Shown: in pieces, positions 1-64,000 of the stretch | Layout of the letters: every line of letters begins with the position of its first letter | Numbering within the stretch: the stretch's first letter is position 1 | Virus record (IMG/VR): IMGVR_UViG_2916515220_000003 | DNA length: 64,000 nt | Strand: one strand, 5' to 3' | Source of the DNA: a virus | Lineage: Duplodnaviria; Caudoviricetes | Made by a program: the position numbers and the translations under genes | The notes under the pieces: model-generated | The model's database searches: none | Told to the model about the DNA's origin: nothing | Seen by the model: the letters and a program-made list of their open reading frames with translations, nothing else

Positions 1-66
1 GCCGGAAGGGCCGGCGATCGACGTGAGCGTATAGGTTTTCTCGCGCACTGCGCGTTCGATTTTCAT
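1..66 (-). CDS. AAA-family ATPase of recombination module (N-terminus only; truncated by window)
   Basis: MKIERAVREKTYTLTSIAGPSG.. leads into a Walker A-like GPSG; directly follows the exonuclease gene. Confidence 0.6.
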   Translation of the reverse strand, partial: MKIERAVREKTYTLTSIAGPSG

Positions 67-68
67 GG

Positions 69-1067
69 TCAAGCTGCCTTCGGAATGGAGGGTTCGTTCT
101 CGATCATCTTTTCGAACTGATCGGTCGGGGAGACGGTGATTCCGCTTCCGTAATAGGTGGGCCAAAAGCCGGTCTTCCAGCACTCGGCAAAGGCGTTCAA
201 AGCCGCTCGGTTCTGGCGCTGGCCGTACCAGATATACTGCGCGTCAACCGGCTTGATGTTGTAAGCGTAGGGGCGCTTCGGTTCTATGAAGAGCAGGACG
301 TGATCCTTCACGTCGATGTTGCGGACTTCCTTGATTGCCGTGGAGGCAAGAGCAAGCTGCATGTGATAATTGAACTTGCGGACAGACAACGCGCATCCGC
401 GGTCGCTGGCGTCGGCGGTCGTTTTCAGGTCGGCAATGACGTTGTCGGCCGGAATGGAATCGGGCCGGGTCTTTACCCACACGCCAGTTTTCTGGTCGAG
501 ATAGATGACAGAGCGCTCAACGTCGCCACGCAACAGGTCAACGAATGTCCGGTCATTAGCGACACGATCCGCCATGCCCTCGATCTGCTCGATTGCAGAA
601 GGCAGCAACACCGTCTTGCCGGCGGCGATCTGATTTTCGCGCCACTCGCGGGCCTTTTTCGTTTTGTAGTCAGAGTATTCTTCGGGGCGGACCACGTACT
701 GGTCACGGAAACCTTCTTCTCCTAGCAACAGCGTGTGAACGGCTTTGCCAAGGCTGAAATGGTCCTTCTGGACCTCTGGCGCGCGGTCGGGGTTCAGATA
801 GCTGTTATCCCAGAACTTGACAGGGCAACCATCTGGCGGGGCAATCTCACGCAATCCGCTAGAAGAGATAGAAGGGCCGTGGCAGCAATCGGAATGATAG
901 ACCGACATAGGCATGTAACGGTACACGCCCGGTTCCGTCACCTTTCCGCCGCGATAGGCGCGCTCGCTCTTCTTCGTCGGGAACTTATCGCTCAGCGCGC
1001 CAACGATGCCTGATGCTAGGGTGCCGGTGGATTGTTCGGAACCTGGAATATCAACTACCTTTTCCAT
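69..1067 (-). CDS. RecE/exonuclease VIII-like PD-(D/E)XK nuclease (DUF3799)
   Basis: YH..ISSSGL, GKAVHTLLLGE, KTRPD..IADLKTT, YHMQLA motifs; start taken at MEKVV. Confidence 0.9.
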   Translation of the reverse strand: MEKVVDIPGSEQSTGTLASGIVGALSDKFPTKKSERAYRGGKVTEPGVYRYMPMSVYHSDCCHGPSISSSGLREIAPPDGCPVKFWDNSYLNPDRAPEVQKDHFSLGKAVHTLLLGEEGFRDQYVVRPEEYSDYKTKKAREWRENQIAAGKTVLLPSAIEQIEGMADRVANDRTFVDLLRGDVERSVIYLDQKTGVWVKTRPDSIPADNVIADLKTTADASDRGCALSVRKFNYHMQLALASTAIKEVRNIDVKDHVLLFIEPKRPYAYNIKPVDAQYIWYGQRQNRAALNAFAECWKTGFWPTYYGSGITVSPTDQFEKMIENEPSIPKAA

Positions 1068-1303
1068 GCGACGGTGACCTCCTGATTGATAAGCGCCATG
1101 CGCTGGTATTTCGGGATGCCGATGAAGGCCCAGGAAGCGGAGACGCCGCAAACGGTGAGCATCACGGCGATAACGGCTCGGAACCGGCGCTTGAAAGACT
1201 TGGTCGACGTGTCGATGCGCCGGATGTGGTTGCCGAGTTCGATGTAAATCTCGGTCGGGTCATCCGCTTCTTGTGTGTTGGTGGTGGAGAAAGCGTCCAT
1301 CAC
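1055..1303 (-). CDS. hypothetical membrane protein
   Basis: ORF in early-left operon with one hydrophobic segment. Confidence 0.6.
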   Translation of the reverse strand: MMDAFSTTNTQEADDPTEIYIELGNHIRRIDTSTKSFKRRFRAVIAVMLTVCGVSASWAFIGIPKYQRMALINQEVTVAWKR

Positions 1304-1740
1304 GATCTCCCGTCAGCTTTGGCTTCGAGCCGATCGATTAGGTCACGTGCAGACTTGTCGCAGTCGCCCTGAGAATAGTATGCCTCCATCATGTCGATGA
1401 GGCTGTTCAACTCGGTGACGATCTCATCAATCTCGGCTGTCGTCAGAACGACTTTGCGATGTCTGCGGGCTTCGGCTTCCCGGCGTTCACTCTCGCGGCG
1501 CGCTTTCTCAGCTTCCGCAATCGCCTTCTGATCGGACTTCAACTTACTTCTCAGAGCGTCAGCCGAAACGTCATGGACATTTTTCATGTGGCTCTTGAGA
1601 CCGTCGAGCGTCTTCAAGACCTTTTCGCAATGGTCGCATTTGAAGTTGCCGCGCTGCCGCCAGTCGATATAGACCATCGGCTCCCGGCCTTCTCTATCAA
1701 GGTCGATCATGTCATCGCCCCATGCTGCATGGTCTGCCAT
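1300..1740 (-). CDS. C2H2 zinc-finger-containing hypothetical protein
   Basis: FKCDHCEKVLKTLDGLKSHMKNVH C2H2 pattern. Confidence 0.7.
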   Translation of the reverse strand: MADHAAWGDDMIDLDREGREPMVYIDWRQRGNFKCDHCEKVLKTLDGLKSHMKNVHDVSADALRSKLKSDQKAIAEAEKARRESERREAEARRHRKVVLTTAEIDEIVTELNSLIDMMEAYYSQGDCDKSARDLIDRLEAKADGRS

Positions 1741-1795
1741 TATCCTGCCCTTTCATGCGCGGGTACGCTGACAAAGCCCGCTGGGTGGTGTGTTG

Positions 1796-2122
1796 TTACT
1801 CGGACAAAGCCGGTGGGTTGGTGGGGTTAGCCGAGGCGTAGAGTTTTGTTCGGTAGGGAAACTTCTGGATGTCAACCAGAGCGACCAACTCACGCTCACC
1901 GAAAGCTTCAGGATCCCCATGAGCCGAAACAATCTCCGCTACCGCAACCGCATTGGACAGGGCAGATTCGAGGGCTTTCGCGTCCTCAAGCGATAGCGAG
2001 ACATCGTAGTTGTTTAGATCAACTCGCTCACCAGTCGTTTCGGCGTCGGCATAGTCCTGCGCTTTATCCGCCTCGACGTATTCGATTGCCGATCTCAGCC
2101 GGTTGATGATTTCACCCTGCAT
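1796..2122 (-). CDS. hypothetical phage protein
   Basis: ORF MQGEIINRL.. with GGGAGA RBS, in operon. Confidence 0.6.
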   Translation of the reverse strand: MQGEIINRLRSAIEYVEADKAQDYADAETTGERVDLNNYDVSLSLEDAKALESALSNAVAVAEIVSAHGDPEAFGERELVALVDIQKFPYRTKLYASANPTNPPALSE

Positions 2123-2145
2123 CTTCTTCTCCCGCTGTGCTGTGG

Positions 2146-2850
2146 TTACTTGGTGGGGGTGGAGAGAGCGGGTTCCGTCATCTCGTTCAGCGCCAGCCAT
2201 TCGAGCGACCATTCCAGCGCCATTTTCGATGCGAAGCCGCCGGCACTGTCGTCTTCCGGCTTGTCGCCCTTGCGGATCATGGCGAACCACTGTTCGGCAT
2301 GGTTCGAGGCGCTGTGATCGAGAACGTCGTAGTTGACCGATTTCGCATTCGCGATGGTGCCGACGAGGCAGGCGCATTCGCCTTCATAGGTCGATCCGTC
2401 AACGCGACCGTCACGCAGCGCGGCGATCAGCGCAGGTACTTCATGGCGGTTCTGCGTAAGCGTCATCCAAAGATCGGCTTTGAAACTTCGCAGGTTGGCG
2501 TAGCTCAGGTCGGCGTAGCTCAGGTTGGCGGAGCGCAGGTTGGCGTAGCTCAGGTCGGCGTAGCTCAGGTTGGCGGAGCGCAGGTCGGCGTAGCGCAGGT
2601 TGGCGTAGCTCAGGTCGGCGTAGCTCAGGTTGGCGGAGCGCAGGTCGGCGTAGCGCAGGTTGGCGTAGCTCAGGTCGGCGTAGCTCAGGTTGGCGGAGCG
2701 CAGGTCGGCGTAGCGCAGGTCGGCCTTTGCTTCCAAAGCCGCCAGAACGGCAAGCCGGAGCAGTATGGAATTCGGCGTGTTTTCGTCCGCCTCGACATCT
2801 GCCGAGTACAGAACCGTGTCATCCCAACGATTTTTGATTTCAACTTTCAT
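2146..2850 (-). CDS. pentapeptide-repeat protein
   Basis: About 15 A(D/N)L(R/S)(Y/S) pentapeptides plus C-terminal GRVDGSTYEGECACLVGT domain. Confidence 0.9.
   Translation of the reverse strand: MKVEIKNRWDDTVLYSADVEADENTPNSILLRLAVLAALEAKADLRYADLRSANLSYADLSYANLRYADLRSANLSYADLSYANLRYADLRSANLSYADLSYANLRSANLSYADLSYANLRSFKADLWMTLTQNRHEVPALIAALRDGRVDGSTYEGECACLVGTIANAKSVNYDVLDHSASNHAEQWFAMIRKGDKPEDDSAGGFASKMALEWSLEWLALNEMTEPALSTPTK
2491..2723. repeat. 15-bp tandem repeat with 60-bp higher-order period (encodes pentapeptides)
   Basis: 2581-2640 and 2641-2700 are identical; unit CAGGT(T/C)GGCG(T/G)AGC(T/G). Confidence 0.95.
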
Positions 2851-2889
2851 CATTTTCCTATCCCTTGTCTGAAGCCCTATGCGGGGCGG

Positions 2890-3375
2890 CTATTCGGCGG
2901 CGGCGAGGACTGCTCGGGCCGCATCGAAAATCGGGCCATCCAGATTGCGGACTCCGTGGCTATCGAACTCGTCGGCGTTCTTCATTGCGAGGTCGCACCA
3001 ATCGATGATTGCTTGCAGGCGCCCGGTCAGGACGGCGATCTGCTCGTCTTTCGAGGCGATCTGCGAATGAAGCTTGCCGACCTCGTGCCGCCAGTGATCC
3101 AGAGCATCGGCCCGCTTCTCAGCGTCAGCGGCCCACTTGGCAAATGGCTCATGCTGCGACAGGCAATCTCCCGGTTTATGGGCATTGCTGTCCTCGTTGA
3201 GCTTCCAGAGCGGATCGACGCGCCCGATAGCTTCGATGCCTTTGTTCGTGAACCAGTGAGGCGAGCCACCCGAAGTGCCAGCGATTTTGCAGAGCGTTGA
3301 AAACATAAGCTCGTAGCCATACGCGAGACGGGCAATCGATTTTGCGGATACAGTGACCGTGCTCATAGTCATCAC
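2890..3375 (-). CDS. hypothetical phage protein
   Basis: ORF translationally coupled in early-left operon. Confidence 0.65.
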   Translation of the reverse strand: MMTMSTVTVSAKSIARLAYGYELMFSTLCKIAGTSGGSPHWFTNKGIEAIGRVDPLWKLNEDSNAHKPGDCLSQHEPFAKWAADAEKRADALDHWRHEVGKLHSQIASKDEQIAVLTGRLQAIIDWCDLAMKNADEFDSHGVRNLDGPIFDAARAVLAAAE

Positions 3376-3653
3376 TCCGCCGCTTCCAGACGACCGATGA
3401 CGGCGCCGTGGACGATGGGGTTGCGATCAAACCGGGGAAGAACAATCTCGCCGGGACGGGCATGGCGCTGGAACTCAAACACCTCGCCGCCGTAGCGCTG
3501 TGCGTCTGCATCCGCTTCCTCGACATCGTCGTATTCGAGCGCAGCATCGTAGTCCGTGGTCCACTCCATCCCGTCACCGAACTGGCAAAGGTAGATGGCC
3601 TTACCGCTGCGGGTATGCATTTCGACGTTGAAGCGCTTTACCATTGGCATCAC
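3372..3653 (-). CDS. hypothetical phage protein
   Basis: Coupled ORF with overlapping stop/start. Confidence 0.65.
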   Translation of the reverse strand: MMPMVKRFNVEMHTRSGKAIYLCQFGDGMEWTTDYDAALEYDDVEEADADAQRYGGEVFEFQRHARPGEIVLPRFDRNPIVHGAVIGRLEAAE

Positions 3654-4066
3654 GCACCTGCCGTTTCGGTTAGGCTGTCGAGATCGACGCCGATACGCTT
3701 GAGCAACGCCTTTTTCTGGTCCTCGTTCAGGAGCTTGCCGCTCAGAAGCATGTTGACCGTCTTCTCCCCGATCTGGAGGTTAGGGGCCAATGCGCGATTG
3801 ACGTTGTAATCTTCCTGCACCTTGACGGTGAGGCCGAAGCCATGTGTCGGAATGGTCGCGGTGAGTTCCGGCCAGTTGAACTGGATGGACGATCTCCTGT
3901 ATTCTTGGCAGTCAATCGCCAGCGCTCCGAGGCCTTTCGGGCTATTCAGAAACTCCTTCTGCGCCTCTTCGCGAACCTTGATAAGTTCTGCTTCGGCAGC
4001 CTTCAGGCGCGAAACCAGCGCCTTACCGAGGTCATCGTAGGAGACTGCGACTTTCACGTAAGTCAT
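3650..4066 (-). CDS. hypothetical phage protein
   Basis: Coupled ORF with RBS. Confidence 0.65.
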   Translation of the reverse strand: MTYVKVAVSYDDLGKALVSRLKAAEAELIKVREEAQKEFLNSPKGLGALAIDCQEYRRSSIQFNWPELTATIPTHGFGLTVKVQEDYNVNRALAPNLQIGEKTVNMLLSGKLLNEDQKKALLKRIGVDLDSLTETAGA

Positions 4067-4101
4067 TTGCTCATCCTCAGTGGTTGAGATCGTGTTGGAG
4101 A

Positions 4102-4737
4102 TCAGGCGGAGATTTTTTCGAGGGCTTCGCGGAAGCGGGCTTTTTCAGCCTCAAGGAACGCTTTGTGCTTGGCTTCGACGCCGCGACGAACCTCAGCAAT
4201 CAGTTCGTTCGTCACCTTCTCGATCTCGCGCTTGAAGGTCGTTTCCATGCACCTCTCAACGAGGTACTGGATGCGGCTCTTTTCGTTGTAAGAGGATCGA
4301 TCGTTGACCTTGCCGTCGCTGCCGACCATTTGCGTCAGGTACTGGCGACCGGTCAGGCCGAGAAATTCCCGCATCGTGACCGGGTCAGCGTCAGCTTTGC
4401 CGTAGGTGTACTTCGGGATAAGCGGCTGATTGATGATTTCGGTCGTGACGGCTTCGAGCGTGGCATCTGCCTTTGCGGTCACCAGCGAAATTGTCTTGGC
4501 CTCGATTTCTTTTGCAAGACGATCATTGCCGAACTTGCCGACCAGCTGCTGAGCGGCAGCCTGAACGATCAGCTCTTCCATGTCGCGCAGCGTCCACGAG
4601 GTCATGGCAACATGAAACTCGATACCGTTGCCTTCAGCCTCTTTGCGGGCCTCCATGCTGCTGGACACGCCATCGTCGTCATGTTCTGCGCCGAGCAGTT
4701 CGTTGGCGTTGCCAGTATCCATGATCACGTTCGTCAT
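4102..4737 (-). CDS. hypothetical phage protein (first gene of early-left operon)
   Basis: Start MTNVIMD after GAGGATGAG; downstream of operator pair. Confidence 0.7.
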   Translation of the reverse strand: MTNVIMDTGNANELLGAEHDDDGVSSSMEARKEAEGNGIEFHVAMTSWTLRDMEELIVQAAAQQLVGKFGNDRLAKEIEAKTISLVTAKADATLEAVTTEIINQPLIPKYTYGKADADPVTMREFLGLTGRQYLTQMVGSDGKVNDRSSYNEKSRIQYLVERCMETTFKREIEKVTNELIAEVRRGVEAKHKAFLEAEKARFREALEKISA

Positions 4738-4817
4738 CGTCTCATCCTCATCCGGGTTGTTCCCGCCCTTCCATTTCGTCTCCGTGGGAGCTTCATTCGG
4801 TGGGCTTGTGAGGAGAA

Positions 4818-4880
4818 TGTTGCATAACGTGCAACTTATTGCAATGGGGTCGGCGAAAGAAAGTTGAATAACATGCAACT
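4818..4880. promoter_or_regulatory. two repressor operators (WGTTGCA-N5-TGCAACT) at the early-left promoter
   Basis: TGTTGCA-taacg-TGCAACT (4818-4836) and AGTTGAA-taaca-TGCAACT (4862-4880); same motif between cI and cro. Confidence 0.8.
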
Positions 4881-4905
4881 TATTTGTTGCGCCATCGTGC
4901 ATATG

Positions 4906-4946
4906 AGAGCAAAAAGAAACCCCGGCGGGATGATCCGACCGGGGCT
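4906..4946 (-). terminator. rho-independent terminator (minus strand)
   Basis: CCCCGG-CGG/CCG-a-CCGGGG stem preceded by AAAAAGAAA (U-tract on minus strand). Confidence 0.7.
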
Positions 4947-4962
4947 GATGGCATAAGTTGCT

Positions 4963-4992
4963 TCGACGGTTGTTTTACCAGAATGGTATAAT
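4963..4992 (+). promoter_or_regulatory. putative sigma70 promoter firing into the non-coding cassette
   Basis: TCGACG-18-TATAAT with extended -10 TG (tggTATAAT). Confidence 0.5.
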
Positions 4993-5154
4993 TTCGCAAC
5001 CGAAACGATTGCTGTCAGGCGCTGAAAAGCACAAAATCTTGCGTCTGCTCGGAGGTTCCCGGCAAGATGATGTGTTTAGAGGTGCAAAGGCAGCGGTTTT
5101 TTCAGGGCATTGTCCCGCGCCGCCGATCAATCCGGCAAATCAATCCCGACGCGG

Positions 5155-5430
5155 TTGCTGCTTCCCAGGCTGAAGCAGACTGTCTCAGGGGATTAGACGA
5201 CCCTTCGACTGGCTTGGACGTGGCTTGAGAGATTGAAGCAGGGTTATGCGGACCATGAGGGCGCTTCGGCGTTGATGATGGGGAAGGATTGGCCCACCTG
5301 TGAAACGGGCACCTGTGGATACTGAGACTTGAAAGCGTCCCGGACTGGCTGCTGATTGAGAGCGCCCTCCGTAACTCAGGACCGTGGTGTTTCCCTCATG
5401 GGGGCATACGTCTTGATAGGGGAAACTATG
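5155..5430 (+). ncRNA. candidate structured non-coding RNA (unknown family)
   Basis: Long nested helices with G-U pairs (5241-5270 with 5351-5377), possible pseudoknot 5182-5188/5322-5328, 3' stem 5389-5396/5418-5426; no credible ORF. Confidence 0.55.
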
Positions 5431-5457
5431 CTCTGAATCCTGAATCAGACTGAAACC

Positions 5458-5489
5458 AGAGCAAAAAGAAACCCGCCGGAGCGGGTCTC
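5458..5489 (-). terminator. rho-independent terminator after HicBA-like pair
   Basis: ACCCGC-cgga-GCGGGT hairpin preceded by AAAAAGAA. Confidence 0.75.
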
Positions 5490-5679
5490 AATCAACGTCC
5501 ATTGTGAATTTCAAAGCTTGCAAAGCGGCAGCTCGTTTTTCCTCTGTTAGAGGCTCAGGGTCAGGGACTGTCCAAAATTCTCCGTCCCTATCCTGATGTA
5601 CCGTTGAACCTTCGTAAGCCCGACGAACCGGTGTTAGGCCAAGCGACTTGATTTCTGCCCGATACTCGTCCGCCGTCAA
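5488..5679 (-). CDS. HicA-like small protein (putative toxin)
   Basis: 63 aa, helix-GL..VRR..GS..-TVP pattern reminiscent of HicA; TTG start right after HicB-like gene. Confidence 0.45.
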   Translation of the reverse strand: MTADEYRAEIKSLGLTPVRRAYEGSTVHQDRDGEFWTVPDPEPLTEEKRAAALQALKFTMDVD

Positions 5680-5967
5680 TTATGCGGCTTCCTGCAATTC
5701 AAAGCGGCGCGTCTGTGTTTCAAAGCCGATCGATTCAAGCGATACTTCTTCGGCTGGCCGAACGATGACGTTCTTGTGGCCTTTCGCTTCCATGAGAGCA
5801 ACGATTGCCTCAGGAATACGATCATTCAATTCTTCCATGGTATCGCCATGGACAAAAAGCCCCCGCACTTGCTTGCTTGTCGCAATCATCATGCCGGTTT
5901 CTTTGTGCTGCTTAACGTCGATTTCTATGAACGTATGGTTGGTGTGCACGGTCATATCACTCTCCAC
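5680..5967 (-). CDS. HicB-like antitoxin (DUF1902-like)
   Basis: IATSKQVRGLFVHGDTMEELNDRIPEAIVALME HicB partial RNase H fold pattern. Confidence 0.7.
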   Translation of the reverse strand: MESDMTVHTNHTFIEIDVKQHKETGMMIATSKQVRGLFVHGDTMEELNDRIPEAIVALMEAKGHKNVIVRPAEEVSLESIGFETQTRRFELQEAA

Positions 5968-6090
5968 CTATCCCTTTTTGTTTATTTTTATTTCATGTAA
6001 GCACTGAGCTTGGCATTGGCCAATTAACTTTTTGTTACGTTCGTCGTTGTAAGGGCGCGAACGTGAGCGAAGCTGGATTGTTCCGGCCGC

Positions 6091-6285
6091 TCACTGCTTC
6101 TTCACCTCGTCCCGTTTCATCCGCTCAAGCTCGTCTGCGCCCAGAGCTGCCTCAAGCACAGCATCCACCTCCGGCAAGAAGCTCTCCCACATCGGCCGCT
6201 GTTCAAAGGTGATGTTCTCCGGCACTTCATTGAAGCGGGCTAGGGCGCGGGCGGCGCGTTCTCGGGGAGGTTGGGGTAGTTTCAT
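6091..6285 (-). CDS. small protein co-transcribed with repressor
   Basis: ATGA overlap with cI stop. Confidence 0.65.
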   Translation of the reverse strand: MKLPQPPRERAARALARFNEVPENITFEQRPMWESFLPEVDAVLEAALGADELERMKRDEVKKQ

Positions 6286-6629
6286 CCGTCAGTGCCGGTT
6301 TTAATGTCCTCGAACATCAACTTGAGCATCTGGACGGCTTTCTCTTTCTGCTCTTCGGTTTTGTCGCGGAAAAACTGAGCTAACCAATCGTCCTCTGGAT
6401 CTCGGAAAAGAGAGCCGACTTCTTCCAGCTGGAAAAGAATGCAGAGCTTATCAAGATACTCGGGCTTCGGTAGGACACCTTTGTTGAACCACTTCGAAAC
6501 AAGGCCTTTGTCGACGTCGAGTTCTTCAACGATATCCTTCTGCTTAAGCCCGCGCTTCTCCGCCCACTCTGGTATGAAGTGGATGCGGCGCGGCGTCTTA
6601 TTGGCGTGAATCGGGGTGATGTTGCTCAT
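6282..6629 (-). CDS. CI-like XRE-family repressor (no S24 peptidase domain)
   Basis: EWAEKRGLKQKDIVEELDVDKGLVSKWFNKGVLP HTH; divergent from cro. Confidence 0.9.
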   Translation of the reverse strand: MSNITPIHANKTPRRIHFIPEWAEKRGLKQKDIVEELDVDKGLVSKWFNKGVLPKPEYLDKLCILFQLEEVGSLFRDPEDDWLAQFFRDKTEEQKEKAVQMLKLMFEDIKTGTDG

Positions 6630-6716
6630 GTTGCAACTTTACGATTTTCAAAAAGTTTGATCGTTATTGCGGCATGCAACTTTTTCTGTTGCGTCAAGTT
6701 GCAACTTATGCAACTA
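6630..6716. promoter_or_regulatory. cI/cro divergent promoter-operator region
   Basis: Perfect AGTTGCA-actta-TGCAACT at 6697-6715 plus TGCAACT half sites; no room for a cI RBS, suggesting leaderless cI. Confidence 0.8.
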
Positions 6717-6953
6717 ATGTCAGCCATGGAACAGACATCGGCAATCACCAAATTTCGCGAAGGCAACGACCGGATGACCCTTGAGGCATTCGGCAAGCTA
6801 TTCACTCCGGCTGTCGACAAGTCGACGGTCCTTCGCTGGGAGCGCGGCCAGATTACGCCGCGACGGGCAATAGAGATTGAAGCAGTTTCCGGAATTTCGC
6901 GTCATGAATTGCTGCCTGACGTGTTTGGCAGAGCGCCGGAGAACGCAGCATGA
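6717..6953 (+). CDS. Cro/YdaS-like HTH protein
   Basis: MTLEAFGKLF..VDKSTVLRWERG..IEAVSGISRHELLPDVF. Confidence 0.85.
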   Translation: MSAMEQTSAITKFREGNDRMTLEAFGKLFTPAVDKSTVLRWERGQITPRRAIEIEAVSGISRHELLPDVFGRAPENAA

Positions 6954-7261
6954 GCGCCGCGTCCGTTCTCTCCGAAGCTCTTTCTATCATCGCAGCACCG
7001 AACAAGTGGGCGAGGGAAGGTGTCGCATTTGACGACCGTGGAAACGAGCGCAAGGCCACAGACGAGCGCGCCAAGCGTTTTGATATGGTCGGTGCGATCC
7101 AACGGGTTCGTTGCTCTGCCGACGATTACGGCGCGGCTATCCGCATTCTCCGCGCTCAGTGCGGCAAGCAATCCATTTTCGAGTTCAACGACGGGCACGG
7201 TCATAAGGCCGTCCTCAAATGCATGCGGCGCGCGATAGCGGCTGCGGAGGTGGCGGCATGA
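6950..7261 (+). CDS. hypothetical phage protein (DUF6197-like)
   Basis: W.R.G.A.D..G / FDMVGAI / IFEFND..GHKAVL pattern. Confidence 0.6.
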   Translation: MSAASVLSEALSIIAAPNKWAREGVAFDDRGNERKATDERAKRFDMVGAIQRVRCSADDYGAAIRILRAQCGKQSIFEFNDGHGHKAVLKCMRRAIAAAEVAA

Positions 7262-7722
7262 TCTGGAACCACGATATATCCGCCGCACCGCGCGGCAAGA
7301 TGGTGCCTTACGCCCGCAAGGGCAAAGACGGCCCGATCATCACCGAGAGCTTCCGCAAGGAATACATCCTCGCTGTCGATGTGCATGGCGATGTCTACCA
7401 GTCCTACTGGATACCGCCGCGCCACACGCAGGCTGGCACGCTTCTGGAAGGCAATCGCTGGTCTGGCTTCAATCCCGGCGTCGATCCGATCGCTTGGGCG
7501 CCGTGGCCCGAATACGAATTCGCATCCGCCACGACGAGCGAAGATGCGCTGACCAAAGCCCCGACGAACGTAAGTCTCCCGGTTGACGAGAGGAGCGGTG
7601 AACGGGCCAACGCAGGAGGCGACAATGTAACCGGCGTCGAGAATGCTCATCAGATATCGGCGGGGGAGCTCGTCAGTAACTCCTCCGCATTCCTTCTCGA
7701 AGATGTTGGGGGAGGTGCCTAA
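7258..7722 (+). CDS. hypothetical phage protein
   Basis: WNHDISAAPRG..PIAWAPWP; coupled ORF. Confidence 0.65.
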   Translation: MIWNHDISAAPRGKMVPYARKGKDGPIITESFRKEYILAVDVHGDVYQSYWIPPRHTQAGTLLEGNRWSGFNPGVDPIAWAPWPEYEFASATTSEDALTKAPTNVSLPVDERSGERANAGGDNVTGVENAHQISAGELVSNSSAFLLEDVGGGA

Positions 7723-7926
7723 ATGGCAAATGGTTTCTCCCAGATCACCAAAGACCTCCGCAGCGGCTTGAGCCTCAAGCTGATGAACTGGGCAATGGAT
7801 ATTGCGCCAGAAGGACCGGAGCAAACATCGATCGCACTTTTCCTGCGCGGTCATATCGAACTGGTCGTTTCGTCCGATCCGCGGTTCAGCAAGCTCAAAG
7901 AAGAACTGTTCGGGAGGAAACCATGA
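7723..7926 (+). CDS. hypothetical protein
   Basis: Coupled ORF with GGAGGT RBS. Confidence 0.55.
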   Translation: MANGFSQITKDLRSGLSLKLMNWAMDIAPEGPEQTSIALFLRGHIELVVSSDPRFSKLKEELFGRKP

Positions 7927-8090
7927 CCTCCGCCCGTCTCGAAGCCGCCACGCAATCGCGCCGCGCGATGTTCCGACAACCGATCCTCTGCCGTCACTGC
8001 GACGAGCCGATGTCGATCGCTGAGCAGATCGAGCGCTTTTGCGACAAGTGCCACAACAAGCCGACAGCCGAAGTTCAGAAGGGGAATTGA
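7923..8090 (+). CDS. small zinc-ribbon protein (not in ORF track)
   Basis: 55 aa MTSARLE..CRHC..CDKC; ATGA overlap. Confidence 0.55.
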   Translation: MTSARLEAATQSRRAMFRQPILCRHCDEPMSIAEQIERFCDKCHNKPTAEVQKGN

Positions 8091-8092
8091 TC

Positions 8093-8419
8093 ATGGAATG
8101 CAATTTCGTCGTTGGGCAGAAGGTAGTTTGCATAGGCGAATGCTTCCCAACGCATCACCTTTATCGTGGTCTGGTTCCTATCACGAAGGGCACTGTTCTT
8201 ACGGTGCGCGAGATTACGAAAGCTAAGAGGATTGATGGAAAGGAGGCCGTTGGTCTCCGGTTCAAAGAGATAATCAACCCGAGCATGGTCACGTTGCATC
8301 ACGGGATTTGGGAATTTGATTATTCTCCGAGAAAGTTTCGCCCTGTCATCCAACGCAAGACCGATATCTCCATCTTCAAGGCGATGCTGAACCCGTCGAA
8401 AGAGCAGGTGACGGCATGA
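8093..8419 (+). CDS. hypothetical phage protein
   Basis: FVVGQKVVCI..RKTDISIFKAML, typical of rhizobial phage proteins. Confidence 0.65.
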   Translation: MECNFVVGQKVVCIGECFPTHHLYRGLVPITKGTVLTVREITKAKRIDGKEAVGLRFKEIINPSMVTLHHGIWEFDYSPRKFRPVIQRKTDISIFKAMLNPSKEQVTA

Positions 8420-8806
8420 CACCGGCATTCTCCCACGTCGAGCAACAGTTCCTCGTCTATGCGGCATGGTTCTTCTCGGCATTCGTCGTGTCGGCGGTAC
8501 TGGCGCACCTGGCATTCTCGGGGCGGAAATAACCTTCAACAAACTGAGCGGCACGTCCCCCTGACGCTCAGCGCTGGTCGCCTTCATCCACCTCCCTGTT
8601 GGCGGCCAGCACCCTTACCAGCGTTCTCCCCCGCAGCCTTGCGATGACTGCGGCGAGGGGAACACCAAGGGGAACAAAACCGCCTTTGCGCGGCGGGCCG
8701 GAGACGGCGGTTTGATTGGCATCTGTGCCGCCGTCTCCATCAGTTTCAAAGCCTTTGTACATGTTGGCCTCCGTTGACGCCGCCAACCTCGCACAAAGGA
8801 TGAAGA

Positions 8807-9214
8807 ATGTCTGACAATAGGTTTTCACGAAACGTAAATTTTGTTTCAGAGGATGAAATGTCTAGTACTGCGTTAGTCGAAGCAAAAGACTGGTACGACA
8901 AGCTTATGGCCTTGGAATTTAGGGGCCGTGGCGATCGTGAAAAGTCTGCCCGTGGGCGAGTAGCCGATAACATCGGTGTCCCTGAGACGTGGCTGTTCGA
9001 CCTTCAATACAAGTCCAGTGGCAAGAAAGATGTGCGCGGTGCGCTCTATCGAGCCCTCATGCTTGGCATCCAGAAATACGAAGACCTTTGCCAGAAAAAC
9101 GAGGAAGCGGCGGATCGGTACAAGGCCGATCGCCTGAAACGACGAGGCAATCATGAAACGGCTGACGAAAAGCCTGCTCAGGCGGGTTTGGGAATGGATT
9201 CGTCTGAGGTTTGA
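8807..9214 (+). CDS. CII-like regulatory protein
   Basis: HTH-like RVADNIGVPETWL; position after cro operon. Confidence 0.55.
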   Translation: MSDNRFSRNVNFVSEDEMSSTALVEAKDWYDKLMALEFRGRGDREKSARGRVADNIGVPETWLFDLQYKSSGKKDVRGALYRALMLGIQKYEDLCQKNEEAADRYKADRLKRRGNHETADEKPAQAGLGMDSSEV

Positions 9215-9229
9215 GAAGAGGAAGTCACG

Positions 9230-9574
9230 ATGAAGGCGGCGACATACAAAAAGGGCGTGAAGCCCAAGCGGGGTATGAGCCTCGCACGTCGCGCCGCAAA
9301 GCGTGACGCCAGCGAACCGGAGATCGTCACGGCGCTAGAGCAGTGCGGGTTCTCGGTGTTTCGCCTGAATGAGCCTTGCGATCTGCTCGTCGGCTTCCGT
9401 GGCAAAAACTATCTGGTCGAATGCAAGACGAATGGCACAGCCTACGGCAAAGACCTCAACAGCAATCAGCAGGCTTTCAACGACTTTTGGCGCGGCGGCA
9501 AGATGGTTCGCATCGGCAGTGCTTTGGAAGCGCAAGATTGGGCGATATCGATCGCCAGTAAGGCGACGGCATGA
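9230..9574 (+). CDS. VRR-NUC-like PD-(D/E)XK nuclease
   Basis: KRDASEPEIV..PCDLLVG..LVECKT..LNSNQQAF. Confidence 0.8.
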   Translation: MKAATYKKGVKPKRGMSLARRAAKRDASEPEIVTALEQCGFSVFRLNEPCDLLVGFRGKNYLVECKTNGTAYGKDLNSNQQAFNDFWRGGKMVRIGSALEAQDWAISIASKATA

Positions 9575-10965
9575 GCGAGTATCAAGAGTTCCTCGATCGC
9601 AAGAAGATCACCGATCCTGATACAGGCATCAGTGAAGCTTTGTCCCTGCCGTCGGTATTGAAGCCTCACCAGCACGATATCGTTCAGTGGTCATTGCGCC
9701 GCGGTCGCGCCGCTATCTTTGCCGGCACTGGCCTTGGAAAGACGCTCATGGAGCTTTCATGGTCGGATCAGGTCTTCGACTTCACAGGTAAGCCAGTCCT
9801 TATCATGGCGCCGCTAGCCGTCGCTGAGCAACACATTACCGAGGCCGAGAAATTCGGCATGGCGGCAAATCTGGTGTCGTTCCATCCCGAGGAAGGATGG
9901 GGGATCAACGTCACCAATTACCAGAAGATGGATCACTTCGACCTGTCCCGGTTCGGTGGCGTCGTTCTGGACGAAAGCAGCATCCTCAAAAGCACGGACG
10001 GCAAGTACCGCACGAAGCTGATTTCCGAGTGCTCGAAGATACCGTTCAGGCTGGCAGCAACGGCAACTCCGGCGCCGAACGACTTCATGGAGCTTGGCAA
10101 TCATGCGGAGTTCCTCGGCGTCATGTCGTATACCGACATGCTTGCGACGTTCTTCACACACGACGGAGGCGATACGCAGAAATGGCGGCTGAAAGGGCAC
10201 GCTGAGAGCGAGTTCTGGAAGTGGATGGCTTCGTGGGCCGTGATGCTTCGGAAGCCTTCCGATCTAGGCTATGACAATGCCGGCTACGATCTTCCGCCGC
10301 TGAACTACCACCAGCACACTGTCGGAGTGGAATACGCCCCAAGCCTCGATACCGGCCTCCTTTTCCCCATGGAAGCCCGCACGCTGCAAGAACGCATTGC
10401 GGCTCGCCGTGACAGCGTATCCGAGCGCGTGGCGCTAGCCGCCTCCATGACGCCGGCCGATAGACCTTTCGTATGGTGGTGCAATCTGAACAGCGAAGCT
10501 GAGGCCCTCGCAAAGCTGATACCAGGCGCGGTCAATCTATCAGGGGCCGACAAAGACGACGACAAGCGCCGCAAGCTTGTTGACTTCTCGCAGGGTCGCA
10601 TTCGCGTGCTGATCACGAAGCCGTCGATCGCCGGGTTCGGAATGAACTGGCAGCACTGCGCAGATACCGGATTTGTCGGGCTGAATGACAGCTTCGAGCA
10701 AATCTATCAGGCGATCCGTCGCTTCTGGCGGTTTGGGCAGATGAAGCCGGTCAATGTCCATTTCATCGCATCTGAAATGGAGGGCGCCACCGTAGCAAAC
10801 CTCCGTCGGAAGGAAATCGACGCGGACCGGATGGCCGCAGCGATGGTGATGCACATGGCAGACCTTTCGAGTGCAGCTGTGCGCGGATCTGTTCGTGATC
10901 GTCCTGACTACAATCCAACCATACCGATGAAAATTCCAACATGGATAGGGGAGTGCGCGGCATGA
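9571..10965 (+). CDS. SF2 (SNF2-like) helicase
   Basis: GTGLGKT, LDESS, TATP, GFGMN, QAIRRFWRFGQ motifs. Confidence 0.9.
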   Translation: MSEYQEFLDRKKITDPDTGISEALSLPSVLKPHQHDIVQWSLRRGRAAIFAGTGLGKTLMELSWSDQVFDFTGKPVLIMAPLAVAEQHITEAEKFGMAANLVSFHPEEGWGINVTNYQKMDHFDLSRFGGVVLDESSILKSTDGKYRTKLISECSKIPFRLAATATPAPNDFMELGNHAEFLGVMSYTDMLATFFTHDGGDTQKWRLKGHAESEFWKWMASWAVMLRKPSDLGYDNAGYDLPPLNYHQHTVGVEYAPSLDTGLLFPMEARTLQERIAARRDSVSERVALAASMTPADRPFVWWCNLNSEAEALAKLIPGAVNLSGADKDDDKRRKLVDFSQGRIRVLITKPSIAGFGMNWQHCADTGFVGLNDSFEQIYQAIRRFWRFGQMKPVNVHFIASEMEGATVANLRRKEIDADRMAAAMVMHMADLSSAAVRGSVRDRPDYNPTIPMKIPTWIGECAA

Positions 10966-11957
10966 CTATCAACGCCGTCGACCAGGTTGTGACCGATCGA
11001 TACGCCATCTATCAGGGCGACGCATGCGAGCTTATCCGTGGCGTCCCCGGTGATAGCGTCCATTTCGGCATCCATAGCCCGCCATTCGAGGGGCTTTACA
11101 AGTTCTCGAACTACGACCGCGATATATCGAACAATGACGGCCCGCAGTTTTGGGAGCACTACGCATTCCTGATTTCCGAACTCTACAGGGTGACGAAGCC
11201 GGGCCGCATACATTCCGTTCACTGCATGCAACTGCCCACCAGCAAGACACGACATGGCTTTATCGGCATGCGGGACTTCCGGGGCGAAATCGTCAGAGCC
11301 TACGAGGACGCCGGGTGGATCTTCCATTCCGAAGTTTGCATCTGGAAAGACCCGGTTATCGCTCAGCAGCGCACGAAATCTATCCGGTTGCTTCACAAGC
11401 AGATCACGAAGGACAGCACGATCAGCGGTATGGGACTTGCTGATTATATCGTGTCATTCCGCAAGCCGGGGGACAACGAGGCGCCCGTCGCTGGAATGTT
11501 TGACCGGTGGTCTGGCGATGACAGCCTCGACATCAGCCGTGAGGCCTATGAAAAGCACAGAAAGCAAACCGAATCCGAAGGCCGCAAGGCTTGGCCCTTC
11601 GAGCAGTGGCGTTCAATCCTCGTATGGCAGCGGTACGCTTCGCCAGTGTGGATGGACATCAACCAGACGAACACCCTGCAGTATCGCGCCGGTCGCGATG
11701 AGAAGGACGAACAGCACATATCCCCGCTACAGCTGGACGTGATCGAGCGATGCCTCGATCTTTGGTCGGCAAAGGGTGAGACAGTCCTGACACCGTTCCT
11801 TGGCATTGGAAGCGAAGTTTACTCCGCTGTAAAGCTCGGCCGAAAAGGACTGGGTTTCGAGTTGAAGCCGTCCTATTTTCGACAGGCAGTCAAGAACATC
11901 GCCGAATTGAATATTCAACCAGCTGACACGCTGTTCGATATGGCAGGTGTCGCATGA
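10962..11957 (+). CDS. DNA amino-methyltransferase (N4-C/N6-A, beta class)
   Basis: HSPPF catalytic motif, then VLTPFLGIGSE SAM motif. Confidence 0.9.
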   Translation: MTINAVDQVVTDRYAIYQGDACELIRGVPGDSVHFGIHSPPFEGLYKFSNYDRDISNNDGPQFWEHYAFLISELYRVTKPGRIHSVHCMQLPTSKTRHGFIGMRDFRGEIVRAYEDAGWIFHSEVCIWKDPVIAQQRTKSIRLLHKQITKDSTISGMGLADYIVSFRKPGDNEAPVAGMFDRWSGDDSLDISREAYEKHRKQTESEGRKAWPFEQWRSILVWQRYASPVWMDINQTNTLQYRAGRDEKDEQHISPLQLDVIERCLDLWSAKGETVLTPFLGIGSEVYSAVKLGRKGLGFELKPSYFRQAVKNIAELNIQPADTLFDMAGVA

Positions 11958-12310
11958 CCGGCCCCGAGAAAGACGCCCTCGCAGTCCTACAGCCGTTCCT
12001 TGGCGATGAGCTGGCGAAGGCCATTGTTGAGTTCCGCCGGCACACGAAGAAATCCCCGCTGACCGGATATGCCGCCAAGCTACTCGTGAAGGAATACCAG
12101 ATCACGGGCAATGCCGTGGCGGCCGCCGAAATGCAGATTTCTATGTCGTGGCAGGGCTTCAAGGCCAACTGGTATTTCAACGAACTCGCCAAGACTGGCC
12201 AGCGCCACCCGCACCAGCCGCCGCAACGCCGGACAGGCGACATGGCAGATTTCACCAACGACTTGATGGAGGGCTACTATGAACGCAAGCTTCCGACCAT
12301 CAACCATTGA
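11954..12310 (+). CDS. short replication-initiator-like protein
   Basis: EFRRHTKKSPLT..WQGFKANW resembles the C-terminal domain of phage initiators. Confidence 0.5.
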   Translation: MTGPEKDALAVLQPFLGDELAKAIVEFRRHTKKSPLTGYAAKLLVKEYQITGNAVAAAEMQISMSWQGFKANWYFNELAKTGQRHPHQPPQRRTGDMADFTNDLMEGYYERKLPTINH

Positions 12311-12869
12311 GGCGCTGAAATCCTTGTGGGTGGCGTTGCCGGTCCGCGCATCAAACGATGGGGCCGACGGCGATCCTCGCGAACGGCAAATGGCCATCCT
12401 ACAGCTCTATTGCGAGGTTCTTTCCGAGTGCAGCGAGGCGGCTATCTGGAACACGGTCAATAACCTGCGCGCAGGCAAGATCGAAGATGCCAGCAAGAGC
12501 TTTTGTCCGAAGGCTCCCGAACTGGCCTCTTATGTCCGCAGTGAGCAGACACGTCTCGACGCGCTGAACCGGCCAAAGTCTATCGCGGCTCAGCCAGTGA
12601 CCCGGCCTTGGACCGATTGGCGAGAGGTTCACCTGAACCGGGCATTCAAGGAAAATCGTGCGTTCATCGAGCATGTGACGCTCGATCAAGCGAAAGCTCG
12701 GTCCAGTCGGAAGAAATACCCAGCCGGTTCGACGTGGTTTTGGTCCCTTGGTCCCGTCGATACCATGCTTGGCTCAATGTATGGGCCTGCCGGTAGCGCG
12801 GAAACTGACGGTCAAATCTGGGGCGACAACAGGCAGCATGTACCTGCATCGGTGGTGATCCATGTGTGA
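12279..12869 (+). CDS. putative helicase loader / replication protein
   Basis: LYCEVLSE..AI..FCPKAPELA motif; follows initiator-like gene. Confidence 0.5.
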   Translation: MNASFRPSTIEALKSLWVALPVRASNDGADGDPRERQMAILQLYCEVLSECSEAAIWNTVNNLRAGKIEDASKSFCPKAPELASYVRSEQTRLDALNRPKSIAAQPVTRPWTDWREVHLNRAFKENRAFIEHVTLDQAKARSSRKKYPAGSTWFWSLGPVDTMLGSMYGPAGSAETDGQIWGDNRQHVPASVVIHV

Positions 12870-13065
12870 TTGCCCTCTATCCGAAACAGAGCTTCGTGTA
12901 GCCCGCTGGCTGGCGGATGGAAAAGACTGCCAGGACATCGCGCTTATCCTGGATCGCAGCAAGATGACGGTCACCCGGCATATCGCTGCGGCCTACAACA
13001 AGACCGGCACCCACAACATGCACGGCCTCGTCGCCTTCGTTCTGCGTAAAGGATGGCTCGAATGA
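12862..13065 (+). CDS. stand-alone LuxR/GerE-type HTH protein
   Basis: LSETELRVARWLADGKDCQDIALILDRSKMTVTRHIAAAYNKTG. Confidence 0.85.
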   Translation: MCDCPLSETELRVARWLADGKDCQDIALILDRSKMTVTRHIAAAYNKTGTHNMHGLVAFVLRKGWLE

Positions 13066-13265
13066 TTGAAAGAATCCCCACAGATCGAGAGATCGAATGC
13101 GTTCAGGCTATTGCCAATGGGCTGACTGCCAAGCAGGCATCGTTCAAGCTCGATACATCGATCAATCTGTTCAACAGGCTCCTTGAGAGAGCGCGTCTGA
13201 AAACAAGCGCGAAAACAACGGCTGAACTGGTCGCAATCGCCATGAGAAACGGATGGATCCAATGA
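13062..13265 (+). CDS. second stand-alone LuxR/GerE-type HTH protein
   Basis: PTDREIECVQAIANGLTAKQAS..ARLKTSAKTTAELVAIAMRNGWI. Confidence 0.8.
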   Translation: MIERIPTDREIECVQAIANGLTAKQASFKLDTSINLFNRLLERARLKTSAKTTAELVAIAMRNGWIQ

Positions 13266-13534
13266 CCATTCAGGAACGATTAGAGGCTCAGGTTTCCGAG
13301 CACGAAGCGTTGGGATCGACGCGCCGGGACAAATCTCTTGGCATTCGGTCTATGCCGGAGGGTTACGCGCTCATGTTGAACCGTGACGAAAGCCATTTCT
13401 ACTGGCTCAAGTTCGATGGCTCGGAAGGGGTGGAGGCGTGGGACAAATGGTACGTCTACCACTCGGCCACGATGAATAGCGATAGCTGCGAGATACTCGC
13501 GGTGCTTCAAGGCAAGATTGGAGCGTCTGCATGA
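13262..13534 (+). CDS. hypothetical protein
   Basis: Coupled ORF. Confidence 0.55.
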   Translation: MTIQERLEAQVSEHEALGSTRRDKSLGIRSMPEGYALMLNRDESHFYWLKFDGSEGVEAWDKWYVYHSATMNSDSCEILAVLQGKIGASA

Positions 13535-13613
13535 CCCCCATCCAATGGAACGGCTCAAGCACCAGCTTTGGGCCGGCGTTTGAGAAGGCAGTGAATAGCA
13601 GGGGGCTTTTCGC

Positions 13614-15025
13614 ATGAGATACGGCTCAGTGTGCAGCGGCATCGAAGCCGCGACCATGGCTTGGCATCCACTCGGATGGACGCCGGCATTCTTCAGCGAG
13701 ATCGAGGCTTTCCCTCGGCCGTCCTCGCTCATCACTACGGATCGAACATGCCAGGAGAACCGCTGGCAAAGAACGGGATACCGAACTATGGCGACTTCAC
13801 GCAGATCGGCGCGGATGCAGGACCAATCGACCTTCTTGTGGGAGGAACACCCTGCCAGTCTTTCTCGGTCGCAGGAAAGCGTCTCGGACTGGATGACCCG
13901 CGCGGTAACCTCGCCCTTGAGTATCTCAGCCTGGCTCGGCGCCTGCGCGCCCGCTGGATCGTATGGGAAAACGTCCCCGGTGTCGTTTCCTCTGTCACGG
14001 ATGAAGAGGACGGTGAAGGCGGTATTCAGTCAGGAATTGAAGGACGCGAAGCCGGAGACGAATGGATTGAAGAAAGCGATTTTGCGACCTTTCTCTCATT
14101 CGTTCGGGAATGCGGGTATGGGTTCGCCTACCGAGTTCTTGACGCTCAATATGTCCGAGTGGACGGCTTTGGACGGGCTGTCCCTCAGCGACGACGGCGT
14201 GTGTTCGTTGTCGGATATCTTGGAGACTGGCGACGTGCCGCAGCAGTATTACTTGAGCCCCAAGGCATGCGCGGGGATTCTGCGCCGCGCCGAGAACCGG
14301 GGGAAGGAACTGCCGGAACAATTGATGCGAGCGCTGCGCGCAGTCGCGGAGCAGGCGTAAACCCCGGCATGATAACAGGTGACTGGCCGGCTCAAGTCTC
14401 TCCGACACTCGACACCTATTATGGTGACAAGATGGGGCTTGAAGATCAGCACATATTCAATCAACGCGGTGGAAAGTTTGTGCCTGTTGCCATACAGGCA
14501 GGCGCCCTGCGCGAGAACCCAAACAGTGGCCCTGACGGCGTTGGCGTTCAGGAAGGCATTTCCTACACGCTGGAAGCTCGATCAGAGGTGCAAGCCGTTG
14601 CTTTCGATACAACGCAGATCACCAGCAAGGCCAATTACAGCAATCCTCAGATTGGAGACCCTTGTCATCCTCTCGCATCAGGTGCGCACCCGCCGGCTGT
14701 GGCTTTCGCTCAGAACACCCGTGACGAGGTTCGCCTGTTCGGTGGCGACGGGCAGGTGGTTGGAGCTCTCGCCGCAGAACCCGGCATGAAACAACAATCG
14801 TATGTCGCTCAGGATTGGGCCGTCCGCCGACTGACCCCGACCGAATGTGAGCGTTTGCAGGGATTTCCCGACAATTTCACCAATGTCCCATGGGGCAAGA
14901 AAGACACGTCGCCCGACGGGCCTCGATACAAAAGTTTGGGGAATTCTATGGCGGTAAACGTGATGCGCTGGATCGGCCGGCGGATTGAGATGGTGGAGAA
15001 GATCACGAAAGGAGAGGCGGCATGA
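13614..15025 (+). CDS. C5-cytosine DNA methyltransferase (apparent 1-nt frameshift at CCC 13712-13714)
   Basis: Motif I SVCSGIEA in one frame; GGTPCQSFS, WENVPG, PQRRRRVF, RRLTPTECERLQGFP, GNSMAV in the next. Confidence 0.9.
13815..14360 (+). CDS. alternative-frame ORF inside the methyltransferase (EcoHK31I beta-like)
   Basis: NAGMGSPTEFLTLN..CSLSDILETGDVPQQYYLSPKACAGILRRAENRGKELP; start uncertain. Confidence 0.55.
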   Translation: MQDQSTFLWEEHPASLSRSQESVSDWMTRAVTSPLSISAWLGACAPAGSYGKTSPVSFPLSRMKRTVKAVFSQELKDAKPETNGLKKAILRPFSHSFGNAGMGSPTEFLTLNMSEWTALDGLSLSDDGVCSLSDILETGDVPQQYYLSPKACAGILRRAENRGKELPEQLMRALRAVAEQA

Positions 15026-15366
15026 CGAACAAATCTGCAGCAAAAGCCGTCCCAACCGGCAATGAATACGAGGCCCATTACCGGCCTGTGTGGGCAGCAT
15101 CGTTCCGAGTGGTGAAGACCAGCGGGAGAGTAGCGAAGTTCTCGACAGAGCTTGCAGCAGAGGTAGCAGCGTGGCGGGTTCTGTATTCCGTCGAGCAGCG
15201 GGTAATGAGACGCGACGGCGCCCTGGTATTTGCGGCCAAGGCAACAGCCGACGCACATTTCAATCTGGCTCCATCTGTCAAAGCCAAGGGCAGCAATAAG
15301 CGAACCATTGTCGAGAAGGCACAACGCAAGGGCAAAGAGATCAGCGTGGAGGGGGTTACGGCATGA
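15022..15366 (+). CDS. hypothetical phage protein
   Basis: Coupled ORF. Confidence 0.6.
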   Translation: MTNKSAAKAVPTGNEYEAHYRPVWAASFRVVKTSGRVAKFSTELAAEVAAWRVLYSVEQRVMRRDGALVFAAKATADAHFNLAPSVKAKGSNKRTIVEKAQRKGKEISVEGVTA

Positions 15367-15632
15367 GCGACAGACCGGTCGAAGCATGGCTCGCATCCAA
15401 AGACCATGAGAAATGGGGCAAGGCGATGGTGGCCTGCCAGAGCGGAGCGCCGTGGGAGTGCGGTGCAGAAGGCAAGTGCGCCAACGGCGGCGATTGCTTC
15501 ACCACGGATCGACAGGGAGCCTGTGTGGCGTGGAAAATGATCAAGCGGCTCAAGAGCGATAACGTCGTGGTGCAGCGTCACCTCCATCGTGCAGTGGAAT
15601 TTCTTCGTTACGGGAAAGGAGACGCAGCATGA
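15363..15632 (+). CDS. hypothetical Cys-rich protein
   Basis: Coupled ORF. Confidence 0.55.
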   Translation: MSDRPVEAWLASKDHEKWGKAMVACQSGAPWECGAEGKCANGGDCFTTDRQGACVAWKMIKRLKSDNVVVQRHLHRAVEFLRYGKGDAA

Positions 15633-15964
15633 CCACAGCAGCCAAACCCAAGCACAGCAAAGAACACATAACACTGGCTGCCCAGATGTGGTGCGACGGG
15701 CAGAAAGTCGAAGTGATCGCTGAACGGCTCGGCATGACGCCGCAGAAACTGCGCGGCATGATAGACACATACCGAAAGCGCTTCCCGTATCGCAGAAATC
15801 ACGTCAGGCGGGAAAACCCTGTGGTCAAGCCTCCTGAGATGGGCAGCGTCGTAACGCCGTTATCCAGACCGGGATGTGTTGTCCGCACGACCATTACAGG
15901 GGCGAGGGTCACCATGCCCCGCGTGGAGTTCATTGACGGGCCAGAATGGCAGGCGAGGGCGTAA
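15629..15964 (+). CDS. HTH protein (GcrA-N-like)
   Basis: AAQMWCDGQKVEVIAERLGMT..RKRFP. Confidence 0.55.
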   Translation: MTTAAKPKHSKEHITLAAQMWCDGQKVEVIAERLGMTPQKLRGMIDTYRKRFPYRRNHVRRENPVVKPPEMGSVVTPLSRPGCVVRTTITGARVTMPRVEFIDGPEWQARA

Positions 15965-16443
15965 TGACCAGCCATCCGGCAGCCGATCTGTTCCCCGAGA
16001 CAATCGCTAAGCGCCCACGGTCGCCAAACGGCATCAACGTGCACCGCTTCCTTGAAGGATACGGCATCAAGGTTCTTCCTTATACCGATGCCAGAGGGTG
16101 GAAAGACCGGCCGGCGAACGTCGTCTATGGAGGCAGAACAGTGGCTCGCCTGATGCGAAGAGACATGGAATTGACAGGGCTGGTGGTCCGCTGCATTCAG
16201 ACAAGTAACCCAACCTGCTTTGATGACGTGGTTATCCTGTCGGTATGGCGGTTCATATCGGCTCACATGGCCCACAGGAAGGCGCCAGACGTAATTCAGG
16301 AGTTCGGGCGCGTAGACCTTGCCCACATCAAGAAACGCGCTCACCGCCTCGTAAATGGGAGCTACGGGCGAATGGGCAAGACATGGGAAAAGATCGGCAC
16401 GCTGTTGGCCGACGCTATGATTGAACAGGAGCACGCGGCATGA
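15964..16443 (+). CDS. hypothetical phage protein
   Basis: Coupled ORF (TAATG). Confidence 0.6.
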   Translation: MTSHPAADLFPETIAKRPRSPNGINVHRFLEGYGIKVLPYTDARGWKDRPANVVYGGRTVARLMRRDMELTGLVVRCIQTSNPTCFDDVVILSVWRFISAHMAHRKAPDVIQEFGRVDLAHIKKRAHRLVNGSYGRMGKTWEKIGTLLADAMIEQEHAA

Positions 16444-17354
16444 AGATTTCCGAGCAACAGAGCTACCTCGACATGGCTGGACGCAGGGTGTTTATTGTCA
16501 GGAGAGAAAAGCTCATCGACACAACAACCGGGCGTCGGGATCAATTCTGGACTTACATCGGATACCAGGTGGACCGAGACGGAAACCGCATTGGCGAGCC
16601 ACGCGGATGGAAGTCAGACGGGAGAGACTGGACTGGCGACATGGATGGCAACATTATCCGGGAAGCCGATATCGGCATGTCGATAACGGAACCACAGGCT
16701 GTCATTTTGGAACGGCTTATTGAGGCCATGGAGACGGATATGGCTTTGCCGATCGCCACCGGTCCTAAGCTATTCGGAAATGCGTGGCCTGAAACATCCT
16801 CAACTAGCACCGAGATCCGTGGGCATGAAACGGTGGAGCTTGTCGCGGGAGAAGAGCACATTACCCGGCAGCGCCATGCAGCGGTCAACGATCTGACCGA
16901 GCGCAGGGCGAAGTGCAGCAGGCCTCGTATCGGGCGGATGGAAGAGGCTTTCTCCTGGGTGTCGTTGGTGTTTGATGATGAAGACCGCAAGATTTTGCTT
17001 GCCTATGCGGAAGTGAAGGCAAAAGGATGGGAATTTAAGCGCTTCATCGAGAACAGAAACCGCCGTAGCCCTCACAAAAACGCATGGGTTAAACGAACGA
17101 TATTGCGTAAAATTACAAAAACCTTGCAAGAGGTTGAAACGAAGTTGCGCAAGCGTGCAATTATCTTGCGTGATTGTGCCGGTTTACATGTGTCACACGA
17201 AGAGGCAAAACACTCATGCAAATCGATAACGTCAACGGTTTGTGGGCGGGATGAAGAGATAAACCGGCATGCAACGCCGATGAATAGCCCCGCAAATATC
17301 ACAACGGCCGCCGAACGTGAAGCACGACGGCGCGCCAAGCTGGAAGCAGCATAA
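16440..17354 (+). CDS. putative late-gene regulator (Q position)
   Basis: ERLIEAMET..GPK..GNAWPE..RIGRMEEAFSW pattern; last gene of early-right operon. Confidence 0.5.
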   Translation: MKISEQQSYLDMAGRRVFIVRREKLIDTTTGRRDQFWTYIGYQVDRDGNRIGEPRGWKSDGRDWTGDMDGNIIREADIGMSITEPQAVILERLIEAMETDMALPIATGPKLFGNAWPETSSTSTEIRGHETVELVAGEEHITRQRHAAVNDLTERRAKCSRPRIGRMEEAFSWVSLVFDDEDRKILLAYAEVKAKGWEFKRFIENRNRRSPHKNAWVKRTILRKITKTLQEVETKLRKRAIILRDCAGLHVSHEEAKHSCKSITSTVCGRDEEINRHATPMNSPANITTAAEREARRRAKLEAA

Positions 17355-17359
17355 CCATT

Positions 17360-17426
17360 TGGACCGGCGATACCGTGAGGGTTCGCACCGCACAGGCTGA
17401 GATTGATGCGCTCAGCGGTCCCGCCA
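17360..17426 (+). ncRNA. tRNA-like mini-RNA ending in CCA
   Basis: GGACCG/CGGTCC acceptor-like stem, CTGAG/CTCAG arm abutting the 3' strand, discriminator G + CCA; 5 nt before tRNA-Met. Confidence 0.4.
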
Positions 17427-17431
17427 ATTCA

Positions 17432-17509
17432 CGTCGGTGTAGAGCAGCCCGGTAGCTCGCTTGGCTCATAACCAAGAGGCCGCAGGTTCAAATCCTGCCA
17501 CCGCAACCA
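17432..17509 (+). tRNA. tRNA-Met(CAT), initiator-like, phage-encoded
   Basis: Cloverleaf with D-arm GAGCAGCCCGGTAGCTC, anticodon CTTGG-CTCATAA-CCAAG, GGTTCAAATCC, C1:A72 mismatch, CCA end; one extra T in acceptor stem. Confidence 0.85.
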
Positions 17510-17515
17510 GTTTCA

Positions 17516-17543
17516 CAGCCCCGCCCGTAACAAGGTGGGGCTG
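17516..17543 (+). terminator. strong hairpin after tRNA (terminator or processing signal)
   Basis: CAGCCCCGCC-cgtaacaa-GGTGGGGCTG; weak U tract. Confidence 0.5.
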
Positions 17544-17633
17544 ATCGATTCCGAGAGTGGCCTAGGACAAAGGGCGGCCCTGCGGGTGACCTAGCGGGTT
17601 TCGCCGACCCGGCCCAAAGCGGCGGAGGATTTC

Positions 17634-17795
17634 ATGAAGGCTCTGACGCCAAAGACAGAAGCAGAGCAGACGGTGGACGATTTAGTGATGCTGGTTCGAA
17701 AACTAGTCCGCAAGCTGCCGAAAGACGCAGAATTGCGGGCTAAGGCGCTGGACTACTTATCGCGCAAAGGCCTCATGGGTAGTCCACTGCGCTGA
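17634..17795 (+). CDS. small phage protein (not in ORF track)
   Basis: 53 aa MKALTPK..VDDLVMLVRKL..ALDYLSRKGLMGSPLR, GGAGGA RBS. Confidence 0.65.
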   Translation: MKALTPKTEAEQTVDDLVMLVRKLVRKLPKDAELRAKALDYLSRKGLMGSPLR

Positions 17796-17834
17796 TCGTC
17801 TGAACCCCATTCACCCGCCCACATGGAGAGAGCG

Positions 17835-17990
17835 ATGAACAACGCCACTATCATTCTGATGATTGGTGTTTTTTACGCCGTGCTGCTCAGTCCGTGGTGG
17901 GTAGGCCTCATCGCCGGTTTGATTGTTGGTCTGGCGTCTTGCATCCTTGTCGATGGTATCTGGTGGCTGATGCGGAAGCTCGCACGATGA
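17835..17990 (+). CDS. small membrane protein (not in ORF track)
   Basis: 51 aa hydrophobic, GGAGAG RBS, ATGA overlap with next gene. Confidence 0.55.
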   Translation: MNNATIILMIGVFYAVLLSPWWVGLIAGLIVGLASCILVDGIWWLMRKLAR

Positions 17991-18343
17991 CCAACGTCGA
18001 GCGAACGGCAAAACCAGGCCGAACGCTTTGCATCAATCCATGTTGCAACAGGACCGCGCCGGCGGATGAGTTCCCCGGCGAGATGATATGCGGCAAGTGC
18101 TTCAAGAGCCTGCCACAGAACGTCCGCAACGATCACCGCTTCTACTGGAAGCAGATCAGGATGTGGCGCCGCCGCATTGCCAAGGCGACCGATGAAATAA
18201 AACTGGTCCGCATGCGCAACCTTCTGAACATGTGGGAGCATCGCCTCGGTGACCATTGGGACGAAGAGATCAAAGCCCGCGTTACAAGCCCGGAGAAGCC
18301 GGAAGGTCTCGATGGCTTTCTTGAGGAGCTTGGGATCGCATGA
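17987..18343 (+). CDS. hypothetical zinc-binding protein
   Basis: CINPCC..ICGKC. Confidence 0.6.
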   Translation: MTNVERTAKPGRTLCINPCCNRTAPADEFPGEMICGKCFKSLPQNVRNDHRFYWKQIRMWRRRIAKATDEIKLVRMRNLLNMWEHRLGDHWDEEIKARVTSPEKPEGLDGFLEELGIA

Positions 18344-18567
18344 CCACCACCGAGCAAGAGCGGGAGAGGGTGGACGACGACCGCGAGCAAGCCTGCACCC
18401 GGTTCCTGGAACCAACCAACGCGGCGTACATCGGCAAGATAAACGACAACGGCGATATCAGGTCAGCTCTGTTTGACGACGAGGGCGAACCTCTCGCGAT
18501 CGGTAGCGAAATCACGCTCCGTCAGGTCGCGATGACAAACGGCTTCGTGGTCGTGTCCAGACATTGA
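18340..18567 (+). CDS. hypothetical protein
   Basis: Coupled ORF. Confidence 0.55.
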   Translation: MTTTEQERERVDDDREQACTRFLEPTNAAYIGKINDNGDIRSALFDDEGEPLAIGSEITLRQVAMTNGFVVVSRH

Positions 18568-18593
18568 CCGTATTCGCCCACAGGAGCCCGCAG

Positions 18594-18848
18594 ATGCGAT
18601 GGATCATCAATCTTGGTCTACTGGCTGCTGTGGTGCTCTTCTCGCTGTGGCGCCCGTCTGACGCAAAGCAGGTCGCATATCTGCCGAGGCTCGACAGACC
18701 GGTGGAAGCGCCCGCCGTCGCCATCCGGCCGAACCGACCATGCATCGTGGATCGAGCACCTGTCGTTATTCAGTGGCAGGTGGTCGACCAGAGCGGAAAG
18801 CGCAAGACTGCAGGGTATCTGGTTATCCAGCGGGGGTGCTTGAGATGA
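18594..18848 (+). CDS. hypothetical membrane-anchored protein
   Basis: N-terminal hydrophobic helix, AGGAG RBS. Confidence 0.5.
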   Translation: MRWIINLGLLAAVVLFSLWRPSDAKQVAYLPRLDRPVEAPAVAIRPNRPCIVDRAPVVIQWQVVDQSGKRKTAGYLVIQRGCLR

Positions 18849-18949
18849 GGATGATCGCCATCGTTTTGCTGCTGGCGCTGGCAGGTTGCGCATCGCCCTT
18901 CGCACAGTGCGGGACCGCGGAATATCTGTCCAATAGCCTGTGCAGGTAG
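18845..18949 (+). CDS. tiny lipoprotein
   Basis: MRMIAIVLLLALAGC lipobox, 34 aa. Confidence 0.5.
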   Translation: MRMIAIVLLLALAGCASPFAQCGTAEYLSNSLCR

Positions 18950-19075
18950 AACATAATTTCAGAAAGTATCCCGATTAGCGGCTTGGTACTTTCGATGCGG
19001 GAACGGTTTTCCAAAACAAGAAAGGCCGATCCGAAAAATCATGAGAAATCAACAGGTCAATCTTGAGAACAGGAC

Positions 19076-19450
19076 ATGACATTCCAACCAGGTCAAAGCG
19101 GCAATCCGGGCGGCCGTCCCAAGACGAAACCGTTCAAGGAATGCCTGATCGTAGAGGCGGAAGCGGCGGCTAACGGAGAAGAGTGCAAAGCCTACAAGGG
19201 TTCTCTCCGGTGGAACGCGCGCCAGTTGCTCGAAAAGGGCGACACCGCAGCAATCAAGGAAATAGCTGACCGCCTCGATGGTAAGGTCACGCAAGGGATC
19301 AGCGGCCCCGATGGCGGGCCTGTCCAGATCGACTTAACAGTGCTTGGGGATGACGAGCTTGACGCATTCGCCCTTCTCTGCCGCAAACTTGCCGGCGTCT
19401 CCAGCGACGATGCTGAGGCTGATACGTCTGGAGAAGGCGAGGAGGGCTAA
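19076..19450 (+). CDS. terminase small subunit (DUF5681 type)
   Basis: FQPGQSGNPGGRPK; DRLDGKVTQ..GPDGGPVQ. Confidence 0.85.
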   Translation: MTFQPGQSGNPGGRPKTKPFKECLIVEAEAAANGEECKAYKGSLRWNARQLLEKGDTAAIKEIADRLDGKVTQGISGPDGGPVQIDLTVLGDDELDAFALLCRKLAGVSSDDAEADTSGEGEEG

Positions 19451-20894
19451 GGAGGCAGAGCGCCAGCGCGTCGAGCGTGACGGCGAACTGATCCGGGAGC
19501 GGTGTTCCACTCTTGCGGGCTTCGTGCGCGAGGCGTGGCACGTTCTGGAGCCTTTGCAGCCATATGTGCATGGATGGCACGTCGACGCGCTGTGCGAGCA
19601 TCTAGAGGCGGTAACTGACGCGCGGATAACCCGGCTGCTGATCAACATCCCGCCGGGGACCATGAAGTCGCTGCTGACGTCGGTTCTATGGCCGGCGTGG
19701 GAATGGGGGCCGAAGGGTCTGCCGGCAATGCGGTATCTGACCACAAGCTACGCTGAGAAGTACGTCAAGCGCGATAGCCGCCGCATGCGTGATCTCATCG
19801 TGTCCGACTGGTTCCAGTCTCTGTGGCCAGAGGTCAAGCTTATCCGTGCTGGTGAGGCATCCTTCGCCAACAACAAGACCGGCTTTCGTGAAGGCATGCC
19901 GTTCGGTTCGCTGACAGGTGGCCGTGGTGATCGGGTGATCATTGACGACCCGCATTCGACAGAGACCGCAGAGAGCGATGCTGAGCGGGAAAGCACGACG
20001 CGCATCTTTCGGGAGGCTGTTCCGACCCGACTGAACAATCCGGCCTCGTCGGCCATCGTGGTTATCATGCAGCGCCTGCACGAAAGTGACGTGTCGGGGC
20101 AGATACTGAAGCTTGGCCTTGGGTATGAGCATCTCATGCTCCCCATGGAGTTTGAGCCAGAGCGTCGGTGCCACACGTCGATCGGGTTTGACGATCCGCG
20201 CACGGAAGAAGGGGAATTGCTTTTCCCTGAGCGTTTTCCGCGCGAGGTTGTCGAGCGTGACAAGATACCGATGGGTTCCTACGCTGTTGCAGGGCAATTG
20301 CAGCAGCGGCCATCCCCTCGATCGGGAGGCATGTTCCAGCGTGGCGACTTTGAGATTGTCGATGCAGTTCCAGCCAATGCGCAACGGTGCAGGGCATGGG
20401 ACTTTGCGGCAAGCAAGGCAAAGCCGGGACGCCAGCCAGACTGGACCGTTGGTCTTGGGATGGCGAAGGTAAACGACACGTTCTACGTCGAGGACGTCAG
20501 GCGCGCGCGGTGGTCGGCATCTGAGGTCAACACGAACCTCAAGAATACTGCCACGCAAGACGGCGCCACGACCCGCATCAGGATGCCTCAAGACCCTGGC
20601 GCGGCCGGTAAAGCTGACGCTGAGACCAAGGTCAAGCTCCTGGCCGGCTTCGATGTTGTCGTGGTGGCCCCAACCGGTGACAAGGCGACCCGCGCGCGCC
20701 CGGCATCTGCTCAGGCGGAAGCGGGCAACGTGAAGCTGGTACGCGGAACGTGGAATGAAGCCTTTCTGGACGAGATATGCACGTTCCCGAACGGACAGTT
20801 CGATGACCAGGTGGACGCCTTTGCCGACGCCTTAAACGAATTGGCGCTCGGTGACGGGTTCGACGCAAACATGTGGAAGAGGCTAGCTGGATAA
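19410..20894 (+). CDS. terminase large subunit
   Basis: INIPPGTMKS, IIDDPH, IMQRLHESD, WDFAAS, DDQVDA. Confidence 0.95.
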   Translation: MLRLIRLEKARRAKEAERQRVERDGELIRERCSTLAGFVREAWHVLEPLQPYVHGWHVDALCEHLEAVTDARITRLLINIPPGTMKSLLTSVLWPAWEWGPKGLPAMRYLTTSYAEKYVKRDSRRMRDLIVSDWFQSLWPEVKLIRAGEASFANNKTGFREGMPFGSLTGGRGDRVIIDDPHSTETAESDAERESTTRIFREAVPTRLNNPASSAIVVIMQRLHESDVSGQILKLGLGYEHLMLPMEFEPERRCHTSIGFDDPRTEEGELLFPERFPREVVERDKIPMGSYAVAGQLQQRPSPRSGGMFQRGDFEIVDAVPANAQRCRAWDFAASKAKPGRQPDWTVGLGMAKVNDTFYVEDVRRARWSASEVNTNLKNTATQDGATTRIRMPQDPGAAGKADAETKVKLLAGFDVVVVAPTGDKATRARPASAQAEAGNVKLVRGTWNEAFLDEICTFPNGQFDDQVDAFADALNELALGDGFDANMWKRLAG

Positions 20895-22375
20895 TGTCGA
20901 GACGCAACAGCAGCCGCATCCAGAAGCGGACCATGACGCCGAATTCCCCGGCGCAGACCCATGACAGTTTTCAGAACTTCATGGCGCGGACAGGAATCGG
21001 TACGGACAATATGTCCACCGGTTCGAGCTATGGGTTCAACCCGATCAGCCGCGACCGCGTGCGTCTCGAATGGATGTACCGCGGTTCCTGGCTGGTGGGT
21101 AAGGCGGTCGACGTTGTTGCCGAGGACATGACCCGTGAAGGCGTGGACATCAACGGCGATATCAGCCCGGATCACATCGAGGAGTTCCACGTCGGTCTGC
21201 ATAACCTGCAGATATGGCAGAACCTGAACGACACCATCAAGTGGGCTCGTCTCTATGGTGGCGCCGTCGCTATCATGCTGATCGAGGGGCAGGACGTTTC
21301 CACGCCACTCCGTCGCGACACGATCACGAAGGGCTCATTCAAGGGTCTGCTGGTTCTCGACCGGTGGATGGTACAGCCCTCGCTCAACCAGCCGGTGACA
21401 GAGTACGGCCCGTACCTCGGCCAGCCAGAGTTCTACACCGTCAATCAGAACGCCCCGGCGCTGATCAACAAGAAGGTGCATTACTCGCGGGTCATCCGCA
21501 TCGAGGGATACGAACTGCCGTTCCAGCAGAAACTGACGGAGAACGGCTGGGGTATCTCGGTTGTCGAGCGGCTCTATGATCGACTGGTGGGATTTGACAG
21601 CGCAACGCAGGGTGCCGCCCAGCTTGTCTACAAGGCGCATCTGCGGACGGTGAAGGTCAAGGATCTCCGCAAGATCATTGCGGCCGGCGGCCCAGCGCTT
21701 GAGGGCTTAGTCAAGCAGGTCGACATGATCCGCAAATACCAGTCCAACGAAGGGCTGACGTTGCTTGACGGAGACGACGAGTTCCAGGCCGACAGTTACA
21801 CCTTCTCCGGTCTGGATGCGGTTTTGCTCCAGTTCGGTCAGCAACTGTCCGGTGCGATCGACATTCCTCTGGTTCGCCTCTTCGGGCAGTCGCCGGCTGG
21901 CATGAACGCCACGGGCGAGAGCGATCTGCGGAATTATTACGATAGCGTCAAGGCCCAGCAGGAGCGCCGCCTGAAGCTGCCCCTGACGATCCTGTTCGAC
22001 GTGATGCATCGATCGCTTTTCGGTGAGGAACCGGCCAAGAACTTTTCGTTCAAGTTCAACCCGCTTTGGCAGATGAGCGAGAAGGAAAAGGCAGAGGTCG
22101 CGGAATCGGTCGAGCGGTCAACATCGTCGGCTTATGCTGAGGGACTGATCGGCAAGGCTACCGCGCTCAAGACGCTTCGCCAGTCGGCGGAAGTCACGGG
22201 CATCTTCTCGGCCATCCCTGATGAGGAAATCAAGGCTGCGGAGGAAGATGACGCAAACCCTCCCGTCCCAGACCTTGAGGGCCTGACGGGCCAGGACGAG
22301 TCGGAAGACGAAAGCGTGTCCGAGGTGAAGCCAGAGCCCAAGCCACTCGCGGCCATTGTAGGCGGGAAGACGTGA
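20894..22375 (+). CDS. portal protein (DUF1073 family)
   Basis: YRGSWLVGKAVDVVAEDMTREG, ARLYGGA, IPLVRLFGQSPAGMNATGESDLRNYYD. Confidence 0.9.
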   Translation: MSRRNSSRIQKRTMTPNSPAQTHDSFQNFMARTGIGTDNMSTGSSYGFNPISRDRVRLEWMYRGSWLVGKAVDVVAEDMTREGVDINGDISPDHIEEFHVGLHNLQIWQNLNDTIKWARLYGGAVAIMLIEGQDVSTPLRRDTITKGSFKGLLVLDRWMVQPSLNQPVTEYGPYLGQPEFYTVNQNAPALINKKVHYSRVIRIEGYELPFQQKLTENGWGISVVERLYDRLVGFDSATQGAAQLVYKAHLRTVKVKDLRKIIAAGGPALEGLVKQVDMIRKYQSNEGLTLLDGDDEFQADSYTFSGLDAVLLQFGQQLSGAIDIPLVRLFGQSPAGMNATGESDLRNYYDSVKAQQERRLKLPLTILFDVMHRSLFGEEPAKNFSFKFNPLWQMSEKEKAEVAESVERSTSSAYAEGLIGKATALKTLRQSAEVTGIFSAIPDEEIKAAEEDDANPPVPDLEGLTGQDESEDESVSEVKPEPKPLAAIVGGKT

Positions 22376-23104
22376 AGACCTTCGATAAGGCCGGAGACAG
22401 GAAAAGCCGCTCGGCATTCATCCGGGCCAAGAAGGCAGAAGCCCGATACGCGATCCAGCTTCGCAAGATCGCGCGGGTCATCGGGGATATAGCCAGTGGC
22501 TACACTGTTGGTGATCCATCGTCGGCAAGCAAGATTGAGCAAGCCCTTCGCCGGTACAGCAACGTCATCGGCGGATGGGCGGAGACTACGGCCCTTCGGA
22601 TGCTGGAAGACGTCGCCAGCCGCGATAGAGCGGCGTGGATGGAGGTTTCACGCCGGATAGGCCAAGGCATCGCCAAGGAGATCGAAAGCGCTCCCACCGG
22701 CGCTGTGATGCGGGAACGGCTGCAGGATCAGGTCAAGCTCATCAAGTCGTTGCCGGAAGAGGCGGCGGATCGGGTGAGGGAGATATCGACCAAGGCATTT
22801 ACCGAGGGCAAGCGTCCTCAGTATGTGGCCGAGGAGATCATGCGCAGCGGTGACGTTGCCAAGAGCCGCGCCAACACGATTGCCCGAACCGAGGTAAGCC
22901 GGACAGGAACGGAACTGACGAGGGCGAGAGCCGAATATGTCGGGTCTGAGGGGTATATTTGGAGAACGGCAGAAGATGAGGACGTGCGACATTCCCACGA
23001 GGAGATGAATGGCAAATTCGTCAGATGGGATTCGCCGCCGACCTTGGACGGAATGAAAGGGCATGCAGGGCAGTTTCCAAACTGCAGATGCTACCCGGAA
23101 CCTG

Positions 23105-25170
<2,066 letters not shown>

Positions 25171-25191
25171 CCCCTCCCAAGGAGATAATCC

Positions 25192-25692
25192 ATGGTGTCT
25201 TACCTGACCCGCATGCCAGCCGGTATCGCTGGCGTTCTCACCCGTACCGAGCATGCAACGGTTGAACCGGGCCTCTACTCGGCTTCTGCCCCGTTCTCGG
25301 CCTTCGGCCTTGCTGCAAAGCTCTCCAGCGGCTCCTACGTGCCGTTCTCGGGCGGTGAGGCGGCTACTGCCCTTGCGGCCATCAACGTGAAGCCTTTCCC
25401 TTACCAGTCGCCCAGCACGGCCAGTGACGCTCTCGGCGTTGCAACCCCGTCCCAGACCGGTGGGATCGGCTCGTTCCTCAAGCGCGGCTACATGACCATT
25501 CTGCTCAACGGCGGCGCGACCGTCGCAAAGGGCGGACAGGTTTACATCCGCGTTGCAAACGCTGCTGCTGGCAAGCCCATCGGCGGATTCGAAGGTGCTG
25601 CGGACTCCACCAACACCGTTGCTCCTGCCGGCCTCACCTTCATGGGTCCGGCCGACGCAAACGGAAACGTGGAAATCGCCTACAATATCTGA
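25192..25692 (+). CDS. head decoration/cement protein
   Basis: RMPAGIAG..LKRGYM..GGQVYIRV; precedes capsid. Confidence 0.75.
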   Translation: MVSYLTRMPAGIAGVLTRTEHATVEPGLYSASAPFSAFGLAAKLSSGSYVPFSGGEAATALAAINVKPFPYQSPSTASDALGVATPSQTGGIGSFLKRGYMTILLNGGATVAKGGQVYIRVANAAAGKPIGGFEGAADSTNTVAPAGLTFMGPADANGNVEIAYNI

Positions 25693-25765
25693 TCCCAGCG
25701 GCGGTAGCCCCGCCGTCATCCCCACCATCTGAGGCGGCGCTGCCGTCGTTCATTCGGAGAAACAC

Positions 25766-26802
25766 ATGTTCCATCCTCGCAACATCGTGGGCAGCACCGC
25801 ACTTACCTCGCCGGTGACCCTGCGCGCAAAGACCCGCGACAATTTCACGACTTTCGACCGGGCAACCATCGACTCTGCCGGCGCCTTCCTCGTTGGCGAG
25901 CTTGAGCGTCTCGACCAGACCCTGAACCAGCCGCTGGTCAATTACACATGGTCGCGCGATATCGACCTGCGTGAAGACGTCCAGATCGGTGACGAGCTTG
26001 CTTCGTTCACCAACAGCTCGTTCGCGGCACCTGGTGGCATCACCCCGACCGGCAAGAACTGGATCAGCAAGAGCGCGAATGCGATCTCCACCATCCAGAT
26101 CGACATCGGCAAGACCCCCAGCCTCTGCACCTCTGGGGCATGGAACTTTCCTGGACCATCCCGGAGCTCGAAAGCGCCGCCCAGCTTGGCCGTCCGGTCG
26201 ACACGCAGAAATACGATGCCATGACCCTCAAGTGGAACATGGACATCGATGAGCAGGTCTACATCGGTGACAGTACCCTGCCTTCCTGCTACGGCCTCTG
26301 CAACCTTGCATCGGTCACCCCGACGAACGCCCCCAACGGCGCCGGCGGTTCTCCGCTCTGGATCAACAAGACCCCGGCAGAAATCCTGAAGGACGTTAAC
26401 ACCGTCCTCAACGCAGCATGGGCAGCGTCCGGCTATGCCGTGGCGCCGAGCGATCTGCGCATTCCCCCGGCTCAGTTCGGCTATCTTGCCTCGCAGACGG
26501 TTTCCACGGCCGGCAACGTGTCGATCCTGGAATACCTGAAGCAGAACTGCATCTCCAACACGGTCAACGGCCAGCCGCTGAACATTCAGCCGCTGAAATG
26601 GCTGACCGGTCGCGGCGCAGGCAGCACAGACCGCATGCTGGCGTACTCCAAGGATCCGAAGTACGTCCGGTTCCCGCTGGTGCCGATGCAGCGCACGCCG
26701 GTTGAATACCGCTCGCTCTACCAGATCACGACTTACTTCGGCCGTATCGGGCAGGTCGAGGCGCGTTATCAGGAGACGCTCGGCTATATGGACGGAATCT
26801 GA
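25766..26802 (+). CDS. major capsid protein (DUF2184; apparent 1-nt frameshift at C-run 26115-26119)
   Basis: GAFLVGELERLDQ.. joins MELSWTIPELE..; one extra C gives GKTPQPLHLWGMEL. Confidence 0.9.
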
Positions 26803-26869
26803 CGCCCAGCCATCGAGCGGGCGGGGATAACCACTTTCCCGCCCAATCCCATTACAAGGAGAAATAACG

Positions 26870-27325
26870 ATGGCAAAGATCAAAGTCGCCAAGCCGTTCA
26901 AGCTCACGCTGGACAGCGGCGAGATCAAGGTGTTCGACATTGGCGAGCATGATGTGAACAAGGAAGTTTCCGACCACTGGTTCACGAAGGCCCATCTGGA
27001 AGGATACGAGCCTCCTGCGCCGCCGGAAGGCAGCCATGAGTGGATGGTTCAGGCCTCGGAAGAGCGCCGCGCTGCCGCCGCACAGGCTCAGACGGAAGCA
27101 GAGGAGCTTGCCGCCGCACAGTTGGCCGCACAGAACGAAGCTGTTCGCCAAAGCCAGGAAGCCATCCGCATGGCGCAGATGAAGGCCGCGGAACAGGCTG
27201 AAGTCGCAGCGGCTAAAGGCGGGGACGTCCCGAACAAGAAAGCTGACGCCGACCTGCCGAACCCATTGGCCTCCAAGCCAAAGACTGGCGGTGCAAAGGC
27301 GAAGGCCGCGGAACAGGCTGAATAA
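26870..27325 (+). CDS. phage head-associated protein (STY1053-like)
   Basis: KVAKPFKLT..GEHDV..DHWFTKAH. Confidence 0.65.
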   Translation: MAKIKVAKPFKLTLDSGEIKVFDIGEHDVNKEVSDHWFTKAHLEGYEPPAPPEGSHEWMVQASEERRAAAAQAQTEAEELAAAQLAAQNEAVRQSQEAIRMAQMKAAEQAEVAAAKGGDVPNKKADADLPNPLASKPKTGGAKAKAAEQAE

Positions 27326-27328
27326 CCC

Positions 27329-27715
27329 ATGGCTGACGCCGCTGGCTTCCGAACCGCGTTCCCTGAATTTGCTGACACCAATGCCTATCCCGACGCCACG
27401 GTCAATCTGTGGCTGGGATATGCTCAAAATCTTGTCAACCTTGATCGATGGGGAACGCTCTACGACCTCGGCGTCTATCTGCTGACGGCGCATAACCTTG
27501 TAATCTGGAAGAAGGATAGCAAGGCGGCGGCGGCCGGCGGCATTCCCGGTTCGTCCTCTGGCGTTCAGTCATCGAAATCGGTTGATGGGGTTTCCGTCAG
27601 CTACGACACCACTGTCGCCACAGTCGAGGGCGCCGGCAATCTCAATCTCACGACCTACGGCACGCGTTTCGCTGATCTGCGAGACATGTTCGGTGCTGGC
27701 GGTTTCCAGCTTTAA
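27329..27715 (+). CDS. head-tail adaptor (DUF4054)
   Basis: FRTAFPEFAD..YPD, LLTAH, SVDGVSVSY, TTYGTRF. Confidence 0.85.
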   Translation: MADAAGFRTAFPEFADTNAYPDATVNLWLGYAQNLVNLDRWGTLYDLGVYLLTAHNLVIWKKDSKAAAAGGIPGSSSGVQSSKSVDGVSVSYDTTVATVEGAGNLNLTTYGTRFADLRDMFGAGGFQL

Positions 27716-27726
27716 CGGAGATCAAC

Positions 27727-28041
27727 ATGGCTCTCTCTGGAGTGCATTTTGAATGGCGCCAGCAACTGAAGGGCAGCGCGAATGGTGCTCCGGTCCTTGG
27801 GCTTTTGCAGTCCGCAGAGACCCTCGCTACCGAGGGGACGACAACCACGCAAGCGCCTGCCAGTGACAATGCTTCGAGCCCGCTCTGCAACGTCATCGCG
27901 TCGGCCGATTGCTGGGTGACCTTCGGCGCTACCCCCGCAGACCCGTCATCCACGACTGCTGCGCGTTCCTTTGTTGCGGCTTCCACGCCAACACCGTTCT
28001 TCGTCAACGCAAAAGACAAAGCGCGCTGGGTTGCCGCCTGA
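27727..28041 (+). CDS. hypothetical structural protein
   Basis: ORF with GGAG RBS in neck module. Confidence 0.6.
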   Translation: MALSGVHFEWRQQLKGSANGAPVLGLLQSAETLATEGTTTTQAPASDNASSPLCNVIASADCWVTFGATPADPSSTTAARSFVAASTPTPFFVNAKDKARWVAA

Positions 28042-28550
28042 TGGTCAACAGGCTTGGCCTCACCGTTCAGAAGGATTTGGTCGACAAGGTTCTATCGGAC
28101 ATCAAGGCCCTGACGAAGAAAGAAGTTCTCGTCGGGGTTCCGATGGATAAAGCCGACCGGCCGCCGGACGACGGGGAGAAATCGCCGCTGACGAATGCCG
28201 AGATCGGCTACCTGATGGAAACCGGGGTGCCTGAGAAGAACATTCCTCAGCGCGCGTTCCTTGTGCCAGGCATCGAGAACGCAAAACCCGATATCGGCAA
28301 GACGATGGAGGCCGGCGCTATCAAGTCGCTCACGGGTGACGCAGAAGCCGCCGACAAGACGCTGCACAAGGTCGGGCTTATCGGTCAGGCGGCTGTGCAG
28401 AAGAAAATCACCGATGGTCCTTTCGATCCTCTCGCCCCAGCCACATTGGCTAAGCGCAAGGCAAAGGGTCGTACTGGTGAAAAGCCGCTGATTGATACCG
28501 GTTCTCTTCGACAGAGCATTTCTTACGCGGTTCGTCCGAAAGGTGAGTGA
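28041..28550 (+). CDS. neck/tail completion protein
   Basis: VLVGVP, NIPQRAFL.PG, KPLIDTGSLRQSISY. Confidence 0.8.
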   Translation: MVNRLGLTVQKDLVDKVLSDIKALTKKEVLVGVPMDKADRPPDDGEKSPLTNAEIGYLMETGVPEKNIPQRAFLVPGIENAKPDIGKTMEAGAIKSLTGDAEAADKTLHKVGLIGQAAVQKKITDGPFDPLAPATLAKRKAKGRTGEKPLIDTGSLRQSISYAVRPKGE

Positions 28551-28935
28551 CCATGGCAACGCTTGACGTCACCGAAATCCTGTCCGACCCGGACTTCTGC
28601 GACACGGTCACGATCACCCGCAAGACCGAGACAATCGGATCGAACGGTCGACCCGTGATCACGACGGAGACGTTCACCAACGTCGTTGCTGTCGTCACAG
28701 CGGGCCAAGGAGACATGCTGAAGCGGTTTCCTGAACTGACGAGGGTAGAGGGGCAGTGATGGTCCATACGACCTTCAGGCTCGTTGCCGCGACACAAACG
28801 ACGCAGGCGGATGAAATGGCGTGGAACAGCGTCAACTATCGCCTGACCGCGCTGAACGACTGGACGAACTTCGGGGCGGGCTTCGTCTCGGCAATCTTCA
28901 CGATGACCGATCTGCTTGAGGCTTCCCCGACATGA
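28547..28935 (+). CDS. head-closure protein (apparent 1-nt frameshift at G-run 28750-28753)
   Basis: LDVTEILSDPDFCD.. continues VMVHTTFRL..ADEMAWNS..DWTNFGAGF in next frame. Confidence 0.7.
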
Positions 28936-29513
28936 ACACGTCAGCAACGGGCGGATATCTCCAGCCCACGTCAACAGGACCGGCGCAGGATGCCGAGCTT
29001 GAAGACCAGATACAGGCGGCAATCGTCGGGATTACGGGGCTTGCCTGCTCTCTGGTTCGCCCTCGGTGGCAACAGAACCCGCCAAAGCCGCCCGCGATCA
29101 ACGTCAACTGGTGCGCTTTCGGGATCACTCGTCAGCGCTCGGACAATTTCAACGCTGTGCGCCACTTGGGCGACGGCGATGGCAGCGATCAATCGATCAC
29201 ACACGAAACGATTGAGTTGCTCGTTTCCTTCTACGGGCCAGCAGGGCAGGCGTACGCCTCAGCCTTCAAGGACGGCCTTCAGATACCGCAGAACATGGAA
29301 GTGCTCCAATCGCAGGGAATGGCCTTCTACGAGGCCAGAGACACGATTGCAGCGCCAGAACTCATCAGCACGCAGTGGATGCGCCGTTTCGACGTGCCGT
29401 TCACGCTGAGACGACAGATCACGAGGACTTATCCGGTTCTCAATCTGCTCGGGGCCGATGGCTCCATTCAATCCGAAACCAATTCCGAAAACTGGACCGC
29501 ACAGGAGCGATAG
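28932..29513 (+). CDS. tail terminator / neck protein
   Basis: TSATGGYL, LVRPRWQ..PP, WCAFGI, SFYGP. Confidence 0.75.
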   Translation: MNTSATGGYLQPTSTGPAQDAELEDQIQAAIVGITGLACSLVRPRWQQNPPKPPAINVNWCAFGITRQRSDNFNAVRHLGDGDGSDQSITHETIELLVSFYGPAGQAYASAFKDGLQIPQNMEVLQSQGMAFYEARDTIAAPELISTQWMRRFDVPFTLRRQITRTYPVLNLLGADGSIQSETNSENWTAQER

Positions 29514-29516
29514 CCA

Positions 29517-31001
29517 ATGGCGACAGGTCTCAATGTCAACAACGTGGTGAACGTCTCGGTAAACCTGAGCCCCATCGCCGCGGCTGCACGTAATTTCGGC
29601 GCGCTCCTGATCCTCGGATCCAGCGACGTCATCGACACCGGACAGAGGATGCGGACCTATTCCGACCTCGACGGCGTGGCATCTGATTTCGGGACGACCG
29701 CCCCGGAATATCTGGCCGCCAATCTGTTCTTCTCGCAGAGCCCCCAGCCCGCAATCCTCTACGTGGGCCGCTGGGCACAGACCGCCACGAAGGGGACGCT
29801 GAACGGTGGCGTCCTGACGGCTTCCGAGCAGCTTATGTCTGCATGGACCTCGATCACCACTGGGTCCATGAAAATCGACATCGACGGCGCGACCAAAACG
29901 CTGTCTGCCTTGAACTTCTCGTCCGAGACGAACCTCAACGGCGTTGCCTCCGTCATCGACACAGCGCTGACCGGAGCAACCGTCACATGGGATGCTGCCA
30001 ATGGTCGTTTTGTCGTCAAGTCTGACACGACCGGCGTAACGTCGACCGTTGGATACGCCACAGCAACCGGCTCGGGAACGGACATTTCCGCGCAGCTGAA
30101 GCTCACCACCGGTCTGGCTTCTGCCCCGGTAGGAGGCATTGCTGCCGAAACACTGGTATCTGCCCTGACGACCTTTGCCGACATGTCCAACGACTGGTAC
30201 GGCGTCACGGTGGCAACTGCGACCGCCCCGAACGATGCCGCCTATCTTGCCGCCGCTGCCTTCATCGAGGGTGCTGCGGTGTCGCATATCCTGGGCATCA
30301 CGATCACCAACACGCAGGCGCTGGACTCGACTGTCGTGAACGACCTGCCGGCGCTGCTGAAAACGGCGAACTATAAGCGCACTGTGACGCAGTATTCGTC
30401 CTCGTCACCTTACGCCGTGGCATCGCTGCTCGGTCGCGCCTTCACGGTCGACTTCACGGCGAACAACAGCACGATCACGCTGAAGTTCAAGCAGGAGCCG
30501 GGTGTATCGGCCGAAAAGCTGACGCAGACGCAGGCGAACGCTCTCAAGGGCAAGAACTGCAACGTCTTCGTCGCCTATGCCAATGCAACGGCAATCATTC
30601 AGGAAGGCGTGATGGCCAACGGGTACTTCTTCGATGAAGTGCACGGCACAGACTGGTTGCAGAACGAAGTCCAGAACAACGTCTACAATCTGCTCTACCA
30701 GTCGACCACGAAGATCCCACAGACAGACGCAGGCGTGAACATGATCGTCAACGTGATCGAGTCCACGATGGACGAGGCGGTCAACAACGGTCTGGTCGCT
30801 CCCGGCGTCTGGAATGCTGGTGGATTCGGTGAACTGAGCCAGGGCGATACGCTCACCAAGGGTTACTACGTCTATGCGCCGAAGGTTGCGACCCAGACGC
30901 AGGCAGCGCGTGAAACTCGCGTTGCTCCGACAATCCAGGTTGCAGCAAAACTCGCCGGCGCCGTCCACAAGGTAAACGTGATTATCAACGTCAACCGGTA
31001 A
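29517..31001 (+). CDS. tail sheath protein (DUF3383)
   Basis: [47 protein letters not shown]. Confidence 0.9.
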
Positions 31002-31025
31002 TCGGTTGCTTTGAAAGGATAAAAC

Positions 31026-31469
31026 ATGGCAACGTATTCCTTCTTGGACGTGACGGCCTCGATTGCCGGCCCCGGTGGAAACTTCTCTCTCGGCAATGGC
31101 TCCGGCAACTCCGAGGAAGGCATCACCATCACGATGACCGAAGACAAGAACACCATGACGATCGGCGCCGACGGTAGTGCAATGCACTCCCTTCACGCCG
31201 GTAAGTCTGGAACCGTCTCGGTCCGGCTGCTGAAAACCAGCCCAGTCAACAAGCAGTTGATGACGCTCTACAATTACCAGACCACGTCATCGGCGCTTCA
31301 CGGTCGCAACACCATCACGATCCGCGACACGGCCCGTGGTGACAGCATCACGGCAGCAATCTGCGCTTTCGCCAAGGCTCCAGACCTGACCTACGCCAAG
31401 GACGGCAACACCGTCGAATGGTCATGGCAGGCTGGCAAGATCGACCAGATTTTGGGTGAGGGCGTCTAA
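31026..31469 (+). CDS. tail tube protein (DUF3277)
   Basis: TYSFLDV, EEGITI, IGADG..MHSL, LLKTSPVN. Confidence 0.9.
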   Translation: MATYSFLDVTASIAGPGGNFSLGNGSGNSEEGITITMTEDKNTMTIGADGSAMHSLHAGKSGTVSVRLLKTSPVNKQLMTLYNYQTTSSALHGRNTITIRDTARGDSITAAICAFAKAPDLTYAKDGNTVEWSWQAGKIDQILGEGV

Positions 31470-31870
31470 TGTCTGAATTCGAGATCAACGACGTGAAATA
31501 TCGGGCTGAGCAGCTCGACGCGATGCAGCAGTTTCACGTCGCTCGTCGCATTGCTCCTGTGATCGCCGTTGTGCCCAATGTGCTGAAAAGCATCAAGGGT
31601 GACATCGGCGCCTTGCAGCCGTTGCTGGAGATCGTCGGCAAGATGCCAGACGATGATGTGAATTACATCATCTCGGAATGCATGAGCGTCGTCTATCGCC
31701 TCGATGGCCCCGGTTATGTTCGAGTGTGGACGCGCGGCACCAACAAGCCGATGTTTGCCGACATGGACATGACCGTTCTGCTTCGCATCGTCTTTCAGGT
31801 GGTGTCGGACAATCTTCTCCCTTTTATGAGCGCCGGCCAGCAAGCATCCCCCGATCAGAAGCCGGCGTAA
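31469..31870 (+). CDS. tail assembly chaperone (gpG-like)
   Basis: LDAMQQFHVARRIAP; between tube and tape measure. Confidence 0.8.
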   Translation: MSEFEINDVKYRAEQLDAMQQFHVARRIAPVIAVVPNVLKSIKGDIGALQPLLEIVGKMPDDDVNYIISECMSVVYRLDGPGYVRVWTRGTNKPMFADMDMTVLLRIVFQVVSDNLLPFMSAGQQASPDQKPA

Positions 31871-32058
31871 AGTTTGATCCGGTCAGCCTGCCGGATGGCA
31901 TGGACTGGATGATGCGTCCCGTGATGCGGGGGCTTTGCCGATACGAGAGCCTGAAAGACGGCTCCGTCGACCTGTGCGACATCGCGCAGATGAATGAAGC
32001 AATAGACGCGCTGGACGAAAACACGCAGCGTGCGCAAAAGGCGGCGAGGGAAAACTGA
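31819..32058 (+). CDS. gpT-like chaperone extension reached by -1 frameshift
   Basis: C CCT TTT heptamer at 31819-31825 in correct phase; -1 frame reads to RPVMRGLCRYESLKDGSVDLCDIAQMNEA. Confidence 0.7.
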   Translation, partial: PFYERRPASIPRSEAGVKFDPVSLPDGMDWMMRPVMRGLCRYESLKDGSVDLCDIAQMNEAIDALDENTQRAQKAAREN

Positions 32059-33925
32059 TGGCCGATACCATCCGCGAGTTCCTCGTCTCCATCGGCTACG
32101 GGGTAGACCAGCAGTCCGAGAGAAAATTCAAGGATAGCGTCCGGTCTGCCACTCTGCAGGCCGAGCTTATGTCGAAGGCCATCGTTGCGGCGGCAAAGAC
32201 GACCGCTGAGGCGCTTCAACAGGTCGCGAAGAACTTCGATAGCCTGTACTGGACATCGCAGCGTACGGGCGCCTCTGTCCAGAATATCCGCGCTCTGTCT
32301 TATGCGGTCTCGCAGCTTGGCGGATCGTATCAGGGCGCCATTCAGTCGATCGAGGCGTTCGGCCAGAGGCTGCGAACCAATCCGGGCTATGAAAGCCTGG
32401 TCAAGTCGCTCGGCGTGCAGACGCGAGCTCGTAACGGTCAGCTTCGCGACCAGATCGACGTCATGGAAGACTTGGGCAAGCGGCTCAAGTCGATGCCTTA
32501 TTATCAGGCGAACCAGTATGCCTCGGCGCTGGGGATTGATGAAACCATGCTCCGCGCGCTGCAAAGCGGCGAGTTGCAGAGGTTCATCAAGGAACAGAAG
32601 GAACGCGATCGAGCTTTCGGGCTCAATGGCGACAAGGCCTCCAAGGCATCTCGAGACTTCATGCGTGGCGTCAACGCCATGGCAGCGAGCATCGAGACGC
32701 TTTTCGGTAAAGTCCTTTCGGACAACATGCCGAAAATCACCGAGTACATGGAGAAGATCCAGAAATGGATGGTCGACAACGGCCCCGCCATCTCCAAGGC
32801 TTTCGGTGACGCTGCTGAGGTGATCGCCACGCTGGCAACCAATCTCGGTGAGGTTCTGGACAAGCTTGAGCCTGTCTGGACCGGCTTCACCAACATTGCC
32901 GAATCCATTACCGGCGATAAGGGGCTTGTGGCCGCGATTGAGGTTCTTGTCGGCGCCGCAGTGCTTGGCAAGCTGATCTCCATGCTCGGGCTGCTCGTCG
33001 GCGGCACGGGTGGCGGCTTGATGGGCAAGTTCCTTGGAATGCTGGGCATCTATGGTGCAGCGGCGGCAGGCGCTAACTCGATCGTCAACCCGGGAGATGG
33101 GCTCACGAATGCGCCTCGCCTCGGGCGTTGGGGCGTCGATGACGCGCTTCGCTGGGGATACGGCAAGGTCAAAGGGATGTTCGGCGGTGGAGGTGCCGGG
33201 GCTCTGGAAGCCCTCAGCGTGGCCCAGCCGTCAACACTCGGCAGCAGTCCGAGAACGCACTGCGATCCTACCGGTTCTGGCGTAGCAAGGGTCTGTCGCG
33301 CGAAGCGGCGCTTGCAATGGTCGGGAACGAGCAAGGCGAATCCAACTTCAACCCGAATGCGGTTGGCGACGGTGGCCTGGCGGGCGGACCATTCCAGCAC
33401 CATAGGGACCGCAGGAACGCGATCCTTGCGGCAACCGGCATCGACATGTGGGACAACAACACGTCCCATGAGAAAAAGCTGGAGGGTGCCTATTGGGAAC
33501 TCACGCAGTCCAACGATACCGGCGCACGGCGGGCGTGGCGGAAGATGATGGATGCGAATAGCGTTGACGAAGCTGTTGCAGCTGCCGTCTATGACTTCGA
33601 GCGACCCGCGAACAAGGCCAGAGACACGGCTATCCGCACGGATAACGCCTATCGCTGGGCAAGGACGTTGCAAGACGCTCCGCAGGGCACTGGCGGCGAT
33701 CCTGAGAAGTTCAGGCGTGCTCATCCTGCCTTTGGCGGGAATGCGGTTCCACCGCTCATGCAGCCGGCGGGGATCAATTCTGGAACGTCTGCAACGATGA
33801 ACCAGAACACGAACATCACCGTGATTGGGAGTTCCAACCCGACAGACACGGCCAACGCGGTGGCAGGCAAGCAGGAATCGGTCAATGGCCGTCTCCTGCG
33901 CAACACTCAAGGGGCAATTCGCTGA
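32058..33925 (+). CDS. tape measure protein with C-terminal phage tail lysozyme domain (apparent frameshift near G-run 33198-33201)
   Basis: TIREFLVSIGY N-terminus; AALAMVGNEQGESNFNPNAVGDGG..FQ, YDFERP in second frame. Confidence 0.85.
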
Positions 33926-34449
33926 TGTCTTTGCTTGACGACGCCTTTGCTCTGATCTTCTCCCCCACGCGCCTCATCGGGTTCATCATCCCCGATGTGG
34001 TCGTGGAAGAGGTGCACCGCGACCAGCTGGTGATTACCGATCATCCGGTGGAGCAGGGAGCGGCAATCTCGGATCATGCATTCAAGATGCCTTCCGAGAT
34101 CGAGATGCGCTGTGGGTGGTCGAACTCGACGGCCGGAACGACGGGATATGTGCAGGCGGTCTATCAGGAGCTTTTGGCGCTCCAGCAGATGCGCCTGCCG
34201 TTTTCGGTCTTCACCGGCAAGCGCTCATATTCGAACATGCTGATCCGATCGCTTGAAGTGGTGACGGATGAACATTCGGAAAATGCGCTGCTGGTGACGG
34301 TCGGGCTTCGCGAGATCATCATCGTCAGCACGACAACGACCTCAGCGCCGAAAAGCCAGCAGAGCCAAGCGGCGCGTACAACGTCGATCGGCAATGGCGG
34401 AGCGAAGCAGTACCAGACGACCGGGTTCACCTACGCGCGCGACGGCTGA
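33925..34449 (+). CDS. tail tube initiator / Dit-like baseplate protein
   Basis: ITDHPVEQGAAISDHA, TGKRSYSNMLI. Confidence 0.8.
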   Translation: MSLLDDAFALIFSPTRLIGFIIPDVVVEEVHRDQLVITDHPVEQGAAISDHAFKMPSEIEMRCGWSNSTAGTTGYVQAVYQELLALQQMRLPFSVFTGKRSYSNMLIRSLEVVTDEHSENALLVTVGLREIIIVSTTTTSAPKSQQSQAARTTSIGNGGAKQYQTTGFTYARDG

Positions 34450-34453
34450 GAGA

Positions 34454-34915
34454 TCAGTAATCCGCAGGTGCGGTCCTCGGGCAGAGAGCTTTGTAGATCA
34501 TCATCGCGACGGGGTAGCCGGAGGCGGATGATCCATCCAAGTCCTGCTTCGTCGCAAGGTCGATGATACGGTACTTCGACATGCTCGGGCTTCTGGACTT
34601 GCCGGCAAAGCGAAGGCGCTCACCGGTGAAGGTTTCAAACTCGCCGGTCTTGCAATTTGCAGAGACGGAATCATTCAGGGGAACGGACAGTTCTTCCTTG
34701 ACGCAGTCCTCGGTGACCTTCTGGACGTAGTCTCGGCAAAAGCTGATCGCGTTCTCGCGGGTGTGTTTAGTGACTATCCTGGCTTTGGTGGTGTCGAGAC
34801 CACTCATGCGCACGACGGTCACCTCCATGCCGGCGCGCGATCCATATGGGACGGTTCCGGCCGCAAGGGCAGGGGTTGAAACAGCAAGCACGATCAGGGC
34901 GAGAGTTTTTCTCAT
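34454..34915 (-). CDS. secreted moron protein (antisense, in tail module)
   Basis: Signal peptide MRKTLALIVLAVSTPALAA; four Cys; GGAG RBS. Confidence 0.75.
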   Translation of the reverse strand: MRKTLALIVLAVSTPALAAGTVPYGSRAGMEVTVVRMSGLDTTKARIVTKHTRENAISFCRDYVQKVTEDCVKEELSVPLNDSVSANCKTGEFETFTGERLRFAGKSRSPSMSKYRIIDLATKQDLDGSSASGYPVAMMIYKALCPRTAPADY

Positions 34916-34981
34916 TCAGTTCTCCAGGTTGTTTATCTGGATGATGATGGGCAATTGTTTTGAAATGTCGAGAGGCTCACC

Positions 34982-35293
34982 GTGGCAACATACTACGAAA
35001 TCCCTCTCAGCGGCTCACCAGAGACGTTTTCGATCATTTTGAAGGAAACCACGTACCAACTGACGACGCGCTATGTGGCGGCAGATATGGGCGGCTGGCT
35101 GCTGGATATTGCTGATGCTGACGGCAACCCGCTGGCAAACGGTCTCCCGATGGTCACCGGCGCTGATCTCTTGGCGCAGTACGCATATCTCGGGATCGGT
35201 GTTGCGCTCTACGTGGCGACCGACGGCGATCCTGATGCCGTTCCGACGTTCGATAATCTCGGCACCACGTCGCATCTCTATACCAAGGTTTGA
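34982..35293 (+). CDS. baseplate plug protein
   Basis: EIPL, GWLLDI.D..G.PL..GLPMVTGADLLAQY. Confidence 0.75.
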   Translation: MATYYEIPLSGSPETFSIILKETTYQLTTRYVAADMGGWLLDIADADGNPLANGLPMVTGADLLAQYAYLGIGVALYVATDGDPDAVPTFDNLGTTSHLYTKV

Positions 35294-35296
35294 TCA

Positions 35297-36226
35297 ATGG
35301 CTCAGCAATGGCTCCGGTACTGCAAGCTCACTGTGGCTGGCGGCGGTGACAGCGTTGACCTGTCGCAGCTTCGCATCCGGTTTCAGGTTACGCAGCACAA
35401 TCTGCAGTCTCCGAATGCAGCGGACATCACGATCACCAACCTGTCGGATCAGACGGTAAAGCGTATCAAGGGTGAGGGCACGGAAGTCACGCTTGAGGCC
35501 GGCTACGAGGAAAACCCCGGCCTGATTTTCAAAGGCCAGATCATCCAGAAGCGCTCCGGCCGTGAAAACCCGGTCGACACTTATCTTAACATCATCGCAC
35601 AGGGCGGTGATCAAGCTTACAATTTCGCGACGGTTAGCAAGACGCTGGCCGCCGGCCATAGCTATCGTGATCAGGTTTTGGCGGTTTACGAGGCTCTCAA
35701 GCCGTTTGGCATCACCTTGGGAAAGATTGCCGATCTGGGTGACAAGAAGATGCCTCGGGCGCGCGTCATGTTCGGCATGGCTCGGGACATCCTTCGCACC
35801 ATCGCGATTTCGACCGGAACGAGCTGGTCGATCCAGAACAACGAACTGACCGTCACGAAGAACAACGAGCCGAAAGAGGGCGGCGCAATCGTCCTCAACT
35901 CGCGCACCGGCTTGATTGGACTTCCCGTCCAATCGATCGACGGCATTCTGGTGACGTGCCTGCTCAACCCGCAGATCGGCCCGGGCAGCCTTATCCAGAT
36001 CGATCAGGCATCGGTTCAGGAAGCAAAACTGAGCGCTGATTACACCGCGGTCGTCAACAACGCCATGATCCCGTCAACCGCCGACGACGGCTTTTACAAG
36101 TGCCTTGTGGTCAACCACAGCGGGGATACCCGCGGTGATCCTTGGTACACTCAAATCCTTTGCCTTCGCGCTGATGGCAAGGGACCAATACCTCTTTCCA
36201 TCGCTTCTCAAGGGATCGCTCTCTAA
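35297..36226 (+). CDS. baseplate hub protein
   Basis: PNAADITITNLS, LEAGY, TGLIGLP, CLLNP, GDTRGDPWY. Confidence 0.85.
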   Translation: MAQQWLRYCKLTVAGGGDSVDLSQLRIRFQVTQHNLQSPNAADITITNLSDQTVKRIKGEGTEVTLEAGYEENPGLIFKGQIIQKRSGRENPVDTYLNIIAQGGDQAYNFATVSKTLAAGHSYRDQVLAVYEALKPFGITLGKIADLGDKKMPRARVMFGMARDILRTIAISTGTSWSIQNNELTVTKNNEPKEGGAIVLNSRTGLIGLPVQSIDGILVTCLLNPQIGPGSLIQIDQASVQEAKLSADYTAVVNNAMIPSTADDGFYKCLVVNHSGDTRGDPWYTQILCLRADGKGPIPLSIASQGIAL

Positions 36227-36888
36227 TGGATATCAGGGAACGCACTGGCGATCTGGAAGAGGCCTTCCGGGCGATGCTCGACGGCTTCAAGGCTTCGCTG
36301 TGGACGGCTGTTCCGGCCATCGTCCAATCTGTGGACTTCGCCAAACAGACGGCAACGCTTCAGCCGGCGATCAAAAGCCAGCAGAAGATGCCAGACGGAT
36401 CGGTGAAGGCAGTTGATCTTCCGCTATTGACGGACGTGCCGATGCACTTTCCGACAGGCGGCGGGGCATCCATGACTTTCCCGGTAAAAGCTGGCGATGA
36501 GGCGCTTGTCGTCTTTTCTTCGCGGCCGAGCGATGCATGGCAGCAGAGCGGGGGCGTGCAAAGCCAGATCGACGCGCGCACGCATGACCTGTCTGATGGC
36601 TTTGCGATGGTCGGGTTCCGGTCGAACGGAAAGGCTTTGACCAACGTCAGCACAGATTCCGTTCAACTCCGGTCTGATAGCGGGAACACCACAGTTTCGC
36701 TGAAGGAGGACGATGTGAAGGTTCAGACCAGTGGATCAAGTGGCACCTTCACGCCGTCTCAAGTCAACATGACGGTAGGGGGAATGCTGGTGAACATCAC
36801 CTCATCCAGAGTGGATCTCGGCGGCTTGGGTGGATCACGAGTCTCCACAGAAGCTGGACCGTCCAACAAGGTTTATGCGGTGCTTTGA
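36226..36888 (+). CDS. baseplate spike (Gp138/gp45-like)
   Basis: LPLLTDVP..FP.GG..TFPVKAGDE, RTHDLSDGFA. Confidence 0.85.
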   Translation: MDIRERTGDLEEAFRAMLDGFKASLWTAVPAIVQSVDFAKQTATLQPAIKSQQKMPDGSVKAVDLPLLTDVPMHFPTGGGASMTFPVKAGDEALVVFSSRPSDAWQQSGGVQSQIDARTHDLSDGFAMVGFRSNGKALTNVSTDSVQLRSDSGNTTVSLKEDDVKVQTSGSSGTFTPSQVNMTVGGMLVNITSSRVDLGGLGGSRVSTEAGPSNKVYAVL

Positions 36889-37241
36889 TGCGTGTGAGAA
36901 AGCTTGACGCCAATGGCGATTATTCTTTCGGAAACCAGCAGCAGGATTTCTGGAAAGACGTTCCTGACGGCCCGGCGCAGTGCGTGCTGACACGGCTATA
37001 TCTGGAGCAGGGTCAGTGGTTCCTCGACACATCCGAGGGCATCCCGTGGAAGACGCGGGTTCTCGGCAAATACACCGGCGAGACGCGCGATGCGATCATT
37101 CGGTCGCGCATCCTTGGAACGCAGGGTGTAACCCAGATCGACGCCTATTCCAGTGACCTGAACCGGGAAACCCGAGAGTTCAACGTCTCGGCCACGATAT
37201 CGACCGAGTACGGCAAGACGACAGTGACAGGGACGCTTTGA
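36888..37241 (+). CDS. baseplate wedge (gp25/gp46-like)
   Basis: RKLDANGDYSFG, GQWFLDTSEGIPW. Confidence 0.8.
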   Translation: MRVRKLDANGDYSFGNQQQDFWKDVPDGPAQCVLTRLYLEQGQWFLDTSEGIPWKTRVLGKYTGETRDAIIRSRILGTQGVTQIDAYSSDLNRETREFNVSATISTEYGKTTVTGTL

Positions 37242-38416
37242 TGGCTATGACACCAGTCTGCGTGATTGATCAGAACGGCATCAGCGTTCCGGCTTATACG
37301 GACGTGATGACCTATCTCAAGAGCGCGTATCAGGGCATCTATGGCTCTGACGTCTATCTGGAGCCGGATTCCCTCGATGGTCAATTCATCGCGCTTCTGG
37401 CACTGGCAATCACCGACGCCAATAACATGGCTGCTTCGGTCTATAACGCCTTCTCGCCCTCGACGGCGCAGGGCGTTGGCCTGTCCAGCGTCGTGAAGAT
37501 CAACGGGATCGCGCGCAACATCGCGTCCAACTCTACGGTTGATGTGGCGCTGATCGGTGTTGCCGGCACAACAGTCACCAATGGAATCGTGTCGGACGAT
37601 GCGGGCAACAACTGGAGCCTCCCAGCTAGCGTCGTTATCCCGCCGTCCGGCACGATCACGGTTACGGCAGTCTGCCAGACCATCGGCGCCGTCACCGCAG
37701 CTATCGGCGCTGTATCGACCATCGCCACACCGACGCGCGGCTGGCAGAGCGTCTCAAATGCCGCAATCGCCAATCCGGGCAATCCGGTCGAGACGGACGC
37801 CAACCTTCGCAATCGGCAGGCCACGTCCACTGCTTTGCCCTCCCTGACCATTCTGGAGGGGATTGTCGGCGCAGTGGCGGCTATCACTGGCGTAACCCGG
37901 TATCGCGCCTACGAGAACGATACGGACGTCACGGACAGCAACGGCATTCCGAGCCATTCGATTGCGCTGATCGTGGAAGGCGGTGATGCCCAGACCATCG
38001 GCCAGACGATTGCTGACAAGAAAACGCCAGGGTCTGGAACGTTCGGAACGACGACGGTCACAATTGTCGATGACATTGGCGTTTCGCACGCCGTCAAGTT
38101 TTCACGCCCCGTGTCCATCGGCATAAAGGCCGGCATCACCGTCAAGGCGTTCGCGGGGTACACGGTTGCGATTGAGAACGCGCTGAAACAGGCAGTGGCC
38201 GATTACATCAATGCCCTGCCGATCGGTCAGAGCGTGTTCTACACGCGCCTCTACGTCCCCGCGAACCTTGGTAACAACAGTTCGGGCGCGACATATGAGG
38301 TAACGAATTTGCAGATCGCAAAACTCGCTGACTCATTGGCCGCTGCGGACATCGCCATTGCCTTCAATGAAGCCGCGGCCTGCGGTGTCGCCAATATCGT
38401 CGTCACGGTGACATGA
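37241..38416 (+). CDS. baseplate J-like protein
   Basis: FSPSTAQGVGLS..VKING, ETDANLR.RQ, PSHSIALIVEGG. Confidence 0.9.
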   Translation: MAMTPVCVIDQNGISVPAYTDVMTYLKSAYQGIYGSDVYLEPDSLDGQFIALLALAITDANNMAASVYNAFSPSTAQGVGLSSVVKINGIARNIASNSTVDVALIGVAGTTVTNGIVSDDAGNNWSLPASVVIPPSGTITVTAVCQTIGAVTAAIGAVSTIATPTRGWQSVSNAAIANPGNPVETDANLRNRQATSTALPSLTILEGIVGAVAAITGVTRYRAYENDTDVTDSNGIPSHSIALIVEGGDAQTIGQTIADKKTPGSGTFGTTTVTIVDDIGVSHAVKFSRPVSIGIKAGITVKAFAGYTVAIENALKQAVADYINALPIGQSVFYTRLYVPANLGNNSSGATYEVTNLQIAKLADSLAAADIAIAFNEAAACGVANIVVTVT

Positions 38417-39096
38417 TGGCCACAACTGACGACTATCTCGATCTCATCACGCCGTATTATCGCGGGAAGCCGGTCTTCACATCGACGCTGACGGCGGTTC
38501 TTGATCCCTTTGCAAACCTTCAGCTCATGCTCGGCCAGATGCCGCAGGACTTTGATCTTGATGTGGCTGTTGGCGTGCAACTCGACGCCGTCGGCCAGTG
38601 GGTCGGGCGATCCCGCTTCATACCGACGCCGATCCCGAACATCTGGTTTAGCTTTGACGATGCGCTCCGGGGCTTTGATCTTGGCGTCTGGAAAGGGCCG
38701 TATGACAGTGACAGCGGTGTCACGCGTCTCGATGATGAAACGTACCGGATATTCCTTCAGGCAAAGATTGCGGCGAACCAGTGGGATGGACGGGTTGAAA
38801 CGGCGCAGGCCGCATTCAACCTAGTTTTCTCGCAGTCGCCGGGAACGCACATTTTTGTCATCGACAATTTCGATATGACGATGACGGTAGGAATTTCCGG
38901 CACAATTCCGTCGCTGCTCTTTATCGCGCTGTTGAACCAAGGGTTTCTACCGATCAAGCCGGAAGGCGTTCGAGTCAACTACGCCATCACGACTGTGACC
39001 AGCGCGCCGGTGTTTGGCTTCGACGTGAGCAACCAGTACATCGGCGGATTTGACGCCGGTTCATGGGGCGTCGGTCCCTCCTACTTCACATCCTAA
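38416..39096 (+). CDS. baseplate protein (DUF2612)
   Basis: FDLDVAVGVQLDAVGQWVGRSR, LDDETYR..AKIAANQWDG. Confidence 0.85.
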   Translation: MATTDDYLDLITPYYRGKPVFTSTLTAVLDPFANLQLMLGQMPQDFDLDVAVGVQLDAVGQWVGRSRFIPTPIPNIWFSFDDALRGFDLGVWKGPYDSDSGVTRLDDETYRIFLQAKIAANQWDGRVETAQAAFNLVFSQSPGTHIFVIDNFDMTMTVGISGTIPSLLFIALLNQGFLPIKPEGVRVNYAITTVTSAPVFGFDVSNQYIGGFDAGSWGVGPSYFTS

Positions 39097-39109
39097 ATTC
39101 GGGGTTCTC

Positions 39110-40284
39110 ATGGCTACGAACCAGTATCTTCCTTTCGGCACTGCTGGCGGGGCGAACGTCCTTTCGCCAACTGATTACAACAGTCTTGCTGCGCGCCTCA
39201 CGGGGTTCACCGCTGGCACTGCGGCAAGCGTCCAACTCAATACGGTGTGGCGCCAGTCGTCAGTCGTCTCTGCAATGATCGGGGAATTCATTCTCGATTA
39301 CGGCGGGTTCGACGCTTTGGACGATGGCAGTGTTGATAATCTCGAAACGGGTTTCGCTCGGACCCTGCAAAAGCAGCCTTGGCTTTATGCCACGATTGGA
39401 GGAACAGCGACCGCGCTCACAATGGCGCTCACGCCCGCTCCAGCGTCGTGGAACGACCTGATTGGCGTTCCGCTCAGAGGGATCATCTCGGCCACTAATA
39501 CCGGCGCATGCACACTCAACGTCAGCGGTCTCGGTGCTAAGTCCATCAAACTCGACAATGGCACCGATCCGATTGCTGGCGATCTCAAGGCAGGCGCACT
39601 GGCCGTCTTTGTTTATGACGGTACAAACGTTCAGTTGAATTTCGCATCAGCCATGCTGATGGAACGGCTGAATAAAGGCAGCACCATCGTATCCTATGGC
39701 ACGGCTGGTTCCTTCTCATGGACGCCACCTGCAAACGTGCGCTCGGTCTTTGTCCGCGTGTGGGGCGGTGGAGCCGGGGTGGTGGCAATCAGAATACCGG
39801 TGCAGGTGGTGGTGGTGGTGGTGGTGGTTACGCTGAAGGTTATGTGGCGGTAACCCCCGGAACTCCCGTTACCGTTGTCGTTGGCACTGGTGGCGCGGGC
39901 GGCCACAATTCGTCTGCACAAAATGGTGTTGCTGGTGGGAGTTCTTCATTCGGAGCATCCGTATCTGCGACAGGCGGGACGGGGGGCGCGGGGGCAACAA
40001 ACGGGACACAAGGCATCAGTGGACCCGGAGGCAATGGATTTGGTGGGCATAGGCAGGCGACCGGCGGTCAAGGTTCGTCCGGTTCTTGGATCAATAATGC
40101 GAACGCAGGGATCGGCGGTAACGGTGGCGCTGCGGCTGCTGGCGGCGGCCCTGGTGGCGGTATCTCATCCGGTCAGCCCGCAAACGGCCAATCACCCGGC
40201 GGCGGTGGCGGCGGTGGCGCCATGAATTACTCCGGTGGCGCAGGTGCCGCCGGCCTGGTTATCATCGAATATTTTGCGGGATGA
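39110..40284 (+). CDS. tail fibre protein with glycine-rich C-terminal domain (apparent frameshift at G-run 39776-39779)
   Basis: NQYLPFG..ANVL, GFTAG.A.S.QLN.VWRQ; VRVWGGG then Gly-rich ..GAAGLVIIEY. Confidence 0.8.
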
Positions 40285-40288
40285 GATA

Positions 40289-40683
40289 ATGGGCGCTTTT
40301 TTTTCCATATCAACATGTGCTTCGGTCCCAAACGTCAACAGCCCCTCCGGGGGAATGTGTCGATCGACAATCTTGGACCCTATGGGTCCCCGATCTTCGA
40401 GTGGAATTTTCCGGTTACCGTTCCAGTGGGAAAGGTGATGTTTATCACCGACATTGAGTTCGTTTCCAAATGCGTTCGCAGGCCATCCCAGGACGGAACA
40501 TGGCGAAACTCATACTTGGTGCTCGATAGCATCACTACAATGGGGGAAAATCTCCCGGTTCGTCACTATGTGACCCCGATAAGGCTTCCTGCTGGCTTTA
40601 AAGTCACGGGTCATTTTCAAAATAACAGCCCTGAAGATCAGAACATGATTGCCAGAGTTCATGGCTATATGGAGGATATTTGA
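40289..40683 (+). CDS. hypothetical tail-fibre-region protein (T8 run at 40297-40304 may hide a frameshift)
   Basis: ORF 40315-40683; one extra T joins it to ATG 40289. Confidence 0.55.
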
Positions 40684-41213
40684 TGCCCACTTTTGCCCGA
40701 GTAGACAACGAGCGTGTGATAGAGGTCGTGTCACTCGATAAAGGCGTGAAAATTTCCGATGCCGTCCACCCGGACCTATCCGCACAATTCAAAGCCTGTG
40801 CTGATGGTGTGTCGCCCGGATGGATCTATGATGGGAAAACCTTCCGCCAGCCGGTTGCTGAACCCATCACGAAGAGTGAATTGCTAGCCTATGCCGCCAT
40901 GAAAAGGTTTGAAATCGAGACAGGCGGCATCGTTGTTAACGGCTGCCGCGTCGATACCAGCCGTGACAGTCAATCGATGATCGCCAACGCTCATTCATAT
41001 GTCGTCGCGTCGGGGGCCGCTTCCACCAAATTCAAATCCCTGTCTGGATTTGTGACTTTGTCTGCCGCCGAGGTTAAAGAAACGGCGCTTGCGGTAGGAG
41101 CGCACGTGCAGAGTTTGTTCGACGCCGAAGCCACCATCGACGCTTTGATCACCTCGGGTGACATTGCTAGCCTTGCCGATATCGACGCCTATCAGTGGCG
41201 CTCCGGTGATTAA
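40683..41213 (+). CDS. tail fibre assembly protein (DUF4376)
   Basis: YAAMKRFEIETGGI..DTSRDSQ..VGAHVQSLFDAE. Confidence 0.8.
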   Translation: MPTFARVDNERVIEVVSLDKGVKISDAVHPDLSAQFKACADGVSPGWIYDGKTFRQPVAEPITKSELLAYAAMKRFEIETGGIVVNGCRVDTSRDSQSMIANAHSYVVASGAASTKFKSLSGFVTLSAAEVKETALAVGAHVQSLFDAEATIDALITSGDIASLADIDAYQWRSGD

Positions 41214-41219
41214 TGGCGT

Positions 41220-42578
41220 TCAAAGCTCAGGCTTAAGGATCATTGTCGGCAAGATAGTATCTGCGTTGGAGGCTATATACGAGTTGCGGGCCTCCATACT
41301 CATTCCGAAGAACGGGTAATTCAAATAGGTCGCCGCGACTAGAACCGCGCAAATACTTAATGCCACCGTTGCTTTAGCGAGTGAACTTGAAAGGCGCTCC
41401 GCGACGACCGGCAAGATGAATGTATATGGCATGATGTAAAATTCTGTCTGATTGCCGTGACGGACTGCCAGCGTGAACGCTATGCCAGTAAGGAACGCCG
41501 CCGAAAAAAGGGCGATCCTCGTTTGACCTGTCGTAAAGATAACGCTTGGTTTTTTTGCTGCCGTTGCGACAAATTCGATAATAGCAGCTGCCGCGCAATA
41601 CAAACAATACGACACGACAACGGCCGAAAGTGCGAATGACCAGTAGGATATCTGAGAGAAATTGTCTTCCCGGAGGTACGGCAACCACTGAAAGAGGTTC
41701 CCGAAAAACCAAAGGGCATTCGCAGTAATCAGGGATTGGTCAAGCTTCGAAAACTCGTCATTCGATGCCGGGTTAGCGTAAAACAGGAAGTTCACAACGG
41801 CCTGTTTCAAGACGCTGAGAACTGATGCGCCCGTGAGCAGAAATACGATAAGGTCAGCGACCAGATAGAGGCCCGCCAGGGCGATAATGGTCTTGATCCT
41901 GGAATTCGTGTCGGTTTGCTGCCGAAACTCATATGTCACGATGAACGCGAGCAGAAATGGCAGAAAAATTATCGGGGGAGAGTAACAAGCTACACCGAAC
42001 ACATTGACGGCGATCGCAATTCCGTAGGTCAGGTATCGAACAGATATCCGGGTCGGAGCGGCCGCCACCAAAAGAAATGAAATGAGCAGCAGTGATTGCG
42101 AGATAATCTGGCGCTCTACGATAGTCGACATAACTAAATGCTGAGCAGTGATGGCGTAAATCGCTGCAACGAGAGCACTAATTTTTCTGTCTGCGCTTAC
42201 TGTCAGTGACAAAGAGAATATGAGTGCAATGTTTAAGGCGCCCAATATCTTCGGAAGCATGCTGGCGACAAAAACACCTTTTTGCATAGAGGTCGCGGTC
42301 AACGGGCGGGCGAAATCGCTAACCGGATAGATTGCGTCAAGCCACCACTGATACAAATTGTCTTGGAACCAGTACCGAAGGCTGTATCCGCTGGCCGGAA
42401 TACCCTGCAGGGATGAATAAATTACGGTCTGCATGATGTGGTTCGCGTCTAGATTCCATTCTGCATATGGGAACATCAACCGGATACCAAGAGCAAAGAA
42501 GAACAATATCGCAGCCGTCACAGTGCAGCTGACGCGAAAGCTATCGTTCTCCATCCCGTGTTTATTCCCAATCCGCAT
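41220..42578 (-). CDS. polytopic membrane moron, GT-C-like glycosyltransferase candidate
   Basis: About 11-12 hydrophobic helices, WNLD loop after first TM, visibly AT-richer than flanks, antisense after tail fibre. Confidence 0.6.
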   Translation of the reverse strand: MRIGNKHGMENDSFRVSCTVTAAILFFFALGIRLMFPYAEWNLDANHIMQTVIYSSLQGIPASGYSLRYWFQDNLYQWWLDAIYPVSDFARPLTATSMQKGVFVASMLPKILGALNIALIFSLSLTVSADRKISALVAAIYAITAQHLVMSTIVERQIISQSLLLISFLLVAAAPTRISVRYLTYGIAIAVNVFGVACYSPPIIFLPFLLAFIVTYEFRQQTDTNSRIKTIIALAGLYLVADLIVFLLTGASVLSVLKQAVVNFLFYANPASNDEFSKLDQSLITANALWFFGNLFQWLPYLREDNFSQISYWSFALSAVVVSYCLYCAAAAIIEFVATAAKKPSVIFTTGQTRIALFSAAFLTGIAFTLAVRHGNQTEFYIMPYTFILPVVAERLSSSLAKATVALSICAVLVAATYLNYPFFGMSMEARNSYIASNADTILPTMILKPEL

Positions 42579-42720
42579 GTCTTCCTCGAAGTCGCTGTGG
42601 TGTGCCTCATCAAATTGCTATTTCTCACGAACCCAATCGTCAATCGCTGATTGTGTTCCGCTAAAATCGCCTGCCCGGTAGCGTAGCCCGGCACCCATAA
42701 CCCACAATCAGGAGAACATC

Positions 42721-43800
42721 ATGTTGAAGGCTGATGTCGCGCGCTCGATCGAGCGAGTTGCGAGCGTGCACGGTATTGATCCGGCGGCGATGAAGGCTGT
42801 TGTCGAGGTCGAGAGCAACGGCGTTGTCTTTGCGGATATCGACGGCAAGGAAATGCCGGTGATCCGTTTCGAAGGCCATTACTTCGACCGGCTGGTGACG
42901 GCGTCTCGTCGTGAGGAGGCGCGGCGGCTTGGTCTAGCTTCACCGAACGTCGGTGGAGTGAAGAACCCAGCATCGCAGAAAGCCCGCTGGCAGCTTCTTG
43001 GACGGGCGATGACGATCGACAAGCAGGCCGCACTTGAAAGCACGTCCTTCGGCGTCGGGCAGGTCATGGGGAGCCACTGGAAGGCACTCGGCTATCCAAC
43101 AGTCATTGATCTGTTCGAAGCGGCACGAAGCGGCGTAGAGGGCCAGGTCGATTTGATGGTTCGGTTCATCAAGACGAACAATCTCCTTGGCGCGCTGAGC
43201 CGGAAGGATTGGGCGGGGTTTGCTCGAGGCTATAACGGACCTGCCTACAAGAAGAACGCCTACGACACGAAGATGGCCGCCGCCTATGAGCGATACGCGA
43301 GAAAAGAACCGGCCGCATCTGGTGCGACTGGGATGCTTCGTCTCGGCTCCAAGGGTGCTGGCGTCCGCGAAATTCAGGTGCTTCTCACGCGTGCCGGCCA
43401 TTCCGTTCCGGCGGATGGGGACTTCGGTCCTGCCACGGATCGGGCACTTCGCAGCTTTCAGGACGAAAACTCTCTGACGATCGACGGCGTTGCCGGTCCG
43501 CAGACCATGCGCAAGCTGAAAGAGTTTCAGGTGTCCGCAGATGAGAAGCCGGGAAACCTAGGGATCGCGCAGGTGCCGGAAGTGAAGAACGCAGCGCGCA
43601 ACTTCGGCCCGTTGGCTTTGGTCACCGCCGCGCGCGACCAGATTGCCGAAATCGCAACCTATGTCACCGGCATCAACTCGGATCTGGCGAACACCATTGC
43701 AAACGGGATGCTGGCCGTTTCGGGCGCCATTGGTCTCGGTCTCACGATCTGGGGCGTCTACGGCTGGTGGAAGAGCAAGCAGACGGTGGAACAGGCATGA
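42721..43800 (+). CDS. endolysin: DUF3380 muramidase + PG-binding domain + C-terminal hydrophobic helix
   Basis: VESNG..IRFEGHYF, STSFGVGQVMG, FARGYNGPAY; DGDFGPAT..FQ..DGVAGPQT. Confidence 0.9.
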   Translation: MLKADVARSIERVASVHGIDPAAMKAVVEVESNGVVFADIDGKEMPVIRFEGHYFDRLVTASRREEARRLGLASPNVGGVKNPASQKARWQLLGRAMTIDKQAALESTSFGVGQVMGSHWKALGYPTVIDLFEAARSGVEGQVDLMVRFIKTNNLLGALSRKDWAGFARGYNGPAYKKNAYDTKMAAAYERYARKEPAASGATGMLRLGSKGAGVREIQVLLTRAGHSVPADGDFGPATDRALRSFQDENSLTIDGVAGPQTMRKLKEFQVSADEKPGNLGIAQVPEVKNAARNFGPLALVTAARDQIAEIATYVTGINSDLANTIANGMLAVSGAIGLGLTIWGVYGWWKSKQTVEQA

Positions 43801-44123
43801 TGTGGGCACTCATCCCCAACTGGCTGAAAATCGCTGCTGGTGGCCTTCTCTGCGCCGTTCTGCTGGCTTCCGGCTCCTACTGGCTCGGCAAACGAGAAGG
43901 CCGCTCACAGGCCGCCACAGAGGCTTTAGCCAAGACCGTCGAAGTTCTCCAATCAAGGAACGAAACCAATGTGGAAATCACTTCTTCCGCTGCTGCTGAG
44001 TTGTGCGCTCATTTCGGGCTGCCAGACGACCAACGTGTCGAATGCGTGCGCAGGCTGGAGCAAGCTGACTCCGACGCTCGAAACCGCGCTCAAGATCACG
44101 ATGGACGACCGGCAGTTCGCTAA
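43797..44123 (+). CDS. i-spanin (Rz-like)
   Basis: N-terminal TM helix, follows endolysin. Confidence 0.7.
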   Translation: MMWALIPNWLKIAAGGLLCAVLLASGSYWLGKREGRSQAATEALAKTVEVLQSRNETNVEITSSAAAELCAHFGLPDDQRVECVRRLEQADSDARNRAQDHDGRPAVR

Positions 44124-44172
44124 CCAGGTCGCGTCACACAACGCCCATGGCGTGAAACAGAAATGCTGGTGA
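43969..44172 (+). CDS. o-spanin lipoprotein (Rz1-like)
   Basis: Lipobox LISGC, overlaps i-spanin in another frame, ..HN..G.KQKCW end. Confidence 0.75.
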   Translation: MWKSLLPLLLSCALISGCQTTNVSNACAGWSKLTPTLETALKITMDDRQFANQVASHNAHGVKQKCW

Positions 44173-44182
44173 GGATTGCACA

Positions 44183-44914
44183 ATGATCGGTCTTGGACTT
44201 GGCCTGTCTCTTGGGCTAGCGGGGTGTGGTGTTGGCAGGGCTGAGCGGTTTACTGTCCCCATCACCAATTCCGGCGTTGCGATCATTTCCCCAGGTCGTC
44301 TTCTGTCGGTCAAGGTCACGTCAGGTTCTCCGCCGCTGGTCTCCATTTACGACAGTCCTTTCGTTGGGGCTGGCATCATGCCGTATCAGGGCGCACTCGC
44401 AACCGGCGAGAAAGCTTCCGTCGATCTCCCCATCATCAACGGCGTCTATGTCGATATGACATCGGCTCTCGGCCCGGAACTCGTCACCAACGGAAATTTC
44501 AACACCGATGTGTCAGGCTGGGCGGCTCAGTTGACCGGCGCCACCATTACATGGCGAGACGGCAAGATGGAGTTGTTCGGCGGATCGGGCGGCGGACGTG
44601 CAACGCAAACCGTCTCCGGCCTTGAGATTGGCGAAACCTATGTGTTCCGCGCCACCATGCTGGAGCCAAACGCCAGTTCAATATCCTGCCGCCTGACGAC
44701 AGATCCCGCCGGATCGTCCACAGGACAGATTTATGCATCGGCTGGCGTGCCAGCAGGAGGTCTTTTGCCTATCGCAACCTCATTCGTCGCCGCCACCACA
44801 AGCATTACCATTGCCGGATCCGCATCTGCCAGCGTCACGGGCTGCTTCGACAAGATCAGCCTTCGGAAGCAGACGCAATCAGCCGGGACAGTCGAACTGG
44901 AGTTCGCAGCATGA
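44183..44914 (+). CDS. carbohydrate-binding-like protein
   Basis: MIGLGLGLSL start; GPELVTNGNFNTDVSGW..FDKISLRK CBM-like jelly-roll pattern. Confidence 0.6.
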   Translation: MIGLGLGLSLGLAGCGVGRAERFTVPITNSGVAIISPGRLLSVKVTSGSPPLVSIYDSPFVGAGIMPYQGALATGEKASVDLPIINGVYVDMTSALGPELVTNGNFNTDVSGWAAQLTGATITWRDGKMELFGGSGGGRATQTVSGLEIGETYVFRATMLEPNASSISCRLTTDPAGSSTGQIYASAGVPAGGLLPIATSFVAATTSITIAGSASASVTGCFDKISLRKQTQSAGTVELEFAA

Positions 44915-46563
44915 GCATCAAGACAGGAACTTCTGTTGGCAACGGTTCGCGGCGCAGCGTCTCGATCGGGTGGAAGCCGGAACTCGTCATTTCCATTCCC
45001 GATGCGCCGAAGATTGTTGCACTCAAGCTGCATGATCTGTGGGCGGGGCGGTCCAACGTGCTGGGAGCGTCCAACAGCTACGCAGATGGGGCCAGTATCA
45101 CCAAGGATGGCTATACCGTCTCGCAGTCGCCCAAATGGAACGACGAGGGCATCACCTATCATCATCTCGCCATATCGCGCTCTGCTGCTCTCAAGATGGC
45201 GCTTGCCGGTTCTCAGGGCAACGCCATCGCCAGCCGGCTGATCAAGTTCGATGACAGCAGCATCAACCTCGCCGCCGTAATTGCCAAGCGCGATAGCACG
45301 CGTGACGGGGTTCTTCAGGTCGGATCGTCCACCACGGCGCTACTTGGCGGAACGGCGCTGACGGAACCAGGAGCAATCACCAATCTGACGACAGGCCAGT
45401 GCACCGTTTCCACATCACCATATGTCAACGAATATGACGCGGCGCAGGAGTTGGGCGAAGGCATCGACTTCATCGGGTTCGAGAGCGGAGCAAACTTCGC
45501 GACGGCGACATTTACCGGTTCTGGCGCAAATCGTGCCGTCAGTCTTGGTTTCCAGCCAAAGGCTGTCATCGTCGCCAAACTGAGCGGCACGCTTCAGGCT
45601 GCATGGATCAAGACGGACACCATGTCGGCCAGCGGTGCAAAACAGATGTCCGCAGCGGCCGGTATTGTGGCGTCCGGCATTTCCTTCGACGCTGATGGCC
45701 TCCAGCTTACCGCAGGTTCCGCGCTGAACGTCAACACGGCAAACTATGTCGTTATCGCCTTCCGTGACCACGCAGAAACGCCAACCGCGGCACCAGCCGT
45801 CAAGAAGTCCGGCAAGAAGGCTGTGCTGCTCTCCGCTCGGGGCACAACGTCATGGATCAACTGCGGCACGGATAACAGCCTGGTTATCGACGGCGCCATG
45901 TCGATGGAGTGGATGGGCGGTATTGAGCCGACCACCCGCGCCAACGCCAGCGTCATGATGTGGCGCGGTGCCAGCACGGCTGTCTCGGCGCTTCAACAGT
46001 CCCTATTCATGGGTGCTATCGGTTGGGTAGGTCTTGCCGGCAACTGGAGCGGCCCGATCATGGCGGTTGGTTGTTCTGACCGCATGGACTTCGCCACGTC
46101 GTCCACGAACATCCTCAATCCGTTCCGAACCGGCCTGATCCCGGATTACGGTTCTATCATCCACTGGCTGGCCACACACGACGGATCGGGTGGCTGGATG
46201 CTCTACCGCAACGGTCAACTGGTTCGCCAGCGTGCGCTCGATATGGTCGCTATCAACGGGCAACCGAACATCGACGGGCAAACGGGTCACCGCATGATCC
46301 TTGGCGCGGCCTACAACGGGGGTGCACCGGTTCAAATGTCTCGTCAGCGTGTTTCTCTCGCTCGGCTGTATAATCGCGCCCTGACGCCTTCCGAGGTTGC
46401 CATCCGCTTTGCTCGGGCCAGCCTTGGCAGTTCTGAGGCAGACGTGACGAGCGGTCTTGTCGAAGAGTGGGACGCTGCAAATGCTACCGGCTCCACGCTG
46501 GCCGCAACCGTCTCCAGCGCGAACAACGGCGCCATCGTCGGCGGCTCAATCATCACGCTCTGA
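44911..46563 (+). CDS. LamG/concanavalin-A-like domain protein (putative virion fibre/adhesin)
   Basis: FTGSGANRAVSLGFQPKAVIV repeats; HWLATHDG..LYRNGQLV, RLYNRALTPSEV. Confidence 0.7.
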   Translation: MSIKTGTSVGNGSRRSVSIGWKPELVISIPDAPKIVALKLHDLWAGRSNVLGASNSYADGASITKDGYTVSQSPKWNDEGITYHHLAISRSAALKMALAGSQGNAIASRLIKFDDSSINLAAVIAKRDSTRDGVLQVGSSTTALLGGTALTEPGAITNLTTGQCTVSTSPYVNEYDAAQELGEGIDFIGFESGANFATATFTGSGANRAVSLGFQPKAVIVAKLSGTLQAAWIKTDTMSASGAKQMSAAAGIVASGISFDADGLQLTAGSALNVNTANYVVIAFRDHAETPTAAPAVKKSGKKAVLLSARGTTSWINCGTDNSLVIDGAMSMEWMGGIEPTTRANASVMMWRGASTAVSALQQSLFMGAIGWVGLAGNWSGPIMAVGCSDRMDFATSSTNILNPFRTGLIPDYGSIIHWLATHDGSGGWMLYRNGQLVRQRALDMVAINGQPNIDGQTGHRMILGAAYNGGAPVQMSRQRVSLARLYNRALTPSEVAIRFARASLGSSEADVTSGLVEEWDAANATGSTLAATVSSANNGAIVGGSIITL

Positions 46564-46569
46564 AACTAT

Positions 46570-46600
46570 CCCCCGACCTATGGCCGGGGGCTTTTCTTTA
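46570..46600 (+). terminator. rho-independent terminator
   Basis: CCCCCGACC-tat-GGCCGGGGG followed by CTTTTCTTT. Confidence 0.7.
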
Positions 46601-46621
46601 CTCGCATCGCAAGGGCAGACA

Positions 46622-46915
46622 ATGACACCTACGACAGAAGACAGCGATCTGCGCACCCGCGTTGTGAGCGTAGAGCATGGGCTTACTGCTATGCAGGCGC
46701 GTGTTGATGCTATTGAGAAATGGCAGCGACAGGTGGAGATTGCCGACGCTCGAGCCGATGAGAGATGGAAGCACGTGGATAACCGGTTCAACGAACTTGA
46801 TAAGAAGATCGAGAAAATCAGCGGCATTCTCTCAAAGCTGATGTGGCTGGTCATCTCAGGGATAGGGGCCGCCTTTATTGCGTTCGTCATCAGCGGAGGG
46901 ATGAAGGTTCCTTGA
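46622..46915 (+). CDS. holin-like / XhlA-like membrane protein
   Basis: Coiled coil plus single C-terminal TM (LMWLVISGIGAAFIAFVISGG). Confidence 0.55.
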   Translation: MTPTTEDSDLRTRVVSVEHGLTAMQARVDAIEKWQRQVEIADARADERWKHVDNRFNELDKKIEKISGILSKLMWLVISGIGAAFIAFVISGGMKVP

Positions 46916-47072
46916 ACATATCCCTCTGCGGATAATGCTCCCAGCAGTGCCAGGATGACTTATCGGCCTTAGAGCGGCTGAAGCCAAAACTTCCCCACTT
47001 TGAGCAGTTTGGATGCTCGCACCAGTGGTTCTCATGGATGCCGTCGCCGGCTTTGTTGTTCTGGTCGCTCAT
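46890..47072 (-). CDS. small Cys/His protein of SOS-boxed operon
   Basis: HWCEHPNCSKWGSFGF..WHCWEH; ATGA-coupled. Confidence 0.65.
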   Translation of the reverse strand: MSDQNNKAGDGIHENHWCEHPNCSKWGSFGFSRSKADKSSWHCWEHYPQRDMFKEPSSLR

Positions 47073-47368
47073 GGATGGATCTCCAATTCCCGGAGTTTCC
47101 ATCCTCCGGGCGGTGGTGAAGCCTGCAGCTTGGTGGCGCGCTGGGTGAGCTTTGCAGAGGCAATTACCTTGGCCTCCCGTTTTGATGTCGCTTGAACGTT
47201 GATGATCCAACGCCCGGACTGGAACCGATATGTCTTCGGCTTGGCGCTTTCGACAAACTGGCAACCGGCGACGAAGGCAAGGCGCATTCTGGCTTTGTCC
47301 TGATCGGTTGCTCCCCTCACAGTCCCCCACCATTTTTCAAAATTTTCATCGATCTCACTCTTGAGCAT
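47069..47368 (-). CDS. SOS-boxed hypothetical protein
   Basis: 99-aa ORF whose ATG abuts a LexA box. Confidence 0.7.
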   Translation of the reverse strand: MLKSEIDENFEKWWGTVRGATDQDKARMRLAFVAGCQFVESAKPKTYRFQSGRWIINVQATSKREAKVIASAKLTQRATKLQASPPPGGWKLRELEIHP

Positions 47369-47403
47369 GTTCTTAATATGTTCACGCCATGTGCGGAGTC
47401 AAT
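47369..47403 (-). promoter_or_regulatory. promoter with alphaproteobacterial LexA box
   Basis: GTTC-ttaatat-GTTC at 47369-47383; minus strand TTGACT-16-CATATT-6-ATG. Confidence 0.8.
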
Positions 47404-47568
47404 GCGTTGATTCTGGCGATAAGATTGTGCTGCCCAAGGCCAGGAGAGGCGAACGTCTGCAGAACGTCTATTCAGAATAAAAAAAGGACGATATTCAGAA
47501 TGAGCCTCTTGCGCATTGATTAGGTTTATTCTAAATCCCCGCCACGACAGCGAAAACGCTGTCAGTGA

Positions 47569-47642
47569 GGCCTCGTGGCGGAGTGGTGACGCAGAGGACT
47601 GCAAATCCTTGTACCCCGGTTCAATTCCGGGCGAGGCCTCCA
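47569..47642 (+). tRNA. tRNA-Cys(GCA), host, probable integration site
   Basis: GGCCTCG acceptor, GAGGA-CTGCAAA-TCCTT, GGTTCAATTCC, TCCA end. Confidence 0.97.
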
Positions 47643-47702
47643 AAAATTTCACCATAAAAATCAATTGCTTGCACTCAAAACGCTCCGTTGCAGTCGGGCT
47701 TT

Positions 47703-47799
47703 CATGTCGCAGCTTGTTGCGCGCTGCATCCCTTAGTTTCCGGGCATTTCATTCAGGTTACGGCGAATCCGTGCGACATGGATTGCAACATGCAACACG
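47703..47799. repeat. putative integrase arm-type sites
   Basis: TGCGACATG 47772, TGCAACATG 47784, TGCAACACG 47791 and inverted CATGTCGCA 47703. Confidence 0.55.
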
Positions 47800-47834
47800 C
47801 TCTGGCAGGTTCGGAAAAACTCTGGGGGCATTAA

Positions 47835-48149
47835 ATGAAATCACTCTGGCTGCCGGCCGCTTTAATTTTGGTGCTGCTAGTTGGCTTGTTCGTCGTCGGC
47901 GGTGTTCGCATCGTGGTAACGGCACCGAACTATTCCGCGCAGCTTGCTCCGGCCACGCTGATCGTTGCCAATGCCGGAAACCTTAACCTAATCGATAGCC
48001 CGCAAGCGTTCTGTGCTCGTACCGGAAAGCCCGGGAACGACTTCTGCGCCGCTGGTGCTTTGGCTGGCATCATGCAGAACGGAAAGATGCTGATGCGCCT
48101 CCCTTACAGCGAATTGCTTTTTCAAATGTCCGGAGCGCCGGCTAGTTAA
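47835..48149 (+). CDS. membrane-anchored accessory protein
   Basis: N-terminal TM; IDSPQAFC..C motif. Confidence 0.65.
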   Translation: MKSLWLPAALILVLLVGLFVVGGVRIVVTAPNYSAQLAPATLIVANAGNLNLIDSPQAFCARTGKPGNDFCAAGALAGIMQNGKMLMRLPYSELLFQMSGAPAS

Positions 48150-48159
48150 GGAGAAGAAT

Positions 48160-48396
48160 GTGACAGCAAGAATGGATAAGATATTGGCCGCCAAACGTCA
48201 TATCGAGGGACGCCTGGGAGACATAATCGAAAAGAACTTCGATGAATCCGGCGGCGCGCTGGAAGCCGCGGGAACGTTTACCGCGCTACTTGAGGCTTAT
48301 AGGGCCGTAGAGATAGCCGAGATTGGTGAGAAGCAGGCTGAACGCGATGAGAACATGGCCAGCTACACTAGGAACATAATGGGCATCGATAAGTAG
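48160..48396 (+). CDS. accessory hypothetical protein
   Basis: AAGGAG RBS, 78 aa. Confidence 0.6.
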   Translation: MTARMDKILAAKRHIEGRLGDIIEKNFDESGGALEAAGTFTALLEAYRAVEIAEIGEKQAERDENMASYTRNIMGIDK

Positions 48397-48416
48397 ATCG
48401 ACGTGGCTGGGCGGCA

Positions 48417-49442
48417 CTAAGCCGCCCTCATAAACCATCCGTCGAATACCTCGGCGGTCAGCATGTGCATGGGCACGAAGGGGATAACCGCCGGTGTCTG
48501 CCGACGCTTGCGCTTGTCCATCACGAGAATGCATTTGCGAGAGCAATACTTCGCCCTAGCCATCTTCGCTAGGAAGGGGTCACCACAGCAGCCGCAAATC
48601 CTTTCGAATTTCGGAACCCGCAAACTGGCATAGGTGCATTCTTTGCTGCAGAAATTTCCCCTCCCGCCCCACTCGTTTTTAGGCCGGAACACATCCCCGC
48701 AATGGCTGCACGTCCTCTCTTGGATGGTCTTCATGCTCTCGCCCATACAGGCTTTTGAACAGAAGTACTGAGAGGGGCGCTTCGGAAAGAATGGCTCCTG
48801 GCAGACCGCGCACGGCTTAGCGTGGTACTTTCGGTTCGCCTTGTCGCGGCAAATGGTCGTGCAGTATTTCTGGGACACCCTTGAGAACGCGAACGGCTTG
48901 AAGGATATCCCGCACTCCTCGCAAGTTCTCTCTGGCGATGCCTCACGCCTGACGGCCCGATACGCCGTTTCGATGATCGATCGGTCTCGGCAATCTGAAG
49001 CCCTTATCCGGTAAGTGAGCGCAGCCTTCGCGCACACTCCTGAGCAATACTGCCCGTTGCGTTGGCCAAGCTGCTCTTCCTCTGGAAGCGGAACGGCGCA
49101 CCAGCGGCAATAAACGCTGGCCGCATAATAGTCTCGCTGCCCTTGCTCCCATGAGGGGCGAGCGGCGCCAACGGCTTTAATCGCCTCTCCGACCAGCAGC
49201 GCCGCCTCGTGGTCAGAAACCTCCCAGCGGTGCCCTTGAAGGCACAATGCCGAACGTATTCCCGCGCGCGTCGATCCCTCGTTTTCGAAGGGTGAATGAC
49301 GCCAGTCAGACATGATGTCGATCACGTCGTGTATAACATGCCGCCTTTCGTCCTGCTTAAATACCCTTGGGAGTGTAACTGGCTTGGGTTTTCCATGCCG
49401 ATACTCGGTGTACGCTCTGTACATGCTCTTGGTGACCGTCAT
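48417..49442 (-). CDS. multi-zinc-finger protein
   Basis: Five CxxC..F..(Y/F)C(S/T)xxC repeats; no HNH motif seen. Confidence 0.75.
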   Translation of the reverse strand: MTVTKSMYRAYTEYRHGKPKPVTLPRVFKQDERRHVIHDVIDIMSDWRHSPFENEGSTRAGIRSALCLQGHRWEVSDHEAALLVGEAIKAVGAARPSWEQGQRDYYAASVYCRWCAVPLPEEEQLGQRNGQYCSGVCAKAALTYRIRASDCRDRSIIETAYRAVRREASPERTCEECGISFKPFAFSRVSQKYCTTICRDKANRKYHAKPCAVCQEPFFPKRPSQYFCSKACMGESMKTIQERTCSHCGDVFRPKNEWGGRGNFCSKECTYASLRVPKFERICGCCGDPFLAKMARAKYCSRKCILVMDKRKRRQTPAVIPFVPMHMLTAEVFDGWFMRAA

Positions 49443-49810
49443 TTTGCGCCCCCGAATTGAGCATCAAAGAGACCGGCCGTCAGCGGAGCTTTTGATACCG
49501 GCGGGAGAACCTTCACGCCTTCCGGTGCCTGCGGCTGCTTCTTGTAGACCGTTTCGAGATAGGCCTGGTCCATGGCGACGAGGATGGCCACATGGCGCGG
49601 CTCGATCGGCAATGAGTAGATACGACTGTAGGCCGCAATTTCCGCATAAGTGATCGGCTGCGGGCCGTTCATGCCAGCCTGCCGGGTCTTGTGCAGGGCC
49701 ATGAACCATTTCCACAGCAGTTCACCGCCGGCAGGTATTGCCACCATGGCAACACCCTTGCCCTCGAGTTGGCGCTTCAGTTCGGCGCAGAGGAGTTTTT
49801 GTAGGTTCAC
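49439..49810 (-). CDS. gpT-like tail chaperone half, stand-alone
   Basis: LLWKWFMALHKTRQAGMNGPQPITYAEIAAY..VAMDQAYL. Confidence 0.7.
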   Translation of the reverse strand: MNLQKLLCAELKRQLEGKGVAMVAIPAGGELLWKWFMALHKTRQAGMNGPQPITYAEIAAYSRIYSLPIEPRHVAILVAMDQAYLETVYKKQPQAPEGVKVLPPVSKAPLTAGLFDAQFGGAK

Positions 49811-50460
49811 GAGAAGAAAATCTCCGTTGCGGAAAAGCTCCCCTCACGACTGCCCCACGACTTCGGCGCAGTCACGCTGCCGGGATCGATCATCATCAGG
49901 CAGGCTGGCTTTTCGAGATGACCCGTGCATGTCGATGGGAAGTTCTGGGTGTCGAGCGGATACATGATCTCGACCGTGGCAAAGCCGTTGGCATCCGACA
50001 CGGCAGGCTCGATAACTCTGTGCAGGGAGCGCTTCAAAACGCTGGCTCTGACCTCGACATAATCGCCGGGGGTGAAGATGAAACCGGCCGGCAGACCACC
50101 GAGATACAGAGTGTTTGCGCTCACGGCCTGAAAGAACACGTCACCGTTGAAAGCACCGCCCGATGCCTTTGTGCCAGACAACGGTGCCCCGGTGTCCATT
50201 GCGATTGGCCGCGGACGGAATACATCGTAACCAAGGAAGGGCTTGCCCCTGACATCCGCCTTCATCGTGAAAGCATCGAATATCCCGAACAGATGCGTTT
50301 CAAGCCAATGCGTGGCGAGCTTCAGCGTCCAGTACGGCGTACCGAAGGACTGCGATTCCGTCCGCCGTCCTTCCATGCGCGACGAGCTGGCGGGGCTGAT
50401 CGGGTCGAAACTGCACGATGCCCACGGCAGCACCTCGGGTATGATCTCGTAATCGGCCAT
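49807..50460 (-). CDS. Dit-like distal tail protein
   Basis: PYWTLK, FLGYD..RPRP, GLPAGFIFTPGDYV, LEKPACLM; follows tape measure. Confidence 0.6.
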   Translation of the reverse strand: MADYEIIPEVLPWASCSFDPISPASSSRMEGRRTESQSFGTPYWTLKLATHWLETHLFGIFDAFTMKADVRGKPFLGYDVFRPRPIAMDTGAPLSGTKASGGAFNGDVFFQAVSANTLYLGGLPAGFIFTPGDYVEVRASVLKRSLHRVIEPAVSDANGFATVEIMYPLDTQNFPSTCTGHLEKPACLMMIDPGSVTAPKSWGSREGSFSATEIFFS

Positions 50461-52483
50461 CAGACTTCTCCACCGTTCTGTTTGATGTTGCGGGTATCCT
50501 TGTTGTTCTGGGTGACGATTTTGACCGTCTGCCCTTGCGCCTGCTTGAGGATTTCCCCACCAGTTCCGGCGAAAGCTTCACCAGCACCTCAGAGGAGCCG
50601 CCAGACGCGTTTCCAGCCCCGGAGCCGGTAGAACCATTCACCGCCACGCCAAGGCGTCCAGAGCCGTCCCTAGAGAGCGGCATGATTGCCTCCGGTCCTG
50701 CTTCGCCCATCAAGCCAGCACCATCAGCAAAGGCGAACATGGTAGGCTTGCTGACGACCTGATTTGAAAAGCCGTTGATGCCATTGGGGAAAGCTCCACC
50801 GTTGGCGAAGAGGCCCGCGCCTGGAGCGGTCGGGAAAGCGCTCTTGCCGCCGCTGAACAAACCGCTGAAGAGGCTGGAAAAGAAGCCACCGCCACCACCG
50901 CCGCCAGATGCTGCCTTGTTGACCTGAAATATGCTGTCCAGCACATCGTCAAGCATGGTGTCGGCAATGCGCTTGAGGCTGTTCACGGCAACGTCGCCCA
51001 TGGCTTCCCAGAAGCTTTTGCCTTCCTCGATCGCGCTGAACAGGTCATCCAGTCCGGCGCGGGTGAGGTCTCTCCAGTAAAGTCGCCGCTTCTCGGCTTC
51101 GTCCTGAGCTTCCTGCTCCTGATGGATGGCCTCGTTAAGGGCGATGATCTTTCTGCGCTCCTCGTCGGTCGCCGCTGCACCTGCCTGTCTGGAGGCCGCA
51201 GAGGCGCGCTTGGCAGCATCGGACAGGTTGACGACGCGAAGCTCTTCCTCAAGCTCTGCGATGAGTTCCTGAACGGCCTTGCGCTCTCGTTCTGCCTGTG
51301 TGGTGGAAGCCGAGCGAGAGGATTTGCTCGGTGAGGCAGGAGGAGGCTTGTAAGCCGGAGGCGTCCATGTGCTTCCGCCGGTCGGCTTGAAGTTCATCAC
51401 TTCCGGGCGGCTCTCAAGCTCTTGAATGCGGCGATTTTCTTCCGCATCGAGATCACGCATCTTCTGCTCGTGAACGGCTCTCGCTCTGACCTTCTGCCGA
51501 TCGCTCATCCGGTTGTCGGCGGAATCGATATCCTGAAGGGCTTTCGCAGTTTCCTGCTTCTGCCGCATGATGTCATTGATCTGCTTCGTGATCGTACTTG
51601 ATCGCTGCTTCTCGACGGCCCGTAGCGTTTCAAGGAAATCCATCATGCTATCAACGACCGACACGACGGCAGACTTGAGCGTGTTCCCGACGGTCATGGA
51701 AATGGCATTGAACTGCCGGTCAATCTCTTGGGCTTTGGTGATGACGTCATCGGACAGGACGTGCCCGAAATCGTTAGCAGCCTTGATTTGCGCGCGAATG
51801 CCTGCCTCACCTTGGGCGATCAGCGAAACCATGCGCTCGCCGCCAGTGCCGCCGAAGAGTTCGTCAAAGATGCGTATCCCAGCCGCTGTGTCCTTCAGTT
51901 GGCGGGTGCGCTCGATCAGGAGTAGCATAAGCTCTGTCGGATCTTTGAGCTTTGTTTTGACCTCTTCAGGCGTGAGGCCAAGCCGCTGAAAAGCTTCGGC
52001 AGCGCTGCCCTTGCCAGTTACGGCAAACTCATCGGCGCGAAGCTGAAGCTCTTTCAGGCCGTCAGTGATGGCGTCTACCGGAATACGCGCTTGTTCCGCG
52101 ACATACTTCCATTCTTGGAAAGCCTTTGCTGACAGACCTGCCATGCGGGCCTGATCGGCTATCTCGGCTATGCCGTCAGCCACCTGCTTCACAGATCCGA
52201 TCACACCTGCGATGCCGGCTCCGACTATGGTCCCCACAAGGCCTCCTGCAAAAGCCTTGCCGACACCACCTATCTTCGTGCCGACGGTGGCCATGGCCTG
52301 ATTGATGCGCGTGGTTGATCGGATGGCATCCTTCTCCATCTGGTCGGTTGCACGCTTCGAGGACATGGACATCTTGCGGAACTCGCGCTCCGTGGTGCCG
52401 CTGGCCTTCGCCATATTGCGCTCGAGATCCTTGATCCGGGCCTCAAGCATAATCACAAGGCGTTCTTCGTCGGTCTGGCTCAT
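50460..52483 (-). CDS. tape measure protein, ~674 aa (apparent frameshift at 50555-50558)
   Basis: ERLVIMLEARIKDLERNM; FANGG..VSKPTMF..GLMGEAGPEAIMPL; one extra G restores end ELVGEILKQ..GGEV stop coupled to next ATG. Confidence 0.85.
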
Positions 52484-54105
52484 GCGTAGCTCCATTCTCC
52501 GATGTCACCATCGAAATCGTCGTAAGAGGATCGGCCGCTATCGCCGGCAGCGCAGCGGGCAACGGCCATGGCTGTGGCGACGGCGCCATCGATGTGGTCT
52601 TTGCTCTTGGCCTTGTGGAAAGATCGGTTGCCGGAACTGTCTTCGCGGATGGCGATGTTATCGAAATGCCAGCGCAGGATCGGGTGGCCACCGTGCTGGA
52701 ACTGGCGGGAGAGGATCGCGCGCTCAAGCTCGTTGATGGCAGGGGACATCGTGAGCCAGCCCTGTCGGAACTCGACCACGGGCAAACCTTCATCGAGAAG
52801 ATTGTTGATGCTGTTGCGGGCGAGGGCCGGATCGAACGCGATTTCGCGGACGTTGAACCGGGCGCATAGCTCTTTGATGTGAGCCTCTACCGCGTGGTAA
52901 TCGACCACGTTGCCCTCTGTGAGCGTGATGTGGCCTTGTTCCTCCCACAGCGCGTAATTGACGCCCTCACGCGCACCACGCTTCAGCAGATTGTCTCTCG
53001 GCAGGTAGAACCACGGATGGACGGCATAACCGTTCTCACGGTCTCCCCACGCGGCAACAACGGCGGTCAAGTCGGTTGTCTTGGAGAGGTCCACGCCGAG
53101 ATAGCAAGGCGTCTGGTTTGCTTCCAATTCGTCCAAATCTGGACGAAAGTTCCCCTCGTCGTAAACCGGCATGGAGACGAACGGAGACGCGCTGTAATCG
53201 AGCCAGGTGTTGAGATGGTACTGGCGGAAGTTATCGCGCTCTGCGGGCTGCTCTCGTGCCTCGTTCGCCATGGTTCGCAGGCCGTCAATATCAGGGTAGC
53301 CATCGGCAAGGCCGGGATTGACGAAGTGCCAGAGGTCTTCGTCCTGCCAATCTGCATCAGGCTCGGTCTCGAAGAGCACCGGCAGGAAGCGAGGATCTTC
53401 AATCTCTCCAGACTGTACCCGGCGCGCATATTTCAGGCGCTCATAGGCGAGGTTCTCCTGTCCTCGGCCCGCTTGGGTGATGATGATCAACAGCGAGCCG
53501 GTCGTCTTGTTCAGCGAGGTTCGAAGCGCGGCCCACATGGTGCGGGCAATCTCGCCCTCCCAGTTGATCAACTCGTCAGCCAGCACGAAGTTTGCCGTCT
53601 TGCCGAGCTTGCCCCGCTTGGCCGATGCCAGCGCCCGGAACTTCGCCTTGCTCAACCTGTGCTCAAGGACGAACGTGCTTTCGGTTGGCTTCATCTTCTC
53701 CTGAAGCCACTCGGTCTCGTCAACGATGCTGACAGCCTCATCGAAAGCGATCCTCGCATCTTCCTCTGCCGAGCCGGCAACGAACACCTGACCGGACGGA
53801 ACGCGCTCGTAGCCCACTGTATGGAGCAATGCGAGGCCTGCGCCCATGGTGGTCTTGCGCGCACCACGCGGGAGCAGGATGAAAACGGTCTTCACCTGTC
53901 GGCGGCCATCGGGGAAACATGGGCCATAGATGCGGCGCACGATGCGCTCCCAGAACAGCGGGAGGTCGAATTTGCCGTCTTCGCTTTTCGGGTGATTGAG
54001 GGCGCGGAGAAACTGCACCGCTTTCTCACCCTTGCCGAACGGGTCTTCAATCTCGCTGCCGTCGAAGATCCACTCCGGGCGGGTTGCCTTAAACTGTGAG
54101 ACCAC
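52480..54105 (-). CDS. terminase large subunit (HK97-type, cos)
   Basis: PRGARKTT, VLADEL, ITQAG, GVDLSKTTDLTA, IDGAVA. Confidence 0.95.
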   Translation of the reverse strand: MVSQFKATRPEWIFDGSEIEDPFGKGEKAVQFLRALNHPKSEDGKFDLPLFWERIVRRIYGPCFPDGRRQVKTVFILLPRGARKTTMGAGLALLHTVGYERVPSGQVFVAGSAEEDARIAFDEAVSIVDETEWLQEKMKPTESTFVLEHRLSKAKFRALASAKRGKLGKTANFVLADELINWEGEIARTMWAALRTSLNKTTGSLLIIITQAGRGQENLAYERLKYARRVQSGEIEDPRFLPVLFETEPDADWQDEDLWHFVNPGLADGYPDIDGLRTMANEAREQPAERDNFRQYHLNTWLDYSASPFVSMPVYDEGNFRPDLDELEANQTPCYLGVDLSKTTDLTAVVAAWGDRENGYAVHPWFYLPRDNLLKRGAREGVNYALWEEQGHITLTEGNVVDYHAVEAHIKELCARFNVREIAFDPALARNSINNLLDEGLPVVEFRQGWLTMSPAINELERAILSRQFQHGGHPILRWHFDNIAIREDSSGNRSFHKAKSKDHIDGAVATAMAVARCAAGDSGRSSYDDFDGDIGEWSYA

Positions 54106-54514
54106 TTGGCGCGCCTCCCTGTTTTACTGGCTTTTCAGCAAAACCCTGCTTCGATCGGGCAGCCGGTGTTAGGCCGAGCTCTGCCGACATGCGGGCAACG
54201 GTCTCCTGCGCCTTGGACATCAGGCCAGAGGCTGGGTTCGGCTTGAGATTGCCGTGAGCTGTCTTTGTGAGGATGCCATGCTCCTCGATGGCCTTCTGGC
54301 ATTCGCGCACGGTCCAGATCGCAATGAGGTACGCTTCAAGCAGTCCAGTCATGGATGCGGTCAGGATTTGCCGCTGCACCATTTCGGCGGCGATGATGTT
54401 CCACTCCTCGACCATGACTTCCGGCAAATTTGCCGAAGGTTTCGGAACGCCCTTCAAACCGCCGTCGATGGCCTTCAGCGTGGCCTTTGCTCCGCGTGTC
54501 CCTTTGCTGCTCAT
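54089..54514 (-). CDS. terminase small subunit (P27 family)
   Basis: LEAYL..I.EHG..KPNPA..AELGLTPAARSK. Confidence 0.9.
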   Translation of the reverse strand: MSSKGTRGAKATLKAIDGGLKGVPKPSANLPEVMVEEWNIIAAEMVQRQILTASMTGLLEAYLIAIWTVRECQKAIEEHGILTKTAHGNLKPNPASGLMSKAQETVARMSAELGLTPAARSKQGFAEKPVKQGGAPSGLTV

Positions 54515-54828
54515 GCGGACACCTTGCGTTCACAGCGCAGGTCCAGGCCCTTACGGCGGCCGATCTCTTTGACCTCGCGGACGTTGTATTCCTCGCCCTC
54601 GAAGATGATGCGAGACTTCGGAGCGACCGCGCCAAAGTAGCGGGTGCGGAAGATGATGGACGTGGTGTCGCTGGCGCCGTTGGTCAGATACTCCTCTGTG
54701 CTGCTCTGGATGATCTGGGCGCGCACGGTGGCGACATCGGTCCACGTCTCGATAGGCGTGCCGTAGTCGTTCACGGTGCTGGTGAAGCTCTGGACGGTAA
54801 TAGAGCGATCGAGCTTTCCGGCTCTCAT
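54511..54828 (-). CDS. head-closure protein (SPP1 gp16-like)
   Basis: MRAGKLDRSITVQ..YNVREVKEIGRRKGLDLRC. Confidence 0.85.
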   Translation of the reverse strand: MRAGKLDRSITVQSFTSTVNDYGTPIETWTDVATVRAQIIQSSTEEYLTNGASDTTSIIFRTRYFGAVAPKSRIIFEGEEYNVREVKEIGRRKGLDLRCERKVSA

Positions 54829-54846
54829 GGCTGCACCGCCTTCCGG

Positions 54847-54940
54847 TGCGGACCACGGTCCGCAGTAGCAAATCGGCAATTATTGCCGTTTTCAAATCCG
54901 TCAATTTGGCGATTTTCAAATTCGGAATAATTCCGCATTT
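54847..54940. repeat. 24-bp-period array of distinct palindromes
   Basis: CAAAT-[15-nt palindrome]-(T/A)TTT units at 54869, 54893, 54917, plus an 18-nt palindrome at 54847. Confidence 0.75.
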
Positions 54941-54942
54941 GC

Positions 54943-55353
54943 TCACACCTCCTGCACAAGTGCGTCGATGGTGACGATGGCGTGGCTGGTCTTGCCGTCT
55001 GGATCGCGAAGGAAGCGGGAACCACGGACACGGCAGTCAGCGAAGTGGAAGCCGTCCAAATCCGTCAATTTGGCGAATTTAATCGCACTCCGAATTGCTC
55101 CTGAAATACGCTTGCTGATCTCTGTCGATGGCTCCTCGACCCAGACATGCAGGTCCATGTAAACCCGTGTCAGCGTGCGGGCGATGCTGTCGCCTTCGTC
55201 CACGCTCTGGCCTTCACCGATGACGATGGATGGGCGCGGGTTGGGGCGCTCGTTGCGGTCGAGGATGTTGGCGGCCGGGACCAAACCAGTGACGGCGGCG
55301 GCACCAGTTAACCTCACTCGGATGGCTTTCTGCAGGGCGAGTTCAGCGCTCAT
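54943..55353 (-). CDS. tail terminator (DUF3168)
   Basis: ELALQKAI..L, PSIVIGEGQ, LHVW, RDPDG.TSHAIVT. Confidence 0.85.
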   Translation of the reverse strand: MSAELALQKAIRVRLTGAAAVTGLVPAANILDRNERPNPRPSIVIGEGQSVDEGDSIARTLTRVYMDLHVWVEEPSTEISKRISGAIRSAIKFAKLTDLDGFHFADCRVRGSRFLRDPDGKTSHAIVTIDALVQEV

Positions 55354-55769
55354 CGGCCACCCCAATTCTGCTTCACAGCCTTGGCAGCGGCGCGCTTGAT
55401 GCGGCCCGTTATCTTCTTGCGGAGCAGACGGAAGGCGGGCCAGAAATACGGCTGCGCTGCGGCCTCCTGCGTGCCGTACTCTACGAGGTGCGCATACCTC
55501 ACATCCTCGTTTCCAGCGGTCACAGCCACGGCCAGTTCTGGCACCGTGACGCGACCACCGGGCGTGGAGTATGGCGGGGTGTTCGATCCACCCGGCGTGA
55601 CCGTGATGCTCTCCTGCAATGCGCCTGTGTCCCGTGGTGCGAGGATGCGGGCTGTTACCGCCAGATCGTTGCCTGACTTCACCAGCTCCGGCACCATCGC
55701 GGCACGGACGTTCTTCGGGATCATTGCCAGCCGCTGTTTGATGCGACCAATTCCACCATCGTCAGCCAA
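55350..55769 (-). CDS. HK97 gp10-like tail completion protein
   Basis: APRDTGALQESI, YAHLVEYGT..AAQPYFWPA. Confidence 0.9.
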   Translation of the reverse strand: MADDGGIGRIKQRLAMIPKNVRAAMVPELVKSGNDLAVTARILAPRDTGALQESITVTPGGSNTPPYSTPGGRVTVPELAVAVTAGNEDVRYAHLVEYGTQEAAAQPYFWPAFRLLRKKITGRIKRAAAKAVKQNWGGR

Positions 55770-56079
55770 AGCTATACTCCCTGTATTCGTTGACGATCTG
55801 CCAGACGCCGAAGGGCAGTTCCTGGCCGGTCACACCGATGAGGGTTGCTTCCCGGTTTTCGAACCAATGCGCCGCCAGTTGACAGACAGCCTCAACCAGC
55901 GCCGGCGGAATTTCGTCTTGATCCGTGCCGCCATAGGTCTCCTCAACCTTGAAGCCGAGAAGGCGTTCGATATGGTTCTGGGCGGCCTCGATCTTGCGCT
56001 CGATCAGCGCGTCATCGTCCGTTCCGGGGATGCCGGTGGCGTTCAATTGCTGCTTCAAAATCGCAACGTCTACAATCAT
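55762..56079 (-). CDS. head-tail connector (HK97 gp6-like)
   Basis: LKQQL..DDDALI..AA, AVCQLAAHWFENRE. Confidence 0.9.
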   Translation of the reverse strand: MIVDVAILKQQLNATGIPGTDDDALIERKIEAAQNHIERLLGFKVEETYGGTDQDEIPPALVEAVCQLAAHWFENREATLIGVTGQELPFGVWQIVNEYREYSFG

Positions 56080-56119
56080 TGAACAACCTCCTTTCTGTCG
56101 TTCACAAAATCAGGGCCAA

Positions 56120-56192
56120 TTGAGAAATTTTTCGCACGTGCCACCCCGCGCCGGTCCCCCGATGTAGTCGAAAGTTCTGACCCACCCCCGGT
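56120..56192 (-). other. putative cos packaging site
   Basis: Minus strand CCGGGGGTGGGTC..TTT..GGGGACCGGCGCGGGG..GCGAAAAATTT, typical layout of HK97-family cos regions, right after an HNH stop. Confidence 0.6.
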
Positions 56193-56653
56193 CATGATGC
56201 ACGCGCTCTCTCGCCTCTGAGGCGCTGGGCGGTCTTGCTGTAGACGGACATGGCTGCTGCCTCGGTGCCGTACCATCCAAGCTCTATGCGCTTGCCCTCA
56301 TGGGTGATGCGTGCCTGATACCTGTTGCCCTTGCGACGGACGCCCTTGAATGGCTTGTTCACCTCATTCTGGGAGCGCGTGGCATGGCGTAGGTTGTCCC
56401 ACCTGTTGTCGCTCTGCATGCCGTTCTCATGGTCCACCTCATGGGTAGGCCAGTCACCGGTCATGAGCAGGTAGGCAAGACGGTTGGCTCGGTAGTGCTT
56501 GCCATCGATCTTAATACGCCAGTACCCTTGATCGTTCAGGCATCCAGCCACGTCACCAGCCTTTGCCCTTGGCCCCTTGGTCTGCTTCCATGTGAAGACA
56601 CCCGTGTCAGGGTCATAGGCGAGGATGGATGCGACGTGGCTGTAGCTGATCAT
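56192..56653 (-). CDS. HNH homing-type endonuclease with AP2-like C-terminus
   Basis: YDPDTGVFTW, GYWRIKIDGK.Y.A.RLA, VDHENG..SDNRWDNLR, KGV..YQARI..LG.Y. Confidence 0.9.
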   Translation of the reverse strand: MISYSHVASILAYDPDTGVFTWKQTKGPRAKAGDVAGCLNDQGYWRIKIDGKHYRANRLAYLLMTGDWPTHEVDHENGMQSDNRWDNLRHATRSQNEVNKPFKGVRRKGNRYQARITHEGKRIELGWYGTEAAAMSVYSKTAQRLRGERARAS

Positions 56654-56656
56654 GGC

Positions 56657-57142
56657 TCAAGCCTCCGCATCAACACGCACCACGTTGCTGTTGACGCCAA
56701 GGGAGGCGTTCAGCTTCATGACGCTGTTGGCTGCATCGAACTGTTCGGACTGGCTCATGACCTTGGCGATGAACAGACGTTCGGAAGGGGTGCCGCCTGC
56801 CGGTGCATCGTTGAGAACGATCCTGAACTCGAAGTCGTGGATGGTCTTCTCTGCGGCGATGAGAGCCTGCTGACCGGGATCGGAATAGTCGATGCCCATG
56901 ACTAACTCCATCGTGCCGGCAGAGCGTGGGCCTTTCAGGGTGCGTGTGCGGCTGTCACCGATCGAGGTGAAGTTGATGGCTTCGCTGGTATCGCCCACGG
57001 AACCGAGACCTTCGACTTCTCCGATCTCCTTCCATGTAACTGCATTGGCAGCAGAGAAGTCGGCAAGCACGAAATCTGCCTTCTTCTGTTCCTTCGTGGT
57101 GCCGATGTAGATTTTCGCACCGGCCGTCGCGTTGATGGTCAT
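56657..57142 (-). CDS. major tail (tube) protein
   Basis: WKEIGEVE.LG.VGD, RTRTLKG.R.AGTM, DPGQQAL.AA, LGVNS. Confidence 0.8.
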   Translation of the reverse strand: MTINATAGAKIYIGTTKEQKKADFVLADFSAANAVTWKEIGEVEGLGSVGDTSEAINFTSIGDSRTRTLKGPRSAGTMELVMGIDYSDPGQQALIAAEKTIHDFEFRIVLNDAPAGGTPSERLFIAKVMSQSEQFDAANSVMKLNASLGVNSNVVRVDAEA

Positions 57143-57500
57143 TTGCTTGTCCTTTCAAGGGAGCGCCGTTCATTCGCGGCGTCGATGGCGTTGCACCTCT
57201 GGCAACCCGGCTTCCAGTTGGATTTGACCATGCGCAGGTCTGGGCGCTGACGGATGCTCTTGATGTGCATCACGACGATTGCCTTTTCCCCGCACTGGCA
57301 GAACTCGTTTTGAGGAAGGGAGAGGAAAGCCTTGGCCTCCCTTTCCCATGTGCTGTCATAGCCACGCTGGCGGGCGCTGGGGCGCTTCTGGTCGTGGCGG
57401 GCTTTGCGCTCCCTCTGGATGCGTGCAGCCGTCTGACAGGTCTCACCACGGGGATGAGCCTTGTTGCAGTGTCCGCAGACTGAGGGGCGCGTGTCGGCAT
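57139..57500 (-). CDS. terminase-associated HNH (HK97 gp74-like; apparent frameshift at 57484-57487)
   Basis: One extra C gives MPTRAPSVCGHC..RPSARQRGYDSTWE..CQCG..H..NWKPGCQRCN. Confidence 0.75.
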
Positions 57501-57501
57501 A

Positions 57502-57888
57502 TCAGGCCACCGGACGCTCTGCGGCGTTGCCCTTGATGGCGATCACGCTTGCGAAGATCGATGTGCCGCTGCCCTTCGTCAGGACCGGCCGCACATAGCG
57601 CTTGAAGCCGCGATAACCGACCTTTGCCGTGCTGTCGGCTGCGAGGTTGCCGGATACCGGCGCCTGGTAGTGATCAGCATCCACATCGGTGAATGTGGCG
57701 TTATCGTCGCTCTCCTGAAGCTTCAGCGTGAAGGCTCCAGACGCGGTGCGTGCGCCAGTCGTGACCACGAAGGCCACGCTGTCAAAGCCCAGCAGGTCGA
57801 CGGATGAACCGTTGGTGCTGGCGGCGATGTCGGCAGGCGCAATGCTCTGCACGACACCAATATTGTGAACGATGTCACGCATGGTCAT
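57502..57888 (-). CDS. head decoration-like protein
   Basis: VDLLGFDSVAFVV, LQESDD..FTDV, VGYRGFKRYVR; follows capsid. Confidence 0.7.
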   Translation of the reverse strand: MTMRDIVHNIGVVQSIAPADIAASTNGSSVDLLGFDSVAFVVTTGARTASGAFTLKLQESDDNATFTDVDADHYQAPVSGNLAADSTAKVGYRGFKRYVRPVLTKGSGTSIFASVIAIKGNAAERPVA

Positions 57889-57894
57889 TCCTCC

Positions 57895-59034
57895 TTAGGC
57901 GGTCGCCATCTTGAGTTTGCGGAGTGCTTCGGTGAGGGTCGGGCCACCACCGACGCGGCGGCGGGCGTGGAAGCGAACCATGCCCTTCGTCGCCTGCGTG
58001 TACGGGTCGCGCAGCACCGACATGCCAACGCGGTCATAGACGCGGTATGCCTTGCTGAAATCGCCGTAGAAGATCGGGAACGTGCCGTTTGCGATATCCG
58101 GCATGGTCGGGTCTTCGATCACCGGGCGACCGAGCAGCGTGGACGGCTGGCCCGCCTGATAGGATGGCTGCCAGAGGTAATTGCCCTGACCGTCCTTGAT
58201 GGTGCGGACCTTGCCGAGCGTGGTGCCGTTCATCAGCCAGGAGCCGTTGTTCCGGTATGCAGCCGGCAGCGAGTACATCAGGCCGATAAGCTGGTCGGCG
58301 CTGATATTGGTGGCGTGGCCGTTAATGACTTCCGCGATGCCCGTAACCTGCTGGATGCCGAGCGGCTTTTTGGCGCCGTTGCCATTCGAGAATGCCGCGT
58401 TCTCCTTGAGGGCGAACTCCTGCGACAGCTCGGAGGCGATTTCGGATTCGACGTTGATGGCCGAGTCTTCGAGCAGGCGAAGCGACACGTCGATGTAACA
58501 GGCCAGTTCATGGACCGGGATTTCGATCTGACCATAGGTCATGGTCGTTTCGTCGCGTTCCTCGTCTTCACCTACCCACGAGGCGGTCGGGCGGCCGGTG
58601 AGCTTCGGGAGGATGACGGAACCGGCAGACGTGGAACCGACGCGGACAGCCTGCCGGATCGGAGAGATTTCCACGATGCCGCGGATGACTTCGGTCTGGA
58701 ACTCGGCAGGAGCCAGATAGCCGCCCTTCGTATCGTCGCCTACGATCAAGGCGCGGGTTTCTTCCGGGTCCATGCGGTTATCGCCCAGGCGCAGGAAGTT
58801 GGAGAACGCGCGGCGCTCCAACGAGATTTCGTCTTCGCCGGGTGTGCCAGCGCCGCCGGGCCGGTTCATTCGGGTTTCGAGGTCGGCAAGCTGCGTGCGC
58901 AGTTCGGTGATCTCGGCTTCGGAGCCGGTGCGATATTCGGCAAAGCCGGTGCGCAGCTCTTCGACGGCCTGCGTGGCTGCTACCAGCGGGTCATCGTCCG
59001 GTTCGGCTCGGGTTTCGAGGGTGAAGTGCTTCAT
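57895..59034 (-). CDS. HK97-family major capsid protein
   Basis: GGYLAP.EF, A.WVGE, S.RLLEDSA, GNG.KKPLGI, KDGQGNYLWQP, LLGRPV, GDFS. Confidence 0.95.
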   Translation of the reverse strand: MKHFTLETRAEPDDDPLVAATQAVEELRTGFAEYRTGSEAEITELRTQLADLETRMNRPGGAGTPGEDEISLERRAFSNFLRLGDNRMDPEETRALIVGDDTKGGYLAPAEFQTEVIRGIVEISPIRQAVRVGSTSAGSVILPKLTGRPTASWVGEDEERDETTMTYGQIEIPVHELACYIDVSLRLLEDSAINVESEIASELSQEFALKENAAFSNGNGAKKPLGIQQVTGIAEVINGHATNISADQLIGLMYSLPAAYRNNGSWLMNGTTLGKVRTIKDGQGNYLWQPSYQAGQPSTLLGRPVIEDPTMPDIANGTFPIFYGDFSKAYRVYDRVGMSVLRDPYTQATKGMVRFHARRRVGGGPTLTEALRKLKMATA

Positions 59035-59037
59035 TGG

Positions 59038-59583
59038 TCATTTCCCTTTGCTGACGAGAGCGCATTTCGCCTTCCGGCATGCATTGATGAAGGCCGCTGC
59101 GCTCTCGGTAGAGCGGCCAGAACTGCGGATTGAGGTGATCCGGGCATTCGGTGCCGATGGCATGCCCACGAGGGAGATTTCGCGCACGTCGATGCCGGTG
59201 AGGATGCGGGTGCCTGCCTGACGCGTCTCACCGCCCTTGTTCAGGCGGAAGCCGATCGAGAGACCATTCAATGCGTCAGCCTTCAGAAGCTCGTAAGCCT
59301 CCCGGCCTCGCGTCGTGCTGGTGACGATTTTCCCGCGAACGAAAAGGCCCTTCTCGTCTTCACGGATTTCAGTCCATACGCCGATGATGTCAGTCGGATC
59401 GTGCGACCAGAGCATAACTGGCCGCGTGCCGGCCTGCCGGTGCAATTCCAGCGAAGTCAGGAAGGCACCGCGCTTGACGACCTCGTTATGGGCGTTGCGC
59501 TGGTCCCAGATGACGGCATAGCCGGAGAACTCGCCGGTATCGCTGGGCGCCTCAAATCTGAGGGAAAGGTCGAGGTGATCCAT
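59038..59583 (-). CDS. HK97-family prohead protease
   Basis: FSGYA, MLWSHD, IGVW, GLSIGF, EISLVGMPS. Confidence 0.95.
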   Translation of the reverse strand: MDHLDLSLRFEAPSDTGEFSGYAVIWDQRNAHNEVVKRGAFLTSLELHRQAGTRPVMLWSHDPTDIIGVWTEIREDEKGLFVRGKIVTSTTRGREAYELLKADALNGLSIGFRLNKGGETRQAGTRILTGIDVREISLVGMPSAPNARITSIRSSGRSTESAAAFINACRKAKCALVSKGK

Positions 59584-59975
59584 CAGGCCGCCTCGCTTCG
59601 GAAGTTGGCACGATCAGCGGCGAAGGCGTCGGCCTGCTGCTGTATCCATGCGACCTGCAGAACCTTGACGACAGCGGCATGGCCAAACTTGGCGTTAAGG
59701 CCGAAGTCGGCGGCGATGTCCCAGTTGATGACGCACCGGGCAAGGCAGTTAATGCGCGCCTTCTCGCGGGCTTCGAATGACGCCTTGCCATCCACGTCAG
59801 CGGCGGCGGCCAGCTCGTCCATCATGGCGATGCGGGCCTTGTTCTGCGTCTCGCTGTCAGGACCGGCAATGAGAAGGCGAAGGCCCGTCGGCTTGCCATC
59901 CCACGGGTCCACGACTTCCAGCCAGCGGCCTTTGTCCTGGTCGACAAGGTTGGAGTTGATCTCATCAAGCGTCAT
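59583..59975 (-). CDS. gpG-like tail assembly chaperone, displaced between portal and protease
   Basis: P.DGKPTGLRLLIAGPDS, LARCVINW, WIQQQADAFAADRANF. Confidence 0.65.
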   Translation of the reverse strand: MTLDEINSNLVDQDKGRWLEVVDPWDGKPTGLRLLIAGPDSETQNKARIAMMDELAAAADVDGKASFEAREKARINCLARCVINWDIAADFGLNAKFGHAAVVKVLQVAWIQQQADAFAADRANFRSEAA

Positions 59976-61212
59976 TGGGCTTAGGCTCCTTGTCGGTTTT
60001 CAAAGGGTCGGCACCGTCCTTTTGATCAGCGGGCAAATTTGCCTTCTGGTCGTTCGGATTGATGTGCGGATTGCCGTACTCGTTGCCACCCTCGTATGGT
60101 CCCAGATCGAGCCACCCACGGGCTTCGTTCGGGTTGAGCACCTTGGCGCTGATGAGCGTGGAAATCGCTGTGGCGCGCGATGTCAGGTCAGCACGGGTCA
60201 GGTCGTCACGGTCGAAGCTGATGCGGTAGCGCTTGCGTTCATCGCGGGAGAGCAGCGCGCGGCCAAGGGCGGTTTCGAGAGCGCGCAGCCAAGGCTCCAG
60301 CGTATAGGTCAGGAACTCCCGGCCCATCTGCTCGGAATTGCTCCAGGTGGCGCGGTCGAGTTCGAACAGCATGGAAGGCGGGACGCGGAAGGCGCGGGCA
60401 ATCTCGATGATCTGGAACTTGCGCAGTTCAAGGAACTGGCTGTCCACCGAGTTGAGCATCAGCTGCTTGATATCGGCGTCATCCCAGAGGACCGCAGCCT
60501 TGCCGCTGTCTGCCGGCTGGCGGAAGGCTTTGCGCCAGCCGGCGATCATCTTCTTCGCGCCTTCATCACCGAGCGACTTCTTGTTCAGGATCACGACGCC
60601 AGGCGTGGCGCCATTCTTGAAGAAGTTGGAGGCGTGGGTTTCCATCACCTTGGCCGCGCCGATCGCTTCGGCCGCGAGAGTGAGGGGCGATTTGTCGAAC
60701 GGGCCACGGACGTGCACCACGTTTTCAGACTTCACGATCTGGCCGTTGATGCGGTAGGTCGGTTCGCCGGTCCACGGATCGAAGGTAACGCTGATGCCCT
60801 GCGGCTGGTATCGGATGATTTCGCGGATCTCGCCGCGCACGCGGTTCACGTAGGCAAGGCCGCCCCAGTCACGGGTGAGGGCGTCGGCCGCCAGATCGCG
60901 GATAAGGTCGAAGCCGGCGGACCACGGATTGACATCACCGCGGAGCAGCGCACCGATCGGGTGATTGCGATCCTCTTCCTCGGTGCCGTCCTCGCGGCGT
61001 TCCATGATCCTGATATCGAGGGTGGCGGCGGCTTCCGATATGACCCTGACCGCATTGGCCACGGCAGGGACGCGCAGAGCTTGAGCGCCAGAGATTGCCA
61101 CCGTGCCGGAAGCCATGCCCGACCACAGGGCAGCGAGAACGCCGTCCTCATCCTTGAGGTTCTCGTCTCGCGTCTCGATCTTTTCGGTGCGTTTGAAAGG
61201 GTTCCAGCTCAT
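59965..61212 (-). CDS. HK97-family portal protein
   Basis: ALRVPAVANAVRVISE, FFKNGATP, DSQFLELR, IARAFRVPP, SNSEQ, NPNEAR. Confidence 0.95.
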   Translation of the reverse strand: MSWNPFKRTEKIETRDENLKDEDGVLAALWSGMASGTVAISGAQALRVPAVANAVRVISEAAATLDIRIMERREDGTEEEDRNHPIGALLRGDVNPWSAGFDLIRDLAADALTRDWGGLAYVNRVRGEIREIIRYQPQGISVTFDPWTGEPTYRINGQIVKSENVVHVRGPFDKSPLTLAAEAIGAAKVMETHASNFFKNGATPGVVILNKKSLGDEGAKKMIAGWRKAFRQPADSGKAAVLWDDADIKQLMLNSVDSQFLELRKFQIIEIARAFRVPPSMLFELDRATWSNSEQMGREFLTYTLEPWLRALETALGRALLSRDERKRYRISFDRDDLTRADLTSRATAISTLISAKVLNPNEARGWLDLGPYEGGNEYGNPHINPNDQKANLPADQKDGADPLKTDKEPKPNDA

Positions 61213-61282
61213 GGGCTGGAATTTCCGCCATCACAGCGGAAATGTGTATCGGAGAGAATGGGTTAGTCTGGGTTTGTTTATG

Positions 61283-61519
61283 TTACGCTCGAAAGAAGGC
61301 CAGCAAGTCCCCTTCGTGCGCGCAATATCGCCCCCCAATCTGCTTCACGGGGCTGCCTTCGACCTTGGCCAGAGTATCACGGACAAAATCCGCTGAGACA
61401 CCGATCCGGGCTGCAATGGCTTCGGCGGTCCAGATGATCCGGAACGGGTTGCCGGTATCGTTCGGCTTGCCGGCGAGAATGGCGTCGAGCCGTGATGCTG
61501 TCAGCTTCGGTTGGTTCAT
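61283..61519 (-). CDS. small winged-HTH DNA-binding protein (possible late regulator)
   Basis: IWTAEAIAARIGVSADFVR..PVKQIGGRYCA..DL; directly upstream of portal. Confidence 0.65.
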   Translation of the reverse strand: MNQPKLTASRLDAILAGKPNDTGNPFRIIWTAEAIAARIGVSADFVRDTLAKVEGSPVKQIGGRYCAHEGDLLAFFRA

Positions 61520-61676
61520 GCGCACGCTCCGTTGAACGTCCGTTGAACGTCCGTTGCCGACATCCGTTGATTTTTCACGAGAATTTCGCGCCGAAAATTC
61601 GGAGATAATTTCGCCGTCATTGCCACCTGATGCAATGATACCAAAGGCTTGCGATTTCCATGGTGTTTCCAAACCA

Positions 61677-61880
61677 TCACGACGCGCCTCCTGGTCGGTC
61701 AATCCCGCAGATTTCATCCATGGCCGTGATAATGTCCATGATCGTGGCGTACTCACCAACGCGATAACGTTTTCCGTCCTTGAAGTGCTCCAGTATGTGG
61801 ATTTCCTTGCCGGTCGTCTCGTCAACATCACGACCGATAAACATGCATTCCTTGTCTGGAAACTGTGCGATGTCGCTCAT
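61677..61880 (-). CDS. hypothetical protein
   Basis: Coupled small ORF. Confidence 0.55.
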   Translation of the reverse strand: MSDIAQFPDKECMFIGRDVDETTGKEIHILEHFKDGKRYRVGEYATIMDIITAMDEICGIDRPGGAS

Positions 61881-62059
61881 GCCACGTTCCTTTCGCGGCG
61901 GAATGCATGAGTTATAACCTGACCGTTGATCTGCGGCGGCATCCGGCCATCGAGCATACTGCGGACAAGCGCCTCAACTTTCCGCTCAAAGCGCCAGCGG
62001 CTGTCGATAACGTTGGAAGGCTTGTTATCAGCCCATGTGAACAAATCGAGTTGCGTCAC
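61877..62059 (-). CDS. hypothetical protein
   Basis: QLDLFTWA..; coupled to rep stop. Confidence 0.55.
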   Translation of the reverse strand: MTQLDLFTWADNKPSNVIDSRWRFERKVEALVRSMLDGRMPPQINGQVITHAFRRERNVA

Positions 62060-62883
62060 GCTGCTGCCTCCTGCTTCGGTCCAAGCATATTGTTTGCCAG
62101 TCTCAGAGTGAGAACACCCATCTTAAGCATACTCATCAGTCGTGCTCGGAGAATGGTGGCTCCTGGCCGACCTGCGCAGATTTGATCCATCATGGCTTCC
62201 GCCTCTGCGTCGCTCTCTGGGATGGGCAACGGCAACGTTTCTTCATCGCCTATTTGATCAGGAGAATACCCCTTAAGAGGTTCTTCCACTTCATAGAGAG
62301 AATCTCCAAGGTATCCTCTATGGTATTTGTCGGTAGATTCTACCGGGACATCCTGGTAGTTACTACCGGGACATCCATTTTCAGGGGTGGTAGATTCTAC
62401 CGGGACATGAGCGGATTTCATGTTTTTACGCCTCCGCTCTTCCTTCTTTCGCTCTGCATCCTTCTCGCTCAGATACTCGGCGGCTTCCCGAGTGTGCATT
62501 TTAACGACCTCGGCACGTGGGTTTTCCACATGGTACCGAACGCAGCCGTCTTTGGTGGTTGTTCCGGTGGTGACGAGGTAATGGTTATCGACCAGAAGCG
62601 CCCGCGCATTGCGGGCGGTCCTGTCTGACTTTATACCACCCCGCGCCATCAGGGTCAGTGACGAAGCGTAAACAGAGGTCGGCTTCAAGCTTACTTTATC
62701 GACCTTGAGAAAGGACAGATAAACGACGATTGCTTGGACGCATGGCGCTCCGTGCAGCTTCGGATCTGCCGCGACGGTTTCAATGGTCTTGAGTTTGAAT
62801 GCCACAAGCTGGCTACACGCGACCTGATATGGCGACCGCGTGTCTTCAATGATCTCGCCATGCTCGGTGATGTACTCGCTCAA
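62056..62883 (-). CDS. replication initiator-like protein with internal iterons
   Basis: wHTH-like LMARGG..RTARNARALLVDNHYL; repeats in linker; TTG start overlapping upstream stop. Confidence 0.65.
   Translation of the reverse strand: MSEYITEHGEIIEDTRSPYQVACSQLVAFKLKTIETVAADPKLHGAPCVQAIVVYLSFLKVDKVSLKPTSVYASSLTLMARGGIKSDRTARNARALLVDNHYLVTTGTTTKDGCVRYHVENPRAEVVKMHTREAAEYLSEKDAERKKEERRRKNMKSAHVPVESTTPENGCPGSNYQDVPVESTDKYHRGYLGDSLYEVEEPLKGYSPDQIGDEETLPLPIPESDAEAEAMMDQICAGRPGATILRARLMSMLKMGVLTLRLANNMLGPKQEAAA
62332..62408. repeat. three 20-bp iterons (putative origin)
   Basis: GGTAGATTCTACCGGGACAT at 62332 and 62389; GGTAGTTACTACCGGGACAT at 62355. Confidence 0.8.
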
Positions 62884-63047
62884 CCGAACGCCCTCCGGTT
62901 CTGGCGATACTGGTTCGCCAAGGTGAGTGCCTGGGCGGCTTGCGCCGCCGTCAGGCTGAAAATGTTCTGAAGCAGGGCCAGCTTGTTCGGCAGGTCGTGC
63001 GGTTGCTCTGACAGCCACATGGCGGCTTTCTCGATGGGTGTGGTCAT
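62880..63047 (-). CDS. small hypothetical protein (not in ORF track)
   Basis: 55 aa MTTPIEKAAMWLSEQ..FSLTAAQAAQA..RRAFG; TGATG coupled. Confidence 0.65.
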   Translation of the reverse strand: MTTPIEKAAMWLSEQPHDLPNKLALLQNIFSLTAAQAAQALTLANQYRQNRRAFG

Positions 63048-63262
63048 CACTTCCTCCCCAGCACATGAAGGCGTTGCAATTCCCTCGCCACGTCTTGCAG
63101 CGAGAGTTCGTAACGAGCGCCGGCAACAACGGTATCGGGAGCAATCTCGGTCAGCATGTAGCCGCCGAAATTATCCATGCCCTCGGCCTTGCGGGACTTG
63201 TGGAAGTCGTAGCCGCTTTCGCGGGCGAGCTTCTTGAGGCGGGCTTCGGGGTTCAGGCTCAT
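63047..63262 (-). CDS. hypothetical protein
   Basis: EARLKKLARESGYDFHKSR..DNFGGYML; coupled. Confidence 0.65.
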   Translation of the reverse strand: MSLNPEARLKKLARESGYDFHKSRKAEGMDNFGGYMLTEIAPDTVVAGARYELSLQDVARELQRLHVLGRK

Positions 63263-63555
63263 TGAACGCTACCTCCTTCGTCAGGTATCAGGGAGACAAG
63301 GCGACGGCCTTCTCGAAGGAGCGCAAGCTTGAACGTGTTGCAGGCGATCTGGATGTCGTTGTCGCAGGTGCCGCCGTCTGTCAGGTGGTCCTGAACATCC
63401 TTCACGGCGGCTTCGATCTCCTCTTCGAGGGCATGAAGAGGCAGATCAAACATGACCGCTTTCTGGAAGAGTAAGCGGCCAGATGTCTTACCGATCTCCT
63501 CCAGCTTTGCCATGCAGAGCGCTGTGAGTTGCTCGCGGGAAAGGTTGTCGCTCAT
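63259..63555 (-). CDS. hypothetical protein
   Basis: Coupled ORF with GGAGG RBS. Confidence 0.6.
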   Translation of the reverse strand: MSDNLSREQLTALCMAKLEEIGKTSGRLLFQKAVMFDLPLHALEEEIEAAVKDVQDHLTDGGTCDNDIQIACNTFKLALLREGRRLVSLIPDEGGSVQ

Positions 63556-63794
63556 AGCCCGCACCCTCCATAGATACGACCGACGCTGTAGTCACCTTCG
63601 TCACCGTTGAAATCATGCTCGTCACCGTTCGGCTCGCGCTCGTCGTCATATTCCCGATCCTCCATTTCGGGATAGGTATCTGCCAGATAGGGCTCAAGGT
63701 TCTCGTCGCCATCGACGAGGTCGAGGAGGGCGACCAGTTCCTCGATTTTCGCTTCGAGGCGGGCGCGGGTGATTTCCAGAGGGGACTGTCTCAT
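63552..63794 (-). CDS. acidic hypothetical protein
   Basis: RARLEAKIEELVALLDLVDGDENLEP.. Confidence 0.65.
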   Translation of the reverse strand: MRQSPLEITRARLEAKIEELVALLDLVDGDENLEPYLADTYPEMEDREYDDEREPNGDEHDFNGDEGDYSVGRIYGGCGL

Positions 63795-64000
63795 GCGAAA
63801 GCCTCCCCAAGCTCTTCCACACAGTCCCTGATGACTTTAATTCGGTCATCGATCTCTTCAGACAGGGCCTGAAGCGCGTTGACCGCGAACGTATCTTTCA
63901 CATCACTGCAGGCCATGAAGAGCGCGCGGTTAAGGTTCTTGGCGGTAATGATCATGTCTGCAATTTCGAGCAGCTTGTGCTTCGCGTCGGTGGCGCTCAT
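63791..64000 (-). CDS. hypothetical protein
   Basis: 69-aa ORF at window edge, coupled to next gene. Confidence 0.55.
   Translation of the reverse strand: MSATDAKHKLLEIADMIITAKNLNRALFMACSDVKDTFAVNALQALSEEIDDRIKVIRDCVEELGEAFA

Follow-up and report, generated by a model that had tools for sequence, protein, structure and literature searches.

In the window (the whole stretch of 64,000 nucleotides of phage DNA analysed here), positions 4920–5437 of the plus strand encode a structured RNA of ~518 nt that belongs to a conserved non-coding family. The family is real and apparently new, made up of previously undescribed, large pseudoknotted non-coding RNAs of alphaproteobacterial phages. The central reading, a folded plus-strand RNA in the prophage immunity region, had been proposed by an earlier sequence-only reading of the window, and is strongly supported by covariation among homologues and by the strand bias of G–U pairs. 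Both ends of the RNA are predicted, from the limit of conservation and a putative promoter. The length of ~280 nt given by the earlier reading is too short, as the conserved unit measures ~490–560 nt (~4920–5437 in the window).

Distribution and novelty of the family

A homologue is found in Brucella phage BiPBO1. In addition, homologues occur in 13 of 399 genomes of the same family, in ~59 IMG/VR contigs and in ~66 metagenome contigs, supplying the alphaproteobacterial relatives that the earlier reading had proposed to look for. The family total is about 100 phages of Alphaproteobacteria, and the conserved unit spans ~490–640 nt across members. A core model matches 59 of 80 viral loci end to end or up to the end of the locus, and the conserved loop with its flanking stem is kept in 66 of 80 metagenome loci. 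The genome of the window itself harbors a second copy; the cores of the two copies are 93% identical, whereas their antisense-target regions are unrelated. Sampling at the order level added a single weak match among 150 other genomes, and a search of plasmids gave no match. An AT-rich locus (L131) and several non-alphaproteobacterial loci, whose match is limited to the loop, were set aside as chance.

A scan of the whole window with the Rfam 15 covariance models returns only two tRNAs, both elsewhere in the window, in line with the earlier reading, which could not match the RNA to a known family. Between 4700 and 5700, with E up to 10, nothing reaches the gathering threshold; the best match is NsiR1 (E=0.23, not significant), which covers 4911–4966 of the minus strand. 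The homologous RNAs of L102, BiPBO1 and L126 have no Rfam 15 match either, and we found no description of the family in the literature. Large conserved pseudoknotted bacterial RNAs are rare, and nearly every characterised class has yielded new biochemistry. With ~100 or more members and covariation behind 17 helices, including two pseudoknots, the family constitutes a well-supported new class.

Covariation and architecture of the RNA

Covariation was assessed for 93 proposed pairs in 22 full-length members. In this set, 91.6% of cells are paired, compared with 77.8% in shuffles, and the search for covariation suggested by the sequence-only reading finds 57 pairs changed on both sides (36.2±2.6 in shuffles). 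The covariation score is 0.420 against 0.173 in shuffles, none of 500 shuffles scoring as high, and controls with slid partners score 0.058–0.093. Strict helix detection gives 8 helices (40 bp) when G–U is allowed and 4 helices (21 bp) when A–C is allowed, and many pairs switch between G–C and G–U among members. The G–U pairs are specific to the plus strand, which is therefore the RNA strand, unlike in DNA palindromes; the plus-strand G–U mismatches reported earlier thus hold across the family. A minus-strand RNA ending at hairpin T, the natural reading given a 3' terminator, was rejected because the covarying helices use plus-strand G–U. The window alone folds no better than chance, with MFE z-scores of −1.58 for the plus strand (7 of 100 shuffles fold as well) and −0.40 for the minus strand, and the evidence for structure is covariation, not folding energy.

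The interval lacks a credible ORF, as the earlier reading had noted: none exceeds 71 aa in the window, and none is conserved in any frame across homologous loci. Gap runs sorted by length modulo 3 number 325, 126 and 60, without a period of 3, so the codon-type conservation that the sequence-only reading had named as refuting it is absent and a protein-coding reading was rejected. In BiPBO1, a 44-aa ORF (gp62) is annotated over part of the RNA. ORF clusters across homologues are spread over several frames and both strands, a sign of nucleotide conservation rather than a gene, and ORFs such as gp62 that overlap the RNA are probably spurious. The gp62 annotation, these clusters and the poor folding of the window alone could also be accommodated by a degenerate protein gene, or by helix-like palindromes in a DNA element such as a recombination site, a set of operators or a hairpin at an origin. 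This is extremely improbable: gap lengths and frames show no coding pattern, long-range and crossing helices covary, and strand-specific G–U is not expected of DNA palindromes.

The RNA is composed of the following elements.

4920–5437, plus strand: structured RNA, both ends predicted
4910–4944, strand not assigned: hairpin T with A/U tract; CCCCGG 4920–4925/CCGGGG 4939–4944 and CGG 4926–4928/CCG 4935–4937
4945–5018, plus strand: long-range helix Hx, 4945–4952 with 5011–5018, supported by covariation
Within Hx, plus strand: hairpins CGGUUG 4968–4973/CAACCG 4998–5003 and UACCA-GAA-UGGUA 4977–4989
5019–5085, plus strand: hairpin H1; outer stem 5019–5022/5082–5085, lower stem 5028–5031/5073–5076, upper stem 5036–5042/5062–5068
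5043–5061, plus strand: H1 loop, 19 nt, near-invariant, GUCUGCUCGGAGGUUCCCG, containing GGAGGU
5159–5178, plus strand: hairpin with conserved loop CCAGGCU (helix 10)
5182–5188 with 5322–5328, plus strand: pseudoknot PK1, GUCUCAG with CUGAGAC, 7-bp helix with 5 covarying pairs
5187–5225, plus strand: helices 5187–5191/5201–5205 and 5211–5214/5222–5225 (helices 12 and 13)
5216–5221 with 5335–5340, plus strand: pseudoknot PK2 (helix 14), GGACGU in the loop of 5211–5214/5222–5225 with GCGUCC
5257–5369, plus strand: 3' domain; closing helix of the window lineage GAGGGCGCU 5257–5265/AGCGCCCUC 5361–5369
Within the 3' domain, plus strand: hairpin GCCC 5292–5295/GGGC 5307–5310 and the 3' strands of PK1 and PK2
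5408–5437, plus strand: 3' block ACGUCUUGAUAG (5408–5419), a short variable stretch and a conserved tail; conservation ends at ~5437

At the 5' end, hairpin T (helix 2) has 5 of 11 pairs changed on both sides and is 97.9% paired. It shows no strand preference, being more stable on the minus strand in 21, on the plus strand in 19 and equally stable in 10 of 50 cases, and it would serve both as the 5' hairpin of the sense RNA and as an intrinsic terminator of antisense or leftward transcription. Hx (helix 3; columns 72–80/135–143) contains several pair types, with 5 of 6 pairs changed on both sides and 76.5% paired; its register in the window was read directly from the sequence. In 79 sequences, all 7 pairs of the upper stem of H1 are changed on both sides and 94.6% are paired, and the covariation score of H1 is 0.535 against 0.192 in shuffles (0 of 500 as high). 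Within the prophage, no trans target complementary to the H1 loop was found, only a 78% direct, non-complementary repeat at 9382–9399.

The central part of the RNA contains the two pseudoknots. The hairpin that the sequence-only reading had placed at 5158–5178 (helix 10) is changed on both sides in 6 of 6 pairs, and the crossing pairing it had reported at 5182–5188/5322–5328 is PK1 (helix 11), whose compensatory changes affect both sides in 4 of 5 pairs, with 99.1% paired. Helices 12 and 13 are 100% paired, as is PK2, in which 3 of 6 pairs are changed on both sides. PK2 replaces a local hairpin, GGAU/AUCC (A2 columns 506–509/526–529), which shows only U–G, whereas PK2 covaries. In the 3' domain, 8 of 10 pairs of helix 15 and 2 of 4 pairs of helix 16 are changed on both sides. 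The nested helices 5241–5248/5370–5377, 5257–5265/5361–5369 and 5266–5270/5351–5355 and the stem 5389–5426, all seen earlier, are present in the window but lineage-specific: the stretch that holds them is common only to the window, L090 and L100 (3 of 22 sequences), and the first of them gains a G·A mismatch in L090 and L100. Other members close the 3' domain with a different long-range helix (A2 columns 435–445/588–597). The 3' block comprises 8 invariant columns, CGTCTTGA, and many unpaired nucleotides of the RNA are invariant across the alignment. A closing helix between AAGA (A-tract) and UCUU (3' block), proposed by RNAalifold, was dropped as invariant and incompatible with the predicted start.

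Immunity-region setting, predicted promoters and predicted antisense RNA

The RNA lies within the following set of regulatory elements.

4819–4837 and 4863–4881: operator-like 19-bp motif AAGTTGCAYGTTATKCAAC, two copies, read as OL
6696–6714: third copy of the same motif, beside the cI-like gene, read as OR
4887–4915, plus strand: predicted sense promoter; −35 TTGCGC 4887–4892, 17-nt spacer, −10-like CAAAAA 4910–4915
4911–4999, minus strand: predicted cis-antisense unit; −35 TTGCGA 4999→4994, 16-nt spacer, extended −10 TGnTAAAAC 4977→4972
5458–5489, minus strand: terminator T2, serving the hicA/hicB-like pair; the second copy of a 17-bp repeat is made up of its A-tract plus left arm

The 19-bp motif has 3 matches in the window against 0.03 expected, with direct and inverted repeat families. 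The layout is OL, RNA, moron slot and cI, and the RNA would form its own transcription unit within the immunity region, with its promoter back-to-back with OL and directed towards the cI-like gene. In 22 of 78 loci the largest ORF to the right encodes an S24 repressor, and in each of these the gene and the RNA converge; no other protein gene within ±1.5 kb proved to be conserved beside the RNA. The earlier suggestion that the RNA was acquired as a moron does not hold, for about 100 phages keep it, in synteny, as part of their immunity region. The hicA/hicB-like pair to its right (5488–5967, minus strand), a protein–protein (type II) module, is absent from most homologous loci and looks like the actual moron. 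Downstream of the RNA nothing is conserved, so an origin or unwinding element is not evident there, and morons of either orientation directly follow the RNA. Frequent tRNA neighbours are a mark of the GOLLD, ROOL and OLE RNAs, along with homo-oligomeric assembly; in the window, the tRNA genes closest to the RNA lie at 17433 and 47569.

The 17-bp direct repeat AGAGCAAAAAGAAACCC described earlier is indeed present at 4906–4922 and 5458–5474, identical at 17 of 17 positions. Each copy leads into a G+C-rich hairpin which, read along the plus strand, comes after the A-tract; both hairpins therefore terminate minus-strand transcription, 5489→5468 (9 pairs, tail TTTTTGCT) and 4931→4919; the terminator hairpins noted by the sequence-only reading exist, but serve the strand opposite to the RNA. 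T2 is outside the RNA family. A unit insulated by two minus-strand terminators, which holds for the window, L100 and BiPBO1, was rejected as a general feature, since only 5 of 22 loci have a minus-strand terminator in the 160 nt that follow the RNA on its 3' side.

The TGnTATAAT promoter of the earlier reading is present on the plus strand (TCGACG-18-TATAAT, 4963–4992, 10 of 12 matches, TG present) but is not conserved in homologue alignments. It is thus specific to the window and was rejected as the family promoter, the conserved sense promoter lying to the left of hairpin T. From that promoter, transcription would start at ~4921–4924, at the base of the hairpin. In 55 of 59 loci a TTG precedes the AAGAAAAG motif by 24–28 nt, the 14 nt upstream are 68% A+T compared with 54% overall, and in several loci the sense −35 box is flanked by inverted repeats.

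Facing this promoter, the predicted antisense unit would yield an RNA of ~53 nt, starting at ~4965 and ending at ~4911 in the U tract of T. Its promoter pattern (TTGNNN-N16–18-TANNNN, with the end of the −10 box 55–85 nt, mostly 58–61 nt, before the end of the U tract) occurs in 45 of 60 loci having T, compared with 5.7 of 60 in shuffles. The antisense RNA would have its complement in the ~50 nt with which the sense RNA begins, a stretch that takes in the 5' strand of Hx, its predicted target. L102 and ~19 further divergent members lack hairpin T, hence the antisense unit defined by it. From sequence we infer which strand is used, where the RNA begins and ends, when it is expressed and that an antisense RNA is made at all.

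This arrangement brings to mind a regulator of the lysis–lysogeny switch, acting by convergent transcription into the cI operon or on early transcripts, in the manner of the P22 sar, lambda oop, P1 c4 and P4 CI RNAs. The position of the RNA between OL and cI, its invariable convergence with the S24 gene (22 loci), the operators beside or flanking the sense promoter and the face-to-face promoters, which resemble known phage switches, agree with such a role. It is nonetheless unlikely, because transcriptional interference does not need a conserved tertiary fold of 500 nt; morons, and in some loci terminators, separate the RNA from cI; the Rfam searches give no match to c4-type or other immunity-RNA families; and the RNA is present in a T4-like phage in a region where no repressor was found.

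Possible roles and comparison with known systems

That T4-like phage (L102), AT-rich with 28% GC, carries a very divergent copy. The loop and the 3' block are retained in it, the conserved motifs follow in the usual order, and both pseudoknot positions have complementary strands, with UCCUUU/GAAGGA at the place matching PK1. Its promoter, a clean TTGACT-18-TATCAT, is on the same strand as the RNA, which is flanked by genes for a UvsW-like helicase and RNase HI in a replication/recombination cluster. An RNase HI gene is adjacent to and co-oriented with the RNA in three lineages (L095 and L220; L102; L027), in only 4 loci of ~240 examined.

Our preferred explanation, put forward tentatively and by analogy, is that the RNA is a replication-primer RNA under antisense control, as in ColE1. 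When the repressor comes off the operators, the long RNA would be made as an early-lytic replication RNA, comparable to ColE1 RNA II or to the RNA-based origins found in prophages of mycobacteriophages. Thanks to its fold, the RNA would prime phage DNA synthesis, or open an R-loop for it, with processing by RNase H. The antisense RNA would act like RNA I, pairing with the 5' domain and blocking the productive fold, and the invariant 19-nt loop may contact a conserved host factor. The RNase HI neighbours, the gene setting of L102, the lack of a clear initiator or primase among the genes of the window prophage and the divergent antisense-target regions were counted in favour of a replication link, as was the precedent of RNA-based origins in temperate phages (PMC7157519). 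Against a primer role, the two conserved pseudoknots and the invariant loop with its Shine–Dalgarno-like GGAGGU are left unexplained, T4-like phages have their own primase-helicase, and the sense −10 box is poor (CAAAAA/TAAAAG). The small number of loci with an RNase HI neighbour, the lack of conservation downstream of the RNA, the absence of similarity to ColE1 RNA I or RNA II and the members that lack hairpin T also count against it.

The loop is also central to another reading, nearly as likely, a trans-acting RNA or ribonucleoprotein that would serve in lytic growth as a decoy, sponge or scaffold for a conserved host target. This target could be the 30S subunit (GGAGGU loop/anti-Shine–Dalgarno), a ribonuclease or a defence system; the antisense RNA would then do no more than tune the level. 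The 19-nt loop stays the same all the way from GC-rich temperate phages to the T4-like phage, which suggests a partner conserved across hosts; moreover, compact pseudoknotted folds are typical of partner-binding RNAs, no downstream gene is conserved, and the L102 promoter resembles an early promoter. Weighing against it, the partner is only postulated, with no conserved protein gene nearby, the recurring RNase HI neighbour is left unexplained, and complementarity of the loop to what we take to be the 16S 3' end covers only 6 nt. A more specific proposal, a ribozyme or RNA machine whose invariant loop engages a universal host target such as the 16S rRNA 3' end, kept from temperate Hyphomicrobiales siphoviruses to a T4-like myovirus and gated by repressor and antisense RNA in temperate phages, is improbable.

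Even less likely is a large ribozyme, self-processing or acting on another substrate. The two pseudoknots and many invariant unpaired nucleotides would suit catalysis, and HNH and GIY-YIG endonuclease genes, often found beside mobile catalytic RNAs, adjoin the RNA in L089 and L015. The RNA is, however, not inserted in a gene and thus not an intron, no cleavage-site signature was recognised, and no Rfam 15 ribozyme family matches, including hammerhead, twister, pistol, hatchet and HDV-like ribozymes, in the window, L102, BiPBO1 and L126.

If the preferred replication reading is true, ColE1-like priming and countertranscript control would extend to lytic replication in temperate and T4-like alphaproteobacterial phages, and would account for prophage replication without an obvious initiator. 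Should it prove wrong, the invariant loop would nevertheless indicate that phages manipulate a conserved host target. Either way, the fixed place in the immunity region, the predicted operator control and the putative antisense partner provide a defined, testable setting.

Several known classes can be set apart from this RNA. Type I toxin–antitoxin systems would call for a small conserved toxin ORF opposite the RNA, and type III systems for tandem-repeat antitoxin RNA ahead of a toxin gene; no ORF is conserved in any frame across loci, and the region has no tandem repeats. HK022 put-like antitermination elements act in the sense orientation just downstream of early promoters, whereas in the window the operons on either side run antisense to this RNA, whose G–U pairs mark the plus strand. 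The sar RNA of P22, oop of lambda, c4 of P1 and the CI RNA of P4 are phage cis-antisense or immunity RNAs, and P53as is an RNA of the P1 lytic replicon. Like sar, oop, c4 and P53as, the predicted 53-nt countertranscript starts inside its target and ends at an intrinsic terminator, and the predicted sense promoter appears operator-controlled, as P53 is in P1. In contrast to these RNAs, it would act on a large non-coding RNA instead of an mRNA.

In ColE1/pMB1, the RNA II primer is an untranslated structured transcript of ~0.5 kb linked to RNase H, and its countertranscript RNA I has three stem-loops. The phage RNA is likewise ~0.5 kb, untranslated and structured, with RNase HI neighbours as the link to RNase H, and its predicted short antisense RNA is complementary to the 5' end and ends in a hairpin terminator at the sense start. 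It differs in the antisense RNA (~53 nt with one hairpin), the immunity-region location, the putative repressor-controlled promoter, the two pseudoknots and the invariant 19-nt loop. The window has no Rfam 15 match to ColE1 RNA I or any plasmid copy-control family, and we found no sequence or structural similarity to RNA II, for which, to our knowledge, Rfam holds no model.

In mycobacteriophages with non-RepA parABS systems, a transcribed non-coding region is described as both required for replication and enough to support it (Wetzel et al. 2020, PMC7157519). By that description, the likeness lies in a non-coding transcribed region of temperate phages, and the difference in that those are actinobacteriophages with extrachromosomal prophages, where the region serves prophage maintenance rather than lytic growth (PMC7157519). 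GOLLD and ROOL are described as large, highly structured RNAs often found in prophages or phages (PMC5737381, PMC12286853), as is true of the present RNA. No GOLLD, ROOL or OLE model of Rfam 15 matches, and, compared with GOLLD and ROOL as portrayed in these sources, the present RNA is distinguished by its alphaproteobacterial hosts, a location not beside tRNA genes, its fixed position in the immunity region and a predicted antisense partner.

Extent, strand and structure of the RNA

The window contains a conserved, pseudoknotted RNA gene, which is real and, within Rfam 15, open-access papers and bioRxiv, of a kind not yet described. Its conserved span extends from hairpin T through ...ACGUCUUGAUAG-N5-AGUGUGUCU and measures 491-563 nt in all but one of the 22 A2 members, replacing the ~280-nt unit proposed by the sequence-only reading. 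The main elements in the window are:

4906-4922 and 5458-5474, exact 17-bp direct repeat
4910-4944, hairpin T, predicted 5' hairpin of the sense RNA and minus-strand terminator
4920-5437 (+), the RNA
4945-4952 with 5011-5018, long-range helix Hx
5019-5085, hairpin H1, with a 19-nt loop at 5043-5061
5182-88 with 5322-28 (+), crossing helix PK1, paired already in the sequence-only reading
5216-21 (GGACGU) with 5335-40 (GCGUCC) (+), second crossing helix PK2
5458-5489 (-), terminator T2

A2 is the full-length alignment of 22 sequences, drawn from 30 loci with the 3' signature that gave 23 distinct sequences; L102, a T4-like phage member, was left out because it is too divergent for MAFFT alignment. 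The element is non-coding: no reading frame stays open across the members of A2, the lengths of internal gap runs leave remainders of 1, 2 and 0 modulo 3 in 325, 126 and 60 cases, and ORFs within the element reach at most 71 aa, as expected from the earlier remark that no ORF is credible.

With G-U pairs allowed, strict criteria yield 8 helices (40 bp, 21 covarying), whereas the same criteria with A-C allowed, equivalent to G-U on the minus strand, yield only 4 (21 bp, 11 covarying). G-U outnumbers A-C by 341 to 189 over 79 sequences, and G-C/G-U or U-A/U-G exchanges occur at many pairs of A2. These results assign the RNA to the plus strand, in line with the G-U mismatches first noticed there, and make it antisense to the genes on both flanks.

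Curated structure (93 pairs, 17 helices) counted on A2
Cells paired: 91.6%; shuffles 77.8 ± 0.5%
Pairs changed on both sides: 57; shuffles 36.2 ± 2.6
Covariation score (22 sequences): 0.420; shuffles 0.173, as high in 0/500
Covariation score, partners slid 1-3 columns: 0.058-0.093

In PK1, compensatory changes occur at four of the five pairs counted, and 99.1% of cells are paired, with the variants GUCUCAG/CUGAGAC, GUCUUAG/CUAAGAC, GUUCCAG/CUGGAGC, GUCGGGA/UCCCGAC and GUCUCGA/UUGAGAC. All cells of PK2 are paired (variants GGAUGC/GCAUCC, GAACAU/GUGUUC and GAACGU/GCGUUC). The hairpin proposed at 5158-78 covaries in 6/6 pairs, and the upper stem of H1 is compensatory in 7/7 pairs over 79 sequences, with 94.6% of cells paired. 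The nucleotides at window 5187-5188 (A2 columns 312-313) could pair either with the PK1 partner, 5322-23, or with a local helix partner, 5204-05. The three positions covary jointly, and the junction may thus form a base triple or switch between pairings. The window sequence alone is not unusually stable (z-score -1.58 for the plus strand, -0.40 for the minus strand).

The 5' half is common to all members, while at least two other 3'-domain types exist. The helices proposed earlier at 5241-48/5370-77, 5257-65/5361-69, 5266-70/5351-55 and 5389-5426 lie in a stretch that the window has in common with L090 and L100 only. The 3' domain of the other 19 members is closed by long-range helix 15 (8/10 pairs compensatory), which helix 5257-65/5361-69 appears to replace in the window.

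Homologues and distribution

The Rfam 15 scan is empty at gathering thresholds (permissive best E=0.23), so that the element still matches no known family, and neither the window nor Brucella phage BiPBO1, L126 or L102 matches any Rfam family. The H1 loop, in four spellings, is absent from searchable papers, and the search of open-access papers and bioRxiv (including PMC5737381) gave no description of the RNA among structured RNAs of alphaproteobacterial or rhizobial prophages. The literature covered being open access and bioRxiv, an earlier description in a subscription journal is possible.

BLAST finds matches in 13/399 other genomes of the same family. An order-wide sample of 150 genomes gave a single weak match, and this sporadic distribution is the pattern expected for prophage cargo; the plasmid search gave no match. 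BiPBO1 is 74% identical to window 4997-5237, between gp61 and gp63, and a term search of the publication on this phage (PMC4729917) finds no RNA mentioned at the site. The annotated 44-aa hypothetical gp62 (BiPBO1 3996-4130) overlaps hairpin T and the predicted antisense RNA, and is probably not a gene.

The hairpin loop GTCTGCTCGGAGGYTCCCG is near-invariant among homologues. Its exact sequence is present at 49 genome loci, at 48 viral loci and in 111 metagenome stretches, and a degenerate pattern matched 86 viral stretches. The core model R1 (170 positions, 79 distinct sequences) matches 61 of 80 viral loci taken from these 86, and 59 of the 61 align end to end or up to the locus end. Matches confined to the loop, in Actinobacteria and further distant taxa, appear fortuitous. 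Full-length, high-scoring cores (135 and 149 bits) in records titled Gemmatimonadota and Chitinophagaceae MAGs (L021, L057) have Hyphomicrobiales-like sequence, and mis-binning of these contigs is possible.

A second core copy in the same genome (G000:C1:283963-284128, L002/L120), ~64 kb upstream, is 93% identical over window 5008-5171 and scores 154 bits against 158 for the window. Its 5' antisense-target region, operators and 3' domain are all unrelated to those of the window, and the copy is presumably part of another prophage of different immunity type.

The viral contig of L102 (147 kb, ~28% GC) carries T4-like genes for regA, clamp loader, clamp, gp46/47, gp55, UvsY, UvsW-like helicase and gp32. 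In a 670-nt intergenic region of L102, the exact loop sits on a stem rich in A-U. The region also holds the hairpin whose loop is ACCAGUCUCC, the 3' block ACGUCUUGAUAAG...GGAUCUAAA and, on the strand of the RNA, a clean TTGACT-18-TATCAT promoter; the strands at the two pseudoknot positions are complementary (UCCUUU/GAAGGA and CUCUAU/AUAGAG). R1 matches only the hairpin, and the motif order suggests homology beyond it. The RNA is flanked by the helicase gene and by an RNase HI gene starting ~30 nt past the RNA's 3' end. Co-oriented RNase HI genes likewise adjoin the RNA in L027, in L095 and in L220, which is related to L095 (56% identity between their proteins). The RNase H proteins of L095 and L102 are 39% identical; no further RNase HI neighbour was found among the other viral loci.

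Immunity region and predicted transcription signals

From left to right, the region comprises exoVIII and other leftward early genes, the OL operators (4819-4881), hairpin T, the RNA (+), T2, a hicAB-like pair, a 64-aa ORF, the cI-like gene, OR, and the cro-like gene with rightward genes. In lambda the arrangement is cI-rexAB-t_imm-OL, which this layout resembles. The operator-like motif AAGTTGCAYGTTATKCAAC occurs three times in the window (0.03 expected), twice directly left of T and once beside the HTH_3 gene 6282-6629. In the switch (6282-6953), this 115-aa cI-like gene (-) diverges from the cro-like gene (+; phrog_35, weak YdaS match), with operator repeats at 6621-6714. The early-left operon encodes a small protein whose motif resembles a C2H2-type zinc finger (1300-1740 (-)), as well as a pentapeptide-repeat protein (2146-2853 (-); PF00805, 2.3e-27). 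Plus-strand tRNA genes lie at 17433-17505, inside the rightward prophage region just ahead of the packaging genes, and at 47569-47639.

The largest ORF in the ~1.5 kb to the right of the RNA contains Peptidase_S24 at 22 of 78 loci, always convergent with the RNA; at others it encodes ImmA-like or HTH-only proteins, the remainder being varied morons in either orientation. This survey therefore places the RNA as fixed in the region with a moron slot beside it, overturning the proposal that the RNA itself was an acquired moron. The 63-aa and 95-aa (DUF1902, HicB-like) ORFs at 5488-5967 (-), likely a hicAB-type pair, look like the moron instead, because they are absent at most homologous loci. The pair has its own terminator, T2, in which the hairpin T 17-bp sequence is used again. 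Each repeat copy runs into a G+C-rich hairpin, as the claim that each starts a terminator implies; both terminators are intrinsic and belong to the minus strand, since the A-tract comes before the hairpin on the plus strand. Directly after the RNA, on its strand, L015 and L089 carry GIY-YIG (weak match) and HNH endonuclease ORFs, which may be free-standing homing endonucleases exploiting a conserved RNA gene.

The plus-strand promoter noticed earlier is present as TCGACG-18-TGGTATAAT. For the predicted sense promoter, 55 of 59 loci have a TTG at a distance of 24-28 nt upstream from the AAGAAAAG motif, with A+T-rich sequence before it. Several loci have inverted repeats on either side of the -35 box, and in the window 5 bp separate this box from the end of an upstream operator, which suggests repressor control. 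Inside the 5' domain, a predicted antisense promoter (TTGNNN-N16-18-TANNNN, often with extended TGn) occurs in 45 of 60 T-bearing loci against 5.7 in shuffles; in most of the 45, its -10 ends 58-61 nt before the U-tract end. The predicted product would be a ~53-nt RNA complementary to the sense 5' hairpin and the 5' strand of Hx. Hairpin T is equally stable on both strands. The two same-genome copies, with cores 93% identical and 5' regions unrelated, diverge as expected if the 5' region sets specificity.

Candidate mechanisms

Any mechanism would have to account for the large conserved fold, the invariant loop with GGAGGU, the predicted repressor-controlled expression, the predicted dedicated countertranscript against the 5' domain, the T4-like replication-cluster location, the recurring RNase HI neighbour, and a prophage in which neither a clear initiator nor a primase was found. 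The favoured reading, held at well below even odds, is that the RNA serves as a replication primer or forms an R-loop and is controlled by the countertranscript. Against it, no conserved sequence lies downstream of the RNA, RNase HI adjoins it in only 4 loci, and the tertiary fold and invariant loop are left unaccounted for. An RNA acting in trans on a conserved host factor has about the same likelihood; a lysis-lysogeny regulator, or a ribozyme as first considered, is less likely than either. The primer reading would liken the RNA to the ColE1 system, in which the primer RNA II is controlled by the countertranscript RNA I. It would likewise resemble the RNA-based origins of mycobacteriophage prophages (PMC7157519).

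Follow-up and report, generated by a model that had tools for sequence, protein, structure and literature searches.

Gene content and boundaries of the element

The window analysed here is a 64,000-nucleotide stretch of DNA in which a run of minus-strand genes lies downstream of a tRNA-Cys (GCA) gene, located by ARAGORN on the plus strand (47569–47642), as an earlier, sequence-only reading had described. The 3′ part of this tRNA, the integration target, forms a 45-bp exact direct repeat (attL, 47599–47643), and extension of the contig past 64,000, which that reading had proposed, recovered a second copy (attR) at extended coordinates 66371–66415 (L001 2371–2415). The repeats are 18,772 bp apart and enclose an element of 18.8 kb (47599 to extended coordinate 66415), with genes of the host, a soil-type bacterium, following the right-hand copy. 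At the far end of the element, on the plus strand, are an Arc-like gene (extended 64710–65138) and a tyrosine integrase (extended 65138–66310; PF00589, E 2.7e-18). Only these two genes and small ORFs lie past 64000 in the element, so no tail-tip, fibre or lysis genes are hidden beyond the window.

Pfam and PHROGs identified the late genes, from portal to zinc-finger protein, that the sequence-only reading had listed. All of it is on the minus strand. The portal protein (59965–61212) is followed by a 130-aa tail assembly chaperone-like protein (59583–59975; phrog_313, E 4.9e-10), an S78 prohead serine protease (59038–59583), an HK97-fold major capsid protein (57895–59034; PF05065, E 1.9e-90), a 128-aa protein that is possibly a head decoration (57502–57888; phrog_5707, with a weak Bbp16 match below the Pfam cut-off) and a small HNH endonuclease (57142–57501; phrog_144, E 4e-10). 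Next come the tail tube (major tail) protein (56657–57142; phrog_158, E 2.5e-20) and an HNH_3 (+AP2-like) endonuclease (56192–56653), the latter a variable insert that was undetected at the corresponding place in L003–L009, with a tube-to-connector gap of <200 nt in L004, L005, L007 and L008. The neck and packaging genes are a gp6-like head-tail connector (55762–56079), an HK97-gp10-like neck/tail component (55350–55769), a gp17-like tail completion protein (54943–55365), a head completion/closure protein (Phage_HCP, 54511–54879) and the small (Terminase_4, 54089–54514) and large (52480–54105) terminase subunits. The run ends with the tape measure protein (50300–52495; phrog_10574, E 2.7e-137), the distal tail protein Dit (49807–50460; phrog_1302, E 3.7e-32), a tail assembly chaperone (Phage_TAC_18, 49439–49810; E 1.7e-13) and a 341-aa Cys-rich protein in which CxxC...CxxxC zinc-ribbon units recur (48417–49442).

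Outside the late operon, two plus-strand cargo ORFs (47835–48396; phrog_37309, unknown function), one of 104 aa whose N-terminus holds a membrane helix and one of 78 aa, were unmatched by tblastn in the relatives searched. On the minus strand just upstream of the portal gene, a 182-aa ORF (61283–61831) conserved in its C-terminal part among relatives has no match in Pfam or PHROGs; its counterpart in L026 matches phrog_66 (excisionase/transcriptional regulator). The largest unassigned ORF is a 362-aa putative replication initiator (62056–63144, minus strand) that contains three 20-nt iterons (62332–62408). It has no Pfam match and a weak Atlas lead to HTH_36/RepL-type clusters, and the L026 counterpart, iterons included, matches an O-like initiator; of the rep gene with iterons proposed earlier, the iterons are confirmed and the Rep family is not. 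Small early minus-strand ORFs with no family match fill 63047–64000, in a module that runs on to the Arc-like gene and integrase, and AlpA has no Pfam match in the element.

Hub/Tal, fibre, holin, endolysin and spanin proteins, none of which the sequence-only reading had recognised, gave no match among the ORFs tested, the extended part of the element included. The sole non-antisense membrane ORF is the 104-aa cargo gene, and the late operon contains none. From the set of Dit, Tal/hub and receptor-binding protein found in autonomous siphoviruses this copy has Dit alone, and their lysis cassette is missing, as it is from capsid-forming PICIs (cf-PICIs).

The genes had been described as coupled rather than decayed, which is not fully the case in this copy. 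Compared with intact relatives, the small HNH gene has a 1-nt deletion at or after ∼codon 6 that puts the HNH frame out of register with the ATG at 57500 (the relatives encode an intact protein of ∼120 aa), and the tape measure gene has a 1-nt deletion in a G run, 33 codons before a natural stop that would abut the Dit start. As a result of the latter the tape measure ORF as assembled is 731 aa long, not the 674 aa given previously, and overlaps Dit by 160 nt. Both deletions sit in G/C runs; in the assembly of this genome (G000), G/C runs of 7 or more are ∼10 times scarcer than in 237 kb of related loci, and one C is missing from a C run present in three other assemblies, all of which makes assembly error plausible. 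Both deletions may be errors of this kind; this particular copy may also be inactive.

A conserved family with a cf-PICI-like backbone

The same gene order is found in nine other genomes (L003–L009, L025 and L026), with intact ORFs and 30–98% protein identity, and the hosts of L025 and L026 belong to two other families of the order. Among 36 IMG/VR loci the full tube-to-tape-measure run is present in 25, and another five, on short contigs, agree with it. This search of genomes for the scrambled order had been suggested as a check, and because both order and absences recur in the nine genomes and the full run in these IMG/VR loci, the arrangement did not arise by a single, isolated loss of genes from an ordinary siphoprophage. 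The full inventory of L026 shows an Arc-like protein, the O-like initiator, the excisionase-like regulator and a small HNH, with no tip- or lysis-family match. Dit is accessory in the family: the tape measure alone lies between terL and TAC18 in 21 of the 30 loci holding both, which therefore have no Dit.

Integration sites vary. L026 is flanked by 48-bp repeats at tRNA-Arg, 17,307 bp apart, and tRNA-Cys adjoins the corresponding element end in L005; judged by tRNA position, the variant or remnant loci L002, L011 and L010 contain, or have at their end, a tRNA-Ser, a tRNA-Met and a tRNA-Lys, respectively. The Cys-rich protein served as a marker, and only 9 of the 401 genomes sampled from the order have it. 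No isolated phage with such an architecture was found: by tape measure no record covers ≥80% of the query, and the best TerL matches listed are ∼34–36% identical, none of those reaching 60%.

The cf-PICIs, reportedly described by Alqurainy et al. in 2023, offer the closest comparison for the backbone. The nearest relatives outside the group are L092–L094, with TerL proteins 45–57% identical and no tail-gene match, where the absence of tail genes in relatives refers to tblastn with the proteins of this element and was verified in detail for L092 alone. Annotation of L092 (primase-helicase-portal-protease-capsid-decoration-adaptor-x-terS-terL-integrase-tRNA) reveals a head-only, cf-PICI-like island with the backbone order of the element; in L010 and L057, terL is followed by long ORFs without an assignment. 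Judged from this shared backbone and from L092–L094 with no tail-gene match, the ‘scramble’ has the look of a cf-PICI-like frame into which tail genes have been interleaved. In a TerL tree with a long basal branch, loci in which tail genes are detectable intermingle with those in which they are not, and tail-gene presence changes five times, at least two of these changes being forced by well-supported branches. The proposal of a distinct satellite class is tempered by the cf-PICI-like backbone, by the chimeric tails of PLEs and by the putative tmp genes of some cf-PICIs (see below). On balance we favour reading the element as a phage satellite that integrates into the chromosome and has cf-PICI-like ancestry, which would build its own head, neck and shaft and use the tip and lysis functions of a helper.

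Resemblance to co-resident siphoprophages

The prophage adjacent to the element encodes sheath, baseplate hub and wedge proteins and is a myovirus, as the sequence-only reading had held in looking to a siphovirus for the tip. A candidate resides ∼35 kb upstream of the window: a siphoprophage with hub-like proteins, fibres, a full tip and an endolysin, whose chaperone matches phrog_313, as does the 130-aa protein of the element, and whose Dit is 60.6% identical to that of the element. The corresponding Dit identity in G401 is 51.7%, yet the element Dits of G000 and G401 are just 28% identical to each other. Neither Dit, nor the 96-aa and 195-aa proteins of the prophage, nor the small HNH of the element has a Pfam match. 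In L047, a 196-aa protein adjoining Dit is 80.6% identical to the 195-aa tail protein of the G000 prophage.

The tape measures give a similar picture. Those of the elements align mutually over residues 1 to ∼640, whereas element and co-resident prophage tape measures align only over the last ∼240 aa, stopping no more than 8 residues short of the end; for G000, whose own copy is frameshifted, the close relative L034 stood in. The C-terminal alignment is found in all three cognate pairs and in none of six non-cognate pairs, with identities over the last 40 aa of 25/40, 30/40 and 15/40 in the former and 6–12/40 in the latter, a match that is biased because the cognate prophages were found with the element’s own tape measure C-terminus, the non-cognate pairs being the only control. 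In three genomes, then, the tape measure C-terminus and Dit are closer to those of the co-resident siphoprophage than to those of sister elements. The prophages in G000, G403 and G401 encode Dit and large fibre proteins; an endolysin is present in that of G000, and that of G401 has a weak endolysin match. A second tape-measure-like gene was not found in three of seven genomes examined (G402, G007 and G333), G007 and G333 also being without a phrog_1302 Dit, so a resident helper is not general.

The head and neck proteins of the element have no match in the resident prophage, and its tube shows just 29% identity over 111 aa. We rejected recent recombination with this prophage, since the two share DNA similarity in a single stretch, 736 nt at 66.7% that span Dit and the tape measure 3′ end. 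A search for the ends of this candidate helper did not locate them, and showed a pair of identical tRNA-Met genes 64.1 kb apart. Neither of the findings that the sequence-only reading had named as refuting it, tip, fibre or lysis genes past the window or a one-off deletion, was made. The idea that the element combines its own head and shaft with a borrowed tip and lysis finds support of a comparative kind, and its particles are probably finished with parts from the resident virus.

Putative assembly and alternative readings

We infer reliance on a helper, along with induction, assembly on that helper’s tips and release. The element would produce the procapsid, packaging machine and neck itself, and also the tail shaft, whose kit consists of tube, tape measure, two chaperones and tail completion protein, plus Dit in this copy; it would need to be given the tail-tip initiator (hub, central fibre and side fibres) and any lysis functions. 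When a helper siphovirus enters the cell or a resident one is induced, the candidate here being the prophage upstream, the element would excise via its integrase and replicate from the iteron origin, and unit genomes would be packaged into its own heads by TerS/TerL and the small HNH. Its tube could then polymerise around its own tape measure, begun on helper-made tip complexes, with the tape measure C-terminus and Dit, and sometimes part of a hub, where present, acting as an exchangeable adaptor to the helper tip. Particles would finally be released by the helper endolysin. Contigs from four sequencing runs, a kind of data that does not bear on excision, contained neither a circle junction nor an empty-site junction. 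Whether this amounts to a widespread group of alphaproteobacterial satellites practising ‘tail-tip piracy’, with their own head, neck and shaft mounted on helper tips, helper specificity set by the swappable adaptor, and overlooked by satellite finders, is a proposition on which we are evenly divided.

Like cf-PICIs, the element is a chromosomally integrated island with att repeats and integrase; it has their whole head and packaging set (terS, terL, portal, protease, major capsid protein and adaptor/connector) and no lysis genes. Its small phrog_144 HNH, frameshifted in this copy and intact in relatives, is a candidate for the HK97-type HNH that accompanies the terminase in cf-PICIs, and the 182-aa ORF and the iteron-bearing 362-aa ORF are candidates for their AlpA-type regulator and pri-rep module. 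It differs in placing terS-terL at the end of the operon rather than before portal, in having no AlpA Pfam match and in carrying tail genes: tube, tape measure, two chaperones, the gp17-like completion protein and Dit, the family sometimes having a Dit or part of a hub. The cf-PICIs are described as taking whole tails (PMC10085698; He et al. 10.1101/2025.02.11.637232), and an extended-data figure legend mentions putative tmp genes in some (PMC12987554). In SatelliteFinder any tail profile counts as a forbidden component (de Sousa et al. 2023, PMC10085698), so that this family would be rejected by design, which makes the exclusion rule a blind spot in satellite detection.

Chimeric tails are already published for the PLEs of Vibrio cholerae and ICP1 (PMC12987554, Nature 2026), where tails contain satellite and helper proteins: a lytic myovirus is parasitised for capsid, tube, sheath and baseplate, and the PLE contributes tape measure, chaperone and sometimes hub. 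In both cases the satellite encodes part of the pathway of tail assembly, the chimeric tail of our element being predicted from its genes; the present family differs in supplying head, neck, tube and tape measure, and would take just tip and lysis from a siphovirus. The EPIPs of Mycolicibacterium likewise carry terS, adaptor, stopper, capsid protein and tape measure genes, and their tail length is unlike that of the helper (preprint PMC12822802). These are actinobacterial elements with a serine integrase and, according to the preprint, no other tail proteins, hence no tube or chaperones, which our element adds. Among the papers listed in the literature searches, none describes a satellite that combines tube, tape measure, chaperones and terminator. 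If confirmed, the boundary between what the satellite and what the helper makes of the virion could lie at any point along the particle, the known splits being at the head-tail joint (cf-PICIs) and inside the myovirus baseplate (PLEs), and the family would offer a natural system for the recruitment of tape measure and tube to a foreign tip initiator. It would also add to the candidate vehicles of gene transfer among Rhizobiales of soil and plants, in which almost nothing is known of satellites according to a 2026 review (PMC13486102).

Of the other readings, one keeps the element a cf-PICI-type satellite that uses whole helper tails, its tail genes serving, instead of a shaft of its own, interference with tail assembly in the helper or escape from tail-targeting defence. 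The intermixing on the TerL tree of loci with and without tail-gene matches would suit this, as would the PLEs, which swap only tape measure, chaperone and hub while using helper tube, sheath and baseplate, coupled to a tail-assembly inhibitor (PMC12987554). We nevertheless regard it as unlikely, given that a complete shaft kit (tube, two chaperones, tape measure, gp17 and gp10-like proteins) is conserved rather than a single decoy and that, with head and neck unmatched in the resident prophage and the tube so divergent, helper tails would need to fit a foreign neck.

Quite unlikely, in our judgement, is an autonomous, very small temperate siphovirus whose tip, receptor-binding and lysis proteins are too divergent to recognise, the 341-aa Cys-rich protein and small ORFs being possible hiding places. 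Every other virion function is present, several ORFs have no family match, and IMG/VR records such elements as viral genomes of ∼15–20 kb. Yet the Cys-rich protein, encoded at the end of the late operon and conserved across the family, is not tail-tip-like: built of zinc-ribbon repeats, it yields functional leads of zinc-ribbon, HNH or NinG-like type and is structurally closest to HNH/NinG-type clusters, and in L058, where no tail genes are detectable, tblastn places a match to it immediately behind terL. In addition, the 21 loci without Dit have no ORF between tape measure and TAC18, the late operon has no membrane ORF and the 362-aa ORF contains the iterons.

A decaying or domesticated prophage remnant, possibly GTA-like and no longer capable of self-transfer, would account for the two frame-breaking deletions, for a 7.9-kb deletion remnant of the element in two other strains (of ‘organism A’) and for L011, L063 and L040, which are deleted or interrupted by insertion-sequence-like ORFs, but it is very unlikely when dozens of loci at 30–98% identity keep intact ORFs in the same order, with integrase, att repeats and iteron origin, at differing tRNA genes and in a patchy distribution, and when both deletions are plausibly assembly errors. 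The RcGTA-type GTAs of Alphaproteobacteria are ∼15–17 kb head-tail clusters with lysis functions encoded elsewhere, inherited vertically, with canonical gene order and their own Dit, hub and central fibre; they are not known to have an integrase, att sites or a replication module. The element, in contrast, has integrase, att repeats and iterons, is without hub and fibre, has its marker in 9 of the 401 genomes, and sits at tRNA-Cys here and at tRNA-Arg in L026.

Borders and gene content of the element

The window corresponds to G000:C1:343084-407083, and the element borders on its tRNA-Cys gene (47569-47642, plus strand). A 45-bp repeat starting at 47599, made up of the 3′ part of the tRNA-Cys gene and one further base, recurs as an exact second copy at 66371 in window numbering carried past 64000 (extended coordinates). 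The two copies delimit an element of about 18.8 kb (47599-66415). Extension of the contig past 64000, proposed as a check when the sequence was first read, supplied this size together with the tRNA-Cys repeat and an integrase. The added stretch (L001) contains small minus-strand ORFs without family match and two overlapping plus-strand genes, one Arc-like (PF03869, E 1e-12) and the other for a tyrosine integrase (PF00589, E 2.7e-18), the latter adjoining attR; host genes for a PCMT methyltransferase, a DUF2497 protein and valyl-tRNA synthetase lie past attR. A search of the L001 ORFs revealed no structural or lysis genes between 64000 and attR.

Assignment with Pfam and PHROGs bore out the minus-strand gene list of the sequence-only reading. 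Transcription runs from small ORFs, a 362-aa ORF with three 20-nt iterons inside it (62332-62408) and a 182-aa ORF to the portal. The gene for a 130-aa chaperone-like protein (phrog_313) separates the portal from those for S78 protease and HK97-fold capsid, and a possible decoration protein of 128 aa, a small HNH, the tube and an HNH_3 endonuclease come next. These are followed by a gp6-like connector, an HK97-gp10-like protein, a tail completion protein of the gp17 type and a head closure protein, and the operon ends with TerS, TerL, the tape measure, the distal tail protein Dit (phrog_1302, E 3.7e-32), a Phage_TAC_18 chaperone (TAC18) and a 341-aa Cys-rich protein. The space between the Cys-rich gene and attL holds two cargo ORFs on the plus strand. 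Pfam and PHROGs gave no hit to hub/Tal, fibre, holin, endolysin or spanin families for any ORF of the element, and the earlier statement that tail tip and lysis genes are missing holds within the window and past 64000 alike. Every ORF of at least 35 aa was scanned for hydrophobicity, and the sole non-antisense membrane candidate is a plus-strand 104-aa cargo ORF.

What was first noticed in the sequence is real overall; the part that describes the element as not decayed is broken by two frameshifts. In relatives the small HNH is intact (about 120 aa, start MPTRAPSVCGHC); in G000 one base of a C run is missing after about codon 6, leaving the ATG out of frame with the HNH domain. In the G000 tape-measure gene a G run is one G shorter than in the close relative L034, so that its conserved last 33 residues fall in a different frame and the assembled ORF overruns 160 nt into Dit. 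Both 1-nt deletions may be assembly errors. G/C runs of at least 7 number 2.9 per Mb in G000 versus about 34 per Mb for related loci (237 kb), and a C run just outside the element (position 19340 of the extracted region L084, which is offset by 47299 from the window, extended coordinate about 66639) is one C short in G000 compared with sequencing runs X2, X3 and X5, which hints at homopolymer under-calling in the G000 assembly. All runs with element DNA consist of contigs, in which no circle junction on the element was found. Runs X2 and X3 (‘organism A’) carry a 7.9-kb derivative comprising L084 315-2573, 10713-10991 and 13747-19101, the retained parts without mismatch and almost all structural genes gone; resident copies therefore do decay.

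Recurrence and ancestry of the gene order

That the element is a one-off deletion of a normal prophage is ruled out by the recurrence of its gene order. A capsid search of species genomes returned 10 loci, seven of which (L003-L009, from Shinella, Rhizobium, Allorhizobium and other Rhizobiales) keep the portal-to-Cys-rich order at identities of 30-90%, L008 ending within the tape measure. When 401 genomes from across the order were sampled, 9 had the Cys-rich protein, and two of these, from other families, show the full order again (L025 and L026). L026 has 48-bp repeats at a tRNA-Arg gene, 17,307 bp apart. Its other ORFs are an intact small HNH, an Arc-like gene, an iteron-bearing gene for an O-like initiator and one for an excisionase-like regulator, and a search for tip or lysis genes in it found none. 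With TerL as query, IMG/VR yielded 36 loci, 25 with the full tube-connector-gp10-gp17-closure-terS-terL-tape measure run and 5 on short contigs compatible with it; the others have a variant order (L054), an internal deletion (L063) or no tail genes detected with these queries (L056-L058), and one is unrelated (L067). The HNH_3 gene is a variable insert. The L054 order is connector-gp10-tube-gp17, and its TerL lies close to those of L056-L058 on the tree.

The content between terL and TAC18 was tabulated in the 30 loci with both genes. The tape measure (632-902 aa) stands alone in 21, and Dit is therefore accessory, the conserved core being a tail shaft without any tip. Dit accompanies the tape measure in two loci, and in two more both are joined by a homologue of the 195-aa tail protein of a G000 prophage (80.6% identical in L047). 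The tape measure is found with unrelated ORFs in two loci and with insertion-sequence-like ORFs in one, and its frame is fragmented in the final two. At L040:12341-17026, in one IMG/VR relative, the tape-measure gene is split by two tandem pairs of 499-aa and 244-aa ORFs, insertion-sequence-like.

A class-wide TerL search, in which 7 of 401 genomes gave hits with E no higher than 1e-100, bears on how this apparently scrambled order arose. Three loci, L092, L093 and L094 (TerL 45-57% and capsid 49-54% identical), have the order portal-protease-capsid-decoration-...-terS-terL. The gap from decoration gene to terS in L092 holds a head-tail adaptor and a 129-aa ORF, with primase and helicase genes upstream and an integrase and tRNA-Glu directly after terL; L092 is thus a cf-PICI-like island that encodes a head alone, and its backbone order is that of the element. 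The order of the element family looks like such a backbone interspersed with tail genes at three positions: a chaperone gene follows portal, HNH and tube follow the decoration gene, and tape measure and TAC18 follow terL. The TerL tree mixes loci with and without detectable tail genes, implying 5 changes, by gain or loss, at least 2 of them forced by well-supported branches.

Two head-module types occur on one backbone: capsid identity to the element is 31-49% in nine loci (L033, L036, L041, L044-L046, L049, L051 and L053) versus 80-98% in the others, with similar tube, neck and terL, a pattern that indicates module exchange. N-terminal homologues of the Cys-rich protein in L027, L028, L029 and L031, from other genera, lie 3-4 kb from a distant terL (22-24% identical) and may be signs of additional packaging islands. 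G000 has another locus, at C1 ~1,139,700-1,143,200, with homologues of portal, protease and capsid (the last 36% identical).

A candidate helper and the tape-measure C-terminus

The head, portal and terminase proteins of the element have no match in the G000 resident prophage, in contrast to its tail genes. The latter match C1 at ~308-313 kb, which lies about 30-35 kb upstream of where the window begins, with identities of 29% for the tube, 49% for TAC18, 29% over 271 aa for the tape measure and 60.6% over 218 aa for Dit. The matched region belongs to a siphoprophage at G000:C1 ~296.4-322 kb (L012, L072), outside the window and adjoining tRNA-Met, which has a full tail tip and encodes terL, portal, capsid, tube, chaperone and a 710-aa tape measure, then Dit, a 96-aa ORF, the 195-aa tail protein, a 134-aa DUF6950/NlpC-like protein, fibres of 937 and 548 aa and an endolysin. 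We consider it a candidate helper of the element.

Resident prophage tape measures were sought in G401-G404, other genomes with elements, with the C-terminal 250 aa of the respective element tape measures as queries. One was found in G401 (41% identity), two in G403 (46%) and a partial one in G404 (38%), with none in G402 by this query; the G401 and G403 prophages also encode Dit and large fibre proteins. Full-length queries gave no second tape measure in G007 or G333, and phrog_1302 Dit is absent from both. Element tape measures align with one another over residues 1 to ~640; those of element and co-resident prophage align only over the last ~240 residues, ending at most 8 residues from the end. 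This C-terminal alignment is seen in 3/3 cognate and 0/6 non-cognate pairs, with L034 as intact proxy for the G000 element, a comparison biased by the prophages having been found with the compared segment itself and controlled by the non-cognate pairs only. Over the last 40 residues, identities are 25/40, 30/40 and 15/40 in cognate pairs and 6-12/40 in non-cognate pairs. Dit is 60.6% identical between element and co-resident prophage in G000 and 51.7% in G401, and 28% between the two element Dits.

In lambda-type assembly the C-terminal part of the tape measure joins the tip complex, after which the tube polymerises, and a tape-measure C-terminus (with Dit where present) that tracks the local prophage fits such tip joining. 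The satellite would build head, neck and tail shaft from its own genes, its tube and tail completion protein keeping tails fitted to its own neck, and would take tip initiator, fibres and lysis functions from a siphovirus helper. This reading, put forward from the sequence initially, is supported by these comparisons; helper dependence, induction, packaging and release are steps that we infer.

The 77-nt tRNA-Met gene at window 17433-17509 has an identical second copy at a distance of 64.1 kb, at C1:296407-296483, and no tRNA-Met repeat was found in the 70 kb downstream of the second. The window also holds a myovirus prophage (~19300-43800; terL, portal, sheath, tape measure, baseplate hub and wedge), whose endolysin (42721-43800) is identical to that of the siphoprophage at 355/359 positions. 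From the myophage endolysin region to tRNA-Cys there are three ORFs, at 41220-42578 (minus strand) and 44183-46563 (plus strand). The 550-aa one, with a Laminin_G_3 (ConA-like) domain, may be a fibre or cargo gene, and the other two match no family.

Relation to published satellites

The element shares its island layout and head and packaging set with the cf-PICIs, and differs from them in its tail genes, cf-PICIs being described as taking whole tails from helpers. SatelliteFinder discards any candidate with a tail profile (PMC10085698), and on that rule the element family would be missed. A December 2025 preprint gives satellite tape measures as unknown except for EPIPs and a PLE report (PMC12822802). 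In a 2026 Nature paper, PLEs place their own TMP, chaperone and hub on the tube, sheath and baseplate of ICP1, giving chimeric tails, and a figure legend assigns putative tmp genes to some cf-PICIs (PMC12987554). The principle of a chimeric satellite tail is therefore already in print. No description of elements such as the present ones was found in the literature searched, where the tmp-bearing cf-PICIs of PMC12987554 are represented by the figure legend only. What appears to be new is a family encoding a head and a whole shaft, with only the tip missing, its exchangeable module of tape-measure C-terminus and Dit, which matches co-resident siphoprophages, and its occurrence in Rhizobiales.
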